The notes under the pieces are model-generated. The model ran no database searches. It was not told the DNA's origin and worked only from the letters and a program-made list of their open reading frames with translations. Source: an uncultured Rhizobium sp. (GTDB taxonomy: Bacteria; Pseudomonadota; Alphaproteobacteria; Caulobacterales; Hyphomonadaceae). Taken from it: a stretch of 64,000 bases of DNA. A program made the translations under genes and the position numbers. Shown one piece after another: positions 1 through 64,000 of the stretch (the first letter of the stretch is position 1; each line of letters starts with the position of its first letter). The DNA lies in assembly GCA_964529555.1 (NCBI GenBank), contig CAZGWV010000001.1, forward strand, positions 24,592 to 88,591. Reading direction: 5' to 3'.

Positions 1-561
1 CTCGTTGGTGGTCTGCTGGGCCGATAGCGCGCCCTGCGCGCTGGCGCTTGCGTCGGCCAGCGCCTGCAGCGTGGTCTGGTCGGCGCGAAGCTGTTCCGTC
101 ACCTGGGCCTGGAGGACCAGAGAGGTCTGGAGCGCGTTCCGAGCATTGTCGATCTGCCGGGCGGCGGCCTGCGCGCGTGTGGCGACGTTGGTTCCGCGAT
201 AATCTCCCGTATATAAAGACTCCAGCGCCGCGCGCGTTTCGTTGACCTGAAGGGCGAGCCCGCGCGCCGCGTCGATCAGCGCGTCCAGTTCGCGAAGCTT
301 CGCCATGATGTCGGGGGCGAACGTCCGGCCGAGATGGGCGAGATTACGGGCGTCGTTCTCAAGCTGGCGGATCTGGTTGGTGATCTGCTGGACCTGATTG
401 TTGATCTGCTGGAGCGCCCGCGCCGCGTTGAGCGCGTTCTGAACCAGGTTGGACGGGTCGATCACCGTCATCTGGGCCTGGGCAGGGGATGGCGCGGCCA
501 GCGACAGCGCCATCGCGCCGGCGGTCAGCTTGAGAACGAGAGAAATGTAACGGGTAAGCAT
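1..561 (-). CDS. trbJ: TrbJ (VirB5-like) conjugal transfer protein; 3' end lies beyond the window edge
   Basis: Minus-strand frame is open from the window edge to an ATG at 561-559 (ATGA overlap with the trbE stop). My translation is MLTRYISLVLKLTAGAMALSLAAPSPAQAQMTVIDPSNLVQNALNAARALQQINNQVQQITNQIRQLENDARNL..., i.e. signal peptide plus coiled coil as in TrbJ. Synteny after trbE fits. It is not in the ORF track because it runs off the edge. Confidence 0.8.
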   Translation of the reverse strand, partial: MLTRYISLVLKLTAGAMALSLAAPSPAQAQMTVIDPSNLVQNALNAARALQQINNQVQQITNQIRQLENDARNLAHLGRTFAPDIMAKLRELDALIDAARGLALQVNETRAALESLYTGDYRGTNVATRAQAAARQIDNARNALQTSLVLQAQVTEQLRADQTTLQALADASASAQGALSAQQTTNE

Positions 562-3125
562 CAGACAGTCTCCAGGGGGCGGGATGAAGCAGGGGCGCTG
601 GCATGTGGGCCTTGGGGTTCGTCGAGCGCATCGAGCACCCAGGCGAGCTGGCGGGCGCGCAGAAACCGGCGCCAGAAGGGTGCCGGCGCAGCCTGCTGTT
701 CCAGCGTGGCGATCAGGTCGCGCGATGCCGGGTCGGACGCGGCGCAGAACGCAAGCGCGACCGGGCCGAGCGCCAGCTCGAACAGTCGCCTTCCCTTCGG
801 GCTGGCGTAATAATAGTGCCGCTTGCGCTGCGCGGTGGCGATCAGCTCGATCTCGGTCTCGTTGAGGCCGAACCGCTCATAGGCTTCGCGCTGCTGAGGT
901 TCGAACGCGCGCTCGTTGGGAAGGTAGATGCGCGTCGGACAGGACTCGATCAGGGCCGGGGCGATGGCGCTGTCGACCACATCGGCCAGCGATTGCGTGG
1001 CGAACACCACCGCGACGTTCTTCTTGCGGAGGGTCTTTAGCCATTCGCGGATGCGGGCGGCGAACAGGGGCGAATCGAGGAATAACCAGGCTTCGTCCAG
1101 TATTAGGAGTGTCGGCCGTCCGTCGAACCGCTCCTCCAGCCGGTCGAGCAGGTGAAGGAGAGCGGGCGCCGCCGCATTGGGGCGGGCCATGATCTCCTCC
1201 ATCTCGAACAGCACGACATCCGACAGGTTCAGCCGATCCTCGGCGCCGTCGAACACGCCGCCCATCGCGCCATCCTGTGTGTAAGGCAGGAGTGCCGCCT
1301 GCACCGCCGCGTTCTGTACCAGCAGGCGCAGGCCGGTGAGATGGCGCTGTTCGGGCGGCGCCGAGCGCAGGCTGCCGAGCGCGGACCAGACCGGCTCCTT
1401 GATCTCCGGCGCGTCGGTTAGCCCTTCCTGTGCGAGGATGGTCATCACCCAGCTAAGCGCGTCGGCCCGGCCCTGGGCGGTGTTGATCCTTGCAAGCGGT
1501 TGAAAGGCCGCGACCCCGTCACCGCCAAGGTCGATGGCGGTTCCGCCCATGCCAAGCACGGCGGCGCGGGCCGATCCGCCCTTGTCGAACACGAACACCT
1601 GCCCGCCCGCGAAGCGCCGCCATTGCAGGGCGAGGAAGGACAGGAGCACGGACTTGCCCGCCCCTGTGGGGCCGACAACCATCGTATGTCCCACATCGCC
1701 GACATGAAGATCGAGCCGGAACGGGGTGGAGCCGTCGGTACGGGCGACGGCCAGCGGCGGCGCATCGAGATGCCGGTTCCAGGCGTCTCCGGCCCATGCC
1801 GTTGAAAGAGGGGCGACGTGTGAAAGGTTCAAAGTCGATACCATGGGATGCCTGACATTGGCCCACGCATGGCCGGCGATACTGGAGAGCCAGGCTTCGA
1901 CCGCGTTCAAGCCTTCCGCCACGGTGACGAACCCGCGCGCCGCGATGATGCGTTCAGCGGCGCGGAGCTTCTCGTTCGCCTCCTCGGCGGTGGCGCCCAT
2001 GACAACCAGCGTCGAGGTGAGGAAACCGAACCCGATCAGTTCGGAGCCAAGTTCCTGTAGCGCCTCCTCGACCTCTTCCGTCTTGGCGATGGCGTCGGGG
2101 TTCGAGAAGGTCGCCGCCTCGCGGGTCAGCATCTCCTTGACCAGCGCGCCCATGGATTTGTGCTTGGCGAACCAGAGCCGGCGCCATTTGACGAGTTCGC
2201 GCTCGGCCTCTTCCTTGTCGAGACAAAGATAGCGCGTCATCCAGCGGTAGGTCATCGCTACGGCGTTCAGATCATCGAGTACGCCCGGATGAGTGAAGGG
2301 CGGAAAGCCCTTGAGGGTAAGGACGCGCAGGTGGCTATCGCCCAGCATGGGATGGACGCCGCCGACAAGCGGCGCATCGCAGAGATAGCCATCGAGGAAG
2401 GCAGGCCCGGCCGGGGCGCGAACATCCATCGGTTGGGGCGAGACCTGGCGCTTGAGGTAGGAAAGCGTCTCGTCATCGTCGAGCGGGCAGAACTCCGCGA
2501 CCATACCCTCGAACATTCCAAATGCGTGTTCGACGCCGCGCTGGAAACTCTCCAGCGCCTCATGGGCGACCTTTCTGTCGAGAGCGTCTCTCTCGTTCAA
2601 GCGTTCCGCCTTCGCGCGTTTGGCTTTCCCGCGCGTCTGATTCTTGTCTTTGCTTTTGAGGGCAGGCAGCTTCGGTTCGGCCAGCTTCCGTTTCTGGTCA
2701 GCCTCGAAGAAGAAGGCCGACGCCTTGCGGCTTGAATCCGCCTCGGGCGTCCATTGCAGTGTCAGATGATGGATGGTCTCGAACTGCGAGCCCGCCTGTT
2801 CGAACGCCGCGGCGCGTTCGGAGTCGACCAGTCGGGAGAGATCGTCCTCGAACGCGCCGTCCGGGTAGTCGGTGATCTCGCGCCGGTCGGCTTCGATATA
2901 GACCGCCCATCCGCGGCCGAGACGCCGGAACACATTGTTGGCGCGCGCCGTGAACGAGACCAGCTCTTCAGGCGTCGAGGACCGCACGTCCGGCCCCCGG
3001 AATCGGGCCGTTGCCTGGAAGGAGCCGTCCTTGTTGAGAACGACGCCGGGGGCGACCAGCATCGCCCAGGGCAGATAATCCTCAAGGCGGCTGGGCGTAT
3101 GGGCGTAGGGTGCAAAGCTGATCAT
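561..3125 (-). CDS. trbE: TrbE / VirB4-family type IV secretion ATPase
   Basis: 854 aa. TrbE-type N-terminus (MISFAPYAHTPSRLEDYLPWAMLV...DGSFQATARFRGPD), Walker A GPTGAGKS, Walker B-like LLILDEAW. Synteny trbD-trbE-trbJ. Confidence 0.95.
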   Translation of the reverse strand: MISFAPYAHTPSRLEDYLPWAMLVAPGVVLNKDGSFQATARFRGPDVRSSTPEELVSFTARANNVFRRLGRGWAVYIEADRREITDYPDGAFEDDLSRLVDSERAAAFEQAGSQFETIHHLTLQWTPEADSSRKASAFFFEADQKRKLAEPKLPALKSKDKNQTRGKAKRAKAERLNERDALDRKVAHEALESFQRGVEHAFGMFEGMVAEFCPLDDDETLSYLKRQVSPQPMDVRAPAGPAFLDGYLCDAPLVGGVHPMLGDSHLRVLTLKGFPPFTHPGVLDDLNAVAMTYRWMTRYLCLDKEEAERELVKWRRLWFAKHKSMGALVKEMLTREAATFSNPDAIAKTEEVEEALQELGSELIGFGFLTSTLVVMGATAEEANEKLRAAERIIAARGFVTVAEGLNAVEAWLSSIAGHAWANVRHPMVSTLNLSHVAPLSTAWAGDAWNRHLDAPPLAVARTDGSTPFRLDLHVGDVGHTMVVGPTGAGKSVLLSFLALQWRRFAGGQVFVFDKGGSARAAVLGMGGTAIDLGGDGVAAFQPLARINTAQGRADALSWVMTILAQEGLTDAPEIKEPVWSALGSLRSAPPEQRHLTGLRLLVQNAAVQAALLPYTQDGAMGGVFDGAEDRLNLSDVVLFEMEEIMARPNAAAPALLHLLDRLEERFDGRPTLLILDEAWLFLDSPLFAARIREWLKTLRKKNVAVVFATQSLADVVDSAIAPALIESCPTRIYLPNERAFEPQQREAYERFGLNETEIELIATAQRKRHYYYASPKGRRLFELALGPVALAFCAASDPASRDLIATLEQQAAPAPFWRRFLRARQLAWVLDALDEPQGPHASAPASSRPLETV

Positions 3126-3159
3126 TGGCGTATCTCGGAATAGTTCGTGAAGGGGGACG

Positions 3160-3432
3160 TCAGGTTTCCAGCCGATTAGGGATGCGCATGGCGCGTTTCA
3201 GCACGTCGATGACGTCTGGGTCGCGCCGCGCGAGGAAGACGCCGAGCGCATGTCCCGCGACGCCCAGGACGATCCCTGGTAAGACAGCGCCAGCGAAGGC
3301 GACGATCGCCGCCAGCGTACCGTTGAGGATGGCGTAGGACCGGGGCGCCCCGCCCATGAGGAGGGGAGCGACAAGCGCCTGCCGGGCCGGAGCCTGAAAG
3401 CCTGGAACGTCGCGGGGGTCGCGCATGATCAT
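3160..3432 (-). CDS. trbD: TrbD / VirB3-like conjugal transfer protein
   Basis: 90 aa with hydrophobic segments. It sits between trbC and trbE, as in trb operons. Confidence 0.85.
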   Translation of the reverse strand: MIMRDPRDVPGFQAPARQALVAPLLMGGAPRSYAILNGTLAAIVAFAGAVLPGIVLGVAGHALGVFLARRDPDVIDVLKRAMRIPNRLET

Positions 3433-3436
3433 TCCT

Positions 3437-3769
3437 TCACGGAATGACCGCGCCGCCGCCGCCCACGAGCGGCAGAAAGAAGCTGGTTGCCGCGAACACG
3501 ATGGCGAGGCCGAATAGGAGCTGGATGAGCTTCTTGAACCCCTGGCCGATGTCGCCGAACGCTAGTGTGAGGCCGGTCGCGACGATGATGAGGATGGCGA
3601 TGATCCGGGCGACGGGTCCGGTGATGGAGTCCATCACGGCCGTTAGCGGCGCTTCCCATGGCATACCGCTGCCGCCGGTCGCCGCGTGCGCGACTCCACT
3701 GGCGAGAACGGTCAGCGCCGACAGGCTGGCTATGCGTGCGATAATGCGTGCGGTTCGATTTAGTCTCAT
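3437..3769 (-). CDS. trbC: TrbC / VirB2-like conjugative pilin precursor
   Basis: 110 aa. Long leader ending ...ASGVAHA/ATGGSG followed by two hydrophobic helices, typical of TrbC pilin. 4-nt overlap with the trbB stop. Confidence 0.85.
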   Translation of the reverse strand: MRLNRTARIIARIASLSALTVLASGVAHAATGGSGMPWEAPLTAVMDSITGPVARIIAILIIVATGLTLAFGDIGQGFKKLIQLLFGLAIVFAATSFFLPLVGGGGAVIP

Positions 3770-4755
3770 TGCTCTGCTCCTGATGTGAGGACATGCGCGT
3801 CAACCCCTCGCGCGGCGGGTTCCTGCGTCAGCCGAAGCTTGGGCGCGAAAATTTCGGGGATGCGGCGTTCGGCAGGCCCGCCGCGTTCGATGAAAACGAC
3901 AAGGTCGATCGCTTCTGCGATTAGCGCGCGCGGCGGCGTCTCGCAGACTTCCATGGTGAGCTGTTCCAGCCGCGCCATGGCGGCTTGCGCCGAATTGACG
4001 TGCAGGGTGGCGATGCCGCCGGGATGGCCGGTGTTCCAGGCCTTCAATAGGTCGAGCGCCTCCGGCCCGCGTACCTCCCCGACCACTATGCGGTCAGGTC
4101 GCAGGCGGAGCGTCGAACGCACCAGATCGGAGAGATTGACCGATCCGGCCTGCGTGCGCAGCGCCACCACATCGTCGGCTGCGCACCGGAGTTCGCGCGT
4201 ATCTTCAAGGATGACGACACGCTCATGCCTTTGCGCGATCTCATGGAGCAGGGCGTTGGCCAGTGTCGTCTTGCCCGACCCCGTGCCGCCGGCCACGATG
4301 ATATTGGCGCGTTGGGCGATGGCCTTGCGGAGCTGGCCAGCCTGATCGGGCGTGATGACGCCGGAGGCGAGATAGTCCGCCAGCGTGAACACCTGGCTGG
4401 CCGGCTTGCGGATGGCGAAACAGGGCGCCCGCGATACGGGCGGCAGCACACCTTCGAACCGTTCGCCGCGTGGCGGCAGTTCGGCGGAGACGATGGGCCG
4501 GTCGCGCGTCACTTCCACGCCCGTAAGGGTCGCGACCAGCCGGATGACACGCTCGGCCTCGACCGCTTCCAGCCGGTGCGGCGTCGCGATCCGGCCCCTA
4601 CCGGCCTGTTCGAGCCAGAGCCGGCCATCGGGATTGGCGATCACCTCGATCGTGTCGGGCGCGTCCAGCATGGCGGCGACCGACGGCCCGAGCGCCGTGG
4701 CCAGCATGGCGAGGCCGCGCGAGGAATCGATGGCGGGAGAAGGAGTCGCGCTCAT
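3766..4755 (-). CDS. trbB: TrbB / VirB11-family secretion ATPase
   Basis: Tracked ORF 3766-5361 trimmed to the ATG at 4755 (MSATPSPAIDSS...), which overlaps the stop of the upstream RHH gene. Walker A GGTGSGKTT, plus VILEDTRELR, RLRPDRIVVGEVRG and WNTGHPG motifs typical of VirB11/TrbB. Confidence 0.9.
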   Translation of the reverse strand: MSATPSPAIDSSRGLAMLATALGPSVAAMLDAPDTIEVIANPDGRLWLEQAGRGRIATPHRLEAVEAERVIRLVATLTGVEVTRDRPIVSAELPPRGERFEGVLPPVSRAPCFAIRKPASQVFTLADYLASGVITPDQAGQLRKAIAQRANIIVAGGTGSGKTTLANALLHEIAQRHERVVILEDTRELRCAADDVVALRTQAGSVNLSDLVRSTLRLRPDRIVVGEVRGPEALDLLKAWNTGHPGGIATLHVNSAQAAMARLEQLTMEVCETPPRALIAEAIDLVVFIERGGPAERRIPEIFAPKLRLTQEPAARGVDAHVLTSGAEQ

Positions 4756-5207
4756 ACGACCGCCTCGCGTTGGGTGGCGCGCACCGCCGGCTGCGCGGAA
4801 GCGGCGGGGGCTCCGGCCAGAGCGTCCTGTAACGCGCCGCCGTCTGAACTGGACCGGGAGACAACAAGCTGGAGGATGTTGCGGAGTCGGTCGGCGCCGC
4901 GCGCGGAGAGAGCGGGGCGGTCGGACTCCGCGATTTCCGGAGCGATGCTGAGAAGGAAGCGCGATGTCTGCGTCGCGAACTCGAAATGCGTGTGCTGGCC
5001 TTTCTCGACGACACCAAGACGTCGGATGATCTGGTCGAGCCTTGCCATCAGGGCGGCATGCTCGGCCTCGTGGCCGGTATCGGTGAGGCGTCGCACGATG
5101 GCGCCCTCGATGATGTCGGAGATGCTGCGGTCCTCGATTGCGGCGACGCGCTTCAGCGTGTCCGCGATGTCGGGTGTCACGTAGGCCGTTATCTTGATGC
5201 GCGCCAT
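4752..5207 (-). CDS. Ribbon-helix-helix (CopG-like) protein between traG and trbB
   Basis: 151 aa. The N-terminus MARIKITAYVTPDIADTLKRVAAIEDRSISDIIEGAI fits a beta-strand/helix/helix RHH fold. This is a conserved position in Trb-type ICE transfer operons. Confidence 0.65.
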   Translation of the reverse strand: MARIKITAYVTPDIADTLKRVAAIEDRSISDIIEGAIVRRLTDTGHEAEHAALMARLDQIIRRLGVVEKGQHTHFEFATQTSRFLLSIAPEIAESDRPALSARGADRLRNILQLVVSRSSSDGGALQDALAGAPAASAQPAVRATQREAVV

Positions 5208-5218
5208 GGATAACCCTC

Positions 5219-7231
5219 TCAGTGCCCCGAGCTGTCGAAAACGTCTGGATCGAGCCCGAACTGGATGCGAAGCGGATCGGTGAACTCGACCGCGTTGAGA
5301 TCGTCGCGTTCCTGGGCATTGTCAGCCGGTGGTGTGCTTTGCGGCGTGCTGCTTCCGGCAACCGTTGTATGGAAATCGAACGCCTTCTGGTGTGCGCCGC
5401 CGCTGTTCGTGGGTGTCGGACGCGGCTGCGATCTAGCGGATTTCACCGCAGCCGGGTTCGCCTGTTTCGATGAGGCAGCAGGGGCGATGGAAGGCTGAGG
5501 CGGAGGGGTGACGCCATCCCACGCCGTGCGAATGCCGGCGCCGGTCTGCGGGATGAGCCGGACAGGCGGCCGCACGCGCGTCTTGAACGCCGGCTCTTCA
5601 AAATAGCGCACCTTCCTGGCGCGGATCGGCGGCGAGCCGCCGGTGAGGATCAGGGCCTCCGACGGCGGAAGCTGCATCACCTCGCCCGGCGTCAACAGCG
5701 GGCGCGGTACTTCCTGGCGCGAGACCATGGTATGTCCGAGCCAGGGCGCCATGCGCGAGCCGGCATAGTTCATCTGGGCGCGGGTCTCGGTGGTGACGCC
5801 CAGCATGTCGGAGACTCGCTTGGCAGTGCGTTCGTCATTGCAGGCGAAGGCGACGCGCACATGCGCGTTGTCGAGAATGGAGGAGTGTTCGCCATAGGCC
5901 TGCGCGATCTGATTCAGGGACTGCGCGACGAGGCAGGCTTTGATTTTATAGCCCCGGATATAGGCGAGGGCGTGCTCGAAGAAGTCGAGACGGCCCAGTT
6001 GCGGGAACTCGTCCAGCATCAGCAGGACGCGCCGTCCGGCGTCTTGATTCTGGGCCGCGATCTCGGTGAGGCGTTTTAGTATCTGGTTGAGCACCAGGCG
6101 CAGCAACGCCTTCAGTCGGGAAATTTCCTCAGGTGGAATGACGAGATAGAGCGAGACTGGCCGGGTGCCCGAGATGATCTCCTCGATCGAAAAGTCGGAG
6201 ACCTCGGTTGCGCGGGCCAGCACCGGATCGCGGTAGAGCGCGAGATAGCCAAGCGCAGTCGAGACGACGCCGGAGCGTTCGGCCTCCGCCATGTCGAGGA
6301 GCTGGCGCGCGCCAGCCGCCACGACAGGGTGGGGCGCCCCGTCCAGAATCGGCCGCTGCAACATCTCTTCCAGGAGATTGATGATGGGACGCTGCGGATC
6401 GGCCAGAAGTTCGGCAAGGCGCGCGAGAGTCTTGGTTTCCTCCACATAGAGCGTCCACAGGATCGCGGCGACCAGGAGTTCGAAGGCCCGCAACTGCCAG
6501 TGGCTACGCTCGCGCAGTGCGCCTTCGGGATCGACCAGCATGTCGGCGAGCACCTGTGCGTCGCGCACCTCGGCTTCGCCGCGCCGGATCTGCGTCAGCG
6601 GGTTGTAGCGATGGGCGCCTGCTTCGGTGGGGGCGAAGCGGAAGACGGGGCCGAACGAGGATCGGAGCCCCGACGTGACGGTCCAGTTCTCGCCCTTGAG
6701 GTCCAACGCAATGTAGGAATGCCGCCACACCAGGCCGGTCGGCAGCGAGACGCCGACGCTCTTGCCGGTATTGGTCGGTGCGACGACAAGAACATGCTCG
6801 TCGCCGTCATGGCGCAACAACTGCTGGTCAAACGATCCAAGCACAACGCCATCGCCGCGTGCGAGGTCGAGCTTGCGGATGTCGTGTGCCGTGGCCCAGC
6901 GGGCGGTGCCGTAGGTGTCAGTGTTCTTGGTCTCGCGCGCGCGCCAGAGCGAGAAACCGAACGCCACGATGACCGCGACACCGACGCCGGACAAAAAGAT
7001 CAGTCCGCCGGCCTGGAAAATGTCGCTGGCGTAAGCGTCATAGTAATACCACCACAGAAACAGCCTCCAGGGAGCGTAGAGGTTCTGGCCGAACAGCACT
7101 GCGTCCGGAGGTCCGAGGCGCTCCTGGTATCCCAGTGCATCCGCTGTCCACTGTGTCGCGGCGCAGGCCGCGAACGCGACGCTCGCGAGTACGGCCAGGA
7201 TCTGACCCCAGTAAACCCGTCCCGCACTCAT
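5219..7231 (-). CDS. traG: TraG / VirD4-family type IV coupling protein
   Basis: 670 aa. N-terminal TM segments, nucleotide-binding motifs VVAPTNTGKSVGV and LMLDEFPQLG. Located immediately upstream of the trb operon. Confidence 0.9.
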   Translation of the reverse strand: MSAGRVYWGQILAVLASVAFAACAATQWTADALGYQERLGPPDAVLFGQNLYAPWRLFLWWYYYDAYASDIFQAGGLIFLSGVGVAVIVAFGFSLWRARETKNTDTYGTARWATAHDIRKLDLARGDGVVLGSFDQQLLRHDGDEHVLVVAPTNTGKSVGVSLPTGLVWRHSYIALDLKGENWTVTSGLRSSFGPVFRFAPTEAGAHRYNPLTQIRRGEAEVRDAQVLADMLVDPEGALRERSHWQLRAFELLVAAILWTLYVEETKTLARLAELLADPQRPIINLLEEMLQRPILDGAPHPVVAAGARQLLDMAEAERSGVVSTALGYLALYRDPVLARATEVSDFSIEEIISGTRPVSLYLVIPPEEISRLKALLRLVLNQILKRLTEIAAQNQDAGRRVLLMLDEFPQLGRLDFFEHALAYIRGYKIKACLVAQSLNQIAQAYGEHSSILDNAHVRVAFACNDERTAKRVSDMLGVTTETRAQMNYAGSRMAPWLGHTMVSRQEVPRPLLTPGEVMQLPPSEALILTGGSPPIRARKVRYFEEPAFKTRVRPPVRLIPQTGAGIRTAWDGVTPPPQPSIAPAASSKQANPAAVKSARSQPRPTPTNSGGAHQKAFDFHTTVAGSSTPQSTPPADNAQERDDLNAVEFTDPLRIQFGLDPDVFDSSGH

Positions 7232-7586
7232 TGTTCGGCTGCCCCGTTTGAGACCCGGACGCGGGGCGCTGTCGCGAAATCACCGCGCGCCGATCCGGGC
7301 GCGTTAACCCGCTCGATCATTGGCGGCTCGCTATCGGCCACTGCCGGCAATGAGCAGGGCAGAAGACGGTTCTGTCGTTCTCGATGTCGTGCGCGGCCGG
7401 CTGCGGTCATGCTCAGACGGAGCGAAAAGCCGAGGCTGGTTCGCGCCTTGCATGGATAATGTCTTAACGGGGCGTGGGACCAGTCCATCGCGTAAGCTCG
7501 GCCAATTGATTGGTCTGGCTTAGGCGCAATGGCGTGGCGTTCGCTTCCCAGTTTTTTGGCCAAGGGGTCGCTGAAAAGGAACGAAC

Positions 7587-8546
7587 GTGGGCGGTGTGAG
7601 ACTCGACTGGGATCGGCTTAAGGTGTTCCAGACCATCGCCGGCAGCGGCAGCATCAATGCCGCCGCCAGGGTGTTGGGCCGCAGCTACGGCAAGGTGTCC
7701 AAGGATCTTGAAGAACTGGAGCACGCTTTGGGCCATCAGTTGTTCGGACGATCGAGCCGGGGGCTCCAACTCACCACAGTCGGAGAGGATATCCTGAGAT
7801 CGGCGCGCAACATGGCTGACTCGGTTCAGACCATCATCGAACGCGCGAGCGAAAGGAGCCGCGATCAACTCGTCATCTGCGCGCGCGACGGCATCGCTAC
7901 CTACTGGTTGGCGCGTCGCCTGCCGGAGCTTCTTCAGATCCAGCCGGAAGTGCGGGTGTTCCTGAAGGTCCTGCCGACGACGCCCAATCTGGCTGACGGA
8001 GATGGCGACATCGCCATCCAGTTCGAGCAGCCGAGCGCCGCAAATCTTGTCTCGCGGCAGTTGGGATGGCTCCATTATATTCTCTATGCTTCGCCAGACT
8101 ATCTCGCCCGGTACGGCGAACCCAAGGCCATGTCCGATCTGCAGGCCCATCAATGCCTGCGGCTGTCCGGCGAGGAGTACCAGCCGGACAGCTGGCGGCC
8201 GGCTGCGGCCGCCTGGGGAGAAATTCTTCCCAACACGATGGAAACCGATACGGGTACGGTGCTTATGGAGGCCTGCGCTTCAGGCGCGGGCATCGCGGCG
8301 CTGCCGAGCTATGTGGCCGAGTTCGAGGACCGGCTGTCGCCGCTGACCGACATCAAGCCACTCGCCACCTTGCGGTTCTGGCTGGCCTACACTGACCGCG
8401 TACGCAACATGAAGGCAAGCCAGCCCGTGCTTCACTGGATACGGTCGTGCTTTGATCCTGGACGTCATGCCTGCTTTCGAGAGCTCTACGTCCGGCCTGA
8501 GCGGAAGCTCTGCGAGCAAGGCGGATCAGCGAGAGTCATGTTCTGA
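7587..8546 (+). CDS. LysR-family transcriptional regulator
   Basis: 319 aa, GTG start. The N-terminal HTH LKVFQTIAGSGSINAAARVLGRSYGKVSKDLEELEHALGHQLFGRSSRGLQLT is the LysR signature. The rest is a C-terminal co-inducer-domain-sized region. Confidence 0.9.
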   Translation: MGGVRLDWDRLKVFQTIAGSGSINAAARVLGRSYGKVSKDLEELEHALGHQLFGRSSRGLQLTTVGEDILRSARNMADSVQTIIERASERSRDQLVICARDGIATYWLARRLPELLQIQPEVRVFLKVLPTTPNLADGDGDIAIQFEQPSAANLVSRQLGWLHYILYASPDYLARYGEPKAMSDLQAHQCLRLSGEEYQPDSWRPAAAAWGEILPNTMETDTGTVLMEACASGAGIAALPSYVAEFEDRLSPLTDIKPLATLRFWLAYTDRVRNMKASQPVLHWIRSCFDPGRHACFRELYVRPERKLCEQGGSARVMF

Positions 8547-8634
8547 GCTGGCGCGAATGACTCAATTTGCGCGATCAGCAGCGGCATAATGCCAGCCGGA
8601 CTGGCTGGCGCGTATATGGTGGCGGGAGCGAGAA

Positions 8635-9216
8635 TTGAGATTCTTCGGCATGAGCAACAAGGGCAGACGAAAATCGCCCGCCCGCGATCCCCTAGAGGCG
8701 TCAGACGCACGCATGTGCAGGCTCAGACCAGCCGTGATCGTGGGCATCACGGTGGCTGCGATCGCGATGCTCGCTGTTCCCGTGAACGCAGCTTCCGCGC
8801 GTCTTGTGTGGAATGTCAGCCCAAGTGCACCGGCCGGCCTATACGGCATCGAACACGACGAATGGTACGTGGGTGATCGCGTCGCCGTCCAACCATCCAC
8901 CTTGCTCGCCGAGGATCTTGACCGTCGCGGTATTCTTCCGCGCGGCAAACTCCTGATCAAACGTGTGGCTGCCGGGCAGGGGGATACGGTATGCCGCCAT
9001 GAGGCGAGCCTCACCGTAAATGGGGCATTGGCGGCTGTGGCCCGGAAGGCGTCAGACTCAGGGGAGAAGCTGCCCGATTGGCTGGGTTGTCAGGAACTGG
9101 GATCTTCGGACGTCTTGCTGCTTGGCGACACTGCCAATTCCTATGACGGACGATATTTCGGCGTGACATCCGCCCATGATATTCTTGGCCGTGCCAGAAT
9201 ACTGGTTCCATTTTGA
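8635..9216 (+). CDS. traF: TraF conjugative-transfer signal peptidase (S26 family)
   Basis: 193 aa. TM anchor, then S26 motifs NVSPSAPAGLY (Ser) and LIKRVAAGQGDTV (Lys). The true start may be the ATG at 8650. Confidence 0.8.
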   Translation: MRFFGMSNKGRRKSPARDPLEASDARMCRLRPAVIVGITVAAIAMLAVPVNAASARLVWNVSPSAPAGLYGIEHDEWYVGDRVAVQPSTLLAEDLDRRGILPRGKLLIKRVAAGQGDTVCRHEASLTVNGALAAVARKASDSGEKLPDWLGCQELGSSDVLLLGDTANSYDGRYFGVTSAHDILGRARILVPF

Positions 9217-9267
9217 GCAGCCCCCGGCGCGAGATGGGGTATTTCACTTCGCTCAATGCACCCTATG

Positions 9268-9284
9268 GCGGCGCGAAGCGCCGC
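9268..9284. terminator. GC-rich hairpin between convergent traF and the locus-A immunity gene
   Basis: gcggcgc-gaa-gcgccgc: perfect 7-bp stem with a 3-nt loop. There is no clear U-tract, so it is only a weak candidate bidirectional terminator. Confidence 0.25.
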
Positions 9285-9306
9285 TAACTCATTTCCGGCT
9301 GAACTC

Positions 9307-9756
9307 TCAGGAATCAATCTGAACAATTTGAAACGACCAACCAATTTTTGAAACATGATTGTTTTCTAGTTCAATAAAAACACGACCGTGGCCAGCCCCG
9401 TCATGACGATGGTATATCTCATAAAGTTCGTCGGCCTTGCACCCCAGTTCACCTTGTAGGCTGCTTTTGTGGCAGGCAATAGTCCCGGAAGATTCAAAAC
9501 CCTGTCGCGCCAGTGCATCGTTTGTAGTAATGTAATCGTCTCCTATCGTGACTCCGAACTTTGAGCCAGTCGATATGTATCCATAGTACGGCGTATCTGC
9601 TCCCAGAGGTATGGGTCGAGGCTGGCCGCAGCTTGGTATAGTTATGCAGACGAGAATAATTAAGACGGCCGCTGCGAGTTTTGTCACGGGCAAAACTCTG
9701 CGTCTATACAGTATGCTATGAGGTAAATCATAAACATATACGTTACCTTTCGACAT
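9307..9756 (-). CDS. Putative immunity lipoprotein for the orphan rhs-CT of locus A
   Basis: 149 aa, visibly AT-richer than its surroundings. Lipoprotein-type signal (...VCITIPSC/GQ). It starts 57 nt downstream of the orphan rhs-CT stop. The call is positional only; I recognise no family. Confidence 0.5.
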   Translation of the reverse strand: MSKGNVYVYDLPHSILYRRRVLPVTKLAAAVLIILVCITIPSCGQPRPIPLGADTPYYGYISTGSKFGVTIGDDYITTNDALARQGFESSGTIACHKSSLQGELGCKADELYEIYHRHDGAGHGRVFIELENNHVSKIGWSFQIVQIDS

Positions 9757-9813
9757 GCATAATGGATACTGCAGGAGTAACCGTCTGGAGATGGCGGTCG
9801 CGGCGGAGATGTT

Positions 9814-11940
9814 TCACGGCACTGGCAACCACGGATCGTAGTCCGGCCAAGGCTGCGACGGCGCCGTGCCGACTGAGTCTGGCCTACTCCAGCCCGGCGC
9901 ATAGCCATCTGGGCGTATGCCGTCATCATCGCTCGAGCCTGGCTGTGCCTCCTCCAAGACCCGTGCAGCACCGGCGTTGCTATTGCCATGACCTCTTCGG
10001 CTAAAGAACGCATCGTACTTTGTGGGTCCTGGATTCTCAGGCGTGCCAACAATCTCGTCCACTCGTTTTCCAGCACGGATGATTGCCTCGTCTGTGAAGC
10101 CTTTTCCCGTCAAGTCGACTTGATGAGTAATCTCTATTCTGCCCTTTGCCGCGTCCTGGTCATCCTTGTTGGTTGGAGAACTAGGGTCTCCTGCCGTTTC
10201 GACGAGTTGACCATGCGGGCCACTCCCGTACTGCGGACCATACGAAAACCGAGCACGCTCAGAACCGTCAGAGTTTGTTACGACTATGAAGCAGTGTTGG
10301 CCAAAAGTCATAACGGGCCTGCAGAGTAGAGTAGAATCCCGGCCGGTAGGATCCACTTTATTCATCGGATCGTTCCCGACATAGGCGTACAGGTTCATCT
10401 GGTCTTGCGTCCCGATCGGATCGGTCTGCATGAACCTGCCGAGGTCGGGATTGTAGATGCGGGCCTTGTAGTAATAGAGCCCGATCTCCGGCAGCCAGGT
10501 CTGGCCGGTGTACTGGAACCGGCCGGTGTAGGTTCCGCTCGGATTGCCGTATTCGTCATAGCGCATGTAGGTCACCGCCGATCCGGTGTCGGCGGCGATC
10601 ACCGAGCCGCGCTCGTCCTTGAACAGGTGGCGCTTGTCCGAGGTTCCCGCGCCCTCGAACCACACGATCGGATCGTCCACGCCCGGCCCATGCACATAGC
10701 GGCGCAGCAGCGTGTTCGAGCCGTTGTACTCCGCGATCAGCCGCGTCCCGTCATAGAGGAACTTCGTCGTCGTGCCGCCCTGCGCGATGGAGAGCAGCCG
10801 CCCGGTCGGATCGTAGGCGAGCGCCGCGCCGTTGGACGACGATGTCAGCCGGTTGGAGCTGTCATAGGTATAGGTCTTGGTCGTGTCGTTCGTCGTGTTG
10901 CCGCGGCCGTCATAGGCGAGGCTTGAGCCGGCCACCGTCGTGTACTGGTTGAGCCCGTTCACCGCATAGGCGTCGGTGAACGTCGCGCCATAGGTCCACT
11001 CATAGAGCGCGCCCGCCGCCGTCCGCGTCGTCAGCTGGCCCGCCGGGGAGTAGCCGAACGTGCGCGAGAGGTCATAGGTGGAGCCGCCCGTCACCAGATC
11101 ATGGCTCAGCCCGGCAAGCCGCGAGAGCGCATCATAGGTGTACGCCGTGCGCGCCACGCCCGAGGCGCAGGACGAAGCCGTCCCCGTCCCCCGGCACATC
11201 GACGCCCGCCGGCCCAGCTGATCGGCGTAATACGTCGCCAGCACGTCGGCCCCGGATGTCGCGCCGTTGAGCCCGATCAGCTTCAGCGATCCGTCGTCGA
11301 AATACTGGTAGTTCGTGTAGAACCCAGAGCCCGGATATGTCAGCTGCGTGCGCTGGCCCGCCGTGTCATAGGCGTAGGCGACCGTCCCGTTGGGCTGCGC
11401 CTCGCTCGTGACCCGCCCGAGCGCGTCATAGGTCCAGCTGAGCGTCGCGCCCGTCTGCGCCGCCGAGACCAGGTTGGCGAAATTGTCATACCCGTTGGTG
11501 ACGTCCAGCTCGGAGCCGGGCCTGTTGATGAAACGCAGCCGGCCCAGATTGTCGTACGTGCTGGCCACCGTCAGCCCGTCGCGCCGCCGCTCGGATGTCC
11601 GGTTGCCCGCCGCGTCATAGCCGTATTCCTCATAGTCCGTCGTCGAGCTTGTCCCCGCGCCAACGGCCGGCGAGGGATAACGCAGCCGCCGCAGCCTGTT
11701 GTGGCCATCATATTCATGGGTCGTCAGGTTGCCGGCTGCATCGCGCAAGGCGCCGACCTGTCCCTTGAGGAGATAAGTCATGGTCCGTTCGGCGCGCGCA
11801 TACGGCGTGCCATGGCCCGTGCGCAGCGTTTCAACGTCGCCATCGGCAAAATACGTCATATGCGTAATGCGATCCGCACCGAACGACCCGGCCGCGCTCT
11901 GCGTGCACGCGGCGGGAAGCGACCCGAACAGGGCGCACAC
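9814..11940 (-). CDS. Orphan Rhs C-terminal cassette (YD-repeat core fragment + distinct toxin tip), locus A
   Basis: 708 aa with no signal peptide or N-terminal domain. YD repeats throughout and a core-end motif ...[18 protein letters not shown] followed by a unique 175-aa tip (9814-10341). Its middle is base-for-base identical to Rhs A (see repeat features). Confidence 0.85.
10808..11686. repeat. Direct repeat copy 1 (orphan rhs), apparently 100% identical to 13540-14418
   Basis: Line-by-line comparison at a fixed offset of 2732 nt shows identical sequence. The antisense ORFs 11101.. and 13833.. in the track are identical for ~195 aa, which corroborates this. Weaker homology continues down to the DPxG motif. 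Confidence 0.85.
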
Positions 11941-11998
11941 CTTGCGGCCTATTCGTATTCGGGTTTCACAACCGTGACACCGAACGCGCCGGTTGAGT

Positions 11999-12517
11999 TT
12001 AGTCCCACCATGGAAGATCCTGCCCGAACGAAAACACGATCTTGTATGCTGGGACCGCTAAGCCTTCATTTTCAGGAACATCGAATACTCTCCGCTTAGA
12101 CAAAACACTTTTGTCGCAGAACTTCTTTTCGTACCCGACGATTGGCCAAATTGCTTGCACATCCACGTCGGTTGAATCCAGCGGGATCAAATCCCAAAGC
12201 GTGGATACGTTGTGCACACTTTGATCCCCAAAGCGCGCAACCGCCCAAAATGGGCCGACGGCTGAAATCGCACAAAGCAGCCTGCTGCTATCGGAGAGCA
12301 AATCCAGAAAGAACGCCGAATCGTTATTAGGCTCCGTCAGGTCTCGGACCCAAAACATCTTGAAAAGAAGCCGAGTATTATTATCGACCCATCCCCTCTC
12401 AAGGGTCCTCGCAACTGCGCGGAAATTCGGTGATCGAAGATCGCCGAGGCTTCTTTCAGCCTCAGACTCGATATCTTCAATTTGCGCAACTTTTCTCTGG
12501 TCCGCAGGGGTAACCAT
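11999..12517 (-). CDS. Putative immunity protein for Rhs A
   Basis: AT-richer ORF overlapping the Rhs A stop (12477). I prefer the second ATG at 12517, which is preceded by AGGAAG 6 nt upstream; the tracked start is 12535. Acidic cytoplasmic-type protein with no recognised family. Positional inference. Confidence 0.5.
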
Positions 12518-15500
12518 GGATTCTTCCTGAGGCATCTTCTACCGTTCTTACCGAAGTCTGAGACCCGCCATTAGGCCCGGTACCCGTTGCAACGCCGTAA
12601 GCCTTTTCACGGGCAATGCCACCGTTTGGATCGACACGAACAATTTGACCATTCGCTGCGGTGTCACGAGTAAGTTTTTCGCCCGAGCCAGCCCCAAAGA
12701 AAGTCGATGTCGGTTTACCTTGAGAAACGCGATTCACATTCTGTGGCGTACCCGGGATGTGACCAGCCTGCTTTTGCGCAGCAATAATTGCTTGACTTGG
12801 TGACTGCGGACCAAACGTCTTTACGGCAACAGCGCCTGCAGCGCCCACCGACACCGGATTTTCAGCGAGAGCATTCGCTGCAGTAGTAACTGCGGTCGTT
12901 GTCTGCGGGAACCTGGTTGCGAATGCGACAGCCACTCCCGGAGCCGCAACAGCGCCTACAACCGCTACCGCCACAGCTGCGGCTTGCGGTCCTTGCACGC
13001 GGTCATTCTGCACTCTGCGCATCATGAAGTCGGCATCCTGCGGATAGTGATAGCAGAATTCGCACATCCCCGTCGGATCCGTCTTGTTCATCGGATCATT
13101 CCCGACATAGGCATAGAGGTTCATGCTGTCCTCGTAGCCGATGGGATCGGTCTGCATGAACCTGCCGAGGTCTGGATTGTAGACGCGGGCCTTGTAGTAA
13201 TAGAGGCCGATCTCCGAGAGCCAGGCCTGTCCCGTGTACTGGAACCGGGGGACGGTCGAGCCGGTGATGCTCGGATTGCCGTACTCGTCATACTTGATCG
13301 TGGTGACCGATGAGCCCGTGTCGGCGGCGATCACGGAGCCGCGCTCATCCTTGAACATGTTGCGCTTGTTGGTCGTGCCCGCGCTGCCATACCAGACGAT
13401 GGGATCGTCCACGCCGTCCCCGTGCACATAGCGGCGGAGCAGGCTGTTGGAGCCATTGTACTCCGCGATCAATCGCGTGCCGTCATAGAGGAACTTCGTC
13501 GTCGTCCCGCCCTGCGCGATGGAGAGCAGGCGGCCGGTGGGATCGTAGGCGAGCGCCGCGCCGTTGGACGACGATGTCAGCCGGTTGGAGCTGTCATAGG
13601 TATAGGTCTTGGTCGTGTCGTTCGTCGTGTTGCCGCGGCCGTCATAGGCGAGGCTTGAGCCGGCCACCGTCGTGTACTGGTTGAGCCCGTTCACCGCATA
13701 GGCGTCGGTGAACGTCGCGCCATAGGTCCACTCATAGAGCGCGCCCGCCGCCGTCCGCGTCGTCAGCTGGCCCGCCGGGGAGTAGCCGAACGTGCGCGAG
13801 AGGTCATAGGTGGAGCCGCCCGTCACCAGATCATGGCTCAGCCCGGCAAGCCGCGAGAGCGCATCATAGGTGTACGCCGTGCGCGCCACGCCCGAGGCGC
13901 AGGACGAAGCCGTCCCCGTCCCCCGGCACATCGACGCCCGCCGGCCCAGCTGATCGGCGTAATACGTCGCCAGCACGTCGGCCCCGGATGTCGCGCCGTT
14001 GAGCCCGATCAGCTTCAGCGATCCGTCGTCGAAATACTGGTAGTTCGTGTAGAACCCAGAGCCCGGATATGTCAGCTGCGTGCGCTGGCCCGCCGTGTCA
14101 TAGGCGTAGGCGACCGTCCCGTTGGGCTGCGCCTCGCTCGTGACCCGCCCGAGCGCGTCATAGGTCCAGCTGAGCGTCGCGCCCGTCTGCGCCGCCGAGA
14201 CCAGGTTGGCGAAATTGTCATACCCGTTGGTGACGTCCAGCTCGGAGCCGGGCCTGTTGATGAAACGCAGCCGGCCCAGATTGTCGTACGTGCTGGCCAC
14301 CGTCAGCCCGTCGCGCCGCCGCTCGGATGTCCGGTTGCCCGCCGCGTCATAGCCGTATTCCTCATAGTCCGTCGTCGAGCTTGTCCCCGCGCCAACGGCC
14401 GGCGAGGGATAACGCAGCTTCTTCAGCCGCCCGAACCCGTCATACTCATAGGTGGTGAGATTGTTCTTCGCGTCCTTCACGCTCGCCGTCACGCCCGAGA
14501 GCGTATAGGTGAACGTCCGCTCGTTCCGCGCCAGCGCCGAGCCATGGCCCGATCGGATCACCGTCACGTCGCCGTTGGCGTTGTAGCTCGTCTTCACGAT
14601 CCGGTCCGGCCCGAACGCTCCCGTCGCCCCCGGCGAGCACGCGGGCGGCGGCGAACCGTAGATCGCCGGGTTCATCCGCACCGCGACACAGTCCACCCGG
14701 CTCATCACGTCATAGGAATACTGCGTCACCGCCTCGGGCTGGCCCGTGCCCACATTGATCGCATTCTCGCGGATCTTCCGGCCGTAGGCGTCGTAGGCGG
14801 TGGTGGATTTGGCCAGCACCGTCATGGTCGAGGCGCAGAAATTGTTGGCCGCCGAGCAGTTGGCCGGGGAGGACACCGTCCCTTGCTCCACCATCGTCAC
14901 CTGGCCGTCGGCGTTATAGGTCGTGCGCGTCGCACGGTAGAGCAGTGCGCCGCCGCCATCGGGATCGGGCGACACCACGACGCGCGGCTGGCGCATGGCG
15001 TCGTAATAGGTCCACACCTTGTCCGCCGTTCCGCTGAGCGGGCCGTCGATGCTCGCGATGTCCCCCTGCGGCGTGTAGGTCGTCGCAACCCGCGAATTGG
15101 TGGACGTGTACGCCGTCGCGTTGTTCCCGGCCCGCGTCACCACCAGCGTCGGGCGCCGCTTGGCGTCGTAGGTGGTCTCCACCACCGTCTCGTCCGCCGT
15201 TCCCGCGCAGGACGCCGTCGTCCGGCACGACTTCACCGTCGCCACCCGCGTGACCCCGCCCGATGTGGCGTAGGTGTAGCGCGTCTGTGGCTGGATCGCT
15301 GAATAGGGACCCGAGCCCGGCGCGACGCTTGTCGCCGTCAGCACCCCGCCATGACTGTAGTCGTAGGTGTAGGCCGTCGCGAACCCGCGCACGTCCGTCA
15401 CGCTGGTCGGCCGCCGGCACACCAGCGGATTGGACGTGCAGGCGGGATAGCTGGCGGATGTGACCGCGTTGGAAAACCCGAAGCCGGGCCTGGGCGAGCG

Positions 15501-16781
15501 CGTGATCTGGGTGACCACGCCCGTCGCCGGGCTGCGCGTAACAAGGATGCCGCCCCCCTCCGGGACGGAGCCCGAGACGAACCCCGATCCGTTCTGGACG
15601 GTGGTTCTCTCATATCCCAGGGGATTGGTGACGCTACTCATCTCCGTCAGGTAAGCGTCGTCTATTGGGCGATAGTCCCAGAAATACTTGTAGGCGGTCT
15701 GGCCGTTGTTCGGATCGGTGACGGTCGTGGTGAAGTAATAATCCTCCTCCGGATGGGGGCAGGTGATATGCGGCAGCGGCGCGCCCTGCGGTGTGGGTAT
15801 GCAATCCGACCATGCATAGCTGTACTGCCACGTCCCGAGGCCGTCCGTGGCGGAGGTCACCCGCCGGACACTGTCGGTGAGCATCTCGTGCGTATAGGAG
15901 ACCGATGCGCCGGACGTCTTCGTCGGCCGGGCCATCCCGATCAACTTGGAGGCTAAGGGCGCGTCGCTGTCATAGATGATCCGCGTGGTGCGGTTGAGCG
16001 AATCCGTGACGTGATGCTCGAACCCGACCTTCGAGAACGTCAGGCTGGGCCAGGTGATCGAATAGGTGCATGTCGCGGCGTTCGGCGCGCAGGGATCGAC
16101 CGCCGTGTCGAACGCCGTGACCTTGGTGAGCGTGGTTCCAGAATAGTCGAAATGCAGCTGGTAGCCGAGATTGTTGGCGACGGACCGGATATTGGAATCT
16201 GCATAGGTATAGGTGATGACCTCGCCGTCCGGCCTGGTGATCGACGTGATCAGGCCCTGATTGGACTGGTATCGCGAGCCCATGCCCGTCTTCTTGGTAT
16301 AGTCGTACGTGCCGATGCTCCCGTCCGGGGCGGTGTAGGTGAAGATGTCGCCGGACTTGGTGAGCGTCCCCAGCCCATCCATCAGCACAAAGGGGCCGCC
16401 GCAGCCATTGGGCTGGAAGATGTTCGACTTTCCCATAAAGGTGACGGTGTAATATTTGTAGCAATAGGGGTCGGACCCGACGGGCTTGTTGATGCCGCCC
16501 CAGTTGCTGTAGCGCCAATACCTGGCCTTGCTGTCCCAGGACGCCGCAAACGACAGCCCGCCATTGGCAGGATCGCCGACGCTGATGGTCGGGGACGAGA
16601 TCTGCACCGAACCGGACGACATATCGACGCCGAACCTGTCGACCGTCTGAAACGTCGGCGGCGGCTCGATGTCGGTCTGCGCAAACGCCGGCCCCGCGAC
16701 AAGGCCGATCACGCCGGCAGCCATGGCTATCGACACGCGGAATGCTCGGACAAAAAGCTCGCAGTCGAGTCTTTTGCGCAT
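12477..16781 (-). CDS. Rhs-family polymorphic toxin A, full length with Sec signal peptide
   Basis: Tracked ORF trimmed to the ATG at 16781, which follows GGGGGGA ([36 protein letters not shown]...). ~1434 aa with dozens of YD repeats (YxYDxxGR). Core end [12 protein letters not shown], then a 196-aa C-terminal tip. Confidence 0.9.
13540..14418. repeat. Direct repeat copy 2 (Rhs A core), identical to 10808-11686
   Basis: See copy 1. Identity ends abruptly at 14418/11686 (…aacgcagc | ttcttcag versus cgccgcag). Confidence 0.85.
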
Positions 16782-16813
16782 TGGTCCCCCCGATTCAGAT
16801 TGATTGCGCCGTC

Positions 16814-17098
16814 CTAGCTGCGCTTCTCGTAAGCGCGGACAACTTCCTTGCCCGACCCCGTGGCCTTGAACGGCGAGGTCAGCCGACCGTCGAGACGCGC
16901 AACTTCCCCCGTGACCGTGTTGACGACGATCTTGCGGCAGCGCATTTCGTCGCAAACCTCTCTCTCCGCCCAGGGATCGCTGAGCGTGCCTTCCGCAGAG
17001 ATCACGACTTCGCCCGCCTTGCCTGGAGTTCTCTGGGCGAGGGCCGCCGATGAGGCCAAGGCGGCGCAGACCGCCAGCCATGCTATCCTGTCAATCAT
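16814..17098 (-). CDS. Small secreted two-Cys protein, Rhs-associated family (copy A)
   Basis: 94 aa, signal peptide [22 protein letters not shown]. Shares G.VV....G.L..PW....C....C..I..N..TGE(V/I)AR..G..S.F...G.G.EV with ORFs 28080-28409, 36628-36963 and 43110-43415. Sits between the YD/cadherin gene and Rhs A. Confidence 0.7.
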
Positions 17099-17153
17099 GG
17101 CGCACGTCCCCTCCCGTCACGGATTGAGCTGAAAGTTCAGAAGGACCGACGCA

Positions 17154-17681
17154 TCACAGCCACTCATAGCATTCATCCGCAGGCTTGCACAAAAGGAACT
17201 CGATCGTCAGCGTCGCGGAAGATGTCTGATTGGTCGAATCCTTGATGGAGTACGTAAAGTTCTTGACGCCGGGCGTCGCCGTTCCAGACCACAGGAGCGC
17301 ATCCGCGCCACCCACGTTGACGATGGAGAGCCCAGAGCCGCTCACCGACGTTATCGAGAGAGTGTCCGCCGGCAGATCGGGATCGGTGTCGTTGGAAAGG
17401 ACGTAATAATAGGCCGTCACCGGATTTTTGTAGTAGGTGGCGTAATAGTCGTTGTGGGCAGTCGGCGGCGAGCCGCCACCGCCGCCCGCCGAACAGCCCG
17501 ACGCCGCCGAAACGCTCGTCCGGTTGTCGGCGCTGTCATAGTTATAGCAGACAGGCGTGCCCGAACTCGGCGTGACCTTCGTCAACCGCCCCAGCGCGTC
17601 GTAGGAATATGTCTGCGATACCTGCGCGGTCGCGCTTGACGTCAGCAGGGCCATAACAACGGCCACACCAAAGCAACGCAT
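17154..17681 (-). CDS. Secreted YD-repeat + cadherin-like/VCBS-type domain protein, Rhs-associated family (copy A)
   Basis: Tracked ORF trimmed to the ATG at 17681, after GGAGGGGG. Signal peptide MRCFGVAVVMALLTSSATA/Q, two YD repeats (YSYDALGRLTKV, YNYDSADNRT), a Gly linker, a VLSNDTDPDLPADTLSITSV cadherin-like signature, and a C-terminal C-x5-C. Confidence 0.7.
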   Translation of the reverse strand: MRCFGVAVVMALLTSSATAQVSQTYSYDALGRLTKVTPSSGTPVCYNYDSADNRTSVSAASGCSAGGGGGSPPTAHNDYYATYYKNPVTAYYYVLSNDTDPDLPADTLSITSVSGSGLSIVNVGGADALLWSGTATPGVKNFTYSIKDSTNQTSSATLTIEFLLCKPADECYEWL

Positions 17682-17752
17682 GCAGCGGCCCCCTCCCACG
17701 TGCAACAGCATGGGCTGCTGCATCCCTCGATCAGGAGCGTAGGCCGATCCCT

Positions 17753-17780
17753 GCGAGACTCGCAATCGAAAACTTCGCGC
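17753..17780 (-). promoter_or_regulatory. Conserved upstream element of the locus A operon (shared with locus B)
   Basis: On the minus strand this reads GCGCGAAGTTTTCGATTGCGAGTCTCGC, ~75-100 nt upstream of the YD/cadherin ATG. A near-identical CACGCGAAGTTTTTGATTGCGAGTCGCG sits at the equivalent place upstream of locus B. Confidence 0.3.
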
Positions 17781-17947
17781 AGCTGTGGAATTCTTTGTTC
17801 GCTGCTGGCAGGCGCTGGCGCGGCGACATGCACGTCGTTTGCCGTCTCATGAATACGCAGCGGTTGACGATCTCCTCCAGTTTTCCTCGGGCGCTCGTTG
17901 GAAAGAATCTCGGGAAGCAGCCGTCGAATTCGACATTGTGCAGACGG

Positions 17948-18490
17948 TTAGCTTTTGAACATCCATCCTAGGAGAATTGCCAATGCGATGTATGGCCCAA
18001 AGGCCACGCGCGCTCCTCGCATGCTTGTTCCGGACGCTATTGCGCCAATCGCGACGACCAGGAGCGCGCATGCCGACGCGATCAGCGTTAGGTGGGGGAG
18101 CCACTCCCAGCCAAGCCATGCTCCACCAGCTCCCATCAGTTTGGCGTCGCCCTGACCGAGAGCTGGTCGGCCAAGAATGCGCGTAAACAGATGACCGAGT
18201 GCGGTGAACGCTCCGTAGCCCAACGTCGCGCCGATCATTGCGTTCGGTAGCTCCGGCGCTGGCGCGTACGCGGCGCTCATAAGACCGACGATCAGGAGTG
18301 GGATGGTCAACAAGTTGGGCAGACTGAATCGGTCTATGTCGACCATCGTCGTCCACGCCAGCGTTGCTGACAGAAAACACCCAGCCGGCCAGCGCTCCGA
18401 GGGCGTCAACAACACGCACATGCCGAACGCGGCGGCGGCTAGCAATGCAGCCACTACGGCCTTGCCTCTGGGCAGGTAGAGCGCATGCAC
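17948..18490 (-). CDS. gspO: Prepilin peptidase (A24 family, GspO/PilD-like; no methyltransferase-size N-domain)
   Basis: 180 aa polytopic membrane protein with the two aspartate motifs MVDIDRFSLPN and GQGDAKLMGAGGAWLG. Confidence 0.8.
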   Translation of the reverse strand: MHALYLPRGKAVVAALLAAAAFGMCVLLTPSERWPAGCFLSATLAWTTMVDIDRFSLPNLLTIPLLIVGLMSAAYAPAPELPNAMIGATLGYGAFTALGHLFTRILGRPALGQGDAKLMGAGGAWLGWEWLPHLTLIASACALLVVAIGAIASGTSMRGARVAFGPYIALAILLGWMFKS

Positions 18491-18504
18491 GGGCGATTGC
18501 CTCG

Positions 18505-18945
18505 CTACTGCCTGAACATTTCGATGCGGCGTTCGGGAGGTCCTTCAAGCACCACGGCGGCGGCCTCAACCTTCAGCACTTTGCCGGCGGAGGTATCGTC
18601 GCCTTGTTTCACCTGCACCGATTGACCGCCAATCAGGAGGCTTGCCCGCAGCGATCCCCCCATGCGGCTGATGCCCGTCAACCGCACCTCGATCGGTGGC
18701 GGCGGAGGGGCCATCGATGCACTGCGGTCAAACGCGCTACGATCCGATGCAAACGGTGATCGCTCAAGAATCGATGGTCCTGCTTTCGGCTCGGTCGGCG
18801 GCAGTGGAGCAAATTGCGCGCGCAGAATGGCAGGCGGGTTCGCATCGCTCAACGTTACTTCGGGCGGCTCAAGCATCGGCGCCGTTGCCGCGGAGGCGGC
18901 GAGAGCGATCAGCACGATACCGGTGATGCGCAGAAACCCTCTCAT
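18505..18945 (-). CDS. Periplasmic T2SS accessory protein, GspC/GspN/PilP-like
   Basis: 146 aa. N-terminal TM anchor, Pro-rich linker, C-terminal beta-rich segment (VRLTGISRMGGSLRASLLIGGQSVQVKQGDD..GKVLKVEAAAVVLEG) resembling the PilP/GspC HR domain. Assignment rests on position and this pattern only. Confidence 0.35.
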   Translation of the reverse strand: MRGFLRITGIVLIALAASAATAPMLEPPEVTLSDANPPAILRAQFAPLPPTEPKAGPSILERSPFASDRSAFDRSASMAPPPPPIEVRLTGISRMGGSLRASLLIGGQSVQVKQGDDTSAGKVLKVEAAAVVLEGPPERRIEMFRQ

Positions 18946-19484
18946 GGCGATACCTCTACGGGACGCCAGGCGCGTCCGATCTGGGCTTTCACCGAGAGGA
19001 ATATGTCGGGCCGCGGGCCCTGGCCGGCTTCGATTTCCAGGCGCCGCACCATGAGAAACGGGCGCTCGGCGTCAAAACTCGAAAGGAATGCGACCAGCGC
19101 CTGCAGGTCGGCTGTGAACGTAAGGTCAATCCAAACACCCTGGCCGAAGCCGCCAAGATGCTCGGCGGCGAGCGGCTGCGTTGACTGAACGGCGAGACTT
19201 GCGCTGCGGGCCAAACGGTCAACGGCGGCCTGCAGGGCAAGTTGCGCCTCGGCAGTGTCAATGTGCGCCGCTGCGAGGTCGATGGGATTGTAGGCTGCAC
19301 CTGCTGGTGGAGATGACGAGGCGAGCGAGGCATAGCGTGCGAGGCGGTTCTCAGCCTCACTGCGCAGCGCCAGGGCGTCGACAAGCGGATAGCCCAGGGC
19401 CGAGACCGCAGCGCCGAGCCCGACCCCAAGGACTATGAGGGCGGCGAATTTTTGGAGGAGCGGGTGAAGTGTGCGCTGTTTCAT
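18942..19484 (-). CDS. GspM-like T2SS inner-membrane protein
   Basis: Trimmed to the ATG at 19484 (ATGA overlap with the upstream gene). ~180 aa, single N-terminal TM (FAALIVLGVGLGAAVSALGY), periplasmic remainder. Size, topology and position after the gspL-like gene fit GspM. Confidence 0.45.
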   Translation of the reverse strand: MKQRTLHPLLQKFAALIVLGVGLGAAVSALGYPLVDALALRSEAENRLARYASLASSSPPAGAAYNPIDLAAAHIDTAEAQLALQAAVDRLARSASLAVQSTQPLAAEHLGGFGQGVWIDLTFTADLQALVAFLSSFDAERPFLMVRRLEIEAGQGPRPDIFLSVKAQIGRAWRPVEVSP

Positions 19485-20440
19485 GGGGCAACCGTCTTGC
19501 GTTCGCGGGCGATGATCTCGAACGACTGGTAGCTGCCAGATGGTGCGGCATTGAGGGGGCCGGTAAGTTCGATGCTCCAGGCTTTGGCAGCATCGGATAT
19601 CTGCTTGATGGCCGCAGTAGCGTCGCCCGCCTGACCGGAGAGAGTAGTCTCCAGCGGAGTCCAGCGAATTCTCGTCCACCAGGCTGTGTTGGGTGTTGCT
19701 TCATTTAGTATGGCCAAGGTCCGCAGCGCGGTATCGGCGCGGCGGCTCATGAGTCCCCGTTCGACCAGTTGAGCGGAGACGTTGGCGTCGTTGCGCGCAG
19801 CTTCTGCCGCCACGGCGGCGCGGCGCAGAGACCGCTCCTCTGCGGCGAGCCGCTCGGTCTCGGTCTGGATGTGGGCGGTCCAGACCGAGACAGCGATCAT
19901 GGTCGCGACAATGACGCCGAGAATGATGAGCGTGTCTATGAAGAGGTTTCGCCGGGCTTTGTGTTCGGTATTCGGTGACCGTAGCTCTACGTCTTGTGCT
20001 TGCTCGACGACGAATGCGACTGATTGCGCTCCTTTGCGCTGCGCAGCTTGCTCAAGCTCGGTCAATCGATCTTTGCGCGCCATTGCGACGGAGTAAGTCA
20101 GCGATCCATCCGGCGCGCGCGCGGCTGCGCTCGCGACGATGCAGAGCGCCTGCGGGAGCGCTGGCGCAAGGTCCTGAATCTTAAGACCGAGCGCCTGTCG
20201 GTGCGCATCGGCAGCGCCTTTGGGTAGCCGCGCGGTCGCAGCGAACCCGTCAGTCTCGCCAAGGACGACTGTCACCTTGGAGGGAAGGCGCTTTTTGCTC
20301 GATTCGATATCGTCTACGGAAACCATCTTGCGAGCCGGGGAGCCGAACAGGGCGGTGATCTGCGATGTCCACCAGCGGACGGTGCTGGCGATAGGATTGA
20401 GGCGATCAAGGACGCTGGGCTGAAGACGAAGCTCTGTCAT
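19481..20440 (-). CDS. GspL-like T2SS assembly-platform protein
   Basis: ~319 aa from the ATG at 20440 (TAATG overlap with the pseudopilin gene). Cytoplasmic domain, central TM (LFIDTLIILGVIVATMIAVSVW), periplasmic domain, i.e. bitopic GspL/PilMN-like architecture. Confidence 0.45.
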   Translation of the reverse strand: MTELRLQPSVLDRLNPIASTVRWWTSQITALFGSPARKMVSVDDIESSKKRLPSKVTVVLGETDGFAATARLPKGAADAHRQALGLKIQDLAPALPQALCIVASAAARAPDGSLTYSVAMARKDRLTELEQAAQRKGAQSVAFVVEQAQDVELRSPNTEHKARRNLFIDTLIILGVIVATMIAVSVWTAHIQTETERLAAEERSLRRAAVAAEAARNDANVSAQLVERGLMSRRADTALRTLAILNEATPNTAWWTRIRWTPLETTLSGQAGDATAAIKQISDAAKAWSIELTGPLNAAPSGSYQSFEIIARERKTVAP

Positions 20441-20955
20441 TACCGGCACTCCAGCGTCACCGTATCGAACAGGCAATCGAAGGGAAGGTCTCGCCTGGGC
20501 ATCGCCATGGCGAGGGGCGTCTGTAAATTGGGCGCAAGGAGCACGATCAGGCCGCCTGGCCGCTGCTCGAACCTGGACCCCGTCGGGACGTAGATGCTTC
20601 TGTCAAGGCCGGCTGAGCGCCATTCCAGTGCCAGGCCGCTTGCGGAAGGCTCCAGACGAGCGCTCACCTGATCGGAGCCTATCTTTGCCTCGATCTGGTC
20701 AGAAGTCACAACGAGACTGCCGGCGTCCGCGCGTTCGAGCAGCGCCAGTACGCTTCCGATGGATCGGCTCGCGCGAACCTCTGTGACGGCTGTCCGGACA
20801 ACACCTGTCGTTTGACCATAGCGGTGGGTCAGCTCGACCAGGCCGACGATCAAGAGCGAGGCGACGAGAAGCCCCACGACAAGTTCCGTCAACGTGAACC
20901 CCGCTTCTGAATCTATGGCCGCCTTACGGCGCCGGGGCGATGCGATACGCTTCAA
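20440..20955 (-). CDS. Minor pseudopilin (GspJ/GspH-like) with prepilin-type N-terminus
   Basis: 171 aa. Class-III signal ...SEAG/FTLTELVVGLLVASLLIVGLV. Confidence 0.6.
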   Translation of the reverse strand: MKRIASPRRRKAAIDSEAGFTLTELVVGLLVASLLIVGLVELTHRYGQTTGVVRTAVTEVRASRSIGSVLALLERADAGSLVVTSDQIEAKIGSDQVSARLEPSASGLALEWRSAGLDRSIYVPTGSRFEQRPGGLIVLLAPNLQTPLAMAMPRRDLPFDCLFDTVTLECR

Positions 20956-21298
20956 GGCGCGTTACTCCCTTCCGGCCGGCCGCTTGCCAGGCAACTGCGA
21001 TCTCAACCTCAACCAATCCAGGCAATTCGATCTGCTCCTCGCCATAACTCACTGTCCAGGAGAGTTGCCTGTCTGAGCTGGCGCCCTGCCGAGGGGTTAG
21101 AACGATGTCTGGAGCCGCCAGGGCCTCGGCCAGCAAAACCTCGGCTTGACGCAAAGCTTGGGTGCGAACCTCCATCTCGAGTGTGCGTGACCTTGACGAA
21201 GCGAGTATGTTGATGAGCGCCGCAGCTGCGATGGCTGAAAGCGCCAAAGCTGCAATCGCTTCCACCAGACCAAAGCCGTCCTCGCTACTCCCGCGCAT
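20924..21298 (-). CDS. Minor pseudopilin (GspI-like)
   Basis: 124 aa. Prepilin-type N-terminus ...EDG/FGLVEAIAALALSAIAAAAL. The size fits GspI. Confidence 0.6.
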   Translation of the reverse strand: MRGSSEDGFGLVEAIAALALSAIAAAALINILASSRSRTLEMEVRTQALRQAEVLLAEALAAPDIVLTPRQGASSDRQLSWTVSYGEEQIELPGLVEVEIAVAWQAAGRKGVTRLEAYRIAPAP

Positions 21299-22485
21299 CA
21301 GAAGGTTCCCTCGCCGAGTTGGGACAAGCCCGTCAGGAACGCGCTCATAAGCCAGCCGGTAAACCCGCCCATGGTGAGAATCAGGATGGGACCGGCGGCT
21401 GCCGCGGCTCGATCAAGGCGGCGCAGGGCGCGCTCGATAGCGATATTGCCCGCACGCATTAGCATTTCGCCGAGTGCTCCTGATTCCTCGCCAACTCGCG
21501 CGAGACGATGAAGTTCAGGCGAGGCATTGGGGAGCGCGGCGAGCGAGCCCGCGATAGTTCGCCCATCTCGAAGGGCCCGACCGGCGGCTTTGAACCGTCC
21601 CCTCCAAATGATGTTGGGTGCTGAAGATGCGGCAAGATCGATAGCAGTTGCGGCCGGCGCGCCGCCGGAGATCAGCGCGCCGAGCGTGCGGGCAAAGGCC
21701 CCACAATTGATGTCGCGTACAATGCCGCTGAGGAATGGCATGTTGGCCCGTGTGGCTGCTAAGAGTTCACGCAGCGGCGAGCGTCGTGAGGCGACAATCA
21801 GGAGCGCGACCGCAACCGCCCCGCCAGCCAACAAGAGAAGGCCGTCTCGCTGCAAGGTCTCGCCAATTGCGAGGACGAGGGTAAGCCCCTCGGGCGGATT
21901 GGGCGCGTCTTCAAGGAGCGGCGCGATAGCGGGTCCGGCAAAGACGGTGAGCGCGATGATCGCGAATATGGAGAGAACCACCAGAAAGGCGGGATAGGCG
22001 AGGGCGTTACCGATGCGTTGGCCAAATTCTGATTGTCGGCGCAGCAGGTCAGCTGCAAACCGGAGCGAGTCTCCGAGCTTGCCGGATGCCTCGCCGGCGC
22101 GCGCCAGTTCGGAGGCAAAGGCCAGGTCACCGGTGTCCTCCAGCCGGGTTGCGCGCCCGAAATCGGATCCGACGTCAAGCCGTTCGGCCATAAGCCGAGC
22201 GAGCTGAGCCGCCCGCGGCGTGGAGGCGCCGGTTGAGAGGACGTCGAGCGCCCGCCTCAGAGGGACGCCGGCATCGTGCAGAGCAGCCAGATCCGCCAGA
22301 AATATTGCGAGCTCTGGTCGAGGTATACGACGATGCGAGAGGTTTGTTCTGGTCTTGCGGAGCTTGACTACCGTCTCGCCGCGCGCCGCCAAGGTGCGTG
22401 TTGCCTCAGTGATCGTCTCCGCCTCAATGAGACCGGTGCGCGCCTGGCCAGTGGGAAGTAGAGCGTTATACCGGTACATCGCCAT
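21298..22485 (-). CDS. gspF: GspF-family T2SS/T4P platform protein
   Basis: 395 aa. Duplicated GspF-type cytoplasmic domains and three TM segments. Located directly downstream of the GspE ATPase. Confidence 0.9.
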   Translation of the reverse strand: MAMYRYNALLPTGQARTGLIEAETITEATRTLAARGETVVKLRKTRTNLSHRRIPRPELAIFLADLAALHDAGVPLRRALDVLSTGASTPRAAQLARLMAERLDVGSDFGRATRLEDTGDLAFASELARAGEASGKLGDSLRFAADLLRRQSEFGQRIGNALAYPAFLVVLSIFAIIALTVFAGPAIAPLLEDAPNPPEGLTLVLAIGETLQRDGLLLLAGGAVAVALLIVASRRSPLRELLAATRANMPFLSGIVRDINCGAFARTLGALISGGAPAATAIDLAASSAPNIIWRGRFKAAGRALRDGRTIAGSLAALPNASPELHRLARVGEESGALGEMLMRAGNIAIERALRRLDRAAAAAGPILILTMGGFTGWLMSAFLTGLSQLGEGTF

Positions 22486-22488
22486 GGA

Positions 22489-24216
22489 TCAGCCCGCCAT
22501 GGCGCGCAAAACTTCAGCGGAGGTCGTAAGGCCTTGGCGTACTTTAAGGGCGCCATCATCCATCAAGTGTGAAGTGAGGCAGTTCGCCGCCGCTCGGTCG
22601 ACAGGCCCAAGGTCGCGCACCGCGTTGAGAAAGCCCTCCGACGCTTCAAACCCTTCAGCAATCGCGATCCGCCCGAGGAACCCGCTTTGCGTGCAGCGCG
22701 AACATCCGGCCGCATCGAATACGGCGGCGTCACTTGGCAGGCGAAAGGCCGTCTTCTCGGTTTCACTGGGCGTGCGCGGCCGGCGGCAGTGGATGCAAAG
22801 TCGTCGCACCAAGCGTTGCGAGAGTGCTCCGCGGAAGCAGGCGGCAAGCTGAAATGGTTCGACACCCATTTCAAGCAGGCGCGGTACGGCGCGTGGGGCG
22901 TCAATTGCATGAAGCGTTGCAAGGACGAGATGGCCGGTGAGGGCGGCCTGGACCGCTGCCTTCGCTGTCTCACTATCACGAATCTCACCCACCAGGATGA
23001 CGTCTGGGTCTTGCCGCAGGAAGGCGCGGATAGCTGAGGGGAAGGTAACCCCCGCCTTTGGCGCGGTCTGCACCTGGGTCACATGATCGAAGTGAAACTC
23101 GACCGGATCTTCGACAGTGAGCACCTTGCGCGGGCTCGTGCGCATCGCCTCAAGACCTGCGTAGAGTGTTGTCGTCTTGCCCGAACCCGTCGGTCCGGTC
23201 ACAAGAAAGAGGCCATGTGGCCATGCCAGCGCTCGATCAAGCAACAAACGTTCGTTAGGTGAGAATCCGAGCGCATCAAAGCTGAGCTTCACTTCGCTGC
23301 GGTCCAGGATGCGGATCACGGCGGACTCGCCATTGACCGATGGAACAATAGAGACGCGCAGGTCTACGGGGCGGCCGCCCACAACCACGGTTGTACGCCC
23401 ATCCTGCGCGGCGCGGCGATCGCCAAGGTCGAGATCAGCGAGCACTTTGATGCGGGCGATAACGGACGCAGCAGCGGCGAGCGGCTCTTCTGCAATCTTC
23501 TCAAGCACCCCATCAATACGGAATCGCACGGAGAGCGCGTTTGAGCGCGGTTCGATATGAACGTCTGAGGCGCGCCGGACGATGGCTTCGGTCAACCAAC
23601 CAGCGACACGTCGCGCCACCGGAGCGTCGCGATCAAACTCCAAGGCTGCTTCGGCGCGGTCTTCGTCGCGTTCGGCAACTTCTTGCGTCCAGGCTCCGCG
23701 AACGTCTTCGTAGGCTCCCGAGAATAGTCGCCGCTGCTCAGCTGCTCGGGCGATGCTGACAGTAACCGGCCGACCTGTGGCAAAGCGGACGCCACGCACC
23801 GCCTCGTCGTCAAATGGATCAACGAGGCCAAGAAGAACGTTCTGTCCGTCGCCTCGAAAGACCACGCACCGATGCGTGCGCATAAACGCAGGGGAGAGAA
23901 CGCTGGCGATATCCGGATCGACCTCGCCATCCGCCGCCGGCAGGCCAGAGACATACATGAAGGCCGCCTGCAGGGCGTCGTCGCTCACGGATCCAAGCCG
24001 GTTGAGAACTAGCGGCAAGGATTCGCGGTCGATGCCTTGAGCTCGACGCGCTGCGTTCTCGGTGCTTGTGCTCAACCCATCGTTCTCACGCAGCCAGGCA
24101 AGGACCCGTTCGTAGGAAGATGTATCTTCCACGGCATGAGGCGCAGGGTCCGTGACTGGTTCCGGAGTCACTCCGCGAGCAAGCACTTCATCTGGCTGAG
24201 CATCGCGCGGCGCCAT
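22489..24216 (-). CDS. gspE: GspE-family secretion ATPase
   Basis: 575 aa. Walker A VTGPTGSGKTTTLYA, Asp box, Walker B ILVGEIRD, His box ATLHA, and a tetracysteine motif (CIHC...CSRC). Confidence 0.95.
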   Translation of the reverse strand: MAPRDAQPDEVLARGVTPEPVTDPAPHAVEDTSSYERVLAWLRENDGLSTSTENAARRAQGIDRESLPLVLNRLGSVSDDALQAAFMYVSGLPAADGEVDPDIASVLSPAFMRTHRCVVFRGDGQNVLLGLVDPFDDEAVRGVRFATGRPVTVSIARAAEQRRLFSGAYEDVRGAWTQEVAERDEDRAEAALEFDRDAPVARRVAGWLTEAIVRRASDVHIEPRSNALSVRFRIDGVLEKIAEEPLAAAASVIARIKVLADLDLGDRRAAQDGRTTVVVGGRPVDLRVSIVPSVNGESAVIRILDRSEVKLSFDALGFSPNERLLLDRALAWPHGLFLVTGPTGSGKTTTLYAGLEAMRTSPRKVLTVEDPVEFHFDHVTQVQTAPKAGVTFPSAIRAFLRQDPDVILVGEIRDSETAKAAVQAALTGHLVLATLHAIDAPRAVPRLLEMGVEPFQLAACFRGALSQRLVRRLCIHCRRPRTPSETEKTAFRLPSDAAVFDAAGCSRCTQSGFLGRIAIAEGFEASEGFLNAVRDLGPVDRAAANCLTSHLMDDGALKVRQGLTTSAEVLRAMAG

Positions 24217-24218
24217 GG

Positions 24219-24698
24219 CTAGTCGGACCGGACGTCAGCGTCAGCGCCTTCGCCCCCTTCTTTTCCATCAGCGCCTAAGGACAGCACGTAGGGCGGCTGG
24301 TTAGCGACTTCGGAACGCGCGATGAGATATTTGCGCTCCCAGGGATCGAGCAAGGTCCGTTCGGACCGCACGTAAGGACCGTTCCAGACGCCAACGCCTT
24401 GCGGGGCCGCAAGCAGAGCATCGATGCCTTCTTCTGGCGTTGGATATCGGCCGACATCGATGAAGAAATCATCGAGCGATGCCGACAGCGTGTTGGCTTG
24501 AAGCTTTGCAGTCCGCGTCTGGGCCGTGTTGAAGCGCCCAAGGATCTGCGGTGTGACAGCAGCAGCGATCAACGCCAGCACGACGATGACCACGAGCAGT
24601 TCGGTCAGCGTATAGCCAGCCTCGGAGTGTTCACGCGTTTTGCGCAAGCTGGTGTCACGCTGCGCGATCCGCCTATGCGCGTTCTGCTTACGAGACAT
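24219..24698 (-). CDS. gspG: GspG major pseudopilin
   Basis: Start taken at the ATG at 24698 (the tracked start 24740 is also possible). ...SEAG/YTLTELLVVIVVLALIAAAV, then the GspG-typical ...GVWNGPYV...DPW...Y...LGADGKEGGEGADAD C-terminus. Confidence 0.9.
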   Translation of the reverse strand: MSRKQNAHRRIAQRDTSLRKTREHSEAGYTLTELLVVIVVLALIAAAVTPQILGRFNTAQTRTAKLQANTLSASLDDFFIDVGRYPTPEEGIDALLAAPQGVGVWNGPYVRSERTLLDPWERKYLIARSEVANQPPYVLSLGADGKEGGEGADADVRSD

Positions 24699-25395
24699 CG
24701 CATGGGCCTCCAGCAAGGCGGCTTGTCGGACGCCAATCAAGAATCTTGAAAGGAGAAGCAGGCGTTCGCGTGAGTAGAATCACCGCGCTGAGGCCGTCCT
24801 GTTCTTGACCAACGATAGCCAAGTCTACGGTCAACCGCGCGCCCGCACCCGGTCGCCCAATCTCCATGTCTTCTTTGGCGGCTGCCGGATCAAAGTCGGC
24901 GGCGCCCCCGAACGCTGTCAGATATGTGGTGAGGCAATCCTCAACCGACCGTTGGAGCCCGAGGTCTGACACCAACCGCATTGGTCCCTCTGAGGCGCGG
25001 CGGGTCAGAGCCGCCACGACGTCCTCGCGGATCGTTGCGTCGACGTTCCGCTCCTGGAGGAAGGCGCTAACAACAGATGGCTCGGCAAGGTTGATGTCGA
25101 GCTTGCGCGTTTCCCAGCTTATGCGCGCCGTCACCTGTTGGCCGAGCACGGGGAAGAAGGCTTGACCTTCAAGGTCGATCTGCCGACGTCGTGGCTCCAG
25201 CACCAGTTGTGTTCCCACAACGAGCAGGGCGGACCGCAAGAGGCTGGCCTGGGTTGCTTCCGCCTCTGCGCGCTTTGATGTGACAAGCGCACTGCTTGAG
25301 GCGCCAACCAGGGCCGCCGCGACGATGCTGATCGCCAGCAGCGAGCCAATGGCTGTGGCCAAGATATAGCCATCCTCGCGCGTTTGCCCCGTCAC
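24688..25395 (-). CDS. Short GspK-like minor pseudopilin
   Basis: 235 aa, GTG start overlapping the gspD stop. N-terminal TM ILATAIGSLLAISIVAAAL. The central WETRKLDINLAEPSVVSAFLQ...VVAAL...RLVSDLGL resembles the GspK (D/E)xxGKxNxN + helical region. Shorter than canonical GspK. Confidence 0.5.
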   Translation of the reverse strand: MTGQTREDGYILATAIGSLLAISIVAAALVGASSSALVTSKRAEAEATQASLLRSALLVVGTQLVLEPRRRQIDLEGQAFFPVLGQQVTARISWETRKLDINLAEPSVVSAFLQERNVDATIREDVVAALTRRASEGPMRLVSDLGLQRSVEDCLTTYLTAFGGAADFDPAAAKEDMEIGRPGAGARLTVDLAIVGQEQDGLSAVILLTRTPASPFKILDWRPTSRLAGGPCDVS

Positions 25396-27332
25396 CTCGC
25401 AAACTCCTCTTCGAGTTTACGAAACGCCTCTCGGAGTTGGTCGGTGGCGGCAACCGACGCTGGTCCGTCCGCAAGAATGCGAGGCGTCACAAATACGATG
25501 AGCTCAGTGCGTTCGGTGATCCGCCCATCGCTTTTGAACAGGCCGCCGATCAGCGGGATGTCCATCAGCAAGGGTATGCCCGTGACACTGCCGCTTTCGG
25601 TTGTCGAGATGAGCCCGCCCAGCGCTACGGACTGCCCCGAAGGAACCAGAAGTTTGCTTTCAATCTTGCGTTGCTGGATCGTTGGCGAGTCGATGCCGGA
25701 TGAAGTCGTGCGAGCAACTTGTGAAACTTCTTGCGCGATCTCAAGCTCGACCATGCCGCCGGCCCGTACACGGGGGACTACGGTGAGAATAACCCCGGTA
25801 TCGCGATAAACTGTCTGGTTAACGATAGGCGCGTTGGGGTCGGTGACCGATATCGCTGTTTGTGTCACGATCGGGACCTGATCGCCCACCTGCAAATTGG
25901 CAGTCTCGTTATTGAGCGCGACCACGCTGGGACGCGAGACGACTTTTACTTCGGTAATGCTCGACAGAACATTTAGCGCAGCATTGATATCCGTGTTGAC
26001 ATAACTCAGCGAAAAACCCGGAAAGCTACTGGTTACCTGGCCGCTCGGGGCGTCCGTGAATGTTCCAGTGAACCGATCTTCAATGCCCTTCCAATTGACT
26101 CCATACTGAAGCTCATTGTCGAGCGTTACCTCGATGATTGCAGCCTCGATCAGGACTTGTGGCGCGGGCTTGTCGAGCGCTTCGAGCAGCGCTTTGGCCT
26201 CGGCCAATTGTGTTGGCCCACCGCGCGCGATGACTGCATTTTGGCTGAGATTCCAGCCGACCGAAAGCGACTGTTCAGGGCCCGTTGTATCGAGTGTCGC
26301 CGGGTTGTTGGCGCCGAGTTGCGGCGCGCTTGCGGGGGGCGCCGCGGTACCAACGCCAGTTGCGTGCGCTCCTTGAGAGCCGCCGCCCCCGACCTCGCGC
26401 AGAGACTCGGCAAGCGTCTCCGCGCTAGCGTTAGTGGCGCGATAGATCAGAAGCCCAGGGCTCATTGCCGAACTGGAGACGTCCAGCCGTTCGATCCATC
26501 CCCGGATCACCGGTACAAGCTGAGGATCACGCGCCAGCACAATCAGACGCGACAGTCTTGGGATGGAGACAAGGTCGACCGAAGTTGTCGAAGGGCCCAG
26601 GATAGGCTTGAGTTCAGCGATCAGTCCGTCGGGTGTGACATTCTTGAGTTCGAAGGTTGCAACGGACACCTGCGCAAACCAGTCCACGTCGAACATGGCG
26701 GCAGCATCTGAGATTGCGGTGATGGAGGCTTCATCGCCTCGTACGAGCAGAAATCGCCGCCGGTCGTCGGTCTGAACGATTGTTGCGGAGGGGGCAAAGG
26801 GAGCAACCAGAGGGCCGAGCTGGCTCGGGCTTATGAAGCGTGGGGTTACCACAGCGACGCCACCACCGGGCGGTGAGCTCTGGCCTGGGCTGATGACAGC
26901 CGCCTGAACGGGCGCGCCTTGATCGCCAGCACGCGCGACGGCGACAAAGTCACCACGGTCGATGACGGCGATCCCCATAGGCCTGAGCGCTATGCGGACT
27001 GCATCAATAGCTGCGAGGCGCGAGCGTGCCTCCTCAATGCGCATGGTAACGACACCTGAAACATCGGGCGCGATAGAGTAATCGATCTTCAGAAACTCGC
27101 CGAGGATCTGGTTGAGGACCATGGCGATGTCCGCGCCAGCGTAGGTTGCCGAGAAGGGCTGCTCGGTCTCGAAGTCGACTGGGCTTGTTTGCTGTGAAGC
27201 GCTGCCGCTCTGGACGAATTGGCCGGGCCGGATGACAGACTGGTCGCTGGGCGGTTGCGCAGTCGCCAATCCACTCATGCCCGATGTCAGGAGGAGGGCG
27301 TACGCCGCAGTGAGCCTTTGTCCAGTGCGCAT
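25392..27332 (-). CDS. gspD: GspD secretin
   Basis: 646 aa. Signal peptide ...GLATA/QPP, N0/N1-type repeats, and a C-terminal secretin domain (VPLLMDIPLIGGLFK-type motif: GIPLLMDIPLIGGLFKS). Confidence 0.9.
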   Translation of the reverse strand: MRTGQRLTAAYALLLTSGMSGLATAQPPSDQSVIRPGQFVQSGSASQQTSPVDFETEQPFSATYAGADIAMVLNQILGEFLKIDYSIAPDVSGVVTMRIEEARSRLAAIDAVRIALRPMGIAVIDRGDFVAVARAGDQGAPVQAAVISPGQSSPPGGGVAVVTPRFISPSQLGPLVAPFAPSATIVQTDDRRRFLLVRGDEASITAISDAAAMFDVDWFAQVSVATFELKNVTPDGLIAELKPILGPSTTSVDLVSIPRLSRLIVLARDPQLVPVIRGWIERLDVSSSAMSPGLLIYRATNASAETLAESLREVGGGGSQGAHATGVGTAAPPASAPQLGANNPATLDTTGPEQSLSVGWNLSQNAVIARGGPTQLAEAKALLEALDKPAPQVLIEAAIIEVTLDNELQYGVNWKGIEDRFTGTFTDAPSGQVTSSFPGFSLSYVNTDINAALNVLSSITEVKVVSRPSVVALNNETANLQVGDQVPIVTQTAISVTDPNAPIVNQTVYRDTGVILTVVPRVRAGGMVELEIAQEVSQVARTTSSGIDSPTIQQRKIESKLLVPSGQSVALGGLISTTESGSVTGIPLLMDIPLIGGLFKSDGRITERTELIVFVTPRILADGPASVAATDQLREAFRKLEEEFAR

Positions 27333-27546
27333 AAGCCCCCCGCAGGCTGGGACGCGAGCGGTCGCCGCATCGCGTGCGCCACCGCTGCGCCCCTCTGTCT
27401 GTACTCAACGACATCGTGTCGCAACACGAAGGCGTGGGCAACATTGAACTGAATGGGCGTAGGGTTCATTTGTCGTCAGGACGCAGCGGGTGGTTGTGCG
27501 TCTTCCAGCGGCGGCGCCCGCTAGCGTGATAAGAAAATTCTATGCA

Positions 27547-27574
27547 CACGCGAAGTTTTTGATTGCGAGTCGCG
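27547..27574 (+). promoter_or_regulatory. Conserved upstream element of the locus B operon (shared with locus A)
   Basis: CACGCGAAGTTTTTGATTGCGAGTCGCG, ~75-100 nt upstream of the ATG at 27646. Matches the locus A element at 17753-17780 (minus strand). Confidence 0.3.
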
Positions 27575-27645
27575 TTGCCTTAGACCTAGGCTCACAACCC
27601 ATGTGCAGCGACGTCTGTCGATGCACATGGGTTGGGGGCCACTGC

Positions 27646-28083
27646 ATGCGTTTCCTGGGAGTTGGTGTCGCTGCCATATTGTTGGTGTCGAGCGCGACTG
27701 CTCAAGTATCGCAGATATATACGTATGGTGCGCTTGTGCGGCCTACGAAAGTTACGCCAAGTACCGGCACGGCGGCCTGTTACAATCATGATCCCACAGA
27801 CAATCGAACGACTGTGACGGCGTCAGATGGATGTACATTCTCTGGCGGCGGCGGAGGTCAGAATTCTCCCCCGCAGGCAGTGGACGTCTACGTGTTCATT
27901 CAAAGTCGGGAGTCAAGCTGGTCAGGGAGCTTGGGCGTTCTCTTCAATGACATCGACGCCGATCTGCCAAGCGGCACTTTGAGTGTAACCTCGGTCTCGG
28001 GGAGCTCTTATGCGACCGTCCAGCCTAGCGGCAGCCACGATCTACCTCTACATCGCCTACTGCAATCTGGAGTGCGGGCTTGA
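27646..28083 (+). CDS. YD-repeat + cadherin-like protein, copy B (shortened, probably decaying)
   Basis: ATG at 27646 after GGGGG. Signal peptide MRFLGVGVAAILLVSSATA/Q. The YD motifs are degraded (YTYGALVRPTKV, YNHDPTDNRT). The C-terminal ~35 aa seen in copies A/C/D are missing, and the conserved C-x3-5-C tail appears in another frame (...IYLYIAYCNLECGLEP, stop at 28088-28090). Confidence 0.55.
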   Translation: MRFLGVGVAAILLVSSATAQVSQIYTYGALVRPTKVTPSTGTAACYNHDPTDNRTTVTASDGCTFSGGGGGQNSPPQAVDVYVFIQSRESSWSGSLGVLFNDIDADLPSGTLSVTSVSGSSYATVQPSGSHDLPLHRLLQSGVRA

Positions 28084-28409
28084 GCCATAGCACGAAGCTT
28101 GCGGCGGTTGCTGTCGTGATGATCGCCATGATGGCGGCGTCACTTGCAGAGGCGCGGCAGTCCTCGGCTGCGGCTGGCGGAATTGTCGTGGCAGCTGAAG
28201 GCAAGCTCGTTGCCCCTTGGATCGAGAAGCAGGCCTGCGTCAAAGGCACGGCCACCTGCAAAACCATGATCGTCAACACAGTGACGAATGAGATCGCGCA
28301 GATGGGCGAGCAACTATCCTCCCGGTTTGAAAGAACCGGGAGAGGTGGAGAAGTGCAGCGTGCCGCAAGTGCGATGGACAAAGCATTGGGTCGCGTTCCG
28401 GAGCGTTAG
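28080..28409 (+). CDS. Small secreted two-Cys protein, copy B
   Basis: 109 aa (TTG start in the track). Signal-like KLAAVAVVMIAMMAASLAEA/RQ. Family motif ...GGIVVAAEGKLVAPWIEKQACVKGTATCKTMIVNTVTNEIAQMGEQLSSRFERTGRGGEV. Confidence 0.65.
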   Translation: MSHSTKLAAVAVVMIAMMAASLAEARQSSAAAGGIVVAAEGKLVAPWIEKQACVKGTATCKTMIVNTVTNEIAQMGEQLSSRFERTGRGGEVQRAASAMDKALGRVPER

Positions 28410-28619
28410 AGCGCGCCGGCAAATCTTGGGGTTGGGCAAAGTTGATTGTTGGTCCGAGGCAGCGACAGAGTTGAGAGCTGCCGACTGGCGGTCAACTTGA
28501 GGCTCTGGAGTACAATTCGAGCTAGGGGGAAGAGCTTGATTCCTACACGATTGAATGCGGCCAAATTTTGCACCGCAGAATTGATATCCCGCCGCGGCTT
28601 GCAGCGAGTTTGGGCTGTG

Positions 28620-31600
28620 ATGTCGTGGGCAGGTCGTGTGCTTGCGCTAACTGTGATCGCTATGCTGCTTTTGCCGATCTCCGCGCTTGCGCAGCAGGTT
28701 TCCGCTCCTCCCAACATCCAGCTCTTTGATGAGAACGGTGTGAGCCTGTCGAGCCCGCACATCCGAGTCCCCGAACCGGGGGTTGCTGTCGGCGTGGAAG
28801 GAGCCGGCGGCCTTTCATTTCAGAGAACGCGCCCCCTCAAGCAGGCAGCGTTTCCTGGCGGCATTGCGCCGCCGAGTGTGACGTGGATCACGAGCAACCT
28901 AGCTGGGTACGTCACGCTTCCAGACCCCACACCTTGGAAGCCTGAGATTGCTGGGATCTCGATCGTGTATGGAGGAGCAAGCGCGTCCTTCGCGCCGTCA
29001 GCGGACAACATAACCCCAATCAATCCAGGTCCCGCTCGCGATGGAAGCAAGTTGGAGCTGATATCCGGCAAGTACATCTTCACGGCTGCCGATGGCACGA
29101 AGGTAACTTTTGATACTGCAATCAATTGTCTTACGGGATGGCGTGGAGCTGACTGGACCGATCACATGGCGATGTACGGTCTAAACCCAGCACTTACAAA
29201 ATTCGGAGCTTCAATCACAAAAGTCGAGAAGCCCGACGGCGAGGTCATTGAGTGGCACTATGTTGAGGCAGGCCCAGTTGCAAGCGAGGCATGCGGCAAA
29301 GGTCAACGGTTGCAATCTGTGACCAACAATCTGGGGTATCAGATACACTTCAAATACCAGGCTGACTCGATCTCCGACTATAATAATTGGTCTTCAAATT
29401 GGGGGAGTATTGAGAAGGTTACGGCAATAGACAATTCAGTCTACGCCTGCGCTCCCACTGCGAATTCATGTTCCGACACGGGTGGAGGAAGCGCCTGGCC
29501 CACAATCACCTACGGCGCAGAGTCCGGCGGGACGACCTATACCATTGTCGATCGGCTGGGAAACGCCACCAGGTATATCTATGCGCGACAGGTCGGAATA
29601 TACATCGACATGCTCGATCTGGTTGCAGTTCGCAGCCCCGCAAATGGAGCAGTCAACGACATCACGCTATCTCGTACCATCACCGGTTCGGCAGGTTCCG
29701 TATCATTTGCAACGGCGTCGGGTACCTGGAGTTATGGCTATTCCGGGCCTATTCCAACAAGCCCGCCCTTCAGTGTGACGTCTGTTACTGGCCCGAACGG
29801 ATATACGCGGCAACTAACCCTTTATCCCACCAGTTTCGGCTCGCTGGTGGGACAGGATCTGGTGAACGGCTACCAGATGGACTACCTGCATGATGGGCAG
29901 GGGCGCATGACGCGCGCTACCTACCCGGACGGTCGTGTGTCGCACTTCGAGTACGATGTTCGGCGCAACGTTACTCGCGTCCGACATGTCGCCAAGCCGG
30001 GATCAGGTCTTGCTGACATCAATACTTACGCGACCTACCCCGAAAGCGGCAACACGGTCTGCACGAACCCCAAGACGTGCAACAAGCCGCTGACTACCAC
30101 GGATGCCCGCGGGTTTGTGACGACCTACACCTATGACTCTGGCCATGGCGGCGTGCTTACAGAAACGAAGCCTGCGCCTGGCTCCGGGCCCTATGCGTCG
30201 ATCCAGCCGCAAACGCGCTACACTTACGCTGTGTCGGGCGGGGTCACGCGCGTTGCGACAGTCAAGTCCTGCCGGACGGCTGCGTCTTGCGCGGGAACGG
30301 CGGACGAGACCGTTGTTGAGACGACCTACAATGCAAAGCGCCTTCCTTCGCTGGTCGTGACCCGTGCGGGCAACAACGCAACGGCTTACACCGCCACCAA
30401 CTCGCGTGTGTCCACTACCTACACTCCCCAGGGCGACATAGAGAGCGTGGACGGACCGCTGAATGGAACGGCGGACAAGGTCTGGAACTACTACGACACG
30501 GTGCGCCGGCTCCGCGTGACGGTAGCTCCTGACCCGGATGCTGGCGGGTCACTGCAGTATCGCGCCTCGCGCACGACTTACGATGCCGATGGCAATCCGA
30601 CCATGGTTGAACAGGGCAGCGTGTCCGCCCCAGCGAACTGCTCGGCGGCCAACAATTTCTGCGCATCGACGATGACCGTTCTGGCGAGATCGACGGCTGT
30701 CTACGACAGCTTCGGCCGGAAGGTGCGTGGGAATGTCATCAACATCGCAACCGGTCAGCCCGAGGCGGTGACGCAGGTGAGCTATGACGCCGCCGGCCGC
30801 GTGGAGTGTACCGCCACCCGCATGAACCCTGCGGTCTACGGCTCGCTGCCAGCCGCCTGTACGCAAAGCACCGCAGGTTCCTTCGGAGCGGACCAGATCG
30901 TTCGCACGACCTATACGGCTAATGGCGATCCCCTGGTGATCCAGTCGGGCTATGGGACGCCTCTGGTGCGCAATGAGCGGACATTCACCTATCTGGCGCC
31001 AGGCCAGACCGGCACAGTCAAGGACGCGGCCAACAACCTCACCACTTACGAGTTTGATGGGTTCAACCGGGCGAAGAAGGTGCGCTATCCGTCTCTGACG
31101 GCAGGGGCGGGGACAAGCTCCACGACCGACTACGAGGAATACGGCTACGACGCTGCTGGTAACCTGACGTCCGAGCGTCGGCGCGATGGGGCCATGATCT
31201 ACAATGGCTACGACAACCTTAATCGCCTGATCACTAAGGGCGGCTCGACGATCGCGGATGTAACGAATGGCTACGACAATTTCAGCAATCTGATCTCTTC
31301 CAGCCACGCGCTTGCGGCGGTCTCCTGGACCTACGATGCGTTGGGGCGCGTGCTGACCGAGGCCCAGCCCAATGGCACTGTATCCTACGCCTACGACACG
31401 GCGGGCCGTCGCACGCAGCTGACTTATCCCGGTTCGGGGTTCTACACGAACTATCAGTATTTCGACGATGGACGTCTCAAGCTCATCGGGCTCAACGGCG
31501 CGACCACCGGCTCGGATGTGCTGGCGACGTATTACGACGATCAACTGGGACGGCGCGCCTCGATGTGCCGGGGAACGGGAACGAGTTCGTCCTGCTCCAG

Positions 31601-33002
31601 CGTGGCGCGGACGGCGTGGAGCTATGACGCCGTTTCCCGGCTGTCGGGCCTGAGCCATGATCTTGTGACCGGCGGCGCCACATACGATCTGTCGCGAACG
31701 TTCAGCTATAGCCCAGCCAGCCAGCTCGTCACGCGCACGGCGGCGACGGCGCTTTATGAGTGGGCTTACGGAGCGACGTTCTCCGATGCCTATGTCGCCA
31801 ACGGCCTCAACCAGTATACCTCGGTGGCGGGTGTGGGGCTCACCTATGACGGCCGCGGCAACACCACCAACGACGCGACCAAGGGCTATTCCTACGATGG
31901 CCTCAACCGCCTGACGTCAGCCACGAATGGGGCCAGCCTCGCTTACGATCCCACCGGCCGCCTTATGTCGGTCACCCTTGGCGGGACGACGACAAAGTTC
32001 CTCTATGACGGAACGCGGATGATCGCGGAGTACAACGGGTCCAACAGTCTGCTGCGCCGCTATGTGCATGGCGATGGCGTGGATGATCCGATCGTGTGGT
32101 ACGACAGCTCCGGCACGACCAACAAGCGCAACCTGTTCAAGGACGAACGCGGCTCGGTCGTCGCCGCCGACACGGGCTCATCCGTGACCACCATCAAGTA
32201 CGACGAATACGGCAACCCCAGTGTCACCGGCTCAACCGTTCCGCGGTTCCAGTACACCGGCCAAGCCTGGCTCTCGGAGATCGGGCTCTACTACTACAAG
32301 GCCCGCATCTACAATCCCGACCTCGGACGGTTCATGCAGATCGATCCTATCGGCTACAAGGACCAGATGAACCTCTATGCCTACGTCGGGAATGATCCGA
32401 TGGGGCGCAGCGATCCCACCGGTCTGTACGGCAGCGGCTGCGAGGGCTTCATGCAGCGCGGTGGAAGTGCGTGCTATGACTACAGTGGCGGGTGGGATGG
32501 CAGAGCCGAACGAAGCACTTCGGTGACCCCCGCGCCGCCAGGCTCCCCAATCCATGAGCCGGGGTATCCTAGCAACGGAGGTCCACCGATCGAGGACCCT
32601 CCTTTTGGCGAGCCAGCAATCGATGTTCCGTGGCTCAAGTTGATTGCGAGGGGAACAGCCCTGGCGATCATTTGGGAAATAATTGATCGGCCCGGGGGAA
32701 GGGACACCGTACCAAAGGATACGGTAGTCATTGGCAGGGGCCAAGACGTGCTGAATTTCCGATTGAGTGAAAACGAATTCAGTTTGATGAACAAGATGGG
32801 AGATTATGGTGCCGCTGCGAATATGGAGGTCAATCGGACGGTCTTTAGTGCGCTTTTACAAAGAGGAGTTAGTGTCAGAGATATCTCGCCTGGAACAGCT
32901 CCGGCAGGCTCGTTTCTAGCCATGGAACGAGAGCTCTTGCAGCAGTTTGGATACGTTCGAGAGGCGCCCGGCAAGCCGTTTTGGCGCCCCTCCTACCGGT
33001 AA
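28620..33002 (+). CDS. Rhs-family polymorphic toxin B, full length with Sec signal peptide
   Basis: Tracked ORF trimmed to the ATG at 28620 (MSWAGRVLALTVIAMLLLPISALA/QQ). ~1460 aa with YD repeats and long runs of residues identical to Rhs A. Core end GNDPMGRSDPTG, then a 192-aa unique tip (32424-33002). Confidence 0.9.
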   Translation: MSWAGRVLALTVIAMLLLPISALAQQVSAPPNIQLFDENGVSLSSPHIRVPEPGVAVGVEGAGGLSFQRTRPLKQAAFPGGIAPPSVTWITSNLAGYVTLPDPTPWKPEIAGISIVYGGASASFAPSADNITPINPGPARDGSKLELISGKYIFTAADGTKVTFDTAINCLTGWRGADWTDHMAMYGLNPALTKFGASITKVEKPDGEVIEWHYVEAGPVASEACGKGQRLQSVTNNLGYQIHFKYQADSISDYNNWSSNWGSIEKVTAIDNSVYACAPTANSCSDTGGGSAWPTITYGAESGGTTYTIVDRLGNATRYIYARQVGIYIDMLDLVAVRSPANGAVNDITLSRTITGSAGSVSFATASGTWSYGYSGPIPTSPPFSVTSVTGPNGYTRQLTLYPTSFGSLVGQDLVNGYQMDYLHDGQGRMTRATYPDGRVSHFEYDVRRNVTRVRHVAKPGSGLADINTYATYPESGNTVCTNPKTCNKPLTTTDARGFVTTYTYDSGHGGVLTETKPAPGSGPYASIQPQTRYTYAVSGGVTRVATVKSCRTAASCAGTADETVVETTYNAKRLPSLVVTRAGNNATAYTATNSRVSTTYTPQGDIESVDGPLNGTADKVWNYYDTVRRLRVTVAPDPDAGGSLQYRASRTTYDADGNPTMVEQGSVSAPANCSAANNFCASTMTVLARSTAVYDSFGRKVRGNVINIATGQPEAVTQVSYDAAGRVECTATRMNPAVYGSLPAACTQSTAGSFGADQIVRTTYTANGDPLVIQSGYGTPLVRNERTFTYLAPGQTGTVKDAANNLTTYEFDGFNRAKKVRYPSLTAGAGTSSTTDYEEYGYDAAGNLTSERRRDGAMIYNGYDNLNRLITKGGSTIADVTNGYDNFSNLISSSHALAAVSWTYDALGRVLTEAQPNGTVSYAYDTAGRRTQLTYPGSGFYTNYQYFDDGRLKLIGLNGATTGSDVLATYYDDQLGRRASMCRGTGTSSSCSSVARTAWSYDAVSRLSGLSHDLVTGGATYDLSRTFSYSPASQLVTRTAATALYEWAYGATFSDAYVANGLNQYTSVAGVGLTYDGRGNTTNDATKGYSYDGLNRLTSATNGASLAYDPTGRLMSVTLGGTTTKFLYDGTRMIAEYNGSNSLLRRYVHGDGVDDPIVWYDSSGTTNKRNLFKDERGSVVAADTGSSVTTIKYDEYGNPSVTGSTVPRFQYTGQAWLSEIGLYYYKARIYNPDLGRFMQIDPIGYKDQMNLYAYVGNDPMGRSDPTGLYGSGCEGFMQRGGSACYDYSGGWDGRAERSTSVTPAPPGSPIHEPGYPSNGGPPIEDPPFGEPAIDVPWLKLIARGTALAIIWEIIDRPGGRDTVPKDTVVIGRGQDVLNFRLSENEFSLMNKMGDYGAAANMEVNRTVFSALLQRGVSVRDISPGTAPAGSFLAMERELLQQFGYVREAPGKPFWRPSYR
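31592..32390. repeat. Direct repeat copy 1 (Rhs B core 3' part), ~90-plus % identical to 33564-34362
   Basis: Same sequence at an offset of 1972 nt, starting ctgctccagcgtggcgcggacggcgtggagctatgac. Scattered mismatches. Ends near the DPxG core-end motif. Confidence 0.8.
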
Positions 33003-33007
33003 GCGAC

Positions 33008-33400
33008 ATGATGCAATACCCTTTTTTCACAAATTTTGCGGACACCGTCCGAGGTGTATTTTCATATTTGAAAGATTATAATTTTGTAGAAACCGCCGCG
33101 GATGAACGCAGAATAATTTATTCGAAGGCCAATTGGGTTATTTCTGTTTATTTTGTGCCGTTTGAGTACGAAATAAGCTTGTGCATTGCTTATTCCGAGG
33201 CGTGCTTTGAGATCTATTCTTTTATTGAGGCGCTTGACCCGGAAGAATTTGCAAAAACCTATGTCCTAACTGCACAGAATGACGACGAGCTACAAAGTTC
33301 GCTGGAGTCCTTGTCAAGCAGATTGCTAAAATTTGGGGCGAGAGCGCTCGACGGAGATCCAACAATTATGGAGTTTGTAGCTAAGGAGCTGTCAGGCTAA
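33008..33400 (+). CDS. Putative immunity protein for Rhs B
   Basis: ATG at 33008, 6 nt after the Rhs B stop (the tracked start 32981 overlaps it). Strongly AT-rich relative to flanks. 130 aa, no signal peptide. Positional inference. Confidence 0.5.
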   Translation: MMQYPFFTNFADTVRGVFSYLKDYNFVETAADERRIIYSKANWVISVYFVPFEYEISLCIAYSEACFEIYSFIEALDPEEFAKTYVLTAQNDDELQSSLESLSSRLLKFGARALDGDPTIMEFVAKELSG

Positions 33401-33440
33401 CGCGGTATACGAATTGGAGGGACTGTTATTTATGCACGGC

Positions 33441-33563
33441 CTGGAGAGGGTGATGGCCGGCCCCCATCGGCGCGTCCGGTGTCAATGTTAGTGCATTGAG
33501 GCCTCCCATTTCTGCAGACACGATGCGGCGAGCTGGCCAGGCGGGGATGACGATGGCCTCCGG
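33441..33563. mobile_element. IS3-family terminal fragment (IR-like end plus ~110 bp) abutting the orphan rhs of locus B
   Basis: tgatggccggcccccatcggcgcgtccggtgtcaatgttagtgcattgaggcctccc... aligns at ~85% identity with 35650-35760, the end of the IS3-family transposase remnant. Homology stops exactly where rhs homology starts (33564). Confidence 0.55.
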
Positions 33564-35010
33564 CTGCTCCAGCGTGGCGCGGACGGCGTGGAGCTATGAC
33601 GCCGTTTCCCGGCTGTCGGGCCTGAGCCATGATCTTGTGACCGGCGGCGCCACATACGATCTGTCGCGAACGTTCAGCTATAGCCCGGCCAGCCAGCTCG
33701 TCACGCGCACGGCGGCGACGGCGCTTTATGAGTGGCCCTATACCGCGACGTTCACCGACGCCTATGTCGCCAACGGTCTCAACCAGTATACCTCGGTGGC
33801 GGGTGTGGGGCTGACCTATGACGGTCGCGGCAACACCACCAACGACACGACCAAGGGCTACTCCTACGACGGTCTCAACCGCCTGACGTCGGCAACAAAC
33901 GGGGCCAGCCTCGCTTACGATCCCACCGGCCGCCTGATGTCGGTCACTTTGAGCGGGACGACGACCAAGTTCCTCTATGACGGAACGCGGTTGATCGCGG
34001 AGTACAATGGGTCCAACAGTCTGCTGCGCCGCTATGTGCATGGCGATGGCGTCGATGATCCCATCGTGTGGTATGGAAGCGCTGGAACGACCAACAAGCG
34101 CAACCTGTTCAAGGATGAGCGCGGCTCGGTCATCGCCGCCGACACGGGCTCATCCGTGACCACCCTCAAATACGATGAGTATGGCAACCCCAGTGTCACC
34201 GGCTCCACCGTTCCGCGGTTCCAGTACACCGGCCAAGCGTGGCTCTCGGAGATCGGGCTCTACCATTACAAAGCCCGCATCTACAATCCGGACCTTGGAC
34301 GGTTCATGCAGACAGACCCTATTGGCACAAACGACCAAATGAATATCTACGCCTACGTGGGGAATGATCCGATGGGGCTAGTTGACCCAACGGGACTTCA
34401 CAAAATATGTGGGGAAATGACGAGCGAAGGGATTCTCCCTTGCGTGTTTGTGGATGCCGACGGCGATGGCAGTGTCACGGACGATGATCTGACCAGTGAT
34501 CAAGCAAGTGCATTTGCTAAGAGTTTTGCGAATTTTATTCGCGACAATGCTGGGGCAAATCTGCGCAGATCGGGGTTGCAAGTTGTAGATCGGACCCAGA
34601 GCAACGGCGACTTGGCGAAAATGTTGCGAGTAAGCAGCCAGTTCGTCGGAGCTGCAAGAGATGGCGGTTGGGGGAGCCGAAGAACGAACGCCATCATAAC
34701 TATCGAATCAAAGGCAGCCTTTGAGGAGGTGGGCATGGGGGGCGCGCCAGAACATGTCTTGCTCCATTGGAATGACTACGACAAGTACGTGGACGAGTAT
34801 CGGTTTAGTGTCGGCTTTAGGGACCACTTGCTTATGCCTGGCAATGCAGCGCGCGCGATCATACACGCAGACCTGCATAACGAATGGGGAAAAGGTAGTG
34901 ATGAAAAATGGCGTCATTTCCGACTCGATCATGAAGCAAAATTACGTTTGAGAGACTACGGCCTCGCGAACGGCGGCTGCACTGGAGCGGGCGGATTCAC
35001 GGGATGCTGA
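33496..35010 (+). CDS. Orphan Rhs C-terminal cassette, locus B (start codons supplied by IS-derived sequence)
   Basis: 504 aa. From residue ~24 (SSVARTAWSYDAVSRLSGLSHD...) it parallels Rhs B. Core end GNDPMGLVDPTG, then a unique 204-aa tip (34396-35010). It has no signal peptide or N-terminal domain. Confidence 0.8.
   Translation: MRPPISADTMRRAGQAGMTMASGCSSVARTAWSYDAVSRLSGLSHDLVTGGATYDLSRTFSYSPASQLVTRTAATALYEWPYTATFTDAYVANGLNQYTSVAGVGLTYDGRGNTTNDTTKGYSYDGLNRLTSATNGASLAYDPTGRLMSVTLSGTTTKFLYDGTRLIAEYNGSNSLLRRYVHGDGVDDPIVWYGSAGTTNKRNLFKDERGSVIAADTGSSVTTLKYDEYGNPSVTGSTVPRFQYTGQAWLSEIGLYHYKARIYNPDLGRFMQTDPIGTNDQMNIYAYVGNDPMGLVDPTGLHKICGEMTSEGILPCVFVDADGDGSVTDDDLTSDQASAFAKSFANFIRDNAGANLRRSGLQVVDRTQSNGDLAKMLRVSSQFVGAARDGGWGSRRTNAIITIESKAAFEEVGMGGAPEHVLLHWNDYDKYVDEYRFSVGFRDHLLMPGNAARAIIHADLHNEWGKGSDEKWRHFRLDHEAKLRLRDYGLANGGCTGAGGFTGC
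33564..34362. repeat. Direct repeat copy 2 (orphan rhs B)
   Basis: See 31592-32390. Confidence 0.8.
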
Positions 35011-35534
35011 AATCTTTCCTGCATTACATTTTCGCTTCTTCCATCGCGTGGCTTTCGGCTTGCGAAACTCCTGACGTGCAAAAAGTGGAATATTGCCAAT
35101 CGGATAATTCGCCGAGCGATGTGGGTCGAACGTACAAGCGAATTTTTTTTCTCGATTTGGACTCAGTAGGTGGCAGCGACCTACTAATGCCATATGTTCC
35201 GATTGAACTGACGGATGGGCAAGCGATCACTTCCCCATATCCAATTTATCTTCCCCGGGCTGGAGCCTCTCTGACGGCGGGAATTAAGAGTGTTGAAGAG
35301 GTAGATTTTTCTTTCGAACAGATCTCCGCCAAAGACAATCTTTGGTATGTTGAAGCAAAATTTCGCGATTTGGACTCGTCGGTTTTCCATCGGGAAAGCG
35401 TTGTCTACATTTATTCAACTACTGAAGGAATACTATTTTTCAAAGCGGTCACTACATTTCTTCCCGACGGCCAATTGATAAGCCATAGCTTTCGTCGTTG
35501 CGACGAGCGGGTTCCTGGGCTTCGATCTTTCTGA
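35004..35534 (+). CDS. Putative immunity lipoprotein for orphan rhs-CT B
   Basis: 176 aa. The ATG overlaps the orphan stop (ATGCTGA). Lipobox ...IAWLSAC/E. AT-rich. Positional inference. Confidence 0.5.
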   Translation: MLKSFLHYIFASSIAWLSACETPDVQKVEYCQSDNSPSDVGRTYKRIFFLDLDSVGGSDLLMPYVPIELTDGQAITSPYPIYLPRAGASLTAGIKSVEEVDFSFEQISAKDNLWYVEAKFRDLDSSVFHRESVVYIYSTTEGILFFKAVTTFLPDGQLISHSFRRCDERVPGLRSF

Positions 35535-35595
35535 ACGGGGCAGTGGGGCTGACGACGAGATTGCCAGGTTAACCGGAACTTTTGATCCGCCGCCT

Positions 35596-35925
35596 TCAAA
35601 TGCGTCCAGCTGTGAAGTTATGTTGGACTGGATTTTGGAGGATTGACATTGACCGGCCCCCATCAGCGCGCCCGGTGTCAACGTTAGTGCATTGAGGCCT
35701 CCATTTCTTCTGCAGGCGCGCGCCTGCGAGGCGGCCAAGCGGGATGACGATGGTCTCCGGCGCAGGCGGTTGCCATCTCAGCGAGCTATGTGGACGCACC
35801 GCATTGTAGTGGCGTCGCCAGGAGCCGATCAGCACCTGCGCCTCCTTCAGGCTGTAAAAGATCTCGATGTTCAGCAACTCGTCGCGCAACTTGCCGTTGA
35901 AGCTTTCGACGTAGCCATTCTCCCA
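35596..35925 (-). mobile_element. IS3-family transposase (OrfB) 3' remnant with terminal IR-like sequence
   Basis: Translation ...LNGKLRDELLNIEIFYSLKEAQVLIGSWRRHYNAVRPHSSL..PPAPE is the conserved C-terminus of IS3-family DDE integrases. TGACCGGCCCCCATC at 35650 resembles an IS407-group IR. The 5' part of the gene is cut off at ~35925 by IS66-type sequence. Confidence 0.75.
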
Positions 35926-36031
35926 TGGTAACCGTCCGGTCTGAGCGACCTTACGGTGGCGGGGATAAGGGTCATTCTGGATGGATCGGGGCGGATCGTG
36001 TCCGCTTGTCTATCGTGGACGCGATCCCACC

Positions 36032-36355
36032 ATGTCCGACCATAAGCCCGTCAGGGTGCGCCGCAGCTACTCCTGTGCGTTCAAGCGTCAGCTGGTCGCC
36101 GAGACCCGTGAGCCAGGCATCTCGATTGCGGCTGTTGCGAGACGGCATGGGATCAACGCCAACGTGGTGTTCGGTTGGCTTCGCGATCCACGTCTTGGCG
36201 GCAACGTTGCGCCCGTGGAGTTCTTGCCGGTCGCCACAAGCCCCCCCCCCCCCATGATGGCGCCCAGCCCGGAGAAGTGGCCGGCCCCGCTGGGCCTGAC
36301 CGTCGAGTTTCCCGGAGGCGTGCGCGTCCATTGCATCCGGCGAAGGCGACCTTGA
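36032..36355 (+). pseudogene. IS66-family TnpA (accessory protein), C-terminally aberrant
   Basis: MSDHKPVRVRRSYSCAFKRQLVAETREPGISIAAVARRHGINANVVFGWLRD...FLPV...GGVRV matches IS66 orfA proteins. A GTAACCGTCCGG... IS66-like IR at ~35927 precedes it. It contains a C13 homopolymer (36241-36253) and ends prematurely in ...HCIRRRRP. Confidence 0.7.
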
Positions 36356-36360
36356 CGGTT

Positions 36361-36543
36361 CAGGCGCCACGGTTCCACGGCAACAGATCGTCGATCCTGT
36401 TGGCGGGATGATCCGCGATGCTGCTTATGACATTGGCGAGCCAGGCCTGCGGATCGACTGCGTTGAGCTTGGTGGTCTCGATCAGGGTGTAGCCGATGGC
36501 TGCGGTCTGTCCCCCGCCTTCAGAACCGGCGAAGCGCGGCCGG
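36361..36543 (-). mobile_element. IS66-family transposase (TnpC) C-terminal fragment
   Basis: My minus-strand translation RFAGSEGGGQTAAIGYTLIETTKLNAVDPQAWLANVISSIADHPANRIDDLLPWNRGA* is the conserved IS66 TnpC tail. An in-frame TGA lies immediately upstream, so only ~60 codons remain. It is in inverted orientation relative to the tnpA remnant. Confidence 0.65.
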
Positions 36544-36627
36544 CGAAGTCAAGTTCGCTACCAGACAGCGCGCCCCGGAAAAAACCCCATAGCCTACCGT
36601 GGCCCAGACGCTTTCGGGAGCAATCAG

Positions 36628-36963
36628 CTATTGCGTGGGTCCGGCTGAAAGCCGCGTCGCCTTGTCCATCGAGCTCTCAAGACGCCGGACCTCTCTGCCG
36701 TTGCCGGTGGCGGCAAACTTGCTCGACCATCTATCGCCAACGCGTGCGATCTCGCGTGTTTGGCTGTGGATCACAACCCATCGGCAAGTCTCTTTCCCTG
36801 TCGTCTCGCGTGAGCAGGATTTTCCTTTGGTCCAAGGCGCCACGATCTTGCCGGAAGCATCCATGACGATCTCCATTGCAGGCGTGGGCGATGGCTTGGC
36901 TTGAGGTTGGGCGAGGGCGGGGAGACCGAGGACGGCGACCAGGGCGATACTGATGTGTTTCAT
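36628..36963 (-). CDS. Small secreted two-Cys protein, copy C
   Basis: Start taken at the ATG at 36963 (MKHISIALVAVLGLPALA/QPQ), 5 nt after the stop of the YD/cadherin gene. Family motif ...EIVMDASGKIVAPWTKGKSCSRETTGKETCRWVVIHSQTREIARVGDRWSSKFAATGNGREV. Confidence 0.7.
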   Translation of the reverse strand: MKHISIALVAVLGLPALAQPQAKPSPTPAMEIVMDASGKIVAPWTKGKSCSRETTGKETCRWVVIHSQTREIARVGDRWSSKFAATGNGREVRRLESSMDKATRLSAGPTQ

Positions 36964-36968
36964 GACGC

Positions 36969-37484
36969 TCACCAGCAATCGGGCGGACAAGTGATGATGA
37001 TCGTCGGGATGATTTCGATATCGACCGAGGCTGTGGACGTCAGGCCGGTTGAATCCATCAATGTGTAGGTCATCGAATATATACCGGGACCTGCCGCGAA
37101 GTAGATCGACTGTCCTCCAGACTGAATTGTTGCATATGATCCATGCGCTCCGCCGACGGCGCTGATCGCTAACGTGTCAAAGGGTAGGTCGGCATCAGTG
37201 TCGTTGACGAACAAGTAGTAGGGGCCGGAGATGTCGATGCCGTAGTCGCTTTCTGCGAAGACATAATCGTAAATGGCTGATGGCCCCGACACCCCCTGTT
37301 TGACCCGCGTACGATTGTCGACGTTGTCGTACGTGTATCGCACGCGGCTTGACGTTCCCGAGTCGCGCTCGACGCGGATCAATCTGCCGAACTCGTCATA
37401 TTCGTAAGTGTAGGTGGTCTGTGCGCTTGCGGATTGCGCGCTCAGCGCCATTAACAACGCCACCACCAACGACGCCAATCGCAT
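36969..37484 (-). CDS. YD-repeat + cadherin-like protein, copy C
   Basis: Trimmed to the ATG at 37484, after GGGGGGA. MRLASLVVALLMALSAQSASA/Q, YTYEYDEFGRLIRV, YTYDNVDNRT, FVNDTDADLPFDTLAISAV, C-terminal TCPPDCW. Confidence 0.7.
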   Translation of the reverse strand: MRLASLVVALLMALSAQSASAQTTYTYEYDEFGRLIRVERDSGTSSRVRYTYDNVDNRTRVKQGVSGPSAIYDYVFAESDYGIDISGPYYLFVNDTDADLPFDTLAISAVGGAHGSYATIQSGGQSIYFAAGPGIYSMTYTLMDSTGLTSTASVDIEIIPTIIITCPPDCW

Positions 37485-37794
37485 GAGTGCAATCCCCCCT
37501 AGCCAAAGCCCGCATGCGCGCGGTCGCGTAGAACCCATTCGAAGTATGCCGTGCGCCAAGCCAGATGCAAGCGTCAAGCGGCTGTGTTGGGTAATGTGAT
37601 GGCAGTGCGCCCGACGATGCATGCGGGCCCAGATAGATTGTGCGTTGCGCAAGAAAAGTTTTGCGCTTGCCCAATCGTGGCGGCGTGGTCACGCTCTGCT
37701 TCGTGGTGAGAGAGCATGTGCTCGCGGTTGGGGCATCGCTTTCGCAAAATTCTTCATGGGACTGCGCGTCGTTGGCGCGCATCGGGGGACGAAT

Positions 37795-40700
37795 ATGGGG
37801 CTGCATGCACGAGGCGGGCATTGGCTTCGACGTTTCCGCAAAGTTGTATCTGCAGGAGGCGTGCTCGCAGCCAGCCTTGCCGCCGCTCCGCTTGGGTATG
37901 CGCAGGTGCAGACGGCAACGCCGCCCGTGTTCAGCGCGATCGATCATCTCGGTGTCGATGCGAGTACAGGTCAGTTCCATCTCTCGACCAGTGAAGTCGC
38001 CATCGGGCAGCCCGGTGCAGGCGGGATTGCATTTGGACGTGGCTGGGTCGCGTCAGGTTGGCGTGACTCCCTCGCCGGGACGATCTCCGTTTCGGGGGCG
38101 ATCTATACTGTGAGTTTGGGCGCAAGCGCTGAGACTTTCACGCTCTCCAGCGGAACATACACATCGAATCAGGCAATGGGTTCGACCCTGGCCTACGCAT
38201 CGAGCAAATACAGCTACACGCTGCGAGACGGCACGGTTGCAGAGTTCGACACGGCTACGGCAAGCTGTTCGGGCGTCACCAGCTTCTGGGCCTGCAATGC
38301 GGGCCTGATCACAAAGATGACGCGACCAGATGGCGAGGTCATCACCTGGACGTACTCGGCGGCGAGCGTCGGTGGCCAAAGCGCCATCCGGCCGCAATCG
38401 ATCTCGAACAATCTCAACTATCACATCCACTTCACCTACGCGATCAATGGGCCGAACAATGGCAGCGAGGTTGTCGGCGGCTATCTTGAGCGCATCAAGG
38501 TCACGGGGATCGATCGCTCGATCTACAATTGCTCGAACTCCACATTTATCTGCTCTGACAGCACGGGGGCCAACTGGCCGTATGTCGTTTATGGTGCTGA
38601 GAGCGGAGGAGTTCAGACGGTAACTGACAGGCTCTCGCAGACGACACGGTTTAAAGTCACCAGTGGAAACTTGACGGAAGTCAGATTGCCGACATCGAGT
38701 TCGGTCGCACGCACGTCGATTGCCTACAGCTCAGGGAAAGTCATCCTCGTTTCTACGAACATCGGCGGATGGTTTAGTACTGCCTACACCTACAGCGATG
38801 CTTCCGGCGTTCGTACAACGACAGCGGCACCATATTTCGAGGGTAACGCATCGATTACAAAAACCAATATCGCAAATGGCTGGGTGACCGAACTCTGGGC
38901 TGACGGCGCCGGCACGCGCAGGACGGTCTTGACACGGGACGGCTACGGTCGAGTAACGCGCACAACCCGCGCAGATGGCGACTACACAAATCTGACCTAT
39001 GACGCGCGTGGGAATGTCACACAGATCGTCGAAACGCCCAAGACGGGAAGCGGGCTCTCGAGCATCACGACGACCGCATCTTATCCGGGCAGCTGCTCCA
39101 ACGCCAAGACCTGCAACAAGCCGAACTCGACGACGGATGCGCGAGGCTATCGGACAGATTATACGTATTCTTCGACTCATGGCGGAGTGCTGACGGTCAC
39201 GCTTCCAGCGCCGTCGGGTTCAGCCCCGGTTGGCAGCGGAACGCGGCCGGAGATGCGTTACACCTATGCCGATGCCAGCACCGGCATCTACCGCGTGGAC
39301 ACGACAAAGTCCTGCGCTTCCGGTTCCTCTTGCGCCAACGCTGCAAATGAGACGGTGCAGGCGTTCACCTACGATTCCAAGCGGCGTGTTGTAACGACAA
39401 CCGTTCGCGCAGGGAATTCGTCGGTGATATCGACATCGAGCATCACCTATACTTCGCTGGGCGACATCGCGACTGTCGATGGCCCGCTCAGCGGAACTGC
39501 GGACACCGCGTATCTATACTATGACGATATCCGCAGGCTGCGCGCGAGCGTGACGCCCGACCCGGATGGCGGGGGATCGCTCCAGCATCGTGTGTCACGG
39601 ACGACGTATAACGCTGATGGTTTTCCGACCGTTGTCGAGGTGGGTCATGTATCCTCGCCTTCCAGTTGGGCGTCGATGACCGTTCTCCAGCGTATCGACA
39701 ACACGTATGAGCTCGGCCTTCCAATACCTTTCTCCAAGACCGCCCTGTCATCGGGCGGCACGACCTATGCGGTTCAGCAGTTCAGCATACACGAAAATCT
39801 CTTCGCGCGTTGCACGGCCACGCGCATGAATCCCAGCGAGTTCGCCTCGCTTCCGACCGGCATGTACGCCGCCTGTCAGGCAGACACCGCTGGCTCCTAC
39901 GGATACGATCGCATTACACTCACTGGCTATAACGGATATCGCGAGGGGACGAGCGTTGCCGACGGCGTGATTGGCAGCTTTGGGACGCCGAGGCGGCTGG
40001 TTCAGACTGTCTCCTACGATGCTTCGTCGGGAGAATCCGAATACTTGACCGATGCAGACGGCAACAAAACCAAATACGAGTATGATGGGTTCTCGCGGCT
40101 GGTGAAGACGATCTTCCCCAGCCCGACAACGGCTGGCAACCAGAACGCAGGGGACTATGAGCAGCTCACGTATGACGCCTATGGGCGCCTGACAGCCCGC
40201 CGCGGGCGAGATGGGCAGAGCTTCTCGTTCAGCTACGATAATCTTGGCCGCGTGACCGTGATCGACGCGCCGGGTTCGCAGCCGGACATCACCTACACAT
40301 ACGACAATTTCGGCCGCGTGCTGACGGCGGCCCAGTCCGGGCACACGCTCACCTACGCCTATGACGCCCTCAGCCGCCTGACCAGCGAGACGCAGGGTAG
40401 CCGCACGGTCAGCTACCAGTATGACGCGGCAGGGCGGCGCACGCGGCTGACCTGGCCGGACAGCTTCCATGTGACCTACGAGTACAATGCCGTGGGCGAG
40501 GTGACAGCCATCAAGGAGAATGGAAGCTCAGCGCTTGCGACATTCACCTACGACAATCTTGGCCGTCGCACGTCGCTGGCGCGCGGCAATGGCAGCACGA
40601 CAGGGTATGCGTTCGACGGCGGCTCGCGGCTGATCGATCTTGGGCTCGACCTGGGCGGTTCCTCGCACGATGTGTGGACGGATCTCAGCTACAACCCGGC

Positions 40701-42084
40701 CGGCCAGATCGTCTCGAAGACGATCAACAACACGGGCTACAACTTCACGCTGCCGGCCGCTTATGCCGACGCCTATGCTGATAACGGGCTCAACCAGTAC
40801 ACCTCCGCCGGGGGCGTGGCGCCGAGCTATGACAGTCGCGGCAACACGACGGGCGATGGGACGAAGGCCTACGCGTACGACTACAGCAATCGCCTGACGA
40901 GCGTGAACGCGACGTCGGTGCTCCTGAGCTACGACCCGTCTGGACGGCTGAGGGCGCTTGGCGGATCGGCGGTGGCCGACACGCTGTTCGTCTATGACGG
41001 TGTGGACGTGATCGCGGAATACAATCCGGGCGGCAGCCTCGTCCGCCGCTATGTGCACGGGCCGGGGATGGATGAGCCGCTGGTGTGGTTCGAGGGGGCA
41101 GGGCATTCGGGCTCGGGCACGCCCGACCGGCGTTATCTGTTCGCGGACGAGCGCGGCTCGATCATCGCGGTCGAGGGCGGATCGACGACGAAGAACAGCT
41201 ATGACGAGTATGGCGTTCCGGGGTCAGGTAATGCGGGACGATTCCAGTACACCGGCCAGATGTGGATGCCGGAAGCGGGCCTCTACCACTACAAGGCCCG
41301 CGCGTATAACCCCGAACTCGGCCGGTTCATGCAGCCCGATCCCATCGGCTATGGCGATGGGGTGAATATGTACAACTATGTCGCCGGTGATCCCGTGAAT
41401 TCGCGAGACCCAACGGGCCTCGTGGTCGTCGGGAATAGCGTGATTATTACTGGCGGCGTGGAGGATGGCGGCATTGCGTGCGGAAGAGATAATTCATTTA
41501 ACGAGTGCGAAGCATACCGGCAGTTTCTGCAACAAGGGGTAGAGCCGAGCATCATCTTTCCGAGTGAAATTGGGATGGATCAGGGCATTCTTACCAACCA
41601 GCCCACACCAGCTCCGCGGGGATGGACATGTACTAGTGGCGTGAACAAAAGCGGGTTTCCTAGCCCTACACTAAAGAGCTTGGGTTTCGACAAAGATGGA
41701 ATGAATCCCGGTCAATTCGCTCTGTGGAACCCCCTCGCCGCCTTTGCTGCGTACACAATCGCGCAAGACGCGGACTGGGAGACGCGTGTGTTTCAAGGCT
41801 TCTCGGGCATCCCAGCGCACAACAATGCTGCAGACGCCTTTCATCACGCCTACTGGAGTTATCGCATGCAGCAATTTTTTTGGTTTGATGGCGCCAAAGA
41901 CGTTGGCGATATTTGGGAGCGTTCCGAGCAGGGTATGCAAAACAGTCCTGGTGAACGACTAATGGATCTCTACAATAATATGGTAGGGCGGCAGCAGGCG
42001 AGTTTTGGGCCGACGTTTCCAAATGCATCGTCCGCTGTGCGAGATTTGATTAATAGAGATTGTCTGCGTACGTCGCCCTTCTAG
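37795..42084 (+). CDS. Rhs-family polymorphic toxin C, full length with Sec signal peptide
   Basis: Trimmed to the ATG at 37795, after GGGGGA. ...VVSAGGVLAASLAAAPLGYA/QVQ. ~1429 aa with YD repeats. Core end AGDPVNSRDPTG, then a 221-aa unique tip (41419-42084). Confidence 0.9.
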   Translation: MGLHARGGHWLRRFRKVVSAGGVLAASLAAAPLGYAQVQTATPPVFSAIDHLGVDASTGQFHLSTSEVAIGQPGAGGIAFGRGWVASGWRDSLAGTISVSGAIYTVSLGASAETFTLSSGTYTSNQAMGSTLAYASSKYSYTLRDGTVAEFDTATASCSGVTSFWACNAGLITKMTRPDGEVITWTYSAASVGGQSAIRPQSISNNLNYHIHFTYAINGPNNGSEVVGGYLERIKVTGIDRSIYNCSNSTFICSDSTGANWPYVVYGAESGGVQTVTDRLSQTTRFKVTSGNLTEVRLPTSSSVARTSIAYSSGKVILVSTNIGGWFSTAYTYSDASGVRTTTAAPYFEGNASITKTNIANGWVTELWADGAGTRRTVLTRDGYGRVTRTTRADGDYTNLTYDARGNVTQIVETPKTGSGLSSITTTASYPGSCSNAKTCNKPNSTTDARGYRTDYTYSSTHGGVLTVTLPAPSGSAPVGSGTRPEMRYTYADASTGIYRVDTTKSCASGSSCANAANETVQAFTYDSKRRVVTTTVRAGNSSVISTSSITYTSLGDIATVDGPLSGTADTAYLYYDDIRRLRASVTPDPDGGGSLQHRVSRTTYNADGFPTVVEVGHVSSPSSWASMTVLQRIDNTYELGLPIPFSKTALSSGGTTYAVQQFSIHENLFARCTATRMNPSEFASLPTGMYAACQADTAGSYGYDRITLTGYNGYREGTSVADGVIGSFGTPRRLVQTVSYDASSGESEYLTDADGNKTKYEYDGFSRLVKTIFPSPTTAGNQNAGDYEQLTYDAYGRLTARRGRDGQSFSFSYDNLGRVTVIDAPGSQPDITYTYDNFGRVLTAAQSGHTLTYAYDALSRLTSETQGSRTVSYQYDAAGRRTRLTWPDSFHVTYEYNAVGEVTAIKENGSSALATFTYDNLGRRTSLARGNGSTTGYAFDGGSRLIDLGLDLGGSSHDVWTDLSYNPAGQIVSKTINNTGYNFTLPAAYADAYADNGLNQYTSAGGVAPSYDSRGNTTGDGTKAYAYDYSNRLTSVNATSVLLSYDPSGRLRALGGSAVADTLFVYDGVDVIAEYNPGGSLVRRYVHGPGMDEPLVWFEGAGHSGSGTPDRRYLFADERGSIIAVEGGSTTKNSYDEYGVPGSGNAGRFQYTGQMWMPEAGLYHYKARAYNPELGRFMQPDPIGYGDGVNMYNYVAGDPVNSRDPTGLVVVGNSVIITGGVEDGGIACGRDNSFNECEAYRQFLQQGVEPSIIFPSEIGMDQGILTNQPTPAPRGWTCTSGVNKSGFPSPTLKSLGFDKDGMNPGQFALWNPLAAFAAYTIAQDADWETRVFQGFSGIPAHNNAADAFHHAYWSYRMQQFFWFDGAKDVGDIWERSEQGMQNSPGERLMDLYNNMVGRQQASFGPTFPNASSAVRDLINRDCLRTSPF

Positions 42085-42094
42085 AGGTGATCCA

Positions 42095-42475
42095 ATGAAA
42101 TTGAACAAATTTTGGATAGGGTCAGCGGCGGGGTTTGCTCTCGGTTTGTTATGTTGTTGGGTGACAGTATTTGTAACGGGAATGAATTCCACCGTTGTAA
42201 TATATAATTCGACGTCTGCGCAACTTGAAGAAGTGCGAGTGGGGCTAGATGATGAGGTCGTTTGGAATGGCCTTATCGAAGTTGGTGAGCATATCGACGT
42301 CCATCTCGGGTCGTCTCGTTCGGGCACTCTGTGGATAGAGAATATTGTGAAGTCTGATGTCGATCGTCGCGAATTAGCTTATGTAGCACCAATGATCGGC
42401 TACGATTTTTATGTATCGTTGAATTCAGAGCATGGGGTCACGTTGCAGACATGTCCTAAAGGCTCTCGCGGCTGA
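42095..42475 (+). CDS. Putative immunity protein for Rhs C (membrane-anchored)
   Basis: 126 aa, preceded by GAGGTGA. AT-rich. N-terminal TM (IGSAAGFALGLLCCWVTVFV). Starts 10 nt after the Rhs C stop. Positional inference. Confidence 0.5.
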   Translation: MKLNKFWIGSAAGFALGLLCCWVTVFVTGMNSTVVIYNSTSAQLEEVRVGLDDEVVWNGLIEVGEHIDVHLGSSRSGTLWIENIVKSDVDRRELAYVAPMIGYDFYVSLNSEHGVTLQTCPKGSRG

Positions 42476-42494
42476 TAAGAGACACTGCTCGATA

Positions 42495-42671
42495 ATGAAA
42501 GAGAATTTTATTATATCACAGGGCTTTTTGCTGGCGATTGTTATCGGAGCGCTGAGTGGATTCCTGTTGGTGGTGTTGTCAGCCGTTCCGCAAATTCCTT
42601 CATTTCCAGTCTTTGTCATCATCGTAGCCGCTTTTGTGCTAAGGAAGATATTTTGGAAGGGTGTCACTTGA
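42495..42671 (+). CDS. Small hydrophobic protein (two TM segments), function unknown
   Basis: 58 aa from the internal ATG at 42495 (MKENFIISQGFLLAIVIGALSGFLLVVLSAVPQIPSFPVFVIIVAAFVL...). AT-rich like the neighbouring immunity gene. Weak support. Confidence 0.3.
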   Translation: MKENFIISQGFLLAIVIGALSGFLLVVLSAVPQIPSFPVFVIIVAAFVLRKIFWKGVT

Positions 42672-43109
42672 CTGTATTGGCGCAAACTGAGTGTGTCGGT
42701 CAGATTGTGCCTAATTTGCAGTAGGGCGCGAAACATGAAGTCGGACTCTGTATCGCCTCTCGATTAGTGCGGGCCGGCTGCCTAGTTCAACAAGGATCCG
42801 AAGTGAGCGGACTGGATTCGAAGCGGCGTAAGCGGCACTAACGATCATCCGATAGCCGATTTCCTGGCAGGGCAAGTACAGGTGGATCGTTAGGAGCAGG
42901 CTCGCGCTGCCTGCCATGTGCTGCTCCGCTAGCCAGTCTCTCTCAGCGGGGGCCGGTCACCGCTCGGATACCAACAATGTCTGCTTCACGTGCTCAACGC
43001 AGGCCCGCCGGCGGGCGGGGCTCAGTAGTTTCCCGAGGCTGCTTCCTTCGGGGGGGGCTAGCGGTCTGTCACATGCCGCTTCAACAGGCCTGTCCTTATT
43101 GGTCTCTCA

Positions 43110-43415
43110 TCAATCGTCTTTGAGCCGATTGGCCTTGGCCGTCGCCGTCTCCTTGCGCCAGACTTCCTCGCCGCGACCGCTGCTCCCGAAGTCTGACGCC
43201 CATGTGTTTCCAAGGCGCGCAATCTCGCCGGTTTGGCTGTTGTAGATGATCGGTTCGCAGGCCTGAGGTTGCGTGCAGGCGCGCCCCTCCTTCCACGGAG
43301 CGGCGAGGGCTCCAGTGGATATCATAACAACTTCGCCTGAGTATTCTTTGCCGGTCTGGGCGGTCGCGCCCACAACTGTCGTTAAAGCTATGAGCAGGGT
43401 CAGGATAATGCGCAT
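43110..43415 (-). CDS. Small secreted two-Cys protein, copy D
   Basis: 101 aa. MRIILTLLIALTTVVGATA/Q. Family motif ...GEVVMISTGALAAPWKEGRACTQPQACEPIIYNSQTGEIARLGNTWASDFGSSGRGEEV. Confidence 0.7.
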   Translation of the reverse strand: MRIILTLLIALTTVVGATAQTGKEYSGEVVMISTGALAAPWKEGRACTQPQACEPIIYNSQTGEIARLGNTWASDFGSSGRGEEVWRKETATAKANRLKDD

Positions 43416-43416
43416 G

Positions 43417-43911
43417 TCAGAGCGGCGGCCCCCTCTCGCAGATCGGATTGCAGTAGACGACCTGCGCGGATATCTGCGCGCTCGATGTCGCTCCGCTGGC
43501 GTCTTTCATCGTATATGAGAAATTGTGCGTACCGAGGGGCGCCGCTGTTAGGCCAACGCCATTCGCGAGCACGCTCGCATAAACACTGCCCGTGGTCGAA
43601 ACCACCGACAACGTATCATCGGGCAGGTCGGCGTCCGTATCATTGGCAAGAACGAAAAGCGTTCCTGTCCATGTGCTTCCCGTCGTCATGAGGAAATAGG
43701 TGTCTGCCACCGCCGCCGGCGCAGCGTTGCCGCTCTTCACTTTGGTTCGGTTGTCCAGTGCGTCGTAAGTATACGTAACGACCTTGGTCGCGTCGCTCGT
43801 TTCACGAACCTGAATGACACGCCCAAGCGCGTCATATGTGTAAGTTGTCTGGGCGTTTGCCTGAGCCGCCATGACGAGCGTTGCGACGAGCAAGAGCAAC
43901 GGAAGCTTCAT
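43417..43911 (-). CDS. YD-repeat + cadherin-like protein, copy D
   Basis: 164 aa. [63 protein letters not shown]-terminal YCNPIC. Confidence 0.7.
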   Translation of the reverse strand: MKLPLLLLVATLVMAAQANAQTTYTYDALGRVIQVRETSDATKVVTYTYDALDNRTKVKSGNAAPAAVADTYFLMTTGSTWTGTLFVLANDTDADLPDDTLSVVSTTGSVYASVLANGVGLTAAPLGTHNFSYTMKDASGATSSAQISAQVVYCNPICERGPPL

Positions 43912-44201
43912 CAGTCGTCATCCCCCAATACGTGACGCGCACACGAAGCTATGCGTGAACAGGCGACAAGAGCAAGCGGGAATTCGAAAGAGTTCGGCAT
44001 CTCGTGATGCGCGATGGACTTTCGCTGGCAGGTTTTCTCGGGGCGCTAGATACCACGGAAGTTTTTTGGCTATCGGAATGCTCAGGCGTTTTTCATCGCG
44101 GATTTGTGCTTCTCGGCAAGCGCCGCCTCATTCGCCTTTTTGTTTGCCGAACGTGTCTGATGCTACTTCACTCTTCATCTGTCTACTTTGGGGGGAGACG
44201 C

Positions 44202-46720
44202 ATGCTCGAACATCTCATGTTGGCTTTGCGCACGCTGCAGGGCGTCAAGAGCGCCATTCGGCGAGGCGTGCTCGTGAGTTGTGCGCTCGCCGTCGTTGCG
44301 GCGCCGGCAGCGGCGCAAGTCCAGACTGTTGTTCCGCCGCTGTGGAGCTCGATCGATCATCTTGGTGTCGATGTAAGCACCGGAAAATACAATGCCGCTG
44401 TCACGGGAGTCGTTATTGGGCAGCCCGGCGCTGGCGGTCTTGCCCATGGGCGCGTCTGGATCGACACAGGCTGGCGCGATTCTCTCGCCGGCACGATCAA
44501 TTCCAGCGGTTCGATCTACACGGTCAGCCTGGGAGGAGCGTCTGAATCGTTCACACTCTCGAGCGGCGTCTACACGTCGAACCAGAGGATCGGTTCGACG
44601 CTGTCCTTCGCCTCAAGCAAATACACCTACACACTGGCTGAGGGTACGGTGGTCGAGTTCGATACCGCCGTGGCAAGCTGCTCGGGTGTTACCAGCTTCT
44701 GGGGATGTAATGCCGGCCTGATCACCAAGCTGACCCGACCCGATGGCGAGATCGTCACCTGGACATATTCTACCGCCAGCGTCGGCGGACAGACGGCGAT
44801 CCGTCCGCAATCTGTCTCGAACAATCTGAATTTCCACATCCACTTCACCTACGCGATCAACGGACCGAACAACGGCAGCGAAGTCGTGGGCGGCTATCTG
44901 CAACGGACCAAGGTCACTGGCATCAATCGCGCCGTCTACAATTGCACGAACGGGTCATTCACCTGTTCGGACAGCACGGGGGCGGACTGGCCCTATGTCA
45001 CGTACGGAACGGAGAGCGGAGGCTCGATCGAGACCGTGACGGATCGGCTGTCGCGGGTCATGCGCTACGTCTTTGCCAGCGGCAAAATGACAGGCATTCG
45101 GTTGCCGTCGTCATCCTCCACAAACCGAATCACGGTCACCTACGTGAGCGGCAAGGTGGCTGGTGTCACCAGCAGCATAGGAGGCAATGACGGGGCTACC
45201 TACTCGTATGTGGACAGCGGCGGAGAGCGCGTCACGACCATCGACCCAACGGTCCACGGCGGCAACAAGGTCGTCGTCACGAATCTAGCAAACGGATGGA
45301 CCACGGAATTTACGGACGGCATTCTCGGCGTGAACACGACGGTGTTGACGCGCGACGCCTACGGGCGCGTCACGCGCACAACACTGGGGCTCGGCCAGTA
45401 TGCCGACTACACATACGATGCGCGCGGGAACATCACGCAGACCATATTCACCCCCAAGACCGGCTCTGGGCTTTCGAACATCACGACATCAGCGTCGTTC
45501 CCGGCGAACTGCGCCAATCCCAAGACCTGCAACAAGCCTGAATCGACCACGGACGCGCGGGGTTACCGTACGGACTACACGTACTCATCGACCCATGGTG
45601 GGTTGCTGACTGTAACTTCGCCTGCGCCCTCGGGTTCGGCGCCGATTGGCAGCGGAACGCGACCTCAAACGCGCTTCACTTACGCTGACGCCAGCACGGG
45701 CATCTACAGGCTGAGCGGAACATCGTCGTGCGCCAGCGGGTCTTCGTGCGCCAACGCCGCGAACGAGACGGTGCAGTCGATCACCTATGACAGCCAGCGG
45801 CGCGTAGCCTCTACCACGATCAGGGCAGGCGATTCATCGATTACCGCAACCTCGTCCGTCACCTATACATCGCTGGGCGACATTGCGACGATTGACGGGC
45901 CCCTGAGCGGAACTGGCGATACGACGCGGTTCTATTATGACGGCATACGCCGGCCGCGTGCGGTGGTTGGTCCCGACCCGGATGGTGGTGGGAGTCTTCT
46001 CCATCGTGTCGCCAAATCGGACTACAATAGCGATGGCTTGATCACGGCGGCGCAGCTGGGCGCCGTGTCTTCGCCGGGAAGCTGGGCCTCGCTCACCGTG
46101 ATGCAGCAGCAGGATCTCGTCTACAACGCCGCCGGCCTCGTAGCGACGGCGAAGCTGGCTTCCCTCAGCGCCGATCCTCCACATGCGGTTGCGCAGTTCG
46201 ACTATCTGGCAGGCTCCAACGTAACCTGCTCGGCTGTACGAATGAATCCCGCGACGTTCGCCTCGCTGCCGGGGTCGGCTTGCGATGCGGCGACGGCAGG
46301 CTCGTTCGGGCCGGACAGGCGCGCACAGCCAACGCTCAATGATCTGGGCGAGCTGACGGAGATGCAAGAAGCCTATGGAACGCCGCAGCAGCGCAGCGTG
46401 GCGAAGATGGAATATCTTTCGTCCGGCGAGCTGCAGAAGATAACGGACGCGGAGGATTTCCGCACAACTTATCACTACGACGGATTCAGTCGTCTCGTGA
46501 AGACAAACTATCCGCATCCTTCGTGGGGCAACATCAGTTCCTCGACGGACTATGAAGAGCTGACCTACGATGCGTATGGCCGGCTGACGGCGCGGCGGGG
46601 CAGGGATGGGCAGAGCTTCGCCTATTCCTACGACAATCTCGGCCGGGTGACGACGGTAGATGCGCCTGGCTCGCAGCCGGATGTGAGCTACACCTACGAC
46701 AATTTCGGCCGGGTGACGCA
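44202..46720 (+). pseudogene. Rhs D, 3'-truncated (no core end, no toxin tip)
   Basis: ATG at 44202 after GGGGGGAG. Signal peptide ...ALAVVAAPAAA/QVQ. Closely parallels Rhs C up to ...DAPGSQPDVSYTYDNFGRV (about 46715). Thereafter the open frame is merely the antisense of imuB. Confidence 0.8.
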
Positions 46721-47108
46721 GGTCATCCAGCATTGCCGCTTCGCCGCCGAACAGGTGCGCGACGCCACTCCCGTCAAACACCAGTCCGTCGGGAAGATCG
46801 ACCGCGACATGCGGGGAATAGCGCCGGATGATCCACAATCCGAGGCGTTCCAGGGCAGCCACATCCTCTTGGGGATCGGCGAGTTTTGTTTCGAGGCCCG
46901 GAATCAGGGACTGTGCCTGGGTGGCTGGCATACCGGTGCGGATTCCGGCCTTGCGGGCAGCGCCGTTGGCGGCATGGATGATCTTGGAGCGGCCATCGGA
47001 GCCGACCAGAACGAGCGGGCGCTCACGAGGCGGCGCGGTATCGGGATGCGTCCTGTAATAGCGATCCGTTGGCCAGGTCGGCAGGAAGAGCGAGACGACC
47101 TTTTTCAT
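46715..47108 (-). pseudogene. imuB: imuB (Y-family polymerase-like mutagenesis protein), only the N-terminal ~130 codons remain
   Basis: MKKVVSLFLPTWPTDRYYR...RPLVLVGSDGRSKIIHAANGAARKAGIRTGMPATQAQSLIPGL...LFGGEAAMLDDL is an ImuB-type N-terminus. Downstream of ~46715 the frame becomes the antisense of Rhs D YD repeats. Confidence 0.75.
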
Positions 47109-47775
47109 CACACGCCTCCACGATGAAGTCTGCACATTGTCCGGCCTGGCTCCTGATAAGCTCGACGAGCCAGCGTGGCCGGCCGACGCCAGGAACAGGG
47201 AGCGGTGAAGAGGGAAGGGCGGTGACGCGCCAGCGCGTCGTCGTTGCAGTCGGCTGCCCGAAATCGAATGTGTCGCGATCGCGCTTCCAGCGGCGGATTG
47301 CGAGCGCCAGCGTGCCGGACGTCTCGGCGGCGAGCTTGAGACGGCGCGATGCGGTCATCGAAAGCTTGGCGATCTCTCCCACGACGGCGCCCAAGCCGTC
47401 GTGACGAAGACCTTCCTCGCAGCAGGCAAGCGGCGAGGCTTCATCGCCAGCCTCGACGATGATGATGCGATCAGGGTCGAGACCAGCCTGCGAGAGTGCG
47501 GGGGCAAACAGATCCGGGCGGGTGATGCACCACAGGATCTGTCCCCGGGTGCGGGCGGCTATGCCTGCAGCGAAGAGGATGGTGGCCGCGCCGTGGATTG
47601 CGCCGGACGCGCCGCCGGCTATCTCGTGCAAGCTGTCCAGCGCCAAGCCGCCGCCCGGAAGAATTCTATCAATTGAATCAATACCGAAGGCGAGCGCATG
47701 CGTCTGCGCCCGGCTGCTCAACCCGAGCCGTTCGATATCCTTTCTGAGGCGCTGAAGAAGCGCTTGATCCTGCAC
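47023..47775 (-). CDS. imuA: ImuA (RecA/SulA-like SOS mutagenesis protein)
   Basis: 250 aa. ...IDRILPGGGLALDSLHEI...GAATILFAAGIAAR...ILWC...DLFAPAL...GLDPDRIIIVEA... pattern typical of ImuA. Sits directly upstream of imuB and overlaps it. Confidence 0.8.
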   Translation of the reverse strand: MQDQALLQRLRKDIERLGLSSRAQTHALAFGIDSIDRILPGGGLALDSLHEIAGGASGAIHGAATILFAAGIAARTRGQILWCITRPDLFAPALSQAGLDPDRIIIVEAGDEASPLACCEEGLRHDGLGAVVGEIAKLSMTASRRLKLAAETSGTLALAIRRWKRDRDTFDFGQPTATTTRWRVTALPSSPLPVPGVGRPRWLVELIRSQAGQCADFIVEACDEKGRLALPADLANGSLLQDASRYRAAS

Positions 47776-47789
47776 ATAAGCCTCCCAAA

Positions 47790-47804
47790 GTTCTTGATTT
47801 GTTC
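47790..47804. promoter_or_regulatory. Alphaproteobacterial LexA (SOS) box GTTC-N7-GTTC upstream of imuA
   Basis: gttcttgatttgttc lies 15-29 nt upstream of the imuA ATG (47775). It is an exact match to the direct-repeat GTTCN7GTTC LexA operator of Alphaproteobacteria. imuA-imuB cassettes are classically LexA-regulated. Confidence 0.6.
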
Positions 47805-47963
47805 CAAACGGGCGGTAGAGTCAAATCGGGGCGTTTGCGTCTACGTTTTGTGCGGATCTGAACGCTGCCTGTCAGCACTGCAGCGTGCGGTTTGCGCTGA
47901 ACATCTGGCATCGGGTAACTTGGGCTATTCGCATCGGCATTGATTCAATGGAGACCTCTTTAA

Positions 47964-50900
47964 GTGTCTGAGGAGCCTGCACCGGACACAAGTCCGCGGG
48001 CGTCCGGGCCTGCCGGGCCACAATTCGAGGTCAAGGTCGCGACGCACTATGCCTTGGCGCTCCTTGCGGAGTCGGAGGCGTTCGGTCTGCCAGGAGCGGT
48101 GGTCGAAGCGCTGGAGTTCCAGCGCGCCGGCCAAGGCCATCCCCTGGACGACATCATCGTCAAAGGAAAGAGAACCGACGGGTCGGAGCGTTGCCTCGAG
48201 GTCCAGACAAAGCGCTCGATGTCGTTTACCGAGGCCGACACTGATTTCGCGGCTGTCGCAGCTGGAATTGCCAAAGGGCGCCGGATTGACCCCGAACGGC
48301 GGTTTGCCGTCGCTATCGAACGAACGACGGGCGCGATCGAAACCGGCGTGCAGGAGGCGCTCGAACTCGCCCGGAATACGGTGGATGCATCGGAGTACTT
48401 CAAGCTTCTCAATACCAAAGGACGCAGCAACGACGCGATGCGGCGGTTTGTGTCCGCGTTCAGGAAGCACTTGGATGCAAATGGTGTTGTCGGCGACGAC
48501 GCCTTGTTCGACATCCTGAATCGCTTCGTGGTTCTGGTCTTCGACTACGCGCGTCCTGCGTCGATTGCGGATCATCATGATCGTGCCAGGGCAAAAAGTG
48601 TCCTTGGCTCTCCCGACGCAACACATCCATACGACACGTTGCTCGGCCTCATCTTCAGATCCGATGCGATTGGCGGACAAACCAATCGTGCGCACCTCGT
48701 CGCCCAGCTGAATGAATTGGGACTGCAGACCAAGCAAAGGCCCAGCCTCGTAAAAGCGCGGAGCCGCATCGAAGAGATGAGCCGGTTTGCGCTTGCCGAA
48801 ATCTCGACGGATGTCGCTGGCCATCAGATACTCAGGGGAAAGCGCCGCGAAGCGCTCGCCGATGGGATCGCTGAAGCACGATCCGGCCACCGCATCGTCG
48901 AAATCACGGGACCCGGCGGCGCGGGCAAATCGGCCTTGCTCCGCTGGGCAGCCGACGCGTGGGGCGCATCGTGCCGCGTTATGGTATTTTCGCCGTCCCG
49001 AGTCCCACAAGGTGGTTGGCCTGCGTTACGCAGCGCATTTGACATCGACGCGACCGCCGAAGTCTTCCTCGCCGATCTCGTTTGCGATGGAGGTGGTCTC
49101 GTCTGCATTGATGGACTCGACCGTTTCAGGAGTGAGGGCGAGCAGAAGACAGTGTCGGACATTCTGCGTTCGGCGCTTGCGACCCAAGGTGCGTGCATCC
49201 TTTTTACCGCTCGCGACGGTTGGGAAGAGGAGGCTACCTGGCTCCCGTCCGACATTCTCGAGGCGCTGAAGCCTCGCAAGACTCTGAGGGTCGAAGGCCT
49301 CAATGATGAGGAAGCGAGCGATTTGGCAGGCCTGGCGCCGAACCTGGCTCGATTACTGGCCCCAGATCATCCCGCCCGGTCGCTCACGCGCAATCCGTTC
49401 ATTCTAAAGCGCCTGATCCGAAGCCGGCTCGATGCAAGCAAGCCAATCAGCGAGGCGGCGCTGGTCAAGGACTGGTGGACGTCAGGCGGTCATGGCCTGA
49501 CGCATGCCATCGGCGTGCAACACGCTCGGAGGCGGGTGTTGCTCGCCGTTGCCAAGTCGATCCTCGCGGGCGAGAGCCTCGCTGATGTCAGCGGCGAGGA
49601 TTCTGAAGCAGTTGCAACACTCTTGAGCGATGGGGTCATCGTCGAAGCCAATGCAACAGATCGAGTGAAATTCAAGCATGATCTCTTCGCCGATTGGGCG
49701 CTTGGATGTGCACTCGCCGAAGACATGGGTTCTTTGGGTCTTGATGCGCCGCCTCCGTTCTGGTTGAGCCGCGGCTTCGAACTGTCATCTTCCCTGCTAG
49801 CAGAGAAGGATGATCCAGCAGAATGGGCCAACCGCGTTCGCACGCTCATGCAGGAAGGCGTGCAGAGCGGATGGGCAGGCTTGGCTGTTCTGGCGCTTGT
49901 GCGCTCGGAAAACGCCGCAGAGCTGCTCAATCGGCACAGCGCCGCATTGCTTGAGGAAAAGGATGCCATTGCCGCAGTGCTGATCCGGCGGACGATCGCA
50001 TCGCACGGAACACCTCTTGACCAGGTGCTGGGCGGTGTTCTTCCCCCGGGCACGCAGATTCCGCAGGGACTGATTGTACCCGATGTACGCCGGTGCATGC
50101 CATTGGTGGCTTGGTGTGCCGCGCGCTTTGACACGCTGCCATCTCTGGCTCTGGCGGCCGCGGTCGATATCTTCGAAGCGTGGCTGATGCTGATGACCTT
50201 CGGAGAACGAGCAATCTCTTCGATCCTGCTCGATCGGTTCGCCGACCTCCTGGTTGCTCATCTGGAAGATCGCGAACTTCGCACCAGCTATCGTCCGGGA
50301 GAGAAGCTTCCAGTCATCCGATACCCACTCGGCAGTGATGGCGTTGAGGCGGCCCGGCTTCAACTCTCATTGCACGCCACACACGTGCCTGACGCAGCCG
50401 CGCGCTACCTTGACGCCATTGCCAAGTCGCCGCGTGCAGAAGACGAATTGACCCGCGTCCTGGAGTTTCCGGGCTCACTGGCTTCCGCTGCGCCTCAATC
50501 GTTCGCACTCGCCTTGCGGCGAGCGGTCCAGATCGAGCGGGACTACGCCAAGAAACACGCCCGCCGGGGCCACATCGAGCCGCGCTTTGGCCGGCTGGAA
50601 CACCCATTTGTGCTTGGCAAAGCAGGATCAGGCATTTTCGCAGATCTGCTGGAGAAAGACTGCGATGTAGGCGTTGCACTGATCCGTGACCTGGTCGCCC
50701 ACATTGAGGATGGTCACACAGACGAACACGCCTTCGATCTTGTGTTAAGCGGCGACAAGAAGCGTGTGACGTCGCCGTTCAGTTATGGTTGGTCGCGCGG
50801 CCAGAGCCCTTCAACGATCCTCGCAAAAGCTCTTTCGGCGCTGGAGCATTGGGCGCATGCCCAGGTAGAGAGCGGGCGTCCCATTGGTGAAATCGTCGGC

Positions 50901-52070
50901 AAGCTCGCGAGCGGAGACTCGATCAGCGGCGCGTTCCTAATGATCATCGTTGATGTGGTTCTGAGCCACTCAAATCTGGACGGACCCGAACTCATCGATC
51001 TGGCGTCATCGCCCGAGACACTGGCGTTGGACGCGCACCGGGCTCAGCTGGACTATGTGGAGCGGGCAACAGGTCGATCGCTTTCGATTGGTCTTGGGGA
51101 AAGCCGCCTTCAGAAAGATCGTGAGATTGAGGCTTCGCTGTCGCAACGCACGTCGCGGACGGTGCCGCTTCACAGCGCGCTGTCGCAAATGACCATGTGT
51201 CAGAACGATGAGGCGATCGCTGAGGTGCAAACGCGGCTACGACGTGAAATAGACCGGCTCGGCGCGTGGGCGGACGAAGTCGTGAACTTGACGTCACGCC
51301 AGTTCATGGCGTCGCACGCGCTGCTTCTTTCCGACAAGAACAACTACACCCCCGTGTCGGAAACAGGGGCTGACGGCATCACGAGGTCTGGCTGGCAGTT
51401 CAAGATGCCGGAAAATCAGAATCGCTGGCTCGAATCGCAATCCGCCCAGACGACAGCTGAGACGATGTCGTTCAATCGTGCGCTTGCGACGCGGTTGTCC
51501 ATGAACAGCGGCAAAGGAGCAGCGAGAGCCAGCGTTGAGGATGCACTTGCGGTCCTCGCGGAAACCGCAGGCGCCAGTCCCGGCGAGTCCAAGGAGCTGC
51601 ACGATCCAACGGATCCTTGGGTGGCTCGGGTCGGCGCCGCAGCCTACATCGCACGCTTTGGCGACGCGGCCGCTTTGAAAGCGCATCGCGTGGAGATTGA
51701 AGCCTGTTTTGACACCGCGCTCGGTCCTGAGATCAAGGCCAGACAGAACTATCGATACGACGTCATGTATGATCCCGTGGCGCTCGCGATCACCGGACGT
51801 CTCTATCTCGCGACACGCGGCAACGATCCACAGATCGACACGCTATTCGACGCCATACGGAGATTCCCCCAGAGCGCCGCTGCGGCTTTCACCTGCCATG
51901 CGAACGCGGCGGCCACCCTTGGCGAAGCGATGCTCGCTGCGTGCATTAGAGTGGGTCTGCAGTCCTGCATTTTCCGAGGCGCAAGGACTATGACGAGTCC
52001 GATGAAGTGTTCGAGCAGCGGCGGACGAACTCGGATGAGCAACGCGCAAAACGGGTTGCATCGGAGCTAG
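47964..52070 (+). CDS. Giant STAND/NACHT-like NTPase with N-terminal Cap4(DUF4297)-like PD-(D/E)xK domain; candidate defence protein
   Basis: 1368 aa, GTG start after GGAGA. aa ~18-84 GPQFEVKVATHYALALL...LDDIIVKG...CLEVQTKRS (nuclease-like D...QxK pattern). Walker A ITGPGGAGKSALL (nt ~48906), NACHT-style Walker B LVCIDGLDRF. ~950-aa helical C-terminal region. Confidence 0.7.
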   Translation: MSEEPAPDTSPRASGPAGPQFEVKVATHYALALLAESEAFGLPGAVVEALEFQRAGQGHPLDDIIVKGKRTDGSERCLEVQTKRSMSFTEADTDFAAVAAGIAKGRRIDPERRFAVAIERTTGAIETGVQEALELARNTVDASEYFKLLNTKGRSNDAMRRFVSAFRKHLDANGVVGDDALFDILNRFVVLVFDYARPASIADHHDRARAKSVLGSPDATHPYDTLLGLIFRSDAIGGQTNRAHLVAQLNELGLQTKQRPSLVKARSRIEEMSRFALAEISTDVAGHQILRGKRREALADGIAEARSGHRIVEITGPGGAGKSALLRWAADAWGASCRVMVFSPSRVPQGGWPALRSAFDIDATAEVFLADLVCDGGGLVCIDGLDRFRSEGEQKTVSDILRSALATQGACILFTARDGWEEEATWLPSDILEALKPRKTLRVEGLNDEEASDLAGLAPNLARLLAPDHPARSLTRNPFILKRLIRSRLDASKPISEAALVKDWWTSGGHGLTHAIGVQHARRRVLLAVAKSILAGESLADVSGEDSEAVATLLSDGVIVEANATDRVKFKHDLFADWALGCALAEDMGSLGLDAPPPFWLSRGFELSSSLLAEKDDPAEWANRVRTLMQEGVQSGWAGLAVLALVRSENAAELLNRHSAALLEEKDAIAAVLIRRTIASHGTPLDQVLGGVLPPGTQIPQGLIVPDVRRCMPLVAWCAARFDTLPSLALAAAVDIFEAWLMLMTFGERAISSILLDRFADLLVAHLEDRELRTSYRPGEKLPVIRYPLGSDGVEAARLQLSLHATHVPDAAARYLDAIAKSPRAEDELTRVLEFPGSLASAAPQSFALALRRAVQIERDYAKKHARRGHIEPRFGRLEHPFVLGKAGSGIFADLLEKDCDVGVALIRDLVAHIEDGHTDEHAFDLVLSGDKKRVTSPFSYGWSRGQSPSTILAKALSALEHWAHAQVESGRPIGEIVGKLASGDSISGAFLMIIVDVVLSHSNLDGPELIDLASSPETLALDAHRAQLDYVERATGRSLSIGLGESRLQKDREIEASLSQRTSRTVPLHSALSQMTMCQNDEAIAEVQTRLRREIDRLGAWADEVVNLTSRQFMASHALLLSDKNNYTPVSETGADGITRSGWQFKMPENQNRWLESQSAQTTAETMSFNRALATRLSMNSGKGAARASVEDALAVLAETAGASPGESKELHDPTDPWVARVGAAAYIARFGDAAALKAHRVEIEACFDTALGPEIKARQNYRYDVMYDPVALAITGRLYLATRGNDPQIDTLFDAIRRFPQSAAAAFTCHANAAATLGEAMLAACIRVGLQSCIFRGARTMTSPMKCSSSGGRTRMSNAQNGLHRS

Positions 52071-53086
52071 ACTGGTTGGCTAGCAAGCAGACTGAGCTGG
52101 GCTGGCCGACTCCTCCGCCACGTCGCCAGCGCAAACAACCGGATGAAGCTCTGGTCCCGCTTGAGCCCGGGAAACCGCGGCGGAGGAGAGCGGCGCCAGA
52201 CATGCCGGACTTCTACTTCGATGATCACACCGCCGCGGTCTGGCTCAGACTGGTGTCGAGAACGACGACCCTCGCACCGAGCAAGGTTGCTGACCTCGTC
52301 CGCGCGAACCAGGAATGGCTGCTCGATGTCAACGGTCCGCCTGCGAGCGATGAAGACGACCGGGATTTTGAGAAGTCCTGGACGCGCGGGATCCTAGAGT
52401 GCGCGGCCAGATGCGCGAAAGCCTGGACTGCCAGCGAGCGCGACCATCTGATCTTCGACATGCTCGCGCGGTTTTCGGATCAGGCATTCATCAGCGCAGC
52501 GGCCGCCTTCCTCGTCCAGGCCGACCTTCATCACATTGAGGGAACGGCCGATGACACCGCGTATCTCGTTGAAATTCGAGAGCGTCTATGGCCTCGGCTC
52601 AAGGAAACGCTCCGATGGAAACAGCACCTGTGGTCGTCGTCGAAGACGGGGATGGAGTACAACCTCAAGGAGATCGTTGCCGGCTTCTTCCTTAAACGAA
52701 GTCGCGGGTTCGAGGGCGCGACCAGCTATACCAAGGGGCTGAGCGAGGAGCAGCTCACGCCATTCCTTCCACTGATGACGGAAATTTCCGTTGCCGCGGG
52801 TGCTTGCTCGACGATCACGCTGTTCTTTCTCGACATCCTGGAGATCGTCTCGCCTTCGGCGGCCGCTGGACCACTTCTTGCGGCTGCTACAGCCTGGGAA
52901 AGGGATGCCGAGGGCAGCTTCTGGTCGTCGTTCAGCATTGGCGCTCGCGTTGGCCGGCTGGCGAGTCAGTTCGCAATCGAACCTCAAGACATCGGGTCAT
53001 GGATTCGGATTGCAGACGCTATCGCGTCCGCTGGTGTCGTTGAGGGTGAGCAACTGAAACGAAAGCTTCAACAAGCTGACCGTTGA
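52007..53086 (+). CDS. Partner ORF of the NACHT-like protein (or its frameshifted C-terminal extension); helical, no recognised domain
   Basis: 359 aa, GTG start. It overlaps the upstream stop by 64 nt, and its frame is open from 51950. The composition looks coding (Trp/Leu/Glu-rich helices). Confidence 0.5.
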   Translation: MFEQRRTNSDEQRAKRVASELDWLASKQTELGWPTPPPRRQRKQPDEALVPLEPGKPRRRRAAPDMPDFYFDDHTAAVWLRLVSRTTTLAPSKVADLVRANQEWLLDVNGPPASDEDDRDFEKSWTRGILECAARCAKAWTASERDHLIFDMLARFSDQAFISAAAAFLVQADLHHIEGTADDTAYLVEIRERLWPRLKETLRWKQHLWSSSKTGMEYNLKEIVAGFFLKRSRGFEGATSYTKGLSEEQLTPFLPLMTEISVAAGACSTITLFFLDILEIVSPSAAAGPLLAAATAWERDAEGSFWSSFSIGARVGRLASQFAIEPQDIGSWIRIADAIASAGVVEGEQLKRKLQQADR

Positions 53087-53478
53087 GCGAATACGCTGGG
53101 CAGCAACGCGATCTCACGCAAATGTTCACACCTCCGGTGCGAAGTGTGTTGAAGTTCATCGAACGCCGCGTTTAATGTGCAGGCTTGGCCCGTCCCCCCA
53201 ACCCAGGGTCAAGCAGGAGGGGCGTCGGGAAGCCGGCGCCCTTTCCGTATCTGCGTCACGCGGATGCTGCGTTGGACGATCTCCGAACTCTTTGCCGACG
53301 TTCGCGTTGCCGGTCCGCTTGCGCGTGCTCGTCGATCGCCTGCCGCGCTCACCGGTCAAGGGACGCTGACGCTCTTCGCCCTTGACCGGCGAGCTCACAC
53401 GGCAGGCGTTGTCGGTCTGGGTCGCGCAAGCGGCCCCGGCTTCGCATTCTGCCGCCGGGAAGCTCATCGGAGCATCCC

Positions 53479-55407
53479 ATGTCCGTTCAACAACAAACGA
53501 TCCTGTTCATTCCGCTCAACAAGCTTGGCGTTTCCACTCGGAACGTCCGGCGCAAGGATCGCAAGGCCGACATCGAAGCGCTCGCCGCGTCGATTGCATC
53601 ACGCGGTCTGCTGCAGAATCTCTGTGTCGTGCCCGGCGAGAGCGACCGCTACGAGGTCGATGCTGGCGGCCGGCGTCATGCCGCGCTGAAACTGCTCGCT
53701 AAAGCGGGCGTGATCGAAAAGGACTGGCCGGTCCCCTGCAATGTCGTCGCCCGTGAGGACGGCGTCGAAGTGTCTCTCACCGAGAATGTGCATCGCATCG
53801 CGATGGACGCGATGGACGAGGTCGATGCCTATGCGACTCTCATCGCTGAAGGAAAGACCTCGGACGAAGTGGCGCGGCGCTTCGGCGTTGAGCGCCGGCA
53901 TGTCGATCAGCGTCTCGCGCTGGCTGGATTGTCGCCGAAGATCAAGTCCGCTTGGAAGCGGGGCGACGTCAGTCTTGATGCCGCCAAGGCATTCTGTCTG
54001 GTGGAAGATCATGCACAACAGGATGCTGTCTATCGCAGTCTCGGCAAGCCGGTGACGTCGGCGTCGTCGGTCCGAGCGCGGCTGATGGATGGGCGCATGC
54101 GTGTGACTGACCGCGTGGCGCTGTTTGTTGGCGTCGAGACGTATGAGGCGGCTGGCGGAAAGGTGTTGCGCGGCCTGTTCGATACCGATGCCGTTTTCAT
54201 TGAAACGCCCGCGTTGCTGATGAAGCTTGCGGAGGACAAGCTTGGCGCATCGCGGGACGAATTGTTGGCGAAGGGGTGGAGCTGGGTCGACCTCAATCTG
54301 GGAACCGGCCGGATCGAAGGTCTGTCGCCTACGCGGCTGCAGCCGGAATGGCGTGATCCGACAACCGAGGAACAGGCCGAGCTCGATCGCATCTCGGGAG
54401 AGATCGAGGCGCTCGATGCGGCTCTTGAATCCGACAGCGTGGAGGACGATCTCCGCTGGACGCAGCGCGATAGTCTTGAGGCCGCTTATGAGACCATTCG
54501 ACAGAACGGGCGGCACTGGACCGGGGAAGTTACGGCGCTCTCCGGCGCTGTGCTGTCGATCAGTCATAACGGCGAAGTCAGCGTGACGGAAGGGTGCGTG
54601 CGAACGGAAGACCAGAAGCGCGTCGATGCTTACCTCAAGCTGAAGCGGGCAGGGAAGAACAGCGAGGTCGACGAGGGCGCAGATCGTCCTCCAGCGCGTG
54701 TCAGCGCATTGCCCAAGGCAGTCAATCGCGATCTGACGCTTGCGCGTACGCGCGCGATCCGTCTTGCGCTCTCGGGCGATCCGGATGTCGCTCTGGCATT
54801 GTGCGTCGCGGCGATGGTCGCGAGGAGTGTGCACCGGATCGAGATCACTGGCGTTGCGATTTCGGCGCAGGTGCGCCCGGTGGACGATCTTCCCGCCCTT
54901 GATGAAGCGCGCGCTGAGCTTGAGGGCAGATTGCCGTCCGACGAGTCCGCGCTTCTCGAATGGGCGCTCGACCTCTCGCGCGAACGACTGCTTGCAGTCC
55001 TCGCTGTTCTAGTTGCAGGGAGTATCGACCTTGTGCATGACGACACGACGCCCAATGACCTTTGCAAGCAAGCGCTTGCAGATCGGCTGGCGCATCAGCT
55101 CGATATCGACATGACGAAGTTCTGGCAGCCTGACCTCGACTACTGGATCCGGTTGCCGAAATCGGCGCTCATGGCGGCGATCGCCGAATCGCCAGGCATG
55201 GTCGAGCGAGGAGAGCGTACGCGGGCTGACCTCCTGAAAGCACACTCGAAACTTCGGAAAGACGACCTCGCTGCGAAGGTTACGGCTGCGTTCGATGGCG
55301 CGGGCTATTTGCCAGAGATACTGGCAACACCCGTTGTTGCGGGCGATCTCGTTATCACGCCTGAGGGCGTCGCCGCAATTTCAGTTCCAACAATGGCGGC
55401 GGAGTAG
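53479..55407 (+). CDS. ParB-like N-terminal domain protein of conjugative elements
   Basis: 642 aa. ParB/Srx N-domain: IPLNKLGVSTRNVRR...LAASIASRGLLQNLCVV...YEVDAGGRRHAAL (GxRR arginine patch), followed by an HTH-like region (SDEVARRFGVERRHVDQRLAL) and a long helical tail. Confidence 0.85.
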   Translation: MSVQQQTILFIPLNKLGVSTRNVRRKDRKADIEALAASIASRGLLQNLCVVPGESDRYEVDAGGRRHAALKLLAKAGVIEKDWPVPCNVVAREDGVEVSLTENVHRIAMDAMDEVDAYATLIAEGKTSDEVARRFGVERRHVDQRLALAGLSPKIKSAWKRGDVSLDAAKAFCLVEDHAQQDAVYRSLGKPVTSASSVRARLMDGRMRVTDRVALFVGVETYEAAGGKVLRGLFDTDAVFIETPALLMKLAEDKLGASRDELLAKGWSWVDLNLGTGRIEGLSPTRLQPEWRDPTTEEQAELDRISGEIEALDAALESDSVEDDLRWTQRDSLEAAYETIRQNGRHWTGEVTALSGAVLSISHNGEVSVTEGCVRTEDQKRVDAYLKLKRAGKNSEVDEGADRPPARVSALPKAVNRDLTLARTRAIRLALSGDPDVALALCVAAMVARSVHRIEITGVAISAQVRPVDDLPALDEARAELEGRLPSDESALLEWALDLSRERLLAVLAVLVAGSIDLVHDDTTPNDLCKQALADRLAHQLDIDMTKFWQPDLDYWIRLPKSALMAAIAESPGMVERGERTRADLLKAHSKLRKDDLAAKVTAAFDGAGYLPEILATPVVAGDLVITPEGVAAISVPTMAAE

Positions 55408-55473
55408 CCGTATGGATTCCCCACGCGAGTTCATGCTCGCGTGGGGAGTTCTGCAAGCTTCAGCAAAGGCGCG

Positions 55474-58400
55474 TCATTCGTCCAGGATTTCACCTTCGCG
55501 TACGGACTTTTCGATCTCTTGCTCCGCCGACCGGTGAAGTTTGGCGTACAGCGCATGCGCCGGCGACGTTTTGGGTACCGTGACCAGCGCCTCACCGGAT
55601 TTGTCGCGTTGCTGGACGTCCTCTGTCATCGGCTGACCGACGGTTCCGCTCCGCATACCTGAGACAGCCGACGCATAGAGATCGGAAATCATGTCGCTGG
55701 TCGTCAGTACCCCGATAATAGCGCAACGCTCGAGCAGCTGCTCCACGAAAGCCTTCTCGTCGTAGACAAACGTGCGCGGCGCCTCACGCAAAAGCAGGCC
55801 TATCAGCTGCAGGTCATCTGAACTTGCCGTAGGAATCTTAGTCTTGAAGAAGGCGGCCGCGCGCCCAAATGCACCCCTAGCAAGGCCCTCGAATACGCTG
55901 CCGACATGGTTGGTGAAATAGAAGTCGTTGCGCTTCGGATGCGCTCGCATCCACTGCCAGGTCCGTTCGAGAAGCTCTGTCGATCTTGACGTTTCGAATA
56001 CTTGGACATTGGCGTGCGTCCAGGGCCCGTAGTTGATCGGCCGGTGGTCGAAGGACTGCAGTTCAATGGCGTCATCGAGACGTGTCAGGACGAAATCCAG
56101 AAACTGGTCGGAAAACGCGGTCGACACATAGGTGAGGAACCCCTCCAACCATGCGCCGTCGAGTGTGGGCAGCGGTCGGAGTATGGCGAGAAATCTGACT
56201 ATATCGTCAGATGTCAGGAGCTCGCGCTTGCCGCTCTTCTGATCGGCAAAGAACAGGAAGAGATCGTCAGCCAGTCTGGGGGAGGCATGTATTTCCGCTG
56301 ACGACAAGAGGTCTATCGCCTGTCGAGGCGTCAGGCCCTTCCACTGCCAGATCGTTCGAATTGCGCCTACCACCGCCGAAGGATTTGCAGATGCGATCGC
56401 CGCCTGAAGGAGGGCGATGTCTTCACGATCTGCCTGCCGTCCGGTCCATCCGAGCGCGCTGGCGGCTGCCTGCGCCAACACGTGTTCCGGGCGCTGCAGG
56501 AATCGCAATGCGAACGCTCGGCCTTCCGCCGGGTCGGCAGCCATGATCTTGCCGAGCGCCGTGGCGGCGAACTGGCTGGTGATGGAGGCGGGACCTGCTT
56601 CGGCGTCTGTCACGATCGCACGTGCGAGATCGATGTCGGTGTCGAGAAGCGGGAAGACGATTCCTCCGCCGTTCGAGATGTTATCGCCGGCGGTAGCGAG
56701 TTGGCTCAGCGACTCGTCTAGCACATCGCGCAACGCGGCGCCGGAAAACTGGGCTCGGAGGTCGGTTGTCAAACTACGAAGCCATTCTTCCTGGCGCTCG
56801 AACCACCCATCGGCAAATGGACGACCGGTGAGCAATGCTTCGCCGCCGCCACTGAGCGCGGTTAACAGGCGAAACTCCATGGACTTTGGCGTTGCTCCAA
56901 GGACCTTGATGGCCGCCAACTTCAGAGCGCCGGCGCCATACTGCGCGTGCCACAGCACCGACCTTGAGATTCCTAGCGCCGCAATATCCGTTACGGCCCC
57001 GGACTCAAGAAGAGCTTTGAGCGATTCCATCGTGCCTTGAAATTCACGCCGGTACTTGGCCAAGAGCGTGCGGCTGGTGGCATTGTGAGGCCGTCTCAGC
57101 GCCGATTGCATCGTCGTGGCTGCCCGAGAGACCGCTTTCGGCGAGGGACTGACGAGCAGTTGAAGCAGTTTCTCGATCAGACGCCGTCTTAGCGGCGCCA
57201 CGACATCGTAGTTCACGAGAAACTGGGTGATCGAGAACTTCCGGCCGTGATCGCGGGTCGTTGACCCTTCGCCGCTCAGAACAGGTCGCACAATATCGAG
57301 GGGAGAGTAGTGGTGGTCCCACGCGCCGGGTCGATCCATAAGCGACAAGCCGAACTCAAACACACGTTCGCTGAAGACGAGCGGCTTGCGCTCCTCGAAA
57401 CCGCAAAGCTCACTGAGGACTCTTATCGCGTGTCCCGGGTTCGGACCCGTTTCGCGCTTGTCGTCTCGGCCCAGGCTCCACAGCAGCTCGCAAACTTCGT
57501 CGACGAACTGGAAATTGTAGCTGACATAGCGAAGTGTCGTGCTCAGACGGTCAAATGTTTTGCCCTCGCGGATTCGCGCCGAGACGAAATCGAGCGCTTG
57601 TCGCGGTTGATAGACGGCGACCGCCTCGATTGCTTCCAGGCGGGGGTCATACGGGTTCTCGATATCCGACAGTCCGTCCCAGACCTCCTGCAGCAGCGTG
57701 CTGTCAGATGGGTTTCCGCTTCTGAGGCGCCAGTCCATGCGGCAGAGATTGATGAGCAAGTTCCGCAGGTACCCTGTCTTCACCTGCGAGAAGGCTTTCA
57801 GAGCGAACGGCGCCAACCTGCCGGTCGCGGTGAGGCAGCTCTGTTCGATAAGATAGTCGCCCAGCAGGTCCGGCATCAGTCGATACTGGTTGCGCCTTCC
57901 GTAGATGACCCCGCCTTCCGCCAGAAGCTTCAGCAGGCGTGGCGCGTCAACGGGATCGACACCGGTCAAGACATGAAGGAGTTCATGAAGTCCGGGATCC
58001 TCGATGTGGAATGGCTGCACGAGAGCAAGGACATACAGGACTTTCCTCATTGGGCCGTGGTCTTCCTGACCACCGAGGTGCTCGACGCTGGAAGTTGCAA
58101 ACTTCGCGAGAATCATGCCGCGAAGCTCGTCGCTGTTCTTGGCTCGCTCGAATGGCCACTTTTCTTGCGCGACGATCTTCCCCGCCATGACCGTCACCAA
58201 CGGACAATCCAGCGTCGCTCCAACGATGCTGTCGCTGAGCGCGGCCGGAGCGCCGAAGTGCGTTAGAGCTTGGATGGCAAGATTTTGCACAGCCTCCGGC
58301 GCCAGGCTCTCCAGTTTCAGCACCACAGGATCGAGTACGGAAAGCTGCGCAGCTTCCCGACGAATGCGGGCGAGCGCGTAGGGGCGCGTCGCCAGGACGA

Positions 58401-59502
58401 GCGTCGCGTTGTTTGCAGCTGTACAGGCAAGCTGGATGAGATCCGCCAGTCGCTCGCGGTTGTGGGCATCATCCACAACGAGGATCTTCTTGCCCTTCCC
58501 GAGGGCTTCGAGACTCTTGGGTACTGGATCGCCATTGGGAGACAGGAATCGGGTCAGGGTCTTCCCGTCGCTGGGAGCAACCTGGCCAGTCGCTTCCTTC
58601 AAGAGCCTGGATTTGCCGGCGCCGCCAGGCGCCACGAGGATGATTATCTTCTTTTTGTCGTCCGCAATTGCCTGGCCGAACGCCGCAAGCTCTGCATCTC
58701 GTCCCGTCAGTAGCCATGAATGGCTCAGAGCGACGTCCTTACCTTCAAAGGGTGCGAAAAACTCCGCGCTCGTCATCCAGGGACTGGCCTCCGTGCGGCC
58801 GAGCAGGGCGAGGCGCTGTCCGGCGAAGAAGATGTCGACCAGACGATCCTGCTGATCCTCGGTCAAATCCATGCGCACGATGCGGGAGAGGTCGTTCCTG
58901 TCGAGGATATTCCACCCCGGTGTCGATCGTATCAGGTTCGCGGTTTGCGGACTCGCGACGCGGCTGAGGACAATGTGCTTGCGATCCGCGAGCGCGATAT
59001 GAGCCTCGATCGCGTCGCGAGCGTCTCCGGGCCCAAACTGCTTCACGCGTTTGCACTGGAAGCTGAGCACTTGTCCGTCGGCGGTGTCGACGCGGATGTC
59101 GAGGCCATCCTGCGTGTGACCAGACGTTCCCGCACGCCTGACGGCCTGGTCGCCAAACTTCGCATGCAGAACGTATTCAATGAAGCTTTCAAATGTGTCG
59201 GGATCGAGCTGGTCGACCGGGAACGGCTTTGCGAAACTCAAAGTCGCTGGAGAAGAGGTGCTGTGGCCGAGCGCGGCCGACAGATCCTGGGGGGCGATAT
59301 CGAGAAGTCGCGCCAGTTTCGGGAGTTGCGCAGGCCGGGGCTTGGTCGCTCCAGACTCCCACCGCCGCACGGAATCTGCGGAGCAGCCCATAGCCTTGGC
59401 GAAAGCTTCTTCAGTCTGAAACCCCGCTGCCCGTCTCGCCGTTGCGAGATAGGTCGCGGGGTCGAATTGGTCTTGGTCCTGATTCACGGTCGTCCTGTGC
59501 AC
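55474..59502 (-). CDS. Giant HTH(XRE) + Mrr-like restriction-endonuclease-fold + P-loop NTPase + helical-repeat protein; candidate defence protein
   Basis: 1342 aa. aa ~25-75 EEAFAKAMGCSADSVRRWESGATKPRPAQLPKLARLLDI (XRE HTH). aa ~100-160 FESFIEYVLHAKFGDQAVRRAGTSGHTQDGLDIRVD...LSFQCKR (Mrr_cat-like D...QxK). Walker A IILVAPGGAGKSRLL, Walker B KILVVDDAHN. ~900-aa HEAT/ARM-like tail. Confidence 0.7.
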   Translation of the reverse strand: MHRTTVNQDQDQFDPATYLATARRAAGFQTEEAFAKAMGCSADSVRRWESGATKPRPAQLPKLARLLDIAPQDLSAALGHSTSSPATLSFAKPFPVDQLDPDTFESFIEYVLHAKFGDQAVRRAGTSGHTQDGLDIRVDTADGQVLSFQCKRVKQFGPGDARDAIEAHIALADRKHIVLSRVASPQTANLIRSTPGWNILDRNDLSRIVRMDLTEDQQDRLVDIFFAGQRLALLGRTEASPWMTSAEFFAPFEGKDVALSHSWLLTGRDAELAAFGQAIADDKKKIIILVAPGGAGKSRLLKEATGQVAPSDGKTLTRFLSPNGDPVPKSLEALGKGKKILVVDDAHNRERLADLIQLACTAANNATLVLATRPYALARIRREAAQLSVLDPVVLKLESLAPEAVQNLAIQALTHFGAPAALSDSIVGATLDCPLVTVMAGKIVAQEKWPFERAKNSDELRGMILAKFATSSVEHLGGQEDHGPMRKVLYVLALVQPFHIEDPGLHELLHVLTGVDPVDAPRLLKLLAEGGVIYGRRNQYRLMPDLLGDYLIEQSCLTATGRLAPFALKAFSQVKTGYLRNLLINLCRMDWRLRSGNPSDSTLLQEVWDGLSDIENPYDPRLEAIEAVAVYQPRQALDFVSARIREGKTFDRLSTTLRYVSYNFQFVDEVCELLWSLGRDDKRETGPNPGHAIRVLSELCGFEERKPLVFSERVFEFGLSLMDRPGAWDHHYSPLDIVRPVLSGEGSTTRDHGRKFSITQFLVNYDVVAPLRRRLIEKLLQLLVSPSPKAVSRAATTMQSALRRPHNATSRTLLAKYRREFQGTMESLKALLESGAVTDIAALGISRSVLWHAQYGAGALKLAAIKVLGATPKSMEFRLLTALSGGGEALLTGRPFADGWFERQEEWLRSLTTDLRAQFSGAALRDVLDESLSQLATAGDNISNGGGIVFPLLDTDIDLARAIVTDAEAGPASITSQFAATALGKIMAADPAEGRAFALRFLQRPEHVLAQAAASALGWTGRQADREDIALLQAAIASANPSAVVGAIRTIWQWKGLTPRQAIDLLSSAEIHASPRLADDLFLFFADQKSGKRELLTSDDIVRFLAILRPLPTLDGAWLEGFLTYVSTAFSDQFLDFVLTRLDDAIELQSFDHRPINYGPWTHANVQVFETSRSTELLERTWQWMRAHPKRNDFYFTNHVGSVFEGLARGAFGRAAAFFKTKIPTASSDDLQLIGLLLREAPRTFVYDEKAFVEQLLERCAIIGVLTTSDMISDLYASAVSGMRSGTVGQPMTEDVQQRDKSGEALVTVPKTSPAHALYAKLHRSAEQEIEKSVREGEILDE

Positions 59503-60580
59503 ATTCGGGTTTAGTCAGCGTCGCATCACACCAAATTATCATTCCTCTATCGGGTTGTGAGGGCGGTCGAGGTGTCGAGATCAGACTGACACAGGGTGTT
59601 GCCGCGAGAATCCTGTTCGTGACGTGCAGAAAGCTGCCTTGCGTCGGCGGGCTTGCAGGAGTTTGTGGCCCCGAGCTGACGCCGCCTGCTCCGGCAAAAA
59701 GGTCGAGAACATTGCTTCCCCTGACGCCGCCTTTCATTTGCTTCGAAGTTCTTTGGCGACCCGCTACGCGGCCGGGCTTTAGGCTTCGCCCCGAGCCAAG
59801 GCGTCTCGGCCCTGCGGGTAACTATCCCTGTCGCGATTTTCTCACGAACCATGGAGCACCCAGGCGCCGACACCTGCCGCAACGACTGTCGCTATGGCCG
59901 CTATCGTGGCAACCGCGATGGCGCTAGATCGGTTGATCTTCGCCACCTCCACGGAAGCTTCCGCCTCCGTCAGGGGAGGTGGTTTGGGAGGCGGTGTGGT
60001 GCGCTTTCGCCGGCTCATCGTGTCGTCCCTTGGACGTCCCGGCCAGTGATTCGGCCGAACGTCTGCCTGAGTGTCCCCCCGGTTGAGGGGGACGCGGATT
60101 GACGATCGGACCTTGGCCGCTCGATCTCCACGCACCGGATCGTGCAGGTGAGTCGCGCAGGCGCTGCTTAGCGGACCAATCGCTGCTCCAGGCATTCTGA
60201 CCCGCGATTTTGAGACGGGGATAAGCTTACCCGTCCACCGGCATAACTCTCGACCGCATCTACGATTTTTGACGATTCTCGAAGTATGTTCGCGGCGGCT
60301 GGCGAATTTCGAAAGCGGCCACAATCCGCCGTTCATATGATCGACGCCCAGAGCGATCTTCGCTCACCAACGCATCGCCGCCGGGGTCACGCTTGCTTTT
60401 GACGCCCATCACGCGGCCGGCGCATGCCCGCTCAAGGGGCCGAGGCTTCGCGCTGCGCGCTGCAGGCCGCACCAACCCCTTGCGCGGTCACCGCTGCGCT
60501 TGCTTTCCGGCCGCTTCCGAGGGGCGTCGCAAGCGCGACCCCGGCGGGGCTGATCCTGCGGGAGAGCAAGGAAGACCAAG

Positions 60581-61000
60581 ATGGACCGCGCCTCATTTGA
60601 ACTCATCGGCAATGTCGGCAAGCTCGAGATCAAGCCGACCAAGGGCGACAAGAAACTCGCAATCATCTCGATCGCCACGTCCGAGCGCTGGAAAGCCGAA
60701 GGCGGCGAGTGGACCGAGAAGACCTATTGGCATCGGGTCGTCGTTTTCGCCCCGGCGAAGGTCACCCTGATCGAAAAGGCGGTCCAGAAAGGCACCCGCC
60801 TCCGCCTCGTCGGGCAGATCCGTCCCGGCTCCTGGGAAGATGAGCGCGGTAATACCCGCTACTCGGTCGAGTTCGTGGTGTCCGGCTTCGGCGAGGTCGA
60901 GATCATCGCGCGCGGCAAGCCGAAGTCCGAAGAGGCCCCTGCCGAAGAGGCCGGGGCCTCTGCGAAGGCCGGCAAAACCTCCCGGAAGAAAGCGGCCTGA
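60581..61000 (+). CDS. ssb: Single-stranded DNA-binding protein (OB fold)
   Basis: 139 aa. FELIGNVGKLEIKPT...AIISIATSERWK...TEKTYWHRVVVF...KGTRLRLVGQIR...W.D..GNTRYSVEFVV is an SSB-type OB-fold pattern. Acidic/Lys-rich tail. Confidence 0.85.
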   Translation: MDRASFELIGNVGKLEIKPTKGDKKLAIISIATSERWKAEGGEWTEKTYWHRVVVFAPAKVTLIEKAVQKGTRLRLVGQIRPGSWEDERGNTRYSVEFVVSGFGEVEIIARGKPKSEEAPAEEAGASAKAGKTSRKKAA

Positions 61001-61072
61001 CCGCCGGGCCGGCGGCCGAGGCCGCCGGCCACTCCTTCCTTCAATCAGCTCCATTTTTTCAGGGAGGTCGCC

Positions 61073-61981
61073 ATGACCGCCAACGCCAACCTGCAATCTC
61101 TTCACGACACCGTCACCGCCCGCATCATCGCAGAACTCGAGCAGGGCCGCTTCCCCTGGGTCCAGCCCTGGACGTCGTTCGGAACGACGCCACTGGGATT
61201 GCCGGAGAATGCGTCAACCGGCCGGTCCTATTCCGGGATCAACATCCTGCTGCTCTGGTCTGCAGCCATTGAACAGGGAAGGCCGTCCCAGCGCTGGTTG
61301 ACCTTCAAGCAGGCGCTCGCCATGGGCGGGGCGGTGCGCAAGGGCGAGAAGGGGACGATGGTCGTTTATGCCGATACCTTTGTTCCGAAGGCCGAAGCGG
61401 AGAAGGCGGCTTCGTCAGGGGAGGAGGCGCGGCGCGTCGGCTTCCTGAAGCGGGTCGCGGTCTTCCATGTCGATCAATGCGACGGCCTTCCCGTCGGTCC
61501 CGATCCTGTGCCGCTCCCTGGCCGGACCGAGGTCCTGCCGCATGTTGAGGCCGTCATCGCGGCCACGAAGGCCGACTTCAGGATCGGCGGGGATATGGCG
61601 TTCTATTCGCCATCTCACGACTTCATCCAGGTCCCGCCGCAGGAGGCCTACTTCGAGCCGATCAACTGGTACCGGACCAAGCTTCATGAGCTGGGTCACT
61701 GGACCGGTCACGTCTCTCGCCTCGACCGGAATTTTACGGGCCGGTTCGGTAAGGAAGCCTACGCACGTGAGGAGCTCGTCGCTGAACTCTGCTCGGCATT
61801 TCTGTGCGCCGAGTTGGGCATTGCTCCGACCGTCCGTCATGCGGACTATCTCGGCGCATGGCGGGACGTCCTGAAGGGCGACAACCGGGCAATCTTTCAG
61901 GCTGCGTCACTTGCCTCGAAGGCGGCCGATTTCATTTCCGGTCGGCAGGCGAGCGAGGGAAGGGCGGGGGGCGCCTCCTAA
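61073..61981 (+). CDS. ardC: ArdC-like antirestriction protein (ssDNA-binding N-domain + zincin metalloprotease)
   Basis: 302 aa. N-terminal ...GRFPWVQPW...YSGINILLLW (ArdC_N/DUF1738-type) and a C-terminal HELGHWTGH zinc motif. Typical neighbour of ssb/parB in ICE leading regions. Confidence 0.85.
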   Translation: MTANANLQSLHDTVTARIIAELEQGRFPWVQPWTSFGTTPLGLPENASTGRSYSGINILLLWSAAIEQGRPSQRWLTFKQALAMGGAVRKGEKGTMVVYADTFVPKAEAEKAASSGEEARRVGFLKRVAVFHVDQCDGLPVGPDPVPLPGRTEVLPHVEAVIAATKADFRIGGDMAFYSPSHDFIQVPPQEAYFEPINWYRTKLHELGHWTGHVSRLDRNFTGRFGKEAYAREELVAELCSAFLCAELGIAPTVRHADYLGAWRDVLKGDNRAIFQAASLASKAADFISGRQASEGRAGGAS

Positions 61982-63021
61982 GGCGCCACGTCAATAAGGG
62001 CCGCATAGAGCGACGCCACAACCTGATCGCCCGCGGCGTACTGTCGGTTGCGCCCTGTGGGCTTGTCGGCGCGCAGCACGCCGGCAGTCTCCAGGCGTGA
62101 CAGCTGAGTTGAGACCGCTCCGGAGGCAAGGTCGGTGGCCTCAGCTATTGCGCCGGAGGCCACGGGTAAGCCTAGCCGGATGGATTCGGCCCAAACCAGC
62201 CGCGACTGCGGCGCCAGGCCAGCAAGCGTTTCGGACAGGAATGGCGCCGCGAACTCGGCCGTCCAACGAACGAGGTCGGCAAGTTCGCTATCAGGGTCGG
62301 TGGCGAGTGCGGTGGCGGCGGCATCAATCAGCGCCGGACGCCCTTCCCAGGTCGCTCGCAGAGCCTGCAGGGTTGAGAGGCTTACCTTGTTGAGGGCAAG
62401 CCGAGCTCCCAGCGATGCAACACCTTCCTCTGTGTAGCCCCGAGGTATGAGGCGGCGGAAGAATTCGTAGAAGGCCGCATCCCGATCCGGACGCCAGGTG
62501 ATGGAAGCGGTCGCAATGAGCGCGAGGGGTTGGGTTTGCAGGATGTTGCGGAAGGCCCAATGATCGTCTGGCGGCAGACCGGACACCAAGCGATCCAGAT
62601 AGGGAACGAGCAGTGTTAGACGGCCATGCTTTTTGAATGTCTCCCGCATGAGATCGTCAATCTCATCTCTCCACACGGACGAGGCGTAAGAGCGGCGACG
62701 CAGGTTGAGGTCGGCCCGCCCCAGACCGTGAGGGGCTCCTGAATTGCCTGCGGCCGATAGAATCGCTTCTGCAAGAGATGGCCAGTCGGTGATGCTGTCA
62801 GGGCGATACTGCAGACGCGCCGTTGCGCCCCCCTCGTTCCGTAGGTCTCGGTAGATCACGTCAAGCAGGCGTGCGGCGCCGTATCCGGGTTGGTCATCGA
62901 TCACGACGCCCTGAATCGGCGCCGCCGCGGACGACTCATGGCGCCGGATGATCTCCATGAGGCGCGCAGCCTCATGTTGCCAAATGGAGCCGCCAGTCAG
63001 GGTGGATGCGCGGCGGCTCAT
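61978..63021 (-). CDS. Degenerate ATPase-like protein with C-terminal winged-HTH
   Basis: 347 aa. The stop overlaps the ardC end convergently, and the start overlaps the upstream ATPase stop (ATGA). No intact Walker A (VVIDDQPGYGAARLL). C-terminal GAIAEATDLASGAVSTQLSRLETAGVLR is ArsR/MarR-type wHTH. Confidence 0.5.
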   Translation of the reverse strand: MSRRASTLTGGSIWQHEAARLMEIIRRHESSAAAPIQGVVIDDQPGYGAARLLDVIYRDLRNEGGATARLQYRPDSITDWPSLAEAILSAAGNSGAPHGLGRADLNLRRRSYASSVWRDEIDDLMRETFKKHGRLTLLVPYLDRLVSGLPPDDHWAFRNILQTQPLALIATASITWRPDRDAAFYEFFRRLIPRGYTEEGVASLGARLALNKVSLSTLQALRATWEGRPALIDAAATALATDPDSELADLVRWTAEFAAPFLSETLAGLAPQSRLVWAESIRLGLPVASGAIAEATDLASGAVSTQLSRLETAGVLRADKPTGRNRQYAAGDQVVASLYAALIDVAP

Positions 63022-64000
63022 GACTTGGATGATCCAGCATAATCGAGCTGAAGCTTGCGTCTTACTAAGCCTGTCAAAGGCTGTAGCGAGCGCGGAGTTA
63101 TGAATTGCAGGAAACTGAGCGTGGCGAGTCTTTGGCCAGCTCGTGCAAAGTCATGTTCAGCAAGGCGGCCTGAAGATCGGTCGGACGCCTCGGTGAGCGT
63201 GAGTTTGTTGGCTCCGAGGCCAAACGCGTGAAGGAGTTGTCGAGCTGCGTCGAATTCGCGCGACGACACGACTTCCTTGACGCGCTTCTCGATTGGCTCG
63301 GGGCCATACATTCGCAAGGTCAGGTCATCGAGAACCCGTTCAATGCTTGTTGGCGAGAGATCGCCGAGCTGGTCGATTGCAAAGAGTACTGACAGGACTT
63401 CATAGGGCCAGGCGGGTGCGAGCAGTTGCGCCAAGGTTCGTGGAAAGTCCCCGTCAGTGTACCTGTTGGTTGGAGAAGTGTTTCGAATGAACGTCTCGAC
63501 GATGTCGGCGGGCCAAGGGGCGAGGTGCAGGACGCGGTAGCCCGGGAAGGTTCGCGAAGGCGTGGTGTTCGAGTTGTCGGCAATACTCAGGGCCGCAGGG
63601 TCGCTGCAGAGTACGAGAGACAGCTTCGGGCGAGACGATTGGAGGATACCTAAGAAATGCGTCCAAAAATCCCCGTCGCGTCCTATCGCGAAGTCGAAGT
63701 CGTCGATGAATAGGACGAACGCTTCCTCCGGGAACACCGCGTCGATCGCTTCGCGAAAACCCTCTTGAATGTGGAATAACGTCGAGCGCACCTGACGTTC
63801 GACGGCAGCGTCAGGCCGCGGCTTGGTGGAAGCGATTATCCTAAGGAGATCCCACACCTCCATTCTGGCGGTCATGCTGATGATGGTGTGGTCACGCTGG
63901 CATGCGTTCGCGATCGCCCGCATCAGCGTCGTTTTGCCGGAACGGCGTGGTCCCAGGATTAGCGCGCTATCGCCTGCCTTGATGGTCGCGAGACCGTCGG
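63018..64000 (-). CDS. P-loop ATPase (archaeal-ATPase/ORC-like), 5' end beyond the window edge
   Basis: The frame stays open upstream of the tracked Met (63923) to the window edge. My translation of 63924-64000 gives DGLATIKAGDSALILGPRRSGKTTLM (Walker A). Walker B-like VLFIDDFDF lies further on. Confidence 0.65.
   Translation of the reverse strand, partial: DGLATIKAGDSALILGPRRSGKTTLMRAIANACQRDHTIISMTARMEVWDLLRIIASTKPRPDAAVERQVRSTLFHIQEGFREAIDAVFPEEAFVLFIDDFDFAIGRDGDFWTHFLGILQSSRPKLSLVLCSDPAALSIADNSNTTPSRTFPGYRVLHLAPWPADIVETFIRNTSPTNRYTDGDFPRTLAQLLAPAWPYEVLSVLFAIDQLGDLSPTSIERVLDDLTLRMYGPEPIEKRVKEVVSSREFDAARQLLHAFGLGANKLTLTEASDRSSGRLAEHDFARAGQRLATLSFLQFITPRSLQPLTGLVRRKLQLDYAGSSKS

Follow-up and report, generated by a model that had tools for sequence, protein, structure and literature searches.

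Conserved synteny suggests type II secretion-dependent export of signal-peptide Rhs toxins in Alphaproteobacteria

How does an Rhs toxin that carries a cleavable signal peptide leave a Gram-negative cell? [quoted passage not shown] Zhang et al. (2012) assigned signal-peptide RHS toxins to a "T2SS/Sec-dependent" route; the signal peptide was their sole criterion, and they named no neighbouring genes as a signature of this route (PMC3482391). For signal-peptide YD-shell toxins of Gram-negative bacteria, no delivery machinery is known (PMC13018210). The 64,000-nucleotide stretch analysed here (the window) places such toxin genes beside a type II secretion system (T2SS), an arrangement in which the proposed substrate neighbours its machine, as pulA does with the pul genes and sslE/yghJ with gsp. 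A sequence-only reading had proposed that Sec-exported Rhs proteins are released by this co-inherited T2SS, and took such a system to be undescribed. We found no description of gsp-Rhs linkage in the literature, although the generic route of Zhang et al. predates the idea.

The gsp cluster occupies 17948-27332, entirely on the minus strand, and encodes a divergent T2SS that looks complete, with D, K-like, G, E, F, I, J-like, L-like, M and C/PilP-like components and a short prepilin peptidase. Gene calls made with Pfam and NCBIfam bear out this set, with the L-, J- and K-like identities drawn mainly from position, complemented for J by an N-terminus of prepilin type and for L by a weak PilN match. 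The secretin GspD (25392-27332) belongs to a distinct clade and has Secretin, three Secretin_N and weak N0 matches. Between gspD and gspG, in all loci of the clade, lies a gene for a K-like minor pseudopilin candidate (24688-25395), which has a prepilin-like N-terminus without Glu5 and no Pfam or NCBIfam family match. The major pseudopilin GspG (24219-24740) matches T2SSG at 5.4e-25 and TIGR01710 at 111.5 bits, above the cutoff of 88.85. The GspE ATPase (22489-24216; T2SSE 3.6e-119) has an MshEN N-terminal domain and scores 476 bits with TIGR02533 GspE versus 433 bits with PilB; for the inner-membrane platform protein GspF (21298-22485; T2SSF 1e-37), the top NCBIfam model is likewise GspF. The minor pseudopilins GspI (20924-21298) and J-like (20440-20955) both carry the N_methyl motif, joined by weak TIGR01707/XpsI matches in the first and by position in the second. 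A GspL-like assembly-platform protein (19481-20476), whose PilN match covers residues 253-321, has orthologues in loci L001-L005 and L013. GspM (18942-19679) is of the XpsM type (T2SSM_b 1.5e-9; XpsM model NF040576 59.6 bits, cutoff 60), and its real start is probably near 19490. The GspC/PilP-like protein (18505-18945) has weak NCBIfam matches (pilP_fam 6e-4, GspC_delta 7e-3), and its position is kept in L001-L005, L119, L123 and L124. The 180-aa GspO-like peptidase (17948-18490) matches Peptidase_A24 only (2.7e-19). GspH was not found in the cluster.

Rhs loci of the same gene order lie on both sides of the T2SS and are transcribed away from it, as the sequence-only reading had described: one at 9307-17681 on the same strand and downstream, the other at 27646-35534 on the plus strand and divergent from gspD. 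The left arm begins with an accessory gene (17154-17681; Pfam RHS_repeat, Big_9, Cadherin_4/5) and a gene for a small secreted two-Cys protein (16814-17098). RhsL follows (12477-16781), with a signal peptide (…GPAFA/QT), an Rhs core, DPTGM at residue 1235 and a 195-aa C-terminal region (CT) containing an Ala/Val-rich hydrophobic stretch. Its immunity candidate (11999-12535), called by position, lacks an export signal. Next comes an orphan Rhs fragment (9814-11940; RHS_repeat) without start codon or signal peptide, which joins a C-terminal core to a distinct CT; it shares 91% identity with RhsL over its last 500 core residues, its CT is unrelated and its cleavage motif is a DPTGR variant. The immunity candidate directly after it (9307-9756) has a hydrophobic, lipobox-like N-terminus and no Pfam match. 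In the right arm, the YD/cadherin accessory gene, first reported as part of both arms, is degraded (27646-28083): its YD motifs are mutated, and after an internal deletion and frameshift the ancestral C-terminus "YIAYCNLECGLEP*" sits in another reading frame. The small two-Cys gene (28080-28409) precedes RhsR (28620-33002; signal peptide …ISALA/QQ, Rhs core, DPTGL at residue 1265, 191-aa CT) and its immunity candidate, called by position (32981-33400). A further orphan Rhs-CT fragment (33496-35010; RHS_repeat) has a core 91% identical to RhsR and an unrelated CT. The immunity candidate that ends the arm (35004-35534) carries a classical lipobox (WLSAC), so the product is probably a periplasm-facing lipoprotein.

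Two additional modules bring the number of accessory, small two-Cys and signal-peptide Rhs sets in the window to four, beyond the two arms initially noted. In both, at 36628-42475 and 43110-46730, the Rhs gene and the accessory pair are transcribed divergently. Module 3 comprises the accessory (36969-37484, minus; Pfam, tblastn and HMMs), the small protein (36628-36960, minus; tblastn and HMMs), Rhs3 (37795-42084, plus; signal peptide …LGYA/QV, DPTGL at residue 1205, DUF6973 CT) and a membrane-anchored immunity candidate (42095-42475, plus). Module 4 holds the accessory (43417-43911) and small protein (43110-43415), both on the minus strand and called by tblastn and HMMs, together with Rhs4 (44199-46730, plus; …PAAA/QV), which is 65% identical to Rhs3. 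Rhs4 retains its signal peptide but is not full-length, being truncated at 46730 without a DPxGL motif or CT. Directly adjoining the truncation point is an imuB gene, itself truncated and encoded on the opposite strand. A fifth accessory paralogue is found elsewhere on the contig, outside the window.

The left accessory combines a signal peptide, a four-stranded YD beta-meander, a cadherin/Big_9 Ig-like domain and a C-terminal Cys pair, and its family alignment contains 38 members. Foldseek matches of the AF2 model (pLDDT 83.7) are adhesin Ig/cadherin domains. The small protein has a signal peptide and a PW…C…C…E(I/V)A…G.G.EV motif, common to the four window paralogues and L113, L115 and L117; its AF2 model predicts an all-beta core (pLDDT >90) without a PDB match.

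Signal peptides were read heuristically, by eye and by hydrophobicity. All four Rhs proteins have the cleavage sites first proposed (AFA/QT, ALA/QQ, GYA/QV, AAA/QV), basic n-regions and hydrophobic cores with a mean Kyte-Doolittle value of 2.0-3.0, and the peptide is conserved across 12 orthologues (alignment A2). The mature proteins start about 10 residues ahead of the Rhs core motif, with no PAAR, TPS, LXG, SpvB or other trafficking domain in between. Among window ORFs of more than 300 aa, PAAR, VgrG, Hcp, Tss, TpsB, TcA and SpvB families gave no match, in line with the sequence-only reading.

Is the proximity of the two systems more than a feature of one island? A conjugative backbone lies on the minus strand at one end of the window, consisting of TrbE/VirB4 (561-3125; CagE_TrbE_VirB), a VirB3/TrbD-like protein (3160-3432; VirB3), a TrbB/VirB11-like ATPase (3766-5361; T2SSE) and the TraG coupling protein (5219-7231; T4SS-DNA_transf); ParB (53479-55407) and ArdC (61073-61981), also Pfam calls, lie on the other side. 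The view that the weapon rides on a conjugative element holds for the window but does not generalize. Conjugation genes occur within 10 kb in 1 of 125 loci; the linkage is therefore not explained by common residence on mobile islands.

The secretin clade (P0001-P0054), also examined by an NJ tree, holds together at 41% identity or more, beyond which identity drops to about 36%. Rhs-module genes adjoin the T2SS in all 18 of its informative loci (the window, L001-L010, L012, L014, L091, L119, L123, L124 and L125), which are phylogenetically non-independent, span 37-90% secretin identity and show several layouts. In L002, L091 and L123 the accessory and small genes immediately precede gspD and share its strand, and in L124 an Rhs gene begins 107 bp past the last T2SS gene. 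The mirror-image layout of the window is not conserved, as a second Rhs converges on the T2SS in L001, L002 and L119. Such variation in gene order, together with the sequence divergence, argues for long-term maintenance of the linkage within the clade.

The association extends further. An Rhs/YD-shell gene (at least 60 bits) lies within 10 kb of gspD in 31 of 80 alphaproteobacterial loci, and in 19 of the 44 with full flanks, where we would roughly expect about 2% for a random 22-kb window. For 27 of the 31, no more than 3.2 kb separates the match from a T2SS gene. The signal-peptide Rhs family also accompanies a differently ordered T2SS (E-F-G…D) in Nitrospirillum, Niveispirillum, L060 and L081. 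Other signal-peptide architectures adjoining a T2SS include TcB-TcC-like fusions in Rhizobiales (among the 31), SpvB + FG-GAP + TcdB_midN + RHS, and transglutaminase + DUF6531 + RHS; the T2SS-adjacent YD-shell protein of L064 carries a TreTu_C toxin. Some alphaproteobacterial T2SS loci, such as Pararhizobium qamdonense p2, have no Rhs. Read from the Rhs side, co-occurrence is weak: about one in ten signal-peptide Rhs modules lies beside a T2SS. T2SS genes were seen in 4 of 32 metagenomic modules, and in only one of about nine with at least 8 kb upstream, and three accessory-anchored loci with the full triad have none within 10 kb. The machine could be encoded elsewhere in such genomes, or be dispensable.

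These data support the original proposal, and both computational tests it had named, one on signal peptides and trafficking domains and one on gene neighbourhoods, came out in its favour. From conserved synteny, we consider it reasonably probable that this T2SS lineage is specialised for Rhs polymorphic toxins and exports them. Rhs, accessory and small protein, all with cleavable signal peptides, would reach the periplasm via Sec, and some members possibly via Tat. There, by analogy with Rhs/TcC biology, the shell would fold round the C-terminal toxin and cleave at the PxxxxDPxG[LM] motif. The accessory's YD meander would probably dock on the shell and display a cadherin/Ig domain of the Ca2+ type for adhesion or receptor binding, with the small, presumably disulphide-bonded beta protein as second subunit or chaperone. 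The T2SS may then push the folded particle through the secretin to the surface or medium, one machine serving several dispersed modules. At about 150 kDa, an Rhs cocoon comes close to the largest sizes known for T2SS cargo, with SslE (about 165 kDa) as a precedent. Polymorphic CTs and orphan CT-immunity arrays would suit interbacterial weapons, and the lipoprotein or membrane anchors of three of the five immunity candidates suggest envelope-acting toxins.

An alternative that we consider unlikely is that the T2SS secretes other proteins and the modules are independent, co-located cargo, with Sec-exported Rhs leaving through outer-membrane vesicles, lysis or an unrecognised accessory-using outer-membrane route, or staying in the envelope. 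Most modules do lie away from any T2SS, the triad is conserved as a self-contained set without T2SS neighbours, and L124 has, ahead of its gspD, PhoD and Exo_endo_phos genes whose products could be ordinary T2SS substrates. Against this stand the adjacency in all 18 informative clade loci, kept through rearrangements, its recurrence in two or more further T2SS gene orders and with other YD-shell architectures, the general lack of nearby conjugation genes, and the lack of any alternative exporter gene conserved beside the triad in the three accessory-anchored loci.

Less probable still, the T2SS might export or display only the accessory, tethering a cell-associated Rhs through the YD hairpin for contact-only action. 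The predicted adhesin-type fold would suit this, as would Oceanicaulis HTCC2633, where a 960-aa version of the accessory, combining a YD hairpin with eight Big_9/cadherin domains, comes after the T2SS, and the gene order of L002, L091 and L123, in which the genes that share the orientation of gspD are those of the accessory pair rather than Rhs. However, the L124 Rhs directly follows the T2SS with no accessory called between, the right-arm accessory is degraded beside an intact Rhs, and Rhs proteins with signal peptides have to enter or pass the envelope in any case.

It is improbable that the cluster is a contact-dependent injector whose pseudopilus pushes Rhs into neighbours, like the myxobacterial Kil/Tad-like system. 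The TreTu_C toxin of L064 has a cytoplasmic target, so some entry step is needed, and no other translocator is encoded nearby; yet the window components are of T2SS rather than T4P/Tad type (GspG above its equivalog cutoff, XpsM-type GspM, GspD-type secretin), no retraction ATPase or needle- or spike-like gene is present, and we know of no T2SS that injects proteins. Delivery by a T6SS encoded elsewhere, for all that it is the customary route, is very improbable, because cleavable signal peptides would remove Rhs from the cytoplasm where such cargo loads, and the window holds no PAAR, VgrG, Eag-chaperone or DUF4123/DUF1795-type gene.

For T2SS-dependent export, the recurrence of T2SS and signal-peptide Rhs genes in distant Alphaproteobacteria points to a previously undescribed, T6SS-independent way in which Gram-negative bacteria may export Rhs toxins.

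Genes of a three-gene module, consisting of an accessory protein (YD hairpin plus cadherin domain), a small two-cysteine protein and an Rhs protein with a signal peptide (SP-Rhs), lie beside the type II secretion system (T2SS) in all 18 informative loci of the secretin clade to which the window belongs, at secretin identities of 37-90%. In the protein search, this clade (P0001-P0054) comprises secretins at least 41% identical to that of the window and is followed by a gap down to ordinary alphaproteobacterial GspD at about 36%. When the clade alignment was used to scan species representatives (one genome each), it yielded 80 gspD-centred loci with 10-kb flanks, against which the proteins of the window were run by tblastn with a threshold of at least 60 bits for Rhs. 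An Rhs match was present in 31 of these 80 loci, and in 19 of the 44 with full flanks; for 27 of the 31, it fell within 3.2 kb of a T2SS gene. As a rough estimate based on usual Rhs copy numbers, an Rhs gene would be expected in about 2% of random 22-kb windows. The NJ tree groups the window with the related loci L001-L010, L012 and L014. Rhs adjoins the T2SS in 11 of these 13 loci, and in the other two (L006 and L014), an accessory gene is visible where the available sequence ends. All four metagenomic members of the clade (L119, L123, L124 and L125) are linked, as is L091, while L013, whose contig starts inside gspD, was left out of the tally. The co-occurrence of this T2SS clade with signal-peptide Rhs genes, anticipated by the sequence-only reading, is thus found both within the clade and in the wider set of gspD loci.

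The arrangement of the linked genes takes several forms. Rhs is divergent from gspD in the right arm of the window (27646 to 35534, plus strand), L001 and L003-L005. In L002, L091 and L123, the accessory and small genes immediately precede gspD in the same orientation and Rhs is divergent; in L007-L010, L012 and L125, the entire module lies upstream of gspD in the same orientation. Rhs follows directly downstream on the same strand in L124 and in the left arm of the window (17681 to 9307, minus strand), and a second Rhs converges from the far side in L001, L002 and L119. The same SP-Rhs family also accompanies a T2SS of gene order E-F-G…D in Nitrospirillum, Niveispirillum, L060 and L081. Nitrospirillum viridazoti BR 11140 carries two T2SS loci (L015 and L030), with SP-Rhs and accessory genes beside one and none beside the other. 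With a linked and an unlinked T2SS, this strain offers a natural system in which specificity could be tested.

Seen from the Rhs side, the association is sparser. T2SS genes occurred in four of the 32 metagenomic SP-Rhs loci detected with a five-sequence alignment of the SP-Rhs N-terminus, and in only one of about nine with at least 8 kb of upstream sequence. Three accessory-anchored loci hold the full triad and an immunity gene with no T2SS within 10 kb. This one-way pattern, in which the T2SS of the clade stands beside Rhs and most Rhs modules stand away from a T2SS, fits a single machine with dispersed substrates. The window itself gives an example: 9-17 kb separate the T2SS from modules 3 and 4, and a fifth module is more distant still. 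The same pattern is also predicted if T2SS and Rhs modules are independent cargo.

The mobile-island context does not account for the T2SS-Rhs pairing, because conjugation genes lie inside the 10-kb flanks of just one of 125 loci. For the window, the proposal that the T2SS-Rhs locus is carried on a conjugative element was confirmed. Profile searches identified TrbE/VirB4 (561-3125), a VirB3-like protein (3160-3432), a TrbB-like protein (3766-5361) and the TraG coupling protein (5219-7231) on the left, all on the minus strand, and ParB (53479-55407) and ArdC (61073-61981) on the right, both on the plus strand, with a cargo region of about 45 kb in between. No relaxase, integrase, attachment site or tRNA gene was seen inside the window. 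The T2SS region has no megablast match among PLSDB plasmids, and the accessory protein has no homologue there; the plasmid sequences that tblastn found with the secretin as query were distant GspD or T3SS secretins only. One plasmid match (H3, Pararhizobium) represents a T2SS without Rhs; another (H5, Bradyrhizobium) was set aside as an irrelevant T3SS secretin. Among the related loci, L088 alone (1350-7644) combines an SP-Rhs module with real conjugation genes (TrbE and TrbB) at a distance below 10 kb, and its flank lacks a T2SS.

Other cargo of the element includes a disrupted region at 46730, where Rhs4 is cut off (similarity to Rhs3 stops there) and abuts a truncated imuB on the opposite strand. 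The latter (47135-46731, minus strand) covers just the first 135 aa of an ImuB/Y-family polymerase (PF00817) and is preceded by an ORF (47775-47023) that is ImuA-like by sequence reading and has no Pfam match. Position 46730 appears to be a deletion or recombination junction that fused a truncated Rhs gene to a truncated imuB. A relative of this ORF, at 34% identity, also adjoins the Rhs of L005. Two giant STAND-type NTPases are encoded at 47964-52070 (plus strand, 1368 aa) and 55474-59502 (minus strand, 1342 aa); the second of them carries an N-terminal HTH and HEAT repeats. They gave weak matches only in PADLOC (PDC-M54A, RmrA HTH) and may constitute defence or regulatory cargo.

The gsp-type cluster of the window spans 17948-27332 on the minus strand, in the order D, K-like, G, E, F, I, J-like, L-like, M, C/PilP-like and prepilin peptidase, with gene calls made from an ORF listing and from profile searches (Pfam, NCBIfam). 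The secretin is of the GspD type (Secretin, 5.4e-46; three Secretin_N matches; a weak GspD N0 match) and about 36% identical to annotated alphaproteobacterial GspD. The major pseudopilin GspG exceeds its model cutoff (TIGR01710, 111.5 bits against 88.85; T2SSG, 5.4e-25). For GspE, the top NCBIfam match is GspE (476 bits, against 433 for PilB), and for GspF it is GspF (182 bits), both under the equivalog cutoffs. GspM matches T2SSM_b and scores 59.6 bits with the XpsM model (cutoff 60), which marks it as XpsM type. Of the complete gsp set claimed by the sequence-only reading, D, G, E and F are recovered and M is supported. The assignments of I (weak profile matches), C (weak PilP/GspC matches in NCBIfam) and L (position and a weak PilN match) are weaker, and those of J (position and an N-terminal prepilin motif) and K (position and a prepilin-like N-terminus, with no family match in the profile searches) are positional. 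No GspH candidate was found among the window proteins by profile search, and neither the K-like nor the C-like protein has a Pfam match at E up to 1. At 180 aa, the prepilin peptidase (17948-18490) is a short form that consists of Peptidase_A24 alone. It has no counterpart to the N-terminal domain found in classical GspO/PilD and is similar to peptidases of the Tad type. The peptidase gene of L123 is located between gspG and gspE and not at the cluster end. A GspG above its cutoff, the GspE, GspF and GspM matches, the weak or positional calls, the missing GspH and the short peptidase together indicate that the cluster is a genuine yet divergent T2SS. On account of GspG, the XpsM-type GspM and the GspD-type secretin, identification as a type IV pilus or as a conjugative thin pilus was rejected. 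Promoter and terminator scans of both junctions between the T2SS and the Rhs arms gave nothing informative.

Two Rhs loci had been described around this cluster. Both arms are present, and tblastn and HMM searches extend the count to four three-gene modules in the window. The left and right arms contain RhsL (12477-16781, minus strand) and RhsR (28620-33002, plus strand), each followed by an orphan C-terminal gene (orphan L, 9814-11940; orphan R, 33496-35010). In module 3, the accessory and small gene pair (37484-36628) is divergent from Rhs3 (37795-42084), and module 4 repeats this arrangement with a pair at 43911-43110 and Rhs4 at 44199-46730. A fifth accessory paralogue (P0122) resides on the same 153,555-bp contig outside the window; tblastn did not find it within the window. 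The right-arm accessory gene (27646-28091) is decaying: its YD motifs are mutated, some 20-27 codons are lost, and a frameshift has left the ancestral C-terminus (YIAYCNLECGLEP*) in a different frame. The small gene beside it and RhsR are apparently intact. Both arms share a 23-nt core, CGCGAAGTTTT[C/T]GATTGCGAGTC, at 17757-17779 (minus strand) and 27549-27571 (plus strand), inside a similar stretch of about 45 nt and some 75 nt before the start codons of the accessory genes. This core may be a module promoter or operator. It is missing upstream of modules 3 and 4, and its restriction to the left and right arms reflects their paralogy and is no sign that modules and T2SS are co-regulated.

The Rhs arms and their signal peptides were recovered as the sequence-only reading described them, using Pfam, sequence reading and hydrophobicity. 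RHS_repeat matches all four Rhs proteins and both orphans at 1e-19 to 8e-31. Each full-length Rhs reads as a basic n-region, a hydrophobic core and an AxA/Q cleavage site, and alignment A2 places the start of the Rhs core (PPxF..VD..GVD..TG…IG.PG.GGL.F.R) about 10 residues past that site. Pfam detected no PAAR, TPS, LXG, SpvB or transmembrane trafficking domain in the Rhs proteins. Across all window proteins, the absences noted earlier also stood: profile searches returned no match to PAAR_motif, DUF4150, VgrG, Hcp or Tss, and Pfam none to SpvB, FG-GAP, TcdB or TcA, nor to a TPS domain or TpsB/CdiB transporter. In RhsL, RhsR, Rhs3 and both orphans, the core ends in YYYKAR.YNP.LGRF…DP.G[LMR], followed by 174-220 aa. 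The autoproteolysis motif PxxxxDPxGL reads DPTGM or DPTGL in RhsL, RhsR, Rhs3 and orphan R and DPTGR in orphan L, and is missing from the truncated Rhs4.

Over the final 500 residues of the core, RhsL, RhsR and the two orphans share 77-91% identity, and their tails are unalignable. As read from these alignments, polymorphic tails with orphan arrays represent the classical Rhs polymorphic-toxin pattern. A small ORF follows each C-terminal part, and the two are regarded as candidate toxin and immunity proteins. Four of the five C-terminal parts have no Pfam match at E up to 1, and the fifth, that of Rhs3, matches DUF6973; the scanned immunity candidates have no Pfam match at E up to 1. Three of the five immunity candidates (35004-35534, 9307-9756 and 42095-42475) carry a lipobox or a hydrophobic N-terminus or membrane anchor (e.g., MLKSF…WLSAC/E), which hints that the toxins paired with them act in the envelope. 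The remaining two show no export signal.

The accessory proteins form a family of 165-190 aa (42 clusters) with a conserved layout in the family alignment: a signal peptide, a YD meander with the invariant Y.YD..GR…Y..D.ADNR and conserved cysteines, a Gly/Pro linker, and a cadherin/Big_9 domain with an NDTDPDLP motif. The AlphaFold2 model (pLDDT 83.7) shows a four-stranded beta-meander and an Ig-like sandwich, with adhesin Ig/cadherin domains (SraP, FrhA, cadherin-23) as the closest PDB folds in the structure search. Since the accessory HMM finds a YD-hairpin ORF immediately upstream of almost every metagenomic SP-Rhs, the accessory is a hallmark of this SP-Rhs family. Variants exist: Calx-beta replaces the cadherin domain in L123, and L119 and L125 have the hairpin alone. 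Directly behind the T2SS of L014 (Oceanicaulis sp. HTCC2633), an ORF (18681-21563) encodes 960 aa with an N-terminal YD hairpin, eight Big_9/cadherin domains and one PKD domain; it is an expanded form of the accessory protein. The L014 sequence stops 120 bp past this gene. Besides a signal peptide and two invariant cysteines, the small protein contains an all-beta core, predicted with confidence, for which Foldseek gave no PDB fold match; the protein also has no Pfam match at E up to 1.

The T2SS neighbor is not always a bare SP-Rhs. At Rhizobiales-type loci, it is a signal-peptide protein of 1,800-2,100 aa that combines SpvB, FG-GAP, TcdB_midN and RHS. Examples are found in L044 (1696-7197) and L064 (2914-9099), from Rhizobium sp. 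R634 and Aquibium sp., with similar ORFs in L023, L027, L036, L042, L049 and L073. By domain composition, these proteins are fused TcB-TcC-like cocoons. In Hyphobacterium (L059), the neighbor combines transglutaminase, DUF6531 and RHS. The YD-shell protein of L064 ends in a TreTu_C ADP-ribosyltransferase domain, so some T2SS-adjacent YD toxins must reach the target cytoplasm.

Gram-negative Rhs toxins are regarded almost wholly as T6SS cargo or Tc-toxin subunits. The nearest systems for comparison are the T6SS PAAR-Rhs effectors (RhsA/RhsB of Dickeya, RhsP of Vibrio, Tse5, and Rhs1 of Photorhabdus/Serratia), which share with the window a YD-repeat shell, the PxxxxDPxGL motif, a polymorphic C-terminal part of some 200 aa with an immunity gene behind it, and orphan arrays. 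Unlike them, the window has no PAAR/VgrG-linked N-terminus, Eag chaperone or tss genes; its Rhs proteins run from a cleavable signal peptide straight into the core, come with two secreted accessories, and are linked to gsp. WapA of Bacillus subtilis and other Gram-positive Sec-dependent Rhs-type toxins resemble them in signal peptide, YD shell, polymorphic C-terminal part with immunity, and a Sec start. However, the host here is a diderm with a second membrane, cell-wall-binding repeats are absent, and dedicated accessory genes and T2SS linkage are present. In pulA with pulC-O (Klebsiella) and sslE/yghJ with gspC-M (E. coli), a gsp cluster likewise adjoins a large Sec-exported protein, which is there the cargo. 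SslE measures about 165 kDa, and cargo of Rhs-cocoon size is thus feasible for a T2SS. In contrast to these systems, the putative cargo of the window is a toxin-encapsulating Rhs cocoon with immunity genes, in several copies, and not a hydrolase, and its T2SS is divergent.

Tc TcB-TcC cocoons and bacterial teneurin-like proteins also enclose a toxin in a YD shell, and L044 and L064 share their SpvB, FG-GAP, TcdB_midN and RHS domains, whereas none of these domains (SpvB, beta-propeller, TcdB) occurs in the window Rhs proteins and the window encodes no TcA. Tc toxins are reported to be released by T10SS-type lysis (PMC10847048), and a 2026 study of bacterial teneurin-like YD-shell toxins describes no evident delivery machinery (PMC13018210). 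A T2SS-Rhs system had been considered undescribed. Full-text literature searches, whose coverage leaves most subscription journals outside, turned up no publication that connects Rhs with a gsp cluster, a secretin or a T2SS secretome, so that a prior description is possible. The claim requires qualification, as Zhang, de Souza, Anantharaman, Iyer and Aravind (2012) already classed signal-peptide RHS toxins as 'T2SS/Sec-dependent' and predicted the general secretory pathway (PMC3482391). The signal peptide was the sole basis of that class, which covered all bacteria, including monoderms, and left its entry for signature genes in the neighborhood empty (PMC3482391). Here, unlike in that class, a gsp cluster, a secretin clade and accessory proteins are tied to SP-Rhs.

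In the proposed mechanism, the Rhs, accessory and small proteins would be exported via Sec, given the signal peptides observed. An RR pair occurs in the n-region of Rhs3, Rhs4, L001, L002 (MRRAFGL), L005, L009 and L060, and a single K or R in RhsR, L012 and L035. The several family members of the latter kind speak against Tat as a general route, which was rejected; some members may nevertheless export a pre-folded cocoon via Tat. Following Sec export, the cocoon would fold and self-cleave in the periplasm, as established Rhs/TcC biochemistry and the motif suggest, and may associate with the YD-hairpin adhesin and the small beta protein. Synteny and the analogy with pulA/pul and sslE/gsp point to passage through the dedicated secretin.

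We consider T2SS-dependent Rhs export the somewhat favored reading; the earlier proposal to this effect is supported, as far as sequence analysis goes, by the clade-wide and wider gspD linkage. The system is accordingly classed as a putative T2SS lineage with Rhs cocoons as dedicated cargo and two new accessory families. A broader formulation, which we regard as evenly poised, holds that alphaproteobacterial T2SS lineages are dedicated to whole YD-shell cocoons (bare SP-Rhs, transglutaminase-Rhs and TcB-TcC-like fusions), co-exported with two partners, an adhesin subunit bearing the YD hairpin and a small disulphide-bonded protein. This would be a T6SS-independent, possibly contact-independent route in diderms (an 'Rhs bacteriocin'), horizontally mobile as a unit on conjugative elements. 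The link between the T2SS clade and SP-Rhs/accessory genes forms a genetically testable hypothesis, with cultured carriers in Henriciella, Nitrospirillum, Niveispirillum and Oceanicaulis. If true, it would explain how signal-peptide YD-shell toxins exit Gram-negative cells, and the T2SS would gain a cargo class, a toxin-loaded protein capsule of about 150 kDa. Two new protein families would become Rhs partners, a full secretion-plus-toxin arsenal would travel on a conjugative element, and marine and soil Alphaproteobacteria would possess a new class of interbacterial weapon.

What the first reader, a model, noticed from the sequence alone, without database searches (positions are those of the whole stretch)
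16814..43415. Unnamed family of small secreted two-Cys proteins, one copy per Rhs locus
SEEN: four paralogues (16814-17098 minus, 28080-28409 plus, 36628-36963 minus, 43110-43415 minus) of 94-111 aa. Each has a signal peptide and a shared core: G-x-(V/I)V-x4-G-x-(L/I)-x2-PW-x4-5-C-x5-10-C-x2-(I/V)(V/I)-x-(N/H)(T/S)-x-T-x-E(I/V)A(R/Q)-x-G-x4-S-x-F-x3-G-x-G-x-EV. Each sits immediately after the YD/cadherin gene and next to a Rhs gene. Sequence divergence between copies is high, but the motif and both cysteines are retained, which suggests selection for function. INFERENCE: a dedicated periplasmic or extracellular partner (chaperone, plug, adaptor for secretion or target binding) of this Rhs class. 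I cannot place it in a known family from memory.
Basis: seen in the sequence. Interest (0 to 1): 0.7.

Follow-up and report, generated by a model that had tools for sequence, protein, structure and literature searches.

The report
Small helper of secreted Rhs toxins
Four diverged copies of a tiny exported protein with no known relatives sit beside giant Rhs toxin genes that surround a private type II secretion machine on a mobile element; it is probably a dedicated helper for exporting or targeting these toxins, a step that is poorly understood outside type VI secretion.

Summary
The window has exactly four paralogous genes, at the stated coordinates. Each encodes a 94-111 aa protein with a signal peptide and two invariant cysteines. 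Pairwise identity is about 35-44%, and the genes are under purifying selection.

The family is a true orphan. It has no Pfam, NCBIfam or PDB sequence match. Two confident AlphaFold models (core pLDDT about 95) find no structural neighbour. It is also rare: 22 clusters among 5.8 billion proteins and about 100 representatives among 1.84 billion.

The four loci surround a complete, divergent type II secretion (T2SS) operon on a conjugative element, and all the Rhs proteins carry Sec signal peptides. The small gene always directly follows a gene for a signal peptide, two YD repeats and a cadherin-like domain, usually within 10 nt. Every family member I could place on a long enough contig lies near Rhs and T2SS genes.

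Related islands can lack the small gene, for example Asticcacaulis plasmid pASTEX02. It is therefore a lineage-specific accessory, not a universal Rhs partner.

My best guess (about 0.4) is a cognate periplasmic chaperone or adaptor for T2SS export of the YD-adaptor/Rhs cargo. The main rival (about 0.3) is a co-secreted subunit of the toxin complex.

The parts
16814..17098 (-). small two-Cys protein, copy 1 (94 aa; subfamily A)
   Evidence: AF2 model with core pLDDT ~95
28080..28409 (+). small two-Cys protein, copy 2 (109 aa, TTG start; subfamily B)
   Evidence: identical to database protein P0003 apart from the start residue
36628..36963 (-). small two-Cys protein, copy 3 (111 aa; subfamily C, with extra C-terminal helix)
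   Evidence: AF2 model with core pLDDT 94-97
43110..43415 (-). small two-Cys protein, copy 4 (101 aa; subfamily D)
17154..17681 (-). YD/cadherin adaptor-like protein 1: signal peptide, 2 YD repeats, Big_9/cadherin-like domain, C-terminal C-x5-C tail
   Evidence: Pfam RHS_repeat + Big_9/Cadherin; sequence
27646..28083 (+). YD/cadherin gene 2, degraded: YD motifs mutated, internal deletion and frameshift of the Ig-like domain
   Evidence: only a weak Cadherin_4 hit; three-frame reading
36969..37484 (-). YD/cadherin adaptor-like protein 3
43417..43911 (-). YD/cadherin adaptor-like protein 4
12477..16781 (-). Rhs1 with Sec signal peptide (...GPAFA|QTDIE), co-linear with YD1 and small1
28620..33002 (+). 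Rhs2 with Sec signal peptide (...ISALA|QQVS), co-linear with small2; DPxGL core end followed by a variable C-terminus
37795..42084 (+). Rhs3 with Sec signal peptide, divergent from YD3/small3; DUF6973 C-terminal domain
44202..46715 (+). Rhs4, 3'-truncated, divergent from YD4/small4; the end coordinate is approximate
17847..27332 (-). Divergent T2SS operon: GspD secretin, 235-aa unknown, GspG, GspE, GspF, two pseudopilins, 331-aa unknown, GspM, weakly PilP-like 146-aa protein, 240-aa unknown. It runs directly into YD1, small1 and Rhs1
   Evidence: Pfam, NCBIfam; same operon next to small-family genes elsewhere
11999..12535 (-). candidate immunity gene of Rhs1 (178 aa, no family)
   Evidence: position directly after the Rhs C-terminus; no Pfam hit; role inferred
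32981..33400 (+). candidate immunity gene of Rhs2 (139 aa)
   Evidence: role inferred
42095..42475 (+). candidate immunity gene of Rhs3 (126 aa, hydrophobic N-terminus)
   Evidence: role inferred
33496..35534 (+). orphan Rhs C-terminal module plus candidate immunity gene, downstream of locus 2
9814..11940 (-). orphan Rhs C-terminal fragment downstream of locus 1

Best explanation
The small protein is a Sec-exported accessory factor of a mobile 'T2SS-Rhs' toxin island. It is a single ~65-residue all-beta domain. A long beta2-beta3 hairpin is most likely stapled by the two invariant cysteines, and the hairpin tip varies in length and sequence.

**Shown by the data.**
- It is a real, conserved, exported orphan family.
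- Its gene is almost always positioned for translational coupling to the upstream gene, which encodes a signal peptide, two YD repeats and a variable adhesion-type domain.
- It travels with Sec-signal Rhs toxins and with a dedicated T2SS operon.
- Each Rhs unit carries its own diverged copy.

**Inferred mechanism.** After Sec export, the small protein binds its cognate cargo in the periplasm. The cargo is the YD/cadherin adaptor and, through it or directly, the Rhs N-terminal region. The variable hairpin face would recognise this cargo. The invariant beta4-beta6 face (T-x-E-I-A-R ... S-x-F-x2-T-G-x-G-x-E-V-x-R) would contact a constant partner. The small protein would thus keep the ~150-kDa cargo secretion-competent and hand it to the island's T2SS.

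In function this resembles a private chaperone or adaptor, like the Lif foldases for T2SS lipases or the Eag/Tap adaptors for T6SS Rhs toxins. It is not homologous to any of them.
For: **Real orphan family.**
- Four paralogues, with 18 invariant columns.
- dN/dS is 0.13-0.41.
- Only 22 clusters in 5.8 billion proteins and about 100 representatives in 1.84 billion.
- No family, PDB or fold match.
- Two independent AF2 models give the same six-strand topology at pLDDT ~95.

**Context.**
- A YD/cadherin-type gene lies directly upstream in 12 of the 13 loci where the upstream gene is visible. The gap is 10 nt or less, or the genes overlap, in 11 of 12.
- Rhs genes are adjacent in the window (four loci), L002, L007, L009, L013, L015 and L017.
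- T2SS genes lie within the fetched flanks in the window, L002, L007, L008, L013, L015, L017 and L021. In L010 a prepilin peptidase follows the gene.
- In three independent contigs the order is YD, small, GspD secretin.
- The Rhs proteins have Sec signal peptides, and I found no T6SS gene among the window ORFs I scanned.

**Cognate specificity.**
- There is one diverged copy per unit but only one T2SS.
- Loci 3, M1 and M2 group together for all three proteins.

**Periplasmic site.**
- About 10 distant members have an N-terminal TM-like segment without an obvious A-x-A cleavage site, followed by a 60-90-residue linker and then the domain. This suggests tethering to the inner membrane.

**Two-faced conservation.**
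- The Cys-bounded hairpin is the most variable segment and carries indels. Residues 60-88 are nearly invariant.

**Precedent.**
- The Rhs bacteriocin Bcn-A needs the T2SS secretin and small accessory ORFs (PMC7259588).
- gspG-linked Rhs families have been noted in Xanthomonas and Ralstonia (bioRxiv 10.1101/2025.05.08.652813).
Against: - No interaction has been shown or even predicted.
- Related islands work, or at least persist, without the protein. L019 and L020 have YD/cadherin followed by a split Rhs, with no small gene and no T2SS within ~10 kb. Asticcacaulis excentricus pASTEX02 has a T2SS and four YD/Rhs units but no family member in the 65 kb scanned. It therefore cannot be a general requirement for T2SS export of Rhs.
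- It diverges faster than both putative partners in close pairs. For M1 versus M2 the identities are small 54%, YD 82% and Rhs N-terminus 85%. For locus 1 versus the fifth copy they are small 62% and YD C-terminus 90%. That pattern fits an exposed, conflict-driven surface at least as well as a chaperone.
- Signal-anchor versus cleaved signal peptide in the distant members is my reading of the sequences, not a prediction from a dedicated tool.
Confidence: 0.4

Rival explanations
1. Co-secreted structural subunit. The small protein leaves the cell with the YD/cadherin protein and the Rhs toxin as part of an extracellular toxin complex. It would bridge or cap the YD-Rhs junction, or contribute a variable disulfide-stapled loop to target recognition. 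This would resemble a phage tail-fibre gene followed by its cognate chaperone/adhesin gene (my analogy, from general knowledge).
For: - Tight translational coupling to the gene for the variable adhesion-type protein (Big_9/cadherin, Calx-beta or RTX variants).
- Faster divergence than its neighbours.
- The most variable and indel-prone segment is the Cys-bounded hairpin tip, as expected for an exposed recognition loop.
- A disulfide suits an extracellular life.
- Bcn-A activity is found in the supernatant and needs accessory ORFs.
Against: - Distant members appear anchored to the inner membrane by an N-terminal TM segment plus a long linker. That is hard to reconcile with release.
- The family co-occurs with T2SS genes in every long context, while two YD/Rhs loci without it show no T2SS nearby. 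This hints at an export-side role.
- No structural resemblance to YD shells or to any adhesin.
Confidence: 0.3
2. T2SS assembly factor. The small protein would act as a pilotin-like or GspC/PilP-like partner of the secretin and would not be cargo-specific.
For: - In L002, L008 and L017 the gene lies directly upstream of gspD.
- It has a nearly invariant face that could bind a constant machine component.
- The five-repeat member P0054 lies next to a prepilin peptidase gene.
Against: - There are four to five diverged copies per genome for one T2SS, each attached to a YD/Rhs unit and some far from the secretin gene.
- The window copies have no lipobox, which is the defining feature of pilotins.
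- The operon already encodes a weakly PilP-like 146-aa protein.
- No fold match to pilotins, PilP or the GspC HR domain.
- A related T2SS in pASTEX02 lacks the protein.
Confidence: 0.06
3. Periplasmic self-protection or masking factor. It would bind the YD/cadherin adhesin or the Rhs during transit, so that the producer's own envelope is not engaged. This would be an immunity-like role distinct from the C-terminal toxin immunity.
For: - Exported, cognate and fast-evolving.
- Very weak Foldseek hits to the periplasmic immunity protein Tsi1 (E ~2, TM 0.28). These are not significant.
Against: - Separate candidate immunity genes already follow each Rhs C-terminus.
- There is no evidence that the YD or Rhs N-terminal parts are harmful to the producer.
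- The structural hits are at noise level.
Confidence: 0.08
4. Chance ORFs or decaying remnants with no function.
For: The island is partly degraded: YD2, Rhs4 and IS debris.
Against: - About 120 intact homologues exist.
- Cysteines and motif are invariant.
- dN/dS is below 0.45.
- The AF2 fold is confident.
- Synteny is conserved.
Confidence: 0.01

Closest known systems
Bcn-A bacteriocin locus of Xanthomonas perforans (PMC7259588)
   Same: - A ~1,400-aa Rhs-family toxin found in the supernatant.
- Activity is lost in a T2SS secretin (xpsD) mutant.
- Small accessory ORFs are required, and there is a separate immunity gene.
   Different: - The accessory ORFs (124, 100 and 290 aa) lie downstream of the Rhs gene, not upstream after a YD/cadherin gene.
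- The locus uses the housekeeping Xps system rather than an island-encoded T2SS.
- Homology of those ORFs to this family could not be tested, because I had no sequences. None of the close family members comes from a named Xanthomonas record.
gspG-linked Rhs families XRhs F VIII and RRhs F II (bioRxiv 10.1101/2025.05.08.652813)
   Same: Rhs toxin families genetically linked to a T2SS gene and predicted to use the T2SS instead of the T6SS.
   Different: - Different taxa: Xanthomonas and Ralstonia, versus Caulobacterales-like environmental bacteria here.
- That text mentions no YD/cadherin gene, signal peptide or small accessory protein.
- The link there is to gspG alone, not to a full private operon.
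Asticcacaulis excentricus CB 48 plasmid pASTEX02 (NC_014819.1), T2SS/Rhs island
   Same: - A conjugative replicon carrying a T2SS operon (GspD 35%, GspE 44% identical to the window's).
- The operon is flanked by four units of a YD-repeat protein plus a Sec-type Rhs (Rhs 32-39% identical).
   Different: - No member of the small family in the 65 kb scanned (HMM E > 0.2).
- Two YD genes are followed directly by the Rhs gene. The other two are followed by IS elements at the position where the small gene would sit.
T6SS Rhs chaperones and adaptors (EagR/DUF1795, DUF4123/Tap, DUF2169)
   Same: In concept: a small cognate accessory gene encoded just upstream of an Rhs effector, needed to load it onto its secretion machine (established knowledge).
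   Different: - Those proteins are cytoplasmic, lack signal peptides and serve the T6SS.
- No Pfam hit to any of them.
- This protein is exported, contains a probable disulfide and is linked to a T2SS.
Lif (lipase-specific foldase), private periplasmic chaperone of a T2SS substrate
   Same: A functional analogy only: a dedicated factor acting in the periplasm, encoded beside one T2SS substrate. Lif is tethered to the inner membrane, as some distant family members seem to be.
   Different: Lif is a large alpha-helical protein (established knowledge). This domain is a 65-residue all-beta fold. There is no sequence or fold similarity.
T2SS/T3SS/T4P pilotins (GspS/PulS, AspS, PilF and others)
   Same: A small exported protein, sometimes encoded directly before the secretin gene.
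   Different: - Pilotins are outer-membrane lipoproteins, one per machine.
- This protein has an SPase-I site, no lipobox, and several diverged copies per genome.

Membership tests
Any curated protein family (Pfam-A, NCBIfam) | Significant HMM match | tested here: not met
   No Pfam family at E <= 1 for the four copies and only noise at E <= 10 for relatives. NCBIfam gave noise only. One relative (P0007) carries a precomputed hit to PF28279, a model absent from the local Pfam copy. That hit is unresolved.
Any solved structure or fold | Sequence-profile or Foldseek match | tested here: not met
   - PDB profile searches: best E 0.12-0.95.
- Foldseek against PDB with two models: best E 0.12-0.78, TM < 0.3.
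- Foldseek against BFVD: best E 0.19.
Rhs polymorphic toxin system (applies to the locus, not the small protein) | Large protein with RHS/YD repeats, a core ending in the DPxGL motif, and a variable C-terminal domain | tested here: met
   - RHS_repeat hits for the Rhs ORFs.
- Matches to solved Rhs cores at E down to 3.5e-37.
- '...[28 protein letters not shown]' followed by divergent tails; DUF6973 in Rhs3.
Rhs polymorphic toxin system | Cognate immunity gene after the toxin domain; orphan C-terminal modules | tested here: inconclusive
   Small family-less ORFs follow each Rhs, and two orphan Rhs C-terminal modules are present. The immunity function is inferred from position only.
Type II secretion system (applies to the neighbouring operon) | GspD secretin, GspE ATPase, GspF platform, GspG major pseudopilin, minor pseudopilins, GspL/M | tested here: met
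   - Pfam hits to Secretin, T2SSE, T2SSF, T2SSG, N_methyl (two proteins) and T2SSM_b.
- NCBIfam: GspG scores above its cutoff. GspD (328 vs 351), GspE and GspM (59.6 vs 60) score just below theirs.
- GspC, GspK, GspL and a prepilin peptidase were not identified in the window.
T2SS-dependent Rhs toxins (Bcn-A type) | The Rhs has a Sec signal peptide and is exported through a T2SS secretin | not testable with these tools
   Signal peptides are visible in the sequences, and the genetic linkage to a T2SS is strong. Export itself needs an experiment.
Pilotins (GspS/AspS class) | Lipobox cysteine (outer-membrane lipoprotein); one per secretin | tested here: not met
   The window copies have A-x-A|Q/R sites and no L-x-x-C lipobox. 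There are four to five copies per genome.
T6SS effector chaperones/adaptors (DUF1795/Eag, DUF4123, DUF2169) | Pfam domain match; cytoplasmic; next to VgrG/PAAR | tested here: not met
   No Pfam hit. A signal peptide is present. No T6SS gene was found among the window ORFs I scanned.
YD/Rhs repeat proteins | YD repeat motif in the small protein itself | tested here: not met
   No RHS_repeat hit and no Foldseek hit to Rhs, Tc or teneurin shells.

The most novel reading that the evidence does not exclude
The small protein and the YD/cadherin protein would be the two cargo-side components of a previously undescribed, horizontally mobile toxin-delivery module. The module would comprise a private T2SS that exports whole ~150-kDa Rhs cocoons. 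The orphan two-Cys domain would act as the cognate coupling factor: its variable disulfide-stapled hairpin would read the cargo and its invariant face the machine. It would thereby decide which Rhs unit the secretin accepts. That would make it the T2SS counterpart of the T6SS Eag/Tap adaptors, built on a new fold.
Probability: 0.3. Interest if true: 0.75.

Novelty: new variant of a known kind. Interest (0 to 1): 0.58.

Why it matters
How Rhs toxins that lack T6SS signals leave Gram-negative cells and reach their targets is largely unknown. The evidence so far is one secretin-mutant experiment (Bcn-A) and a genomic association with gspG.

This island offers a compact and explicit parts list:
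- Sec-signal Rhs toxins;
- a YD-repeat protein with swappable adhesion-type domains;
- an orphan disulfide-stapled beta domain;
- a private T2SS, all carried on a conjugative element.

If the small protein is the coupling or targeting factor, three things follow:
- It gives a handle on T2SS substrate recognition, a long-standing open problem, using a very large cargo.
- It defines a new protein fold and family.
- It explains how such toxin batteries can spread as self-sufficient cargo.

If it proves dispensable, as its absence from pASTEX02 allows, it is a lineage-specific add-on of modest interest.

Tried and rejected
**Searches that found nothing.**
- Pfam, NCBIfam, PDB sequence and profile searches, and Foldseek (PDB twice, BFVD) on two confident models gave nothing significant.
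- tblastn and megablast against PLSDB plasmids with the small protein and with the T2SS region gave no match.

**Searches with low yield.**
- Pattern-based scans found only the MAG GCA_041166025.1 (two loci) in the genome collection and one 1.9-kb contig in the metagenome collection.
- A third homologue search with the 102-sequence profile was limited by the word index and added little.

**Attempts that failed or were uninformative.**
No interaction prediction exists.
- Sigma-70 promoter and terminator scans around all four loci gave counts at or below the shuffled expectation.
- dN/dS among the four window paralogues is mostly saturated (dS > 1.6 or undefined), so I used only closer pairs.

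**Hits and ideas rejected.**
- Two large hits in the representative search (P0058, 4,132 aa; P0122, 1,081 aa) are summed weak matches to repetitive proteins, not relatives.
- I considered that the small domain is a detached YD hairpin sheet or plug. There is no YD motif and no similarity to Rhs shells.
- I considered that it is the T2SS pilotin. It has no lipobox and is multi-copy.

Full report
**1. The observation**

They align end to end, at 35-37% identity to copy 1. There are 18 invariant columns: both cysteines, P-W, T-x-E-x-A, S-x-F, G-x-G-x-E-V-x-R.

tblastn of all family members against the window finds exactly these four places (E 1e-9 to 1e-73) and no others. A six-frame HMM scan agrees.

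Each copy starts with a basic n-region, a hydrophobic stretch and an A-x-A|Q/R site, and none has a lipobox cysteine. They are therefore predicted Sec/SPase-I substrates; I read this from the sequences, not from a dedicated predictor.

**2. A real gene family, and an orphan**

A profile of the four copies found only 22 clusters among 5.8 billion proteins. One of them is a fifth paralogue (P0018) on the same 153.6-kb contig, outside the window.

An exhaustive HMMER search of 1.84 billion representatives found 104 hits. Two of these (P0058, P0122) are artefacts of repetitive proteins.

The sequences fall into four subfamilies, each matching one window copy. The paralogues therefore predate the divergence of several organisms.

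Where synonymous sites are not saturated, dN/dS is 0.13-0.41.

No Pfam, NCBIfam or PDB-sequence match exists.

Two AlphaFold2 runs, with different paralogues as the query and alignments of 22 and 63 sequences, give the same topology:
- a short beta1;
- a long beta2-beta3 hairpin;
- three short strands, beta4 to beta6;
- in subfamilies B to D, a C-terminal helix.

Domain pLDDT is 94-97. The two cysteines lie in opposite strands of the long hairpin near its tip, so a stapling disulfide is the natural reading. This is an inference, because the tool does not return coordinates.

Foldseek finds no neighbour in PDB or BFVD (best E 0.12, TM < 0.3).

Column entropy splits the domain into two parts. 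The Cys-bounded hairpin is variable and prone to indels (residues 44-59 of copy 1). The C-terminal half is nearly invariant (N60, T63, E65, I66, A67, R68, S75, F77, T80, G81, G83, E85, V86, R88).

**3. What surrounds it in the window**

*The upstream gene.* In all four loci the upstream gene encodes a signal peptide, two YD repeats, a Big_9/cadherin-like domain and a C-x2-5-C tail. The gap to the small gene is 55, -4, 5 and 1 nt.

*The Rhs proteins.* They are ~1,400-aa Rhs proteins with clear Sec signal peptides and a shared ~330-residue N-terminal domain that has no family match.

*Two layouts occur.*
- Loci 1 and 2: YD, small, Rhs, immunity candidate, all on one strand.
- Loci 3 and 4: small and YD on one strand, Rhs and immunity candidate transcribed divergently.

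It encodes GspD, a 235-aa unknown, GspG, GspE, GspF, two pseudopilins, a 331-aa unknown, GspM, a weakly PilP-like 146-aa protein and a 240-aa unknown. It runs straight into YD1, small1 and Rhs1, and it is divergent from locus 2.

The whole region is cargo of a conjugative element: VirB4, VirB11, VirD4, ParB and ArdC are present. No T6SS gene turned up among the window ORFs I scanned.

*The island is partly decayed.*
- YD2 has mutated YD motifs and an internal deletion with a frameshift.
- Rhs4 is truncated at about 46.7 kb, against an ImuB-like fragment.
- IS debris follows small3.
- Two orphan Rhs C-terminal modules are present.

**4. Context elsewhere**

| Locus (member) | Gene order |
|---|---|
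| L002, MAG GCA_041166025.1 (P0017) | Rhs divergent from: YD, small, GspD, full T2SS operon |
| L007, same MAG | end of a T2SS operon, then Rhs divergent from: YD, small |
| L017 (P0019) | Rhs divergent from: Big_9, small, GspD, ... |
| L008 (P0025) | Big_9, small, GspD |
| L015 (P0021) | Big_9, small, Rhs, 100-aa ORF, GspD, ... |
| L009 (P0023, two domains) | YD+RTX protein, small, Rhs |
| L012 (P0088) | cadherin/Big_9, small, then the contig ends |
| L021 (P0098) | T2SS divergent from: 2x Big_9, small, 1,188-aa protein |
| L013 (P0110) | small, 1,145-aa protein, 1,192-aa Rhs, with gspG at the contig edge |
| L010 (P0054, five repeats) | small, prepilin peptidase |

So wherever a contig is long enough, a family member sits with T2SS genes, and in all but L021 an Rhs gene is also visible. 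It is almost always directly after a cadherin-type gene.

The reverse does not hold:
- Homologues of the Rhs N-terminal domain in L019 and L020 follow a YD/cadherin gene directly. They have no small gene and no T2SS within about 10 kb.
- The conjugative plasmid pASTEX02 of the cultured Asticcacaulis excentricus CB 48 carries a related T2SS flanked by four YD/Rhs units. No family member is found in the 65 kb scanned.

The family is therefore an accessory of one lineage of such islands, not a universal requirement. The nearest named relatives are MAGs from Hyphomonadaceae, Caulobacteraceae and 'Pseudomonadota'. This points to freshwater Alphaproteobacteria.

**5. Co-evolution and rate**

Loci 3, M1 and M2 cluster together for the small protein, the YD protein and the Rhs N-terminus, so the three genes are inherited as a module.

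In close pairs, however, the small protein diverges fastest:

| Pair | Small | YD | Rhs N-terminus |
|---|---|---|---|
| M1 vs M2 | 54% | 82% | 85% |
| Locus 1 vs the fifth copy | 62% | 90% (C-terminal 78 aa) | not available |

**6. Mechanism**

*Shown.* This is an exported orphan beta domain with two invariant cysteines. It is encoded as the cognate, probably translationally coupled, downstream partner of a YD/adhesion-domain protein. It sits inside islands that combine Sec-signal Rhs toxins with a private T2SS.

*Inferred, best guess (about 0.4).* It is a periplasmic private chaperone or adaptor. Its variable hairpin recognises the cognate YD/Rhs cargo, and its invariant face recognises a constant partner. 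It thereby licenses export through the island's T2SS. Support comes from four points:
- the one-way association with T2SS genes;
- its position directly before gspD in three contigs;
- one copy per cargo unit rather than one per machine;
- about ten distant members that look tethered to the inner membrane by a TM segment and a long linker.

*Main rival (about 0.3).* It is co-secreted as a subunit or recognition element of the extracellular toxin complex. The fast divergence and the variable disulfide-bounded loop favour this view.

*Less likely.*
- A pilotin-like role (about 0.06), argued against by the copy number, the missing lipobox and pASTEX02.
- A self-masking or immunity-like role (about 0.08).

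**7. Relation to what is known**

T2SS-dependent Rhs toxins are not new:
- Bcn-A of X. perforans loses activity in an xpsD mutant and needs small accessory ORFs (PMC7259588).
- A 2025 preprint links large Xanthomonas and Ralstonia Rhs families to gspG.

I found no paper describing a private T2SS operon flanked by several Rhs units, the adaptor-like gene with a signal peptide, two YD repeats and a variable domain, or this small family.

I therefore rate it as a new variant of a known kind of system, containing a protein family and fold with no known relative.

**8. Verdict**

The link to Rhs is right, and 'secretion adaptor' remains viable. But the decisive context (T2SS, YD partner, conjugative element) was missed, and the protein is not universal for this Rhs class.
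- Interest is moderate to high, because the system makes export of a very large T2SS cargo experimentally approachable.

Noticed in passing
window 17847-27332 (-): Complete but divergent T2SS operon. GspG scores above its NCBIfam cutoff, while GspD, GspE and GspM score just below theirs. It includes three family-less conserved proteins (235, 331 and 240 aa) and a weakly PilP-like 146-aa protein. No GspC, GspK or prepilin peptidase was recognised. The same operon recurs next to family members in other contigs.
   Followed up: partly
window 561-7231 (-), 53479-55407 (+), 61073-61981 (+): Conjugative-element genes are present: VirB4-like, VirB11-like and VirD4/TraG coupling protein, plus ParB and ArdC. 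The T2SS/Rhs island therefore looks like cargo of an ICE or plasmid. Related loci are also next to Trb/VirB genes (L019), or lie on a conjugative plasmid (pASTEX02).
   Followed up: partly
window 27646-28083 (+): The YD/cadherin gene of locus 2 is degraded. Its YD motifs are mutated (YGALVRP, YNHD). The last ~35 residues of the Ig-like domain are deleted, and the usual C-x-x-C tail is readable only in another frame. Small2 and Rhs2 look intact.
   Followed up: yes
window 44202-47135: Rhs4 loses homology at about 46.7 kb. There it abuts, on the opposite strand, an N-terminal fragment of an ImuB-like (IMS family) gene. Both appear to be truncated remnants of a rearrangement.
   Followed up: partly
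window 35596-36355: IS3-type debris (an rve_3 fragment on the minus strand, HTH_Tnp_1 on the plus strand) lies directly downstream of small3. In other genomes with the divergent layout, this position holds the secretin gene. The fifth copy (L004) and two units of pASTEX02 also have IS elements at the equivalent position.
   Followed up: partly
window 9814-11940 (-) and 33496-35534 (+): Orphan Rhs C-terminal modules, the second with a candidate immunity gene, lie downstream of loci 1 and 2. This is the classic arrangement for toxin-tip replacement by recombination.
   Followed up: no
window 47964-52070 (+) and 55474-59502 (-): Two very large STAND/NACHT-like NTPase genes, one with an N-terminal HTH domain, sit between the Rhs island and the ParB/ArdC genes. 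They may be defence or regulatory cargo.
   Followed up: no
all small, YD and Rhs genes of the window; L002, L007: All three exported partners have signal-peptide sites of the form A-x-A|Q (R in small2). Nearly all the mature proteins would therefore start with glutamine and could form pyroglutamate. The YD proteins also end in a conserved C-x2-5-C tail.
   Followed up: no
L019 10001-14505; L020 10001-13134; L013 1383-8391; L024 (pASTEX02) 9043-13541: In several relatives the Rhs is split into an N-terminal ~500-730-aa ORF and a separate shell ORF. In L013 and L021 a ~1,150-aa protein with a weak transglutaminase-like region precedes the Rhs. It is unclear whether these are genuine two-gene toxins or frameshifts.
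   Followed up: no
L004 1-572 vs window 16822-17391: The fifth paralogous unit of the same genome has a YD C-terminus 90% identical to YD1, but a small protein only 62% identical to small1. The small gene either evolves much faster than its neighbour or lies at a recombination boundary.
   Followed up: partly
L023-L025 (NC_014819.1, Asticcacaulis excentricus CB 48 pASTEX02): A cultured strain carries a T2SS operon flanked by four YD/Rhs units on a MOBF conjugative plasmid, with no member of the small family. It would be a ready experimental host for testing T2SS export of Rhs, and for adding the small gene back.
   Followed up: partly
P0007 (relative): One JGI relative carries a precomputed hit to PF28279, a Pfam model newer than the local library. 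None of the other 21 relatives does. I could not find out what that model is.
   Followed up: no

Follow-up and report, generated by a model that had tools for sequence, protein, structure and literature searches.

In the TcB-TcC toxins of Photorhabdus and Yersinia, two YD-repeat polypeptides join edge to edge in one β-sheet shell. Rhs/Tc cocoon toxins are recognised by dozens of YD repeats in a closed shell, a PxxxxDPxGL autoprotease core and a toxin tip. How signal-peptide Rhs toxins without a T6SS-loading domain leave the cell and are delivered to their targets is an open question; evidence for a role of the T2SS is so far indirect (PMC7259588; 10.1101/2025.05.08.652813). Bcn-A of Xanthomonas perforans, a Rhs-family toxin of ~1,400 aa, is active in the supernatant, requires small accessory ORFs and is lost in a mutant of xpsD, which encodes the T2SS secretin (PMC7259588). 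The gspG-linked Rhs toxin families XRhs F VIII and RRhs F II are syntenic with T2SS genes and are predicted to use the T2SS (10.1101/2025.05.08.652813). Moreover, the Sec-dependent ('T2SS class') Rhs and WapA polymorphic toxins carry signal peptides, and N-terminal adhesion or Ig domains are sometimes fused to them (Zhang et al. 2012, PMC3482391).

According to tblastn, the whole stretch of DNA analysed here (64 kb; hereafter, the window) contains exactly four copies of a small gene, acc1, and exactly four of a second one, acc2, both of which accompany signal-peptide Rhs genes. The acc1 product starts with a Sec signal peptide and two YD repeats, after which a Gly/Pro linker leads to a single Big_9 (cadherin-like Ig) domain. 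The TcB-TcC junction is a structural precedent for YD strands supplied in trans; however, each of the two Tc partners is a very large protein contributing about half of the shell, whereas acc1 has two repeats only, and the acc1/Rhs system has neither a TcA-like injector nor a TcB propeller and is exported via a Sec signal peptide. At the Bcn-A locus, accessory ORFs 2-4 are located downstream, without being described as YD proteins, a TamB-like gene lies upstream, and the T2SS is the chromosomal Xps system, whereas here it is a cassette-linked operon (PMC7259588). XRhs F VIII and RRhs F II differ in that they come from Xanthomonas and Ralstonia, and the available passages do not mention a small YD partner (10.1101/2025.05.08.652813). 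In the class of Zhang et al. 2012, the toxin chain itself carries the binding domains, and the class is given no signature neighbour genes, whereas here the Ig domain sits on a separate protein with a YD handle (PMC3482391). The T6SS Rhs adaptors (EagR/DUF1795, PAAR, VgrG) are likewise small cognate proteins encoded upstream of the Rhs effector and needed for its loading on the secretion machine, but they are unrelated to acc1 in sequence and fold and act in the cytoplasm on transmembrane/PAAR N-termini; Pfam and NCBIfam searches found no EagR/DUF1795, PAAR or VgrG domain in acc1, acc2 or the Rhs N-terminus. Finally, giant Big_9 ('tandem-95 repeat') adhesins share the Ig domain and the NDTDxD motif, and some (P0033, P0091, P0092, P0114) start with the same signal peptide and YD pair as acc1; they differ in having 1,300-8,000 aa and 12-57 repeats, and most are without a YD pair and without Rhs nearby.

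acc1, acc2 and Rhs genes in the window

The acc1 genes are:
17154..17681, minus strand: acc1-1, 175 aa; signal peptide, two YD repeats, Gly-rich linker, Big_9 and CKPADEC tail (translation; Pfam RHS_repeat E 7.9e-11, Big_9 E 5.9e-10)
27646..28083, plus strand: acc1-2, 145 aa, degenerate; disrupted YD consensus, truncated Ig domain, Cys pair absent
36969..37484, minus strand: acc1-3, 171 aa; TCPPDCW tail (Pfam RHS_repeat E 6.8e-7, Big_9 E 2.7e-7)
43417..43911, minus strand: acc1-4, 164 aa; CNPIC tail; copy used for the AF2 model (Pfam RHS_repeat E 3.5e-8, Big_9 E 1.3e-9)

A preliminary description of this DNA had proposed four paralogues at these positions, each with a signal peptide ending in A/Q, two YD repeats, an Ig segment and a C-terminal Cys pair. 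The four ORFs were confirmed; they share 39-54% pairwise identity, and tblastn among the copies gives E values of 1e-14 to 1e-25, a homology far above chance. An n-h-c signal peptide with an A-x-A end before Q was recognised by eye in the sequence of all four, and the YD handle begins 2-4 residues past the signal-peptidase site. The remaining features hold for copies 1, 3 and 4 and fail for copy 2, and the Cys pair is restricted to some subfamilies. At the curated Pfam cut-offs (RHS_repeat, 22 bits; Big_9, PF17963, 23.6 bits; Cadherin_4, 25.1 bits), copies 1, 3 and 4 reach 42.5, 30.0 and 34.1 bits for RHS_repeat (PF05593; two stretches each) and 40.3, 31.8 and 39.3 bits for Big_9, and the NCBIfam YD repeat TIGR01643 scores 24.6-30.6 bits against a cut-off of 15.8.

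The Ig segment had been called cadherin-like or VCBS-type. The latter name was abandoned, as no VCBS family in Pfam matches any acc1 copy at E≤1, and the bacterial cadherin-like models (PF17803, PF17892) lie at or below threshold: Cadherin_4 exceeds it in copy 4 only (25.9 versus 25.1), and all Cadherin_5 scores are below 26.5. Judged by profile scores, Big_9 is the best-supported name. The domain contains the ND(T)DxD motif, with a putative role in Ca2+ binding. The AF2 model of acc1-4 (mean pLDDT 81.6) predicts four strands ahead of an Ig domain with seven (pLDDT >90 across most blocks of residues 70-153), and Foldseek matches of this model are cadherin, SraP and RTX-adhesin Ig folds. A classification of acc1 itself as an Rhs/Tc cocoon toxin was rejected: it has two repeats in 164-175 aa, no PxxxxDPxGL core motif and no toxin domain.

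The accompanying genes are:
16814..17098, minus strand: acc2-1, 94 aa; signal peptide, PW motif, two conserved Cys
28080..28409, plus strand: acc2-2, 109 aa; 4-nt overlap with the acc1-2 stop
36628..36963, minus strand: acc2-3; start MKHIS..., 5 nt past the acc1-3 stop
43110..43415, minus strand: acc2-4, 101 aa; 1 nt past the acc1-4 stop
12477..16781, minus strand: Rhs1, 1,434-aa signal-peptide Rhs toxin; co-directional, begins 32 nt past acc2-1 (Pfam RHS_repeat E 3.3e-20)
28620..33002, plus strand: Rhs2, 1,460-aa signal-peptide Rhs toxin; co-directional with pair 2
37795..42084, plus strand: Rhs3, 1,429-aa signal-peptide Rhs toxin; C-terminal DUF6973; divergent from pair 3, intergenic region ~310 nt
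44202..46730, plus strand: Rhs4, signal-peptide Rhs; divergent from pair 4

As had been stated, acc1 is the first gene of an accessory pair: acc2, a small signal-peptide ORF, directly follows it in four of four cases, with a gap of -4 to +55 nt. All four copies of acc1 adjoin a ~1,400-aa signal-peptide Rhs gene, and there is one acc1-acc2 pair per full-length signal-peptide Rhs gene in the window. A position upstream of Rhs in the same direction applies to pairs 1 and 2, while pairs 3 and 4 are transcribed divergently. Neither of the two orphan rhs tips in the window has an acc1-acc2 pair. Rhs4 is 64% identical to Rhs3 until ~46730, beyond which unrelated DNA takes over. For acc2-1, no Pfam or NCBIfam match was found. 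The window also holds orphan rhs fragments and IS remnants.

Rhs cassettes lie on both sides of a T2SS-like operon on a conjugative element:
17948..27332, minus strand: T2SS-like operon; gspD secretin, 235-aa ORF, gspG, gspE (MshEN), gspF, two minor pseudopilins, 331-aa ORF, T2SSM_b protein, PilP/GspC-like ORF, prepilin peptidase (Pfam, NCBIfam)

The operon encodes the T2SS set of secretin (Pfam Secretin E 5.4e-46), GspE ATPase (T2SSE E 3.6e-119), GspF platform (T2SSF E 1e-37), GspG pseudopilin (T2SSG E 5.4e-25) and prepilin peptidase (Peptidase_A24 E 2.7e-19).

The family of secreted two-YD-repeat proteins

acc1 falls within a wider family, YD2, whose defining feature is a Sec signal peptide that leads straight into exactly two YD repeats (Y-x-Y-D-x-x-G-R-L ... 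Y-x-[YH]-D-x-x-D-N-R-T). A YD-pair profile search identified at least 6,220 members, most of which are ~50-residue mature peptides consisting of the YD pair alone, with no Ig domain; the best 120 of these at least 6,220 matches are all 67-102 aa long, and none of the 120 is fused to Rhs. In alignments A3 and A6, the Y, D, G, R, D, N, R and T of the pair are invariant. The C-termini vary, being absent or composed of Big_9, Big_3_5, Calx-beta or arrays of ~10-30 Big_9 (P0033, P0091, P0092, P0114); P0114 directly precedes the same T2SS operon and a DUF6531 Rhs, and an Rhs-like gene lies downstream of P0092. No description of the YD2 partner family was found in the literature.

An acc1 profile search returned 75,527 protein matches, the best 150 of which are giant adhesins, and the acc1-like Big_9 version accounts for 22 matches in 5.8 billion proteins. 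Generic Big_9 proteins without the YD pair have no Rhs close by. The Big_9 domain is generic, and the Rhs link lies in the YD pair. acc1 represents a rare branch, distinguished by its Ig domain, of a large family of secreted mini-proteins with two YD repeats. Mean identity is 58% in the YD pair versus 47% in the Ig domain, and the YD value is the higher in 24 of 28 pairs.

Among 42 informative loci, each with at least 2.5 kb of downstream sequence, a ~1,400-aa signal-peptide Rhs gene adjoins the YD2 gene in 39 (36 directly downstream, 3 divergent); the remaining three, without Rhs, are cut at the upstream contig edge. The gaps are typically -13 to +141 nt. The order YD2, ~1,430-aa Rhs, small ORF was also found in three of three members picked solely for contig span, and all close relatives (L004-L006 and L008-L013; contigs of P0009, P0013 and P0022) adjoin a signal-peptide Rhs gene, in both layouts of the window. 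Rhs synteny is strict over ~50 independent loci, with gene order kept in unrelated metagenomes. The proposal that homologues are linked to Rhs is thus borne out, both in these loci and in the window, and the linkage maps to the YD pair, to which the preliminary description had assigned the docking. The concern that the domain might be a generic fold without Rhs linkage elsewhere proved justified for Big_9, yet the YD pair is strictly Rhs-linked. A free-standing YD protein, regarded earlier as unusual, is common as such; only the Big_9 version is rare. The same T2SS operon stands beside acc1-acc2/Rhs cassettes in L008-L013, L062, L065, L066 and the P0009 contig, and in some loci acc1 and acc2 are its opening genes; at most mini-YD loci, no T2SS genes were found within 10 kb.

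Proposed role of acc1

With a probability of about one half, acc1 is a dedicated Sec-exported partner subunit, the YD handle of which docks on the cognate Rhs protein and the C-terminal domain of which is an exchangeable binding module. The N-terminal handle, comprising two YD β-hairpins, would bind the cognate ~1,400-aa Rhs protein in the periplasm via β-sheet augmentation, using strands of the type that builds the Rhs shell, by analogy with the TcB-TcC junction. The flexible Gly/Pro linker would then display one Big_9 domain, the ligand of which may be located on the target cell or on the producer surface. In this clade, acc1, acc2 and Rhs constitute one cassette per toxin, the products of which are probably carried over the outer membrane by the adjacent T2SS-like machine on the conjugative element. 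The T2SS-dependent Bcn-A and the gspG-linked Rhs families serve as precedents. An attachment function of the Ig part, suggested in the preliminary description, fits the C-terminal swaps in relatives, the Gly/Pro-linker tether and the faster divergence of this part than of the YD pair; since most YD2 members are without a binding domain, it cannot be the core function. Sealing of the Rhs shell, suggested there as well, is probably not the main role, given that a long N-terminal region of their own is retained by the Rhs proteins (~300-400 aa), which could already cap the shell. Counted against the partner-subunit reading are this possible cap, the scarcity of T2SS genes near mini-YD loci, the degenerate copy 2 and the absence of Rhs fusions among the best 120 of at least 6,220 matches; some fusions would be expected for an obligate subunit, and thus the association may be transient or regulated.

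The separateness of the YD2 polypeptide also agrees with a rather unlikely alternative, namely that acc1 serves in the periplasm as a factor for assembly or export: its YD pair would sit only transiently on the open edge of the nascent Rhs β-sheet, and acc1 would be absent from the delivered particle. Such a factor might act as a folding nucleus or an anti-aggregation cap, or hand the folded cocoon over to the T2SS; it would account for the many bare YD pairs, which have nothing for target binding, for the position of YD2 as the first gene, tightly coupled to Rhs, and for the loci in which acc1-acc2 open the T2SS operon. However, relatives with 10-30 Big_9, Calx-beta or Big_3_5 resemble surface or extracellular binders and not chaperones, and the divergence of the Ig domain among cassettes suggests specificity for something variable. 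Since Big_9 is typical of giant adhesins and carbohydrate binding by YD repeats was proposed in older literature (cited in PMC3482391 and PMC7259588), acc1 might instead be an independent secreted adhesin, the YD pair of which recognises a non-Rhs ligand (a carbohydrate or an outer-membrane component) and the gene of which co-travels with Rhs/T2SS as a co-secreted factor. This is improbable: adjacency to Rhs in 39 of 42 loci, with gaps usually <150 nt or overlapping, is tighter than co-travelling cargo needs, every full-length Rhs is matched by one copy and the orphan tips by none, and generic Big_9 proteins that lack the YD pair have no Rhs nearby. The orphan rhs fragments, the IS remnants and the decay of copy 2 would suit the view that acc1 is non-functional debris, i.e., Rhs gene fragments produced by recombination at a rearrangement hot spot, but the ORFs are intact, each with a signal peptide of its own, thousands of constant-size homologues share invariant structural residues, and gene order is held in unrelated metagenomes. 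For copies 1, 3 and 4 these observations already contradict the debris reading, which is very improbable overall.

As a partner gene of signal-peptide Rhs toxins, YD2 is conserved and abundant and has apparently not been described before; its product is modular, a constant YD handle being combined with a binding domain that varies. A mobile element of this clade links the toxin and its partner to a dedicated T2SS-like operon, and delivery can therefore be tested directly on a small, defined set of genes. The results also suggest natural trans strand complementation in YD shells with two repeats only. More tentatively, it is possible, rather than probable, that Sec/T2SS-exported Rhs toxins are two-part particles, in which a detachable YD-hairpin adaptor would enter the Rhs shell by strand complementation and would carry exchangeable modules for receptor binding (none at all, a single Ig domain, Calx-beta or a Big_9 stalk of 60 nm) that set the target range; the adaptor would then be a functional parallel to phage receptor-binding proteins or to TcA of Tc toxins. 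Were this the case, the mini-YD family, with more than 6,000 members, would supply a general component hitherto missing from a widespread T6SS-independent route of Rhs delivery.

Copy 2, C-terminal tails and a 23-bp element

acc1-2 has lost family-invariant residues (YTYG, ALVRP, NDID), has no RHS_repeat or Big_9 match in Pfam and lacks the last ~35-45 residues, the Cys pair among them; it is therefore probably decaying. Since the neighbouring Rhs2 looks intact beside this degenerate copy, the partner may not be strictly needed. One whole clade of homologues terminates in ...VSLQ and is without the Cys pair. A 23-bp element precedes two of the acc1 genes:
17757..17779, minus strand: CGCGAAGTTTTYGATTGCGAGTC, upstream of acc1-1
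27549-27571, plus strand: second copy of CGCGAAGTTTTYGATTGCGAGTC, upstream of acc1-2

The element has two matches, versus 0 expected from 100 shuffles.

One accessory cassette per full-length Rhs gene

The four acc1 genes (acc1-1 to acc1-4, or copies 1-4) encode small secreted proteins that combine YD repeats with an Ig domain, and each is accompanied by a second small secreted ORF, acc2. All four acc1 ORFs of the preliminary description are present, with correct coordinates and strands, and they are indeed paralogues (pairwise identity, 39-54%; tblastn E-values, 1e-14 to 1e-25); tblastn sets the copy number in the 64-kb window at exactly four. It also holds that acc1 is the first gene of each accessory pair (pairs 1-4), with acc2 located 3' of it at -4 to +55 nt. 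One acc1-acc2 cassette belongs to each full-length Rhs gene, and all four Rhs proteins of the window (the toxins Rhs1-Rhs4) possess their own signal peptide.

Cassettes, rhs genes and secretion operon in the window
9814-11940 (-), orphan rhs C-terminal module with small ORFs downstream
12477-16781 (-), Rhs1; pair 1 upstream and co-directional
16814-17098, acc2 of pair 1
17154-17681 (-), acc1-1
17948-27332 (-), complete T2SS-like operon between pairs 1 and 2, i.e., between two Rhs cassettes
27646-28083 (+), acc1-2
28080-28409, acc2 of pair 2
28620-33002 (+), Rhs2; pair 2 upstream and co-directional
33496-35010 (+), orphan rhs C-terminal module with small ORFs downstream
36628-36963, acc2 of pair 3
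36969-37484 (-), acc1-3
37795-42084 (+), Rhs3; pair 3 divergent, intergenic region of ~300 nt
43110-43415, acc2 of pair 4
43417-43911 (-), acc1-4
44202-~46730 (+), Rhs4; pair 4 divergent, intergenic region of ~300 nt

Orphan rhs C-terminal modules are a classic substrate for toxin-tip displacement by recombination. The two in the window, which lack an accessory pair, share 94% DNA identity over 1,354 bp with Rhs1 and 92% over 819 bp with Rhs2. The similarity of Rhs4 to Rhs3 ends at ~46730, and unrelated DNA (~46730-47800) stands in place of the rest; a 250-aa ORF within it (47023-47775, -) has no Pfam match. At its C-terminus, Rhs3 carries a DUF6973 domain (E 9e-14) as toxin tip, and the 126-aa ORF at 42095-42475 is likely its immunity gene. 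Just downstream of pair 3, at 35596-36355, lie IS remnants (an rve_3 integrase C-terminal fragment and an HTH_Tnp_1 transposase ORF), at a position occupied by the T2SS operon in related loci such as L013.

The four acc2 paralogues are 94-110 aa long, with a signal peptide and ~75 mature residues, and share a PW motif, two conserved Cys residues and the conserved stretch TxEIARxG...FxxTGxGxEVxR. No Pfam, NCBIfam or PDB-sequence match was obtained for acc2, and phmmer with acc2 alone returned only the self-match. An AlphaFold2 model of acc2, computed from four sequences, cannot be relied on (pLDDT 60.8).

A YD pair tethered to an Ig-type domain

acc1 is built from a YD-pair module and a tethered Ig module. 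In the AlphaFold2 model of copy 4, computed from an alignment of 18 sequences (mean pLDDT 81.6), residues 22-59 form four β-strands, i.e., two YD hairpins, which are followed by a short linker and by a seven-strand Ig-type domain (residues 70-153; pLDDT >90 in most blocks). As the linker of subfamily 1 consists of 5-13 consecutive Gly residues or of Pro residues numbering more than 10, the two modules are flexibly tethered. A Foldseek search of the PDB with this model retrieved the SraP binding region, classical cadherin EC domains and RTX-adhesin extender domains, with E-values of ~1e-4 and TM-scores of ~0.4, which are low because the query has two domains.

The profile searches refine the earlier domain assignment. 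Two YD repeats had been proposed for every copy; copies 1, 3 and 4 each show two RHS_repeat stretches above the curated Pfam cut-offs and also score above the cut-off for Big_9, but copy 2 matches neither family. Cadherin models, for their part, reach or fall just under threshold, and the alternative VCBS reading was rejected, as no VCBS family in Pfam matched at E<=1. Each acc1 does carry the proposed signal peptide, which, read from the sequence, is of the typical Sec type with A-x-A before Q; the window copies lack a lipobox Cys, and the lipoprotein reading was rejected. The C-terminal Cys pair, described as general, is missing from copy 2 and occurs in some subfamilies only, whereas many homologues end in ...VSLQ. 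Copy 2 is a degenerate copy: family-invariant residues are changed (YTYG, ALVRP, NDID), and 35-45 residues have been lost from the end, the Cys pair among them, with only a weak resemblance to the lost C-terminus (score 18) in another reading frame.

Of the two modules, the YD pair is the better conserved (mean identity, 58% versus 47% for the Ig domain; its identity is the greater one in 24 of 28 pairs). Although the N-terminal regions of Rhs3 and Rhs4 share 64% identity, acc1-3 and acc1-4 share only 41%. Compared with its own Rhs, the YD pair gives only a generic match to the canonical repeat block (residues ~780-940). The Rhs shell by itself measures ~1,200 aa. Only acc1-1 and acc1-2 have a 23-bp element, CGCGAAGTTTTYGATTGCGAGTC, ~75-95 nt 5' of the start codon, at 17757-17779 (-) and 27549-27571 (+), respectively (two matches, with 0 expected by chance); in subfamily-1 cassettes it may serve as an operator or promoter.

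The YD pair as the constant, Rhs-linked part

Close relatives of acc1 are few. With copy 4 as query, only 22 of 5.8 billion proteins matched at E<=1e-3, all of 93-261 aa. When 185,579 species genomes were scanned with a motif pattern, which, as in all pattern-based scans here, detects only relatives retaining the chosen motifs, the result was six true loci from two metagenome-assembled genomes (MAGs); the remaining 43 loci were Big_9 domains inside giant ORFs, without a YD motif and with no Rhs nearby. In a plasmid collection, neither the locus DNA nor a mini-YD protein (a family member without the Ig domain) found a match, and acc1 had a single generic tandem-95 match. In every close relative with enough flanking sequence, acc1 and acc2 adjoin a signal-peptide Rhs gene, and the layouts are the two seen in the window (acc1 > acc2 > Rhs or Rhs < > acc1 > acc2). 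P0013, which is more distantly related, extends into the beginning of a 1,460-aa Rhs gene and has neither acc2 nor T2SS genes within 10 kb.

Whether acc1 is merely a generic fold depends on the module considered. The profile of whole acc1 matches 75,527 proteins, the best 150 of which are tandem-array adhesins of 1,280-7,932 aa; because giant Big_9 adhesins dominate this profile, the Ig domain must be regarded as generic, whereas the Rhs linkage holds through the YD pair. When only this N-terminal handle was used as a profile, at least 6,220 proteins were found at E<=1e-3 among up to 8,000 scored candidates, a count to which some multi-repeat Rhs proteins ranking after the best 120 may contribute; those best 120 are all 67-102 aa long and bear no source name other than 'YD repeat-containing protein' or 'hypothetical protein'. 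The commonest relatives in the metagenome scan are likewise tiny precursors of 62-100 aa, consisting of a signal peptide, two YD repeats and a Pro-rich tail only (e.g., ...AAETITYTYDAKGRLVKVVRTGTVNNNVTVEYTHDKADNRTRVKTTNSPNPPP). In other relatives, the same handle is followed by Big_3_5, Calx-beta or Big_9. At the opposite extreme, four of the giants matched by the whole-acc1 profile, P0033, P0091, P0092 and P0114 (1,469-2,891 aa), join the same signal peptide and YD pair to about 10-30 Big_9 domains. A 1,413-aa Rhs-like gene comes after P0092; P0114, which ends in RTX-like GGxGxD repeats, is located directly upstream of a T2SS operon of the same order and then a DUF6531 Rhs. Loci L060 and L062 belong to these YD-headed giants. 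The YD pair is therefore the constant, Rhs-linked part of the family, and its C-terminal module is optional and exchangeable. acc2 is confined to the Big_9-bearing, T2SS-linked branch and is absent at mini-YD loci.

The synteny between YD pairs and Rhs genes is close to absolute. A survey had been proposed of whether homologues always lie upstream of signal-peptide Rhs genes; among 42 loci whose downstream flank reaches at least 2.5 kb, some of which are the same sequence from different samples (40 of 45 handle sequences, including three window copies, are distinct), 36 have an Rhs immediately downstream on the same strand, three have a divergent one, and three have none, each of the latter being cut at the upstream contig edge. 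All three members chosen for long contigs alone show the order YD pair, ~1,430-aa Rhs and 190-240-aa ORF. The spacing between YD pair and Rhs typically lies in the range of -13 to +141 nt; at L119, for example, the mini-YD gene is at 8133-8351 and its Rhs at 8393-12583. A signal peptide is also present in the partner Rhs proteins, and many of their mature N-termini carry, by eye, a D-x-NGV(D/N) motif. Its extended form, (P)PxFxxxDxNGVD(L/V)xxG, occurs right after the signal peptide at L119, L110, L145, L012 and other loci and in the N-termini of Rhs1-Rhs4 of the window, and is a possible search key for this class of Rhs.

Secretion operon, mechanism and genomic setting

Linkage to a T2SS-like operon is a feature of the cassettes in this clade. 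The operon of the window encodes a secretin (gspD, 25392-27332), GspG, GspE with MshEN, GspF, two minor pseudopilins, a T2SSM_b protein, a PilP/GspC-like protein and a prepilin peptidase (Pfam/NCBIfam). Other genomes also combine acc1-acc2/Rhs cassettes with this operon in unchanged gene order, its genes lying no more than 10 kb away at all six MAG loci, at L065 and L066 and on the P0009 contig; at P0009 and L013, acc1-acc2 open the operon itself. A fragmented locus of Caulobacter segnis again shows the trio formed by an Rhs, an acc1-like gene and the T2SS, adjoining TraD and MobA genes. Most mini-YD loci have no T2SS genes within 10 kb. Secretion of Rhs toxins may be the dedicated function of the operon.

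acc1 is very probably a functional partner of its Rhs. TcB and TcC are known to join by β-sheet augmentation, and by analogy with that junction the YD pair would dock on the cognate Rhs; the C-terminal domain of acc1 would then bind a surface ligand, and the acc1-Rhs complex would exit the periplasm via the T2SS. To this whole chain we assign a probability of about 0.5. acc1 might instead act as a transient periplasmic assembly or export factor, as suggested by the many bare YD pairs in the family and by the lack of an Rhs fusion among the best handle matches; the adhesin-like C-termini of relatives speak against such a role, which we consider unlikely. A further alternative is an adhesin that is co-secreted independently; the tightness of the YD-Rhs synteny speaks against it, and the proposal is distinctly improbable. 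That acc1 is gene debris from Rhs is contradicted by its conservation, copy 2 excepted, and can hardly be credited.

Zhang et al. 2012 (PMC3482391) defined a Sec/'T2SS' class of signal-peptide Rhs toxins, without listing signature neighbour genes for this class. Marutani-Hert et al. 2020 (PMC7259588) reported that Bcn-A, a 1,398-aa Rhs bacteriocin, depends on the Xps secretin and on ORFs 2-4 downstream of it, and a 2025 preprint (10.1101/2025.05.08.652813) tied Rhs families of Xanthomonas and Ralstonia to gspG. The available portions of these three sources make no mention of a small YD partner, and no description of the family was found in the open-access full texts searched. Unlike Rhs toxins, acc1 has two repeats only and lacks both the core autoprotease motif and a toxin tip, and is thus not itself an Rhs toxin; it is also unrelated to T6SS adaptors. 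It is therefore classified as a new accessory component, of modular architecture, within Rhs polymorphic-toxin systems.

The island in the window is carried by a conjugative element, with VirB4/TrbE-, VirB11- and VirD4/TraG-type conjugation genes on the left (561-7231) and ParB-like, SSB and ArdC anti-restriction genes at the right end (53479-61981). Two very large ORFs, 47964-52070 (+; 1,368 aa) and 55474-59502 (-; 1,342 aa), match NACHT/nSTAND-type NTPases, one of them with an N-terminal HTH; a role as NTPases in defence or regulation, separate from the Rhs system, is possible for both.
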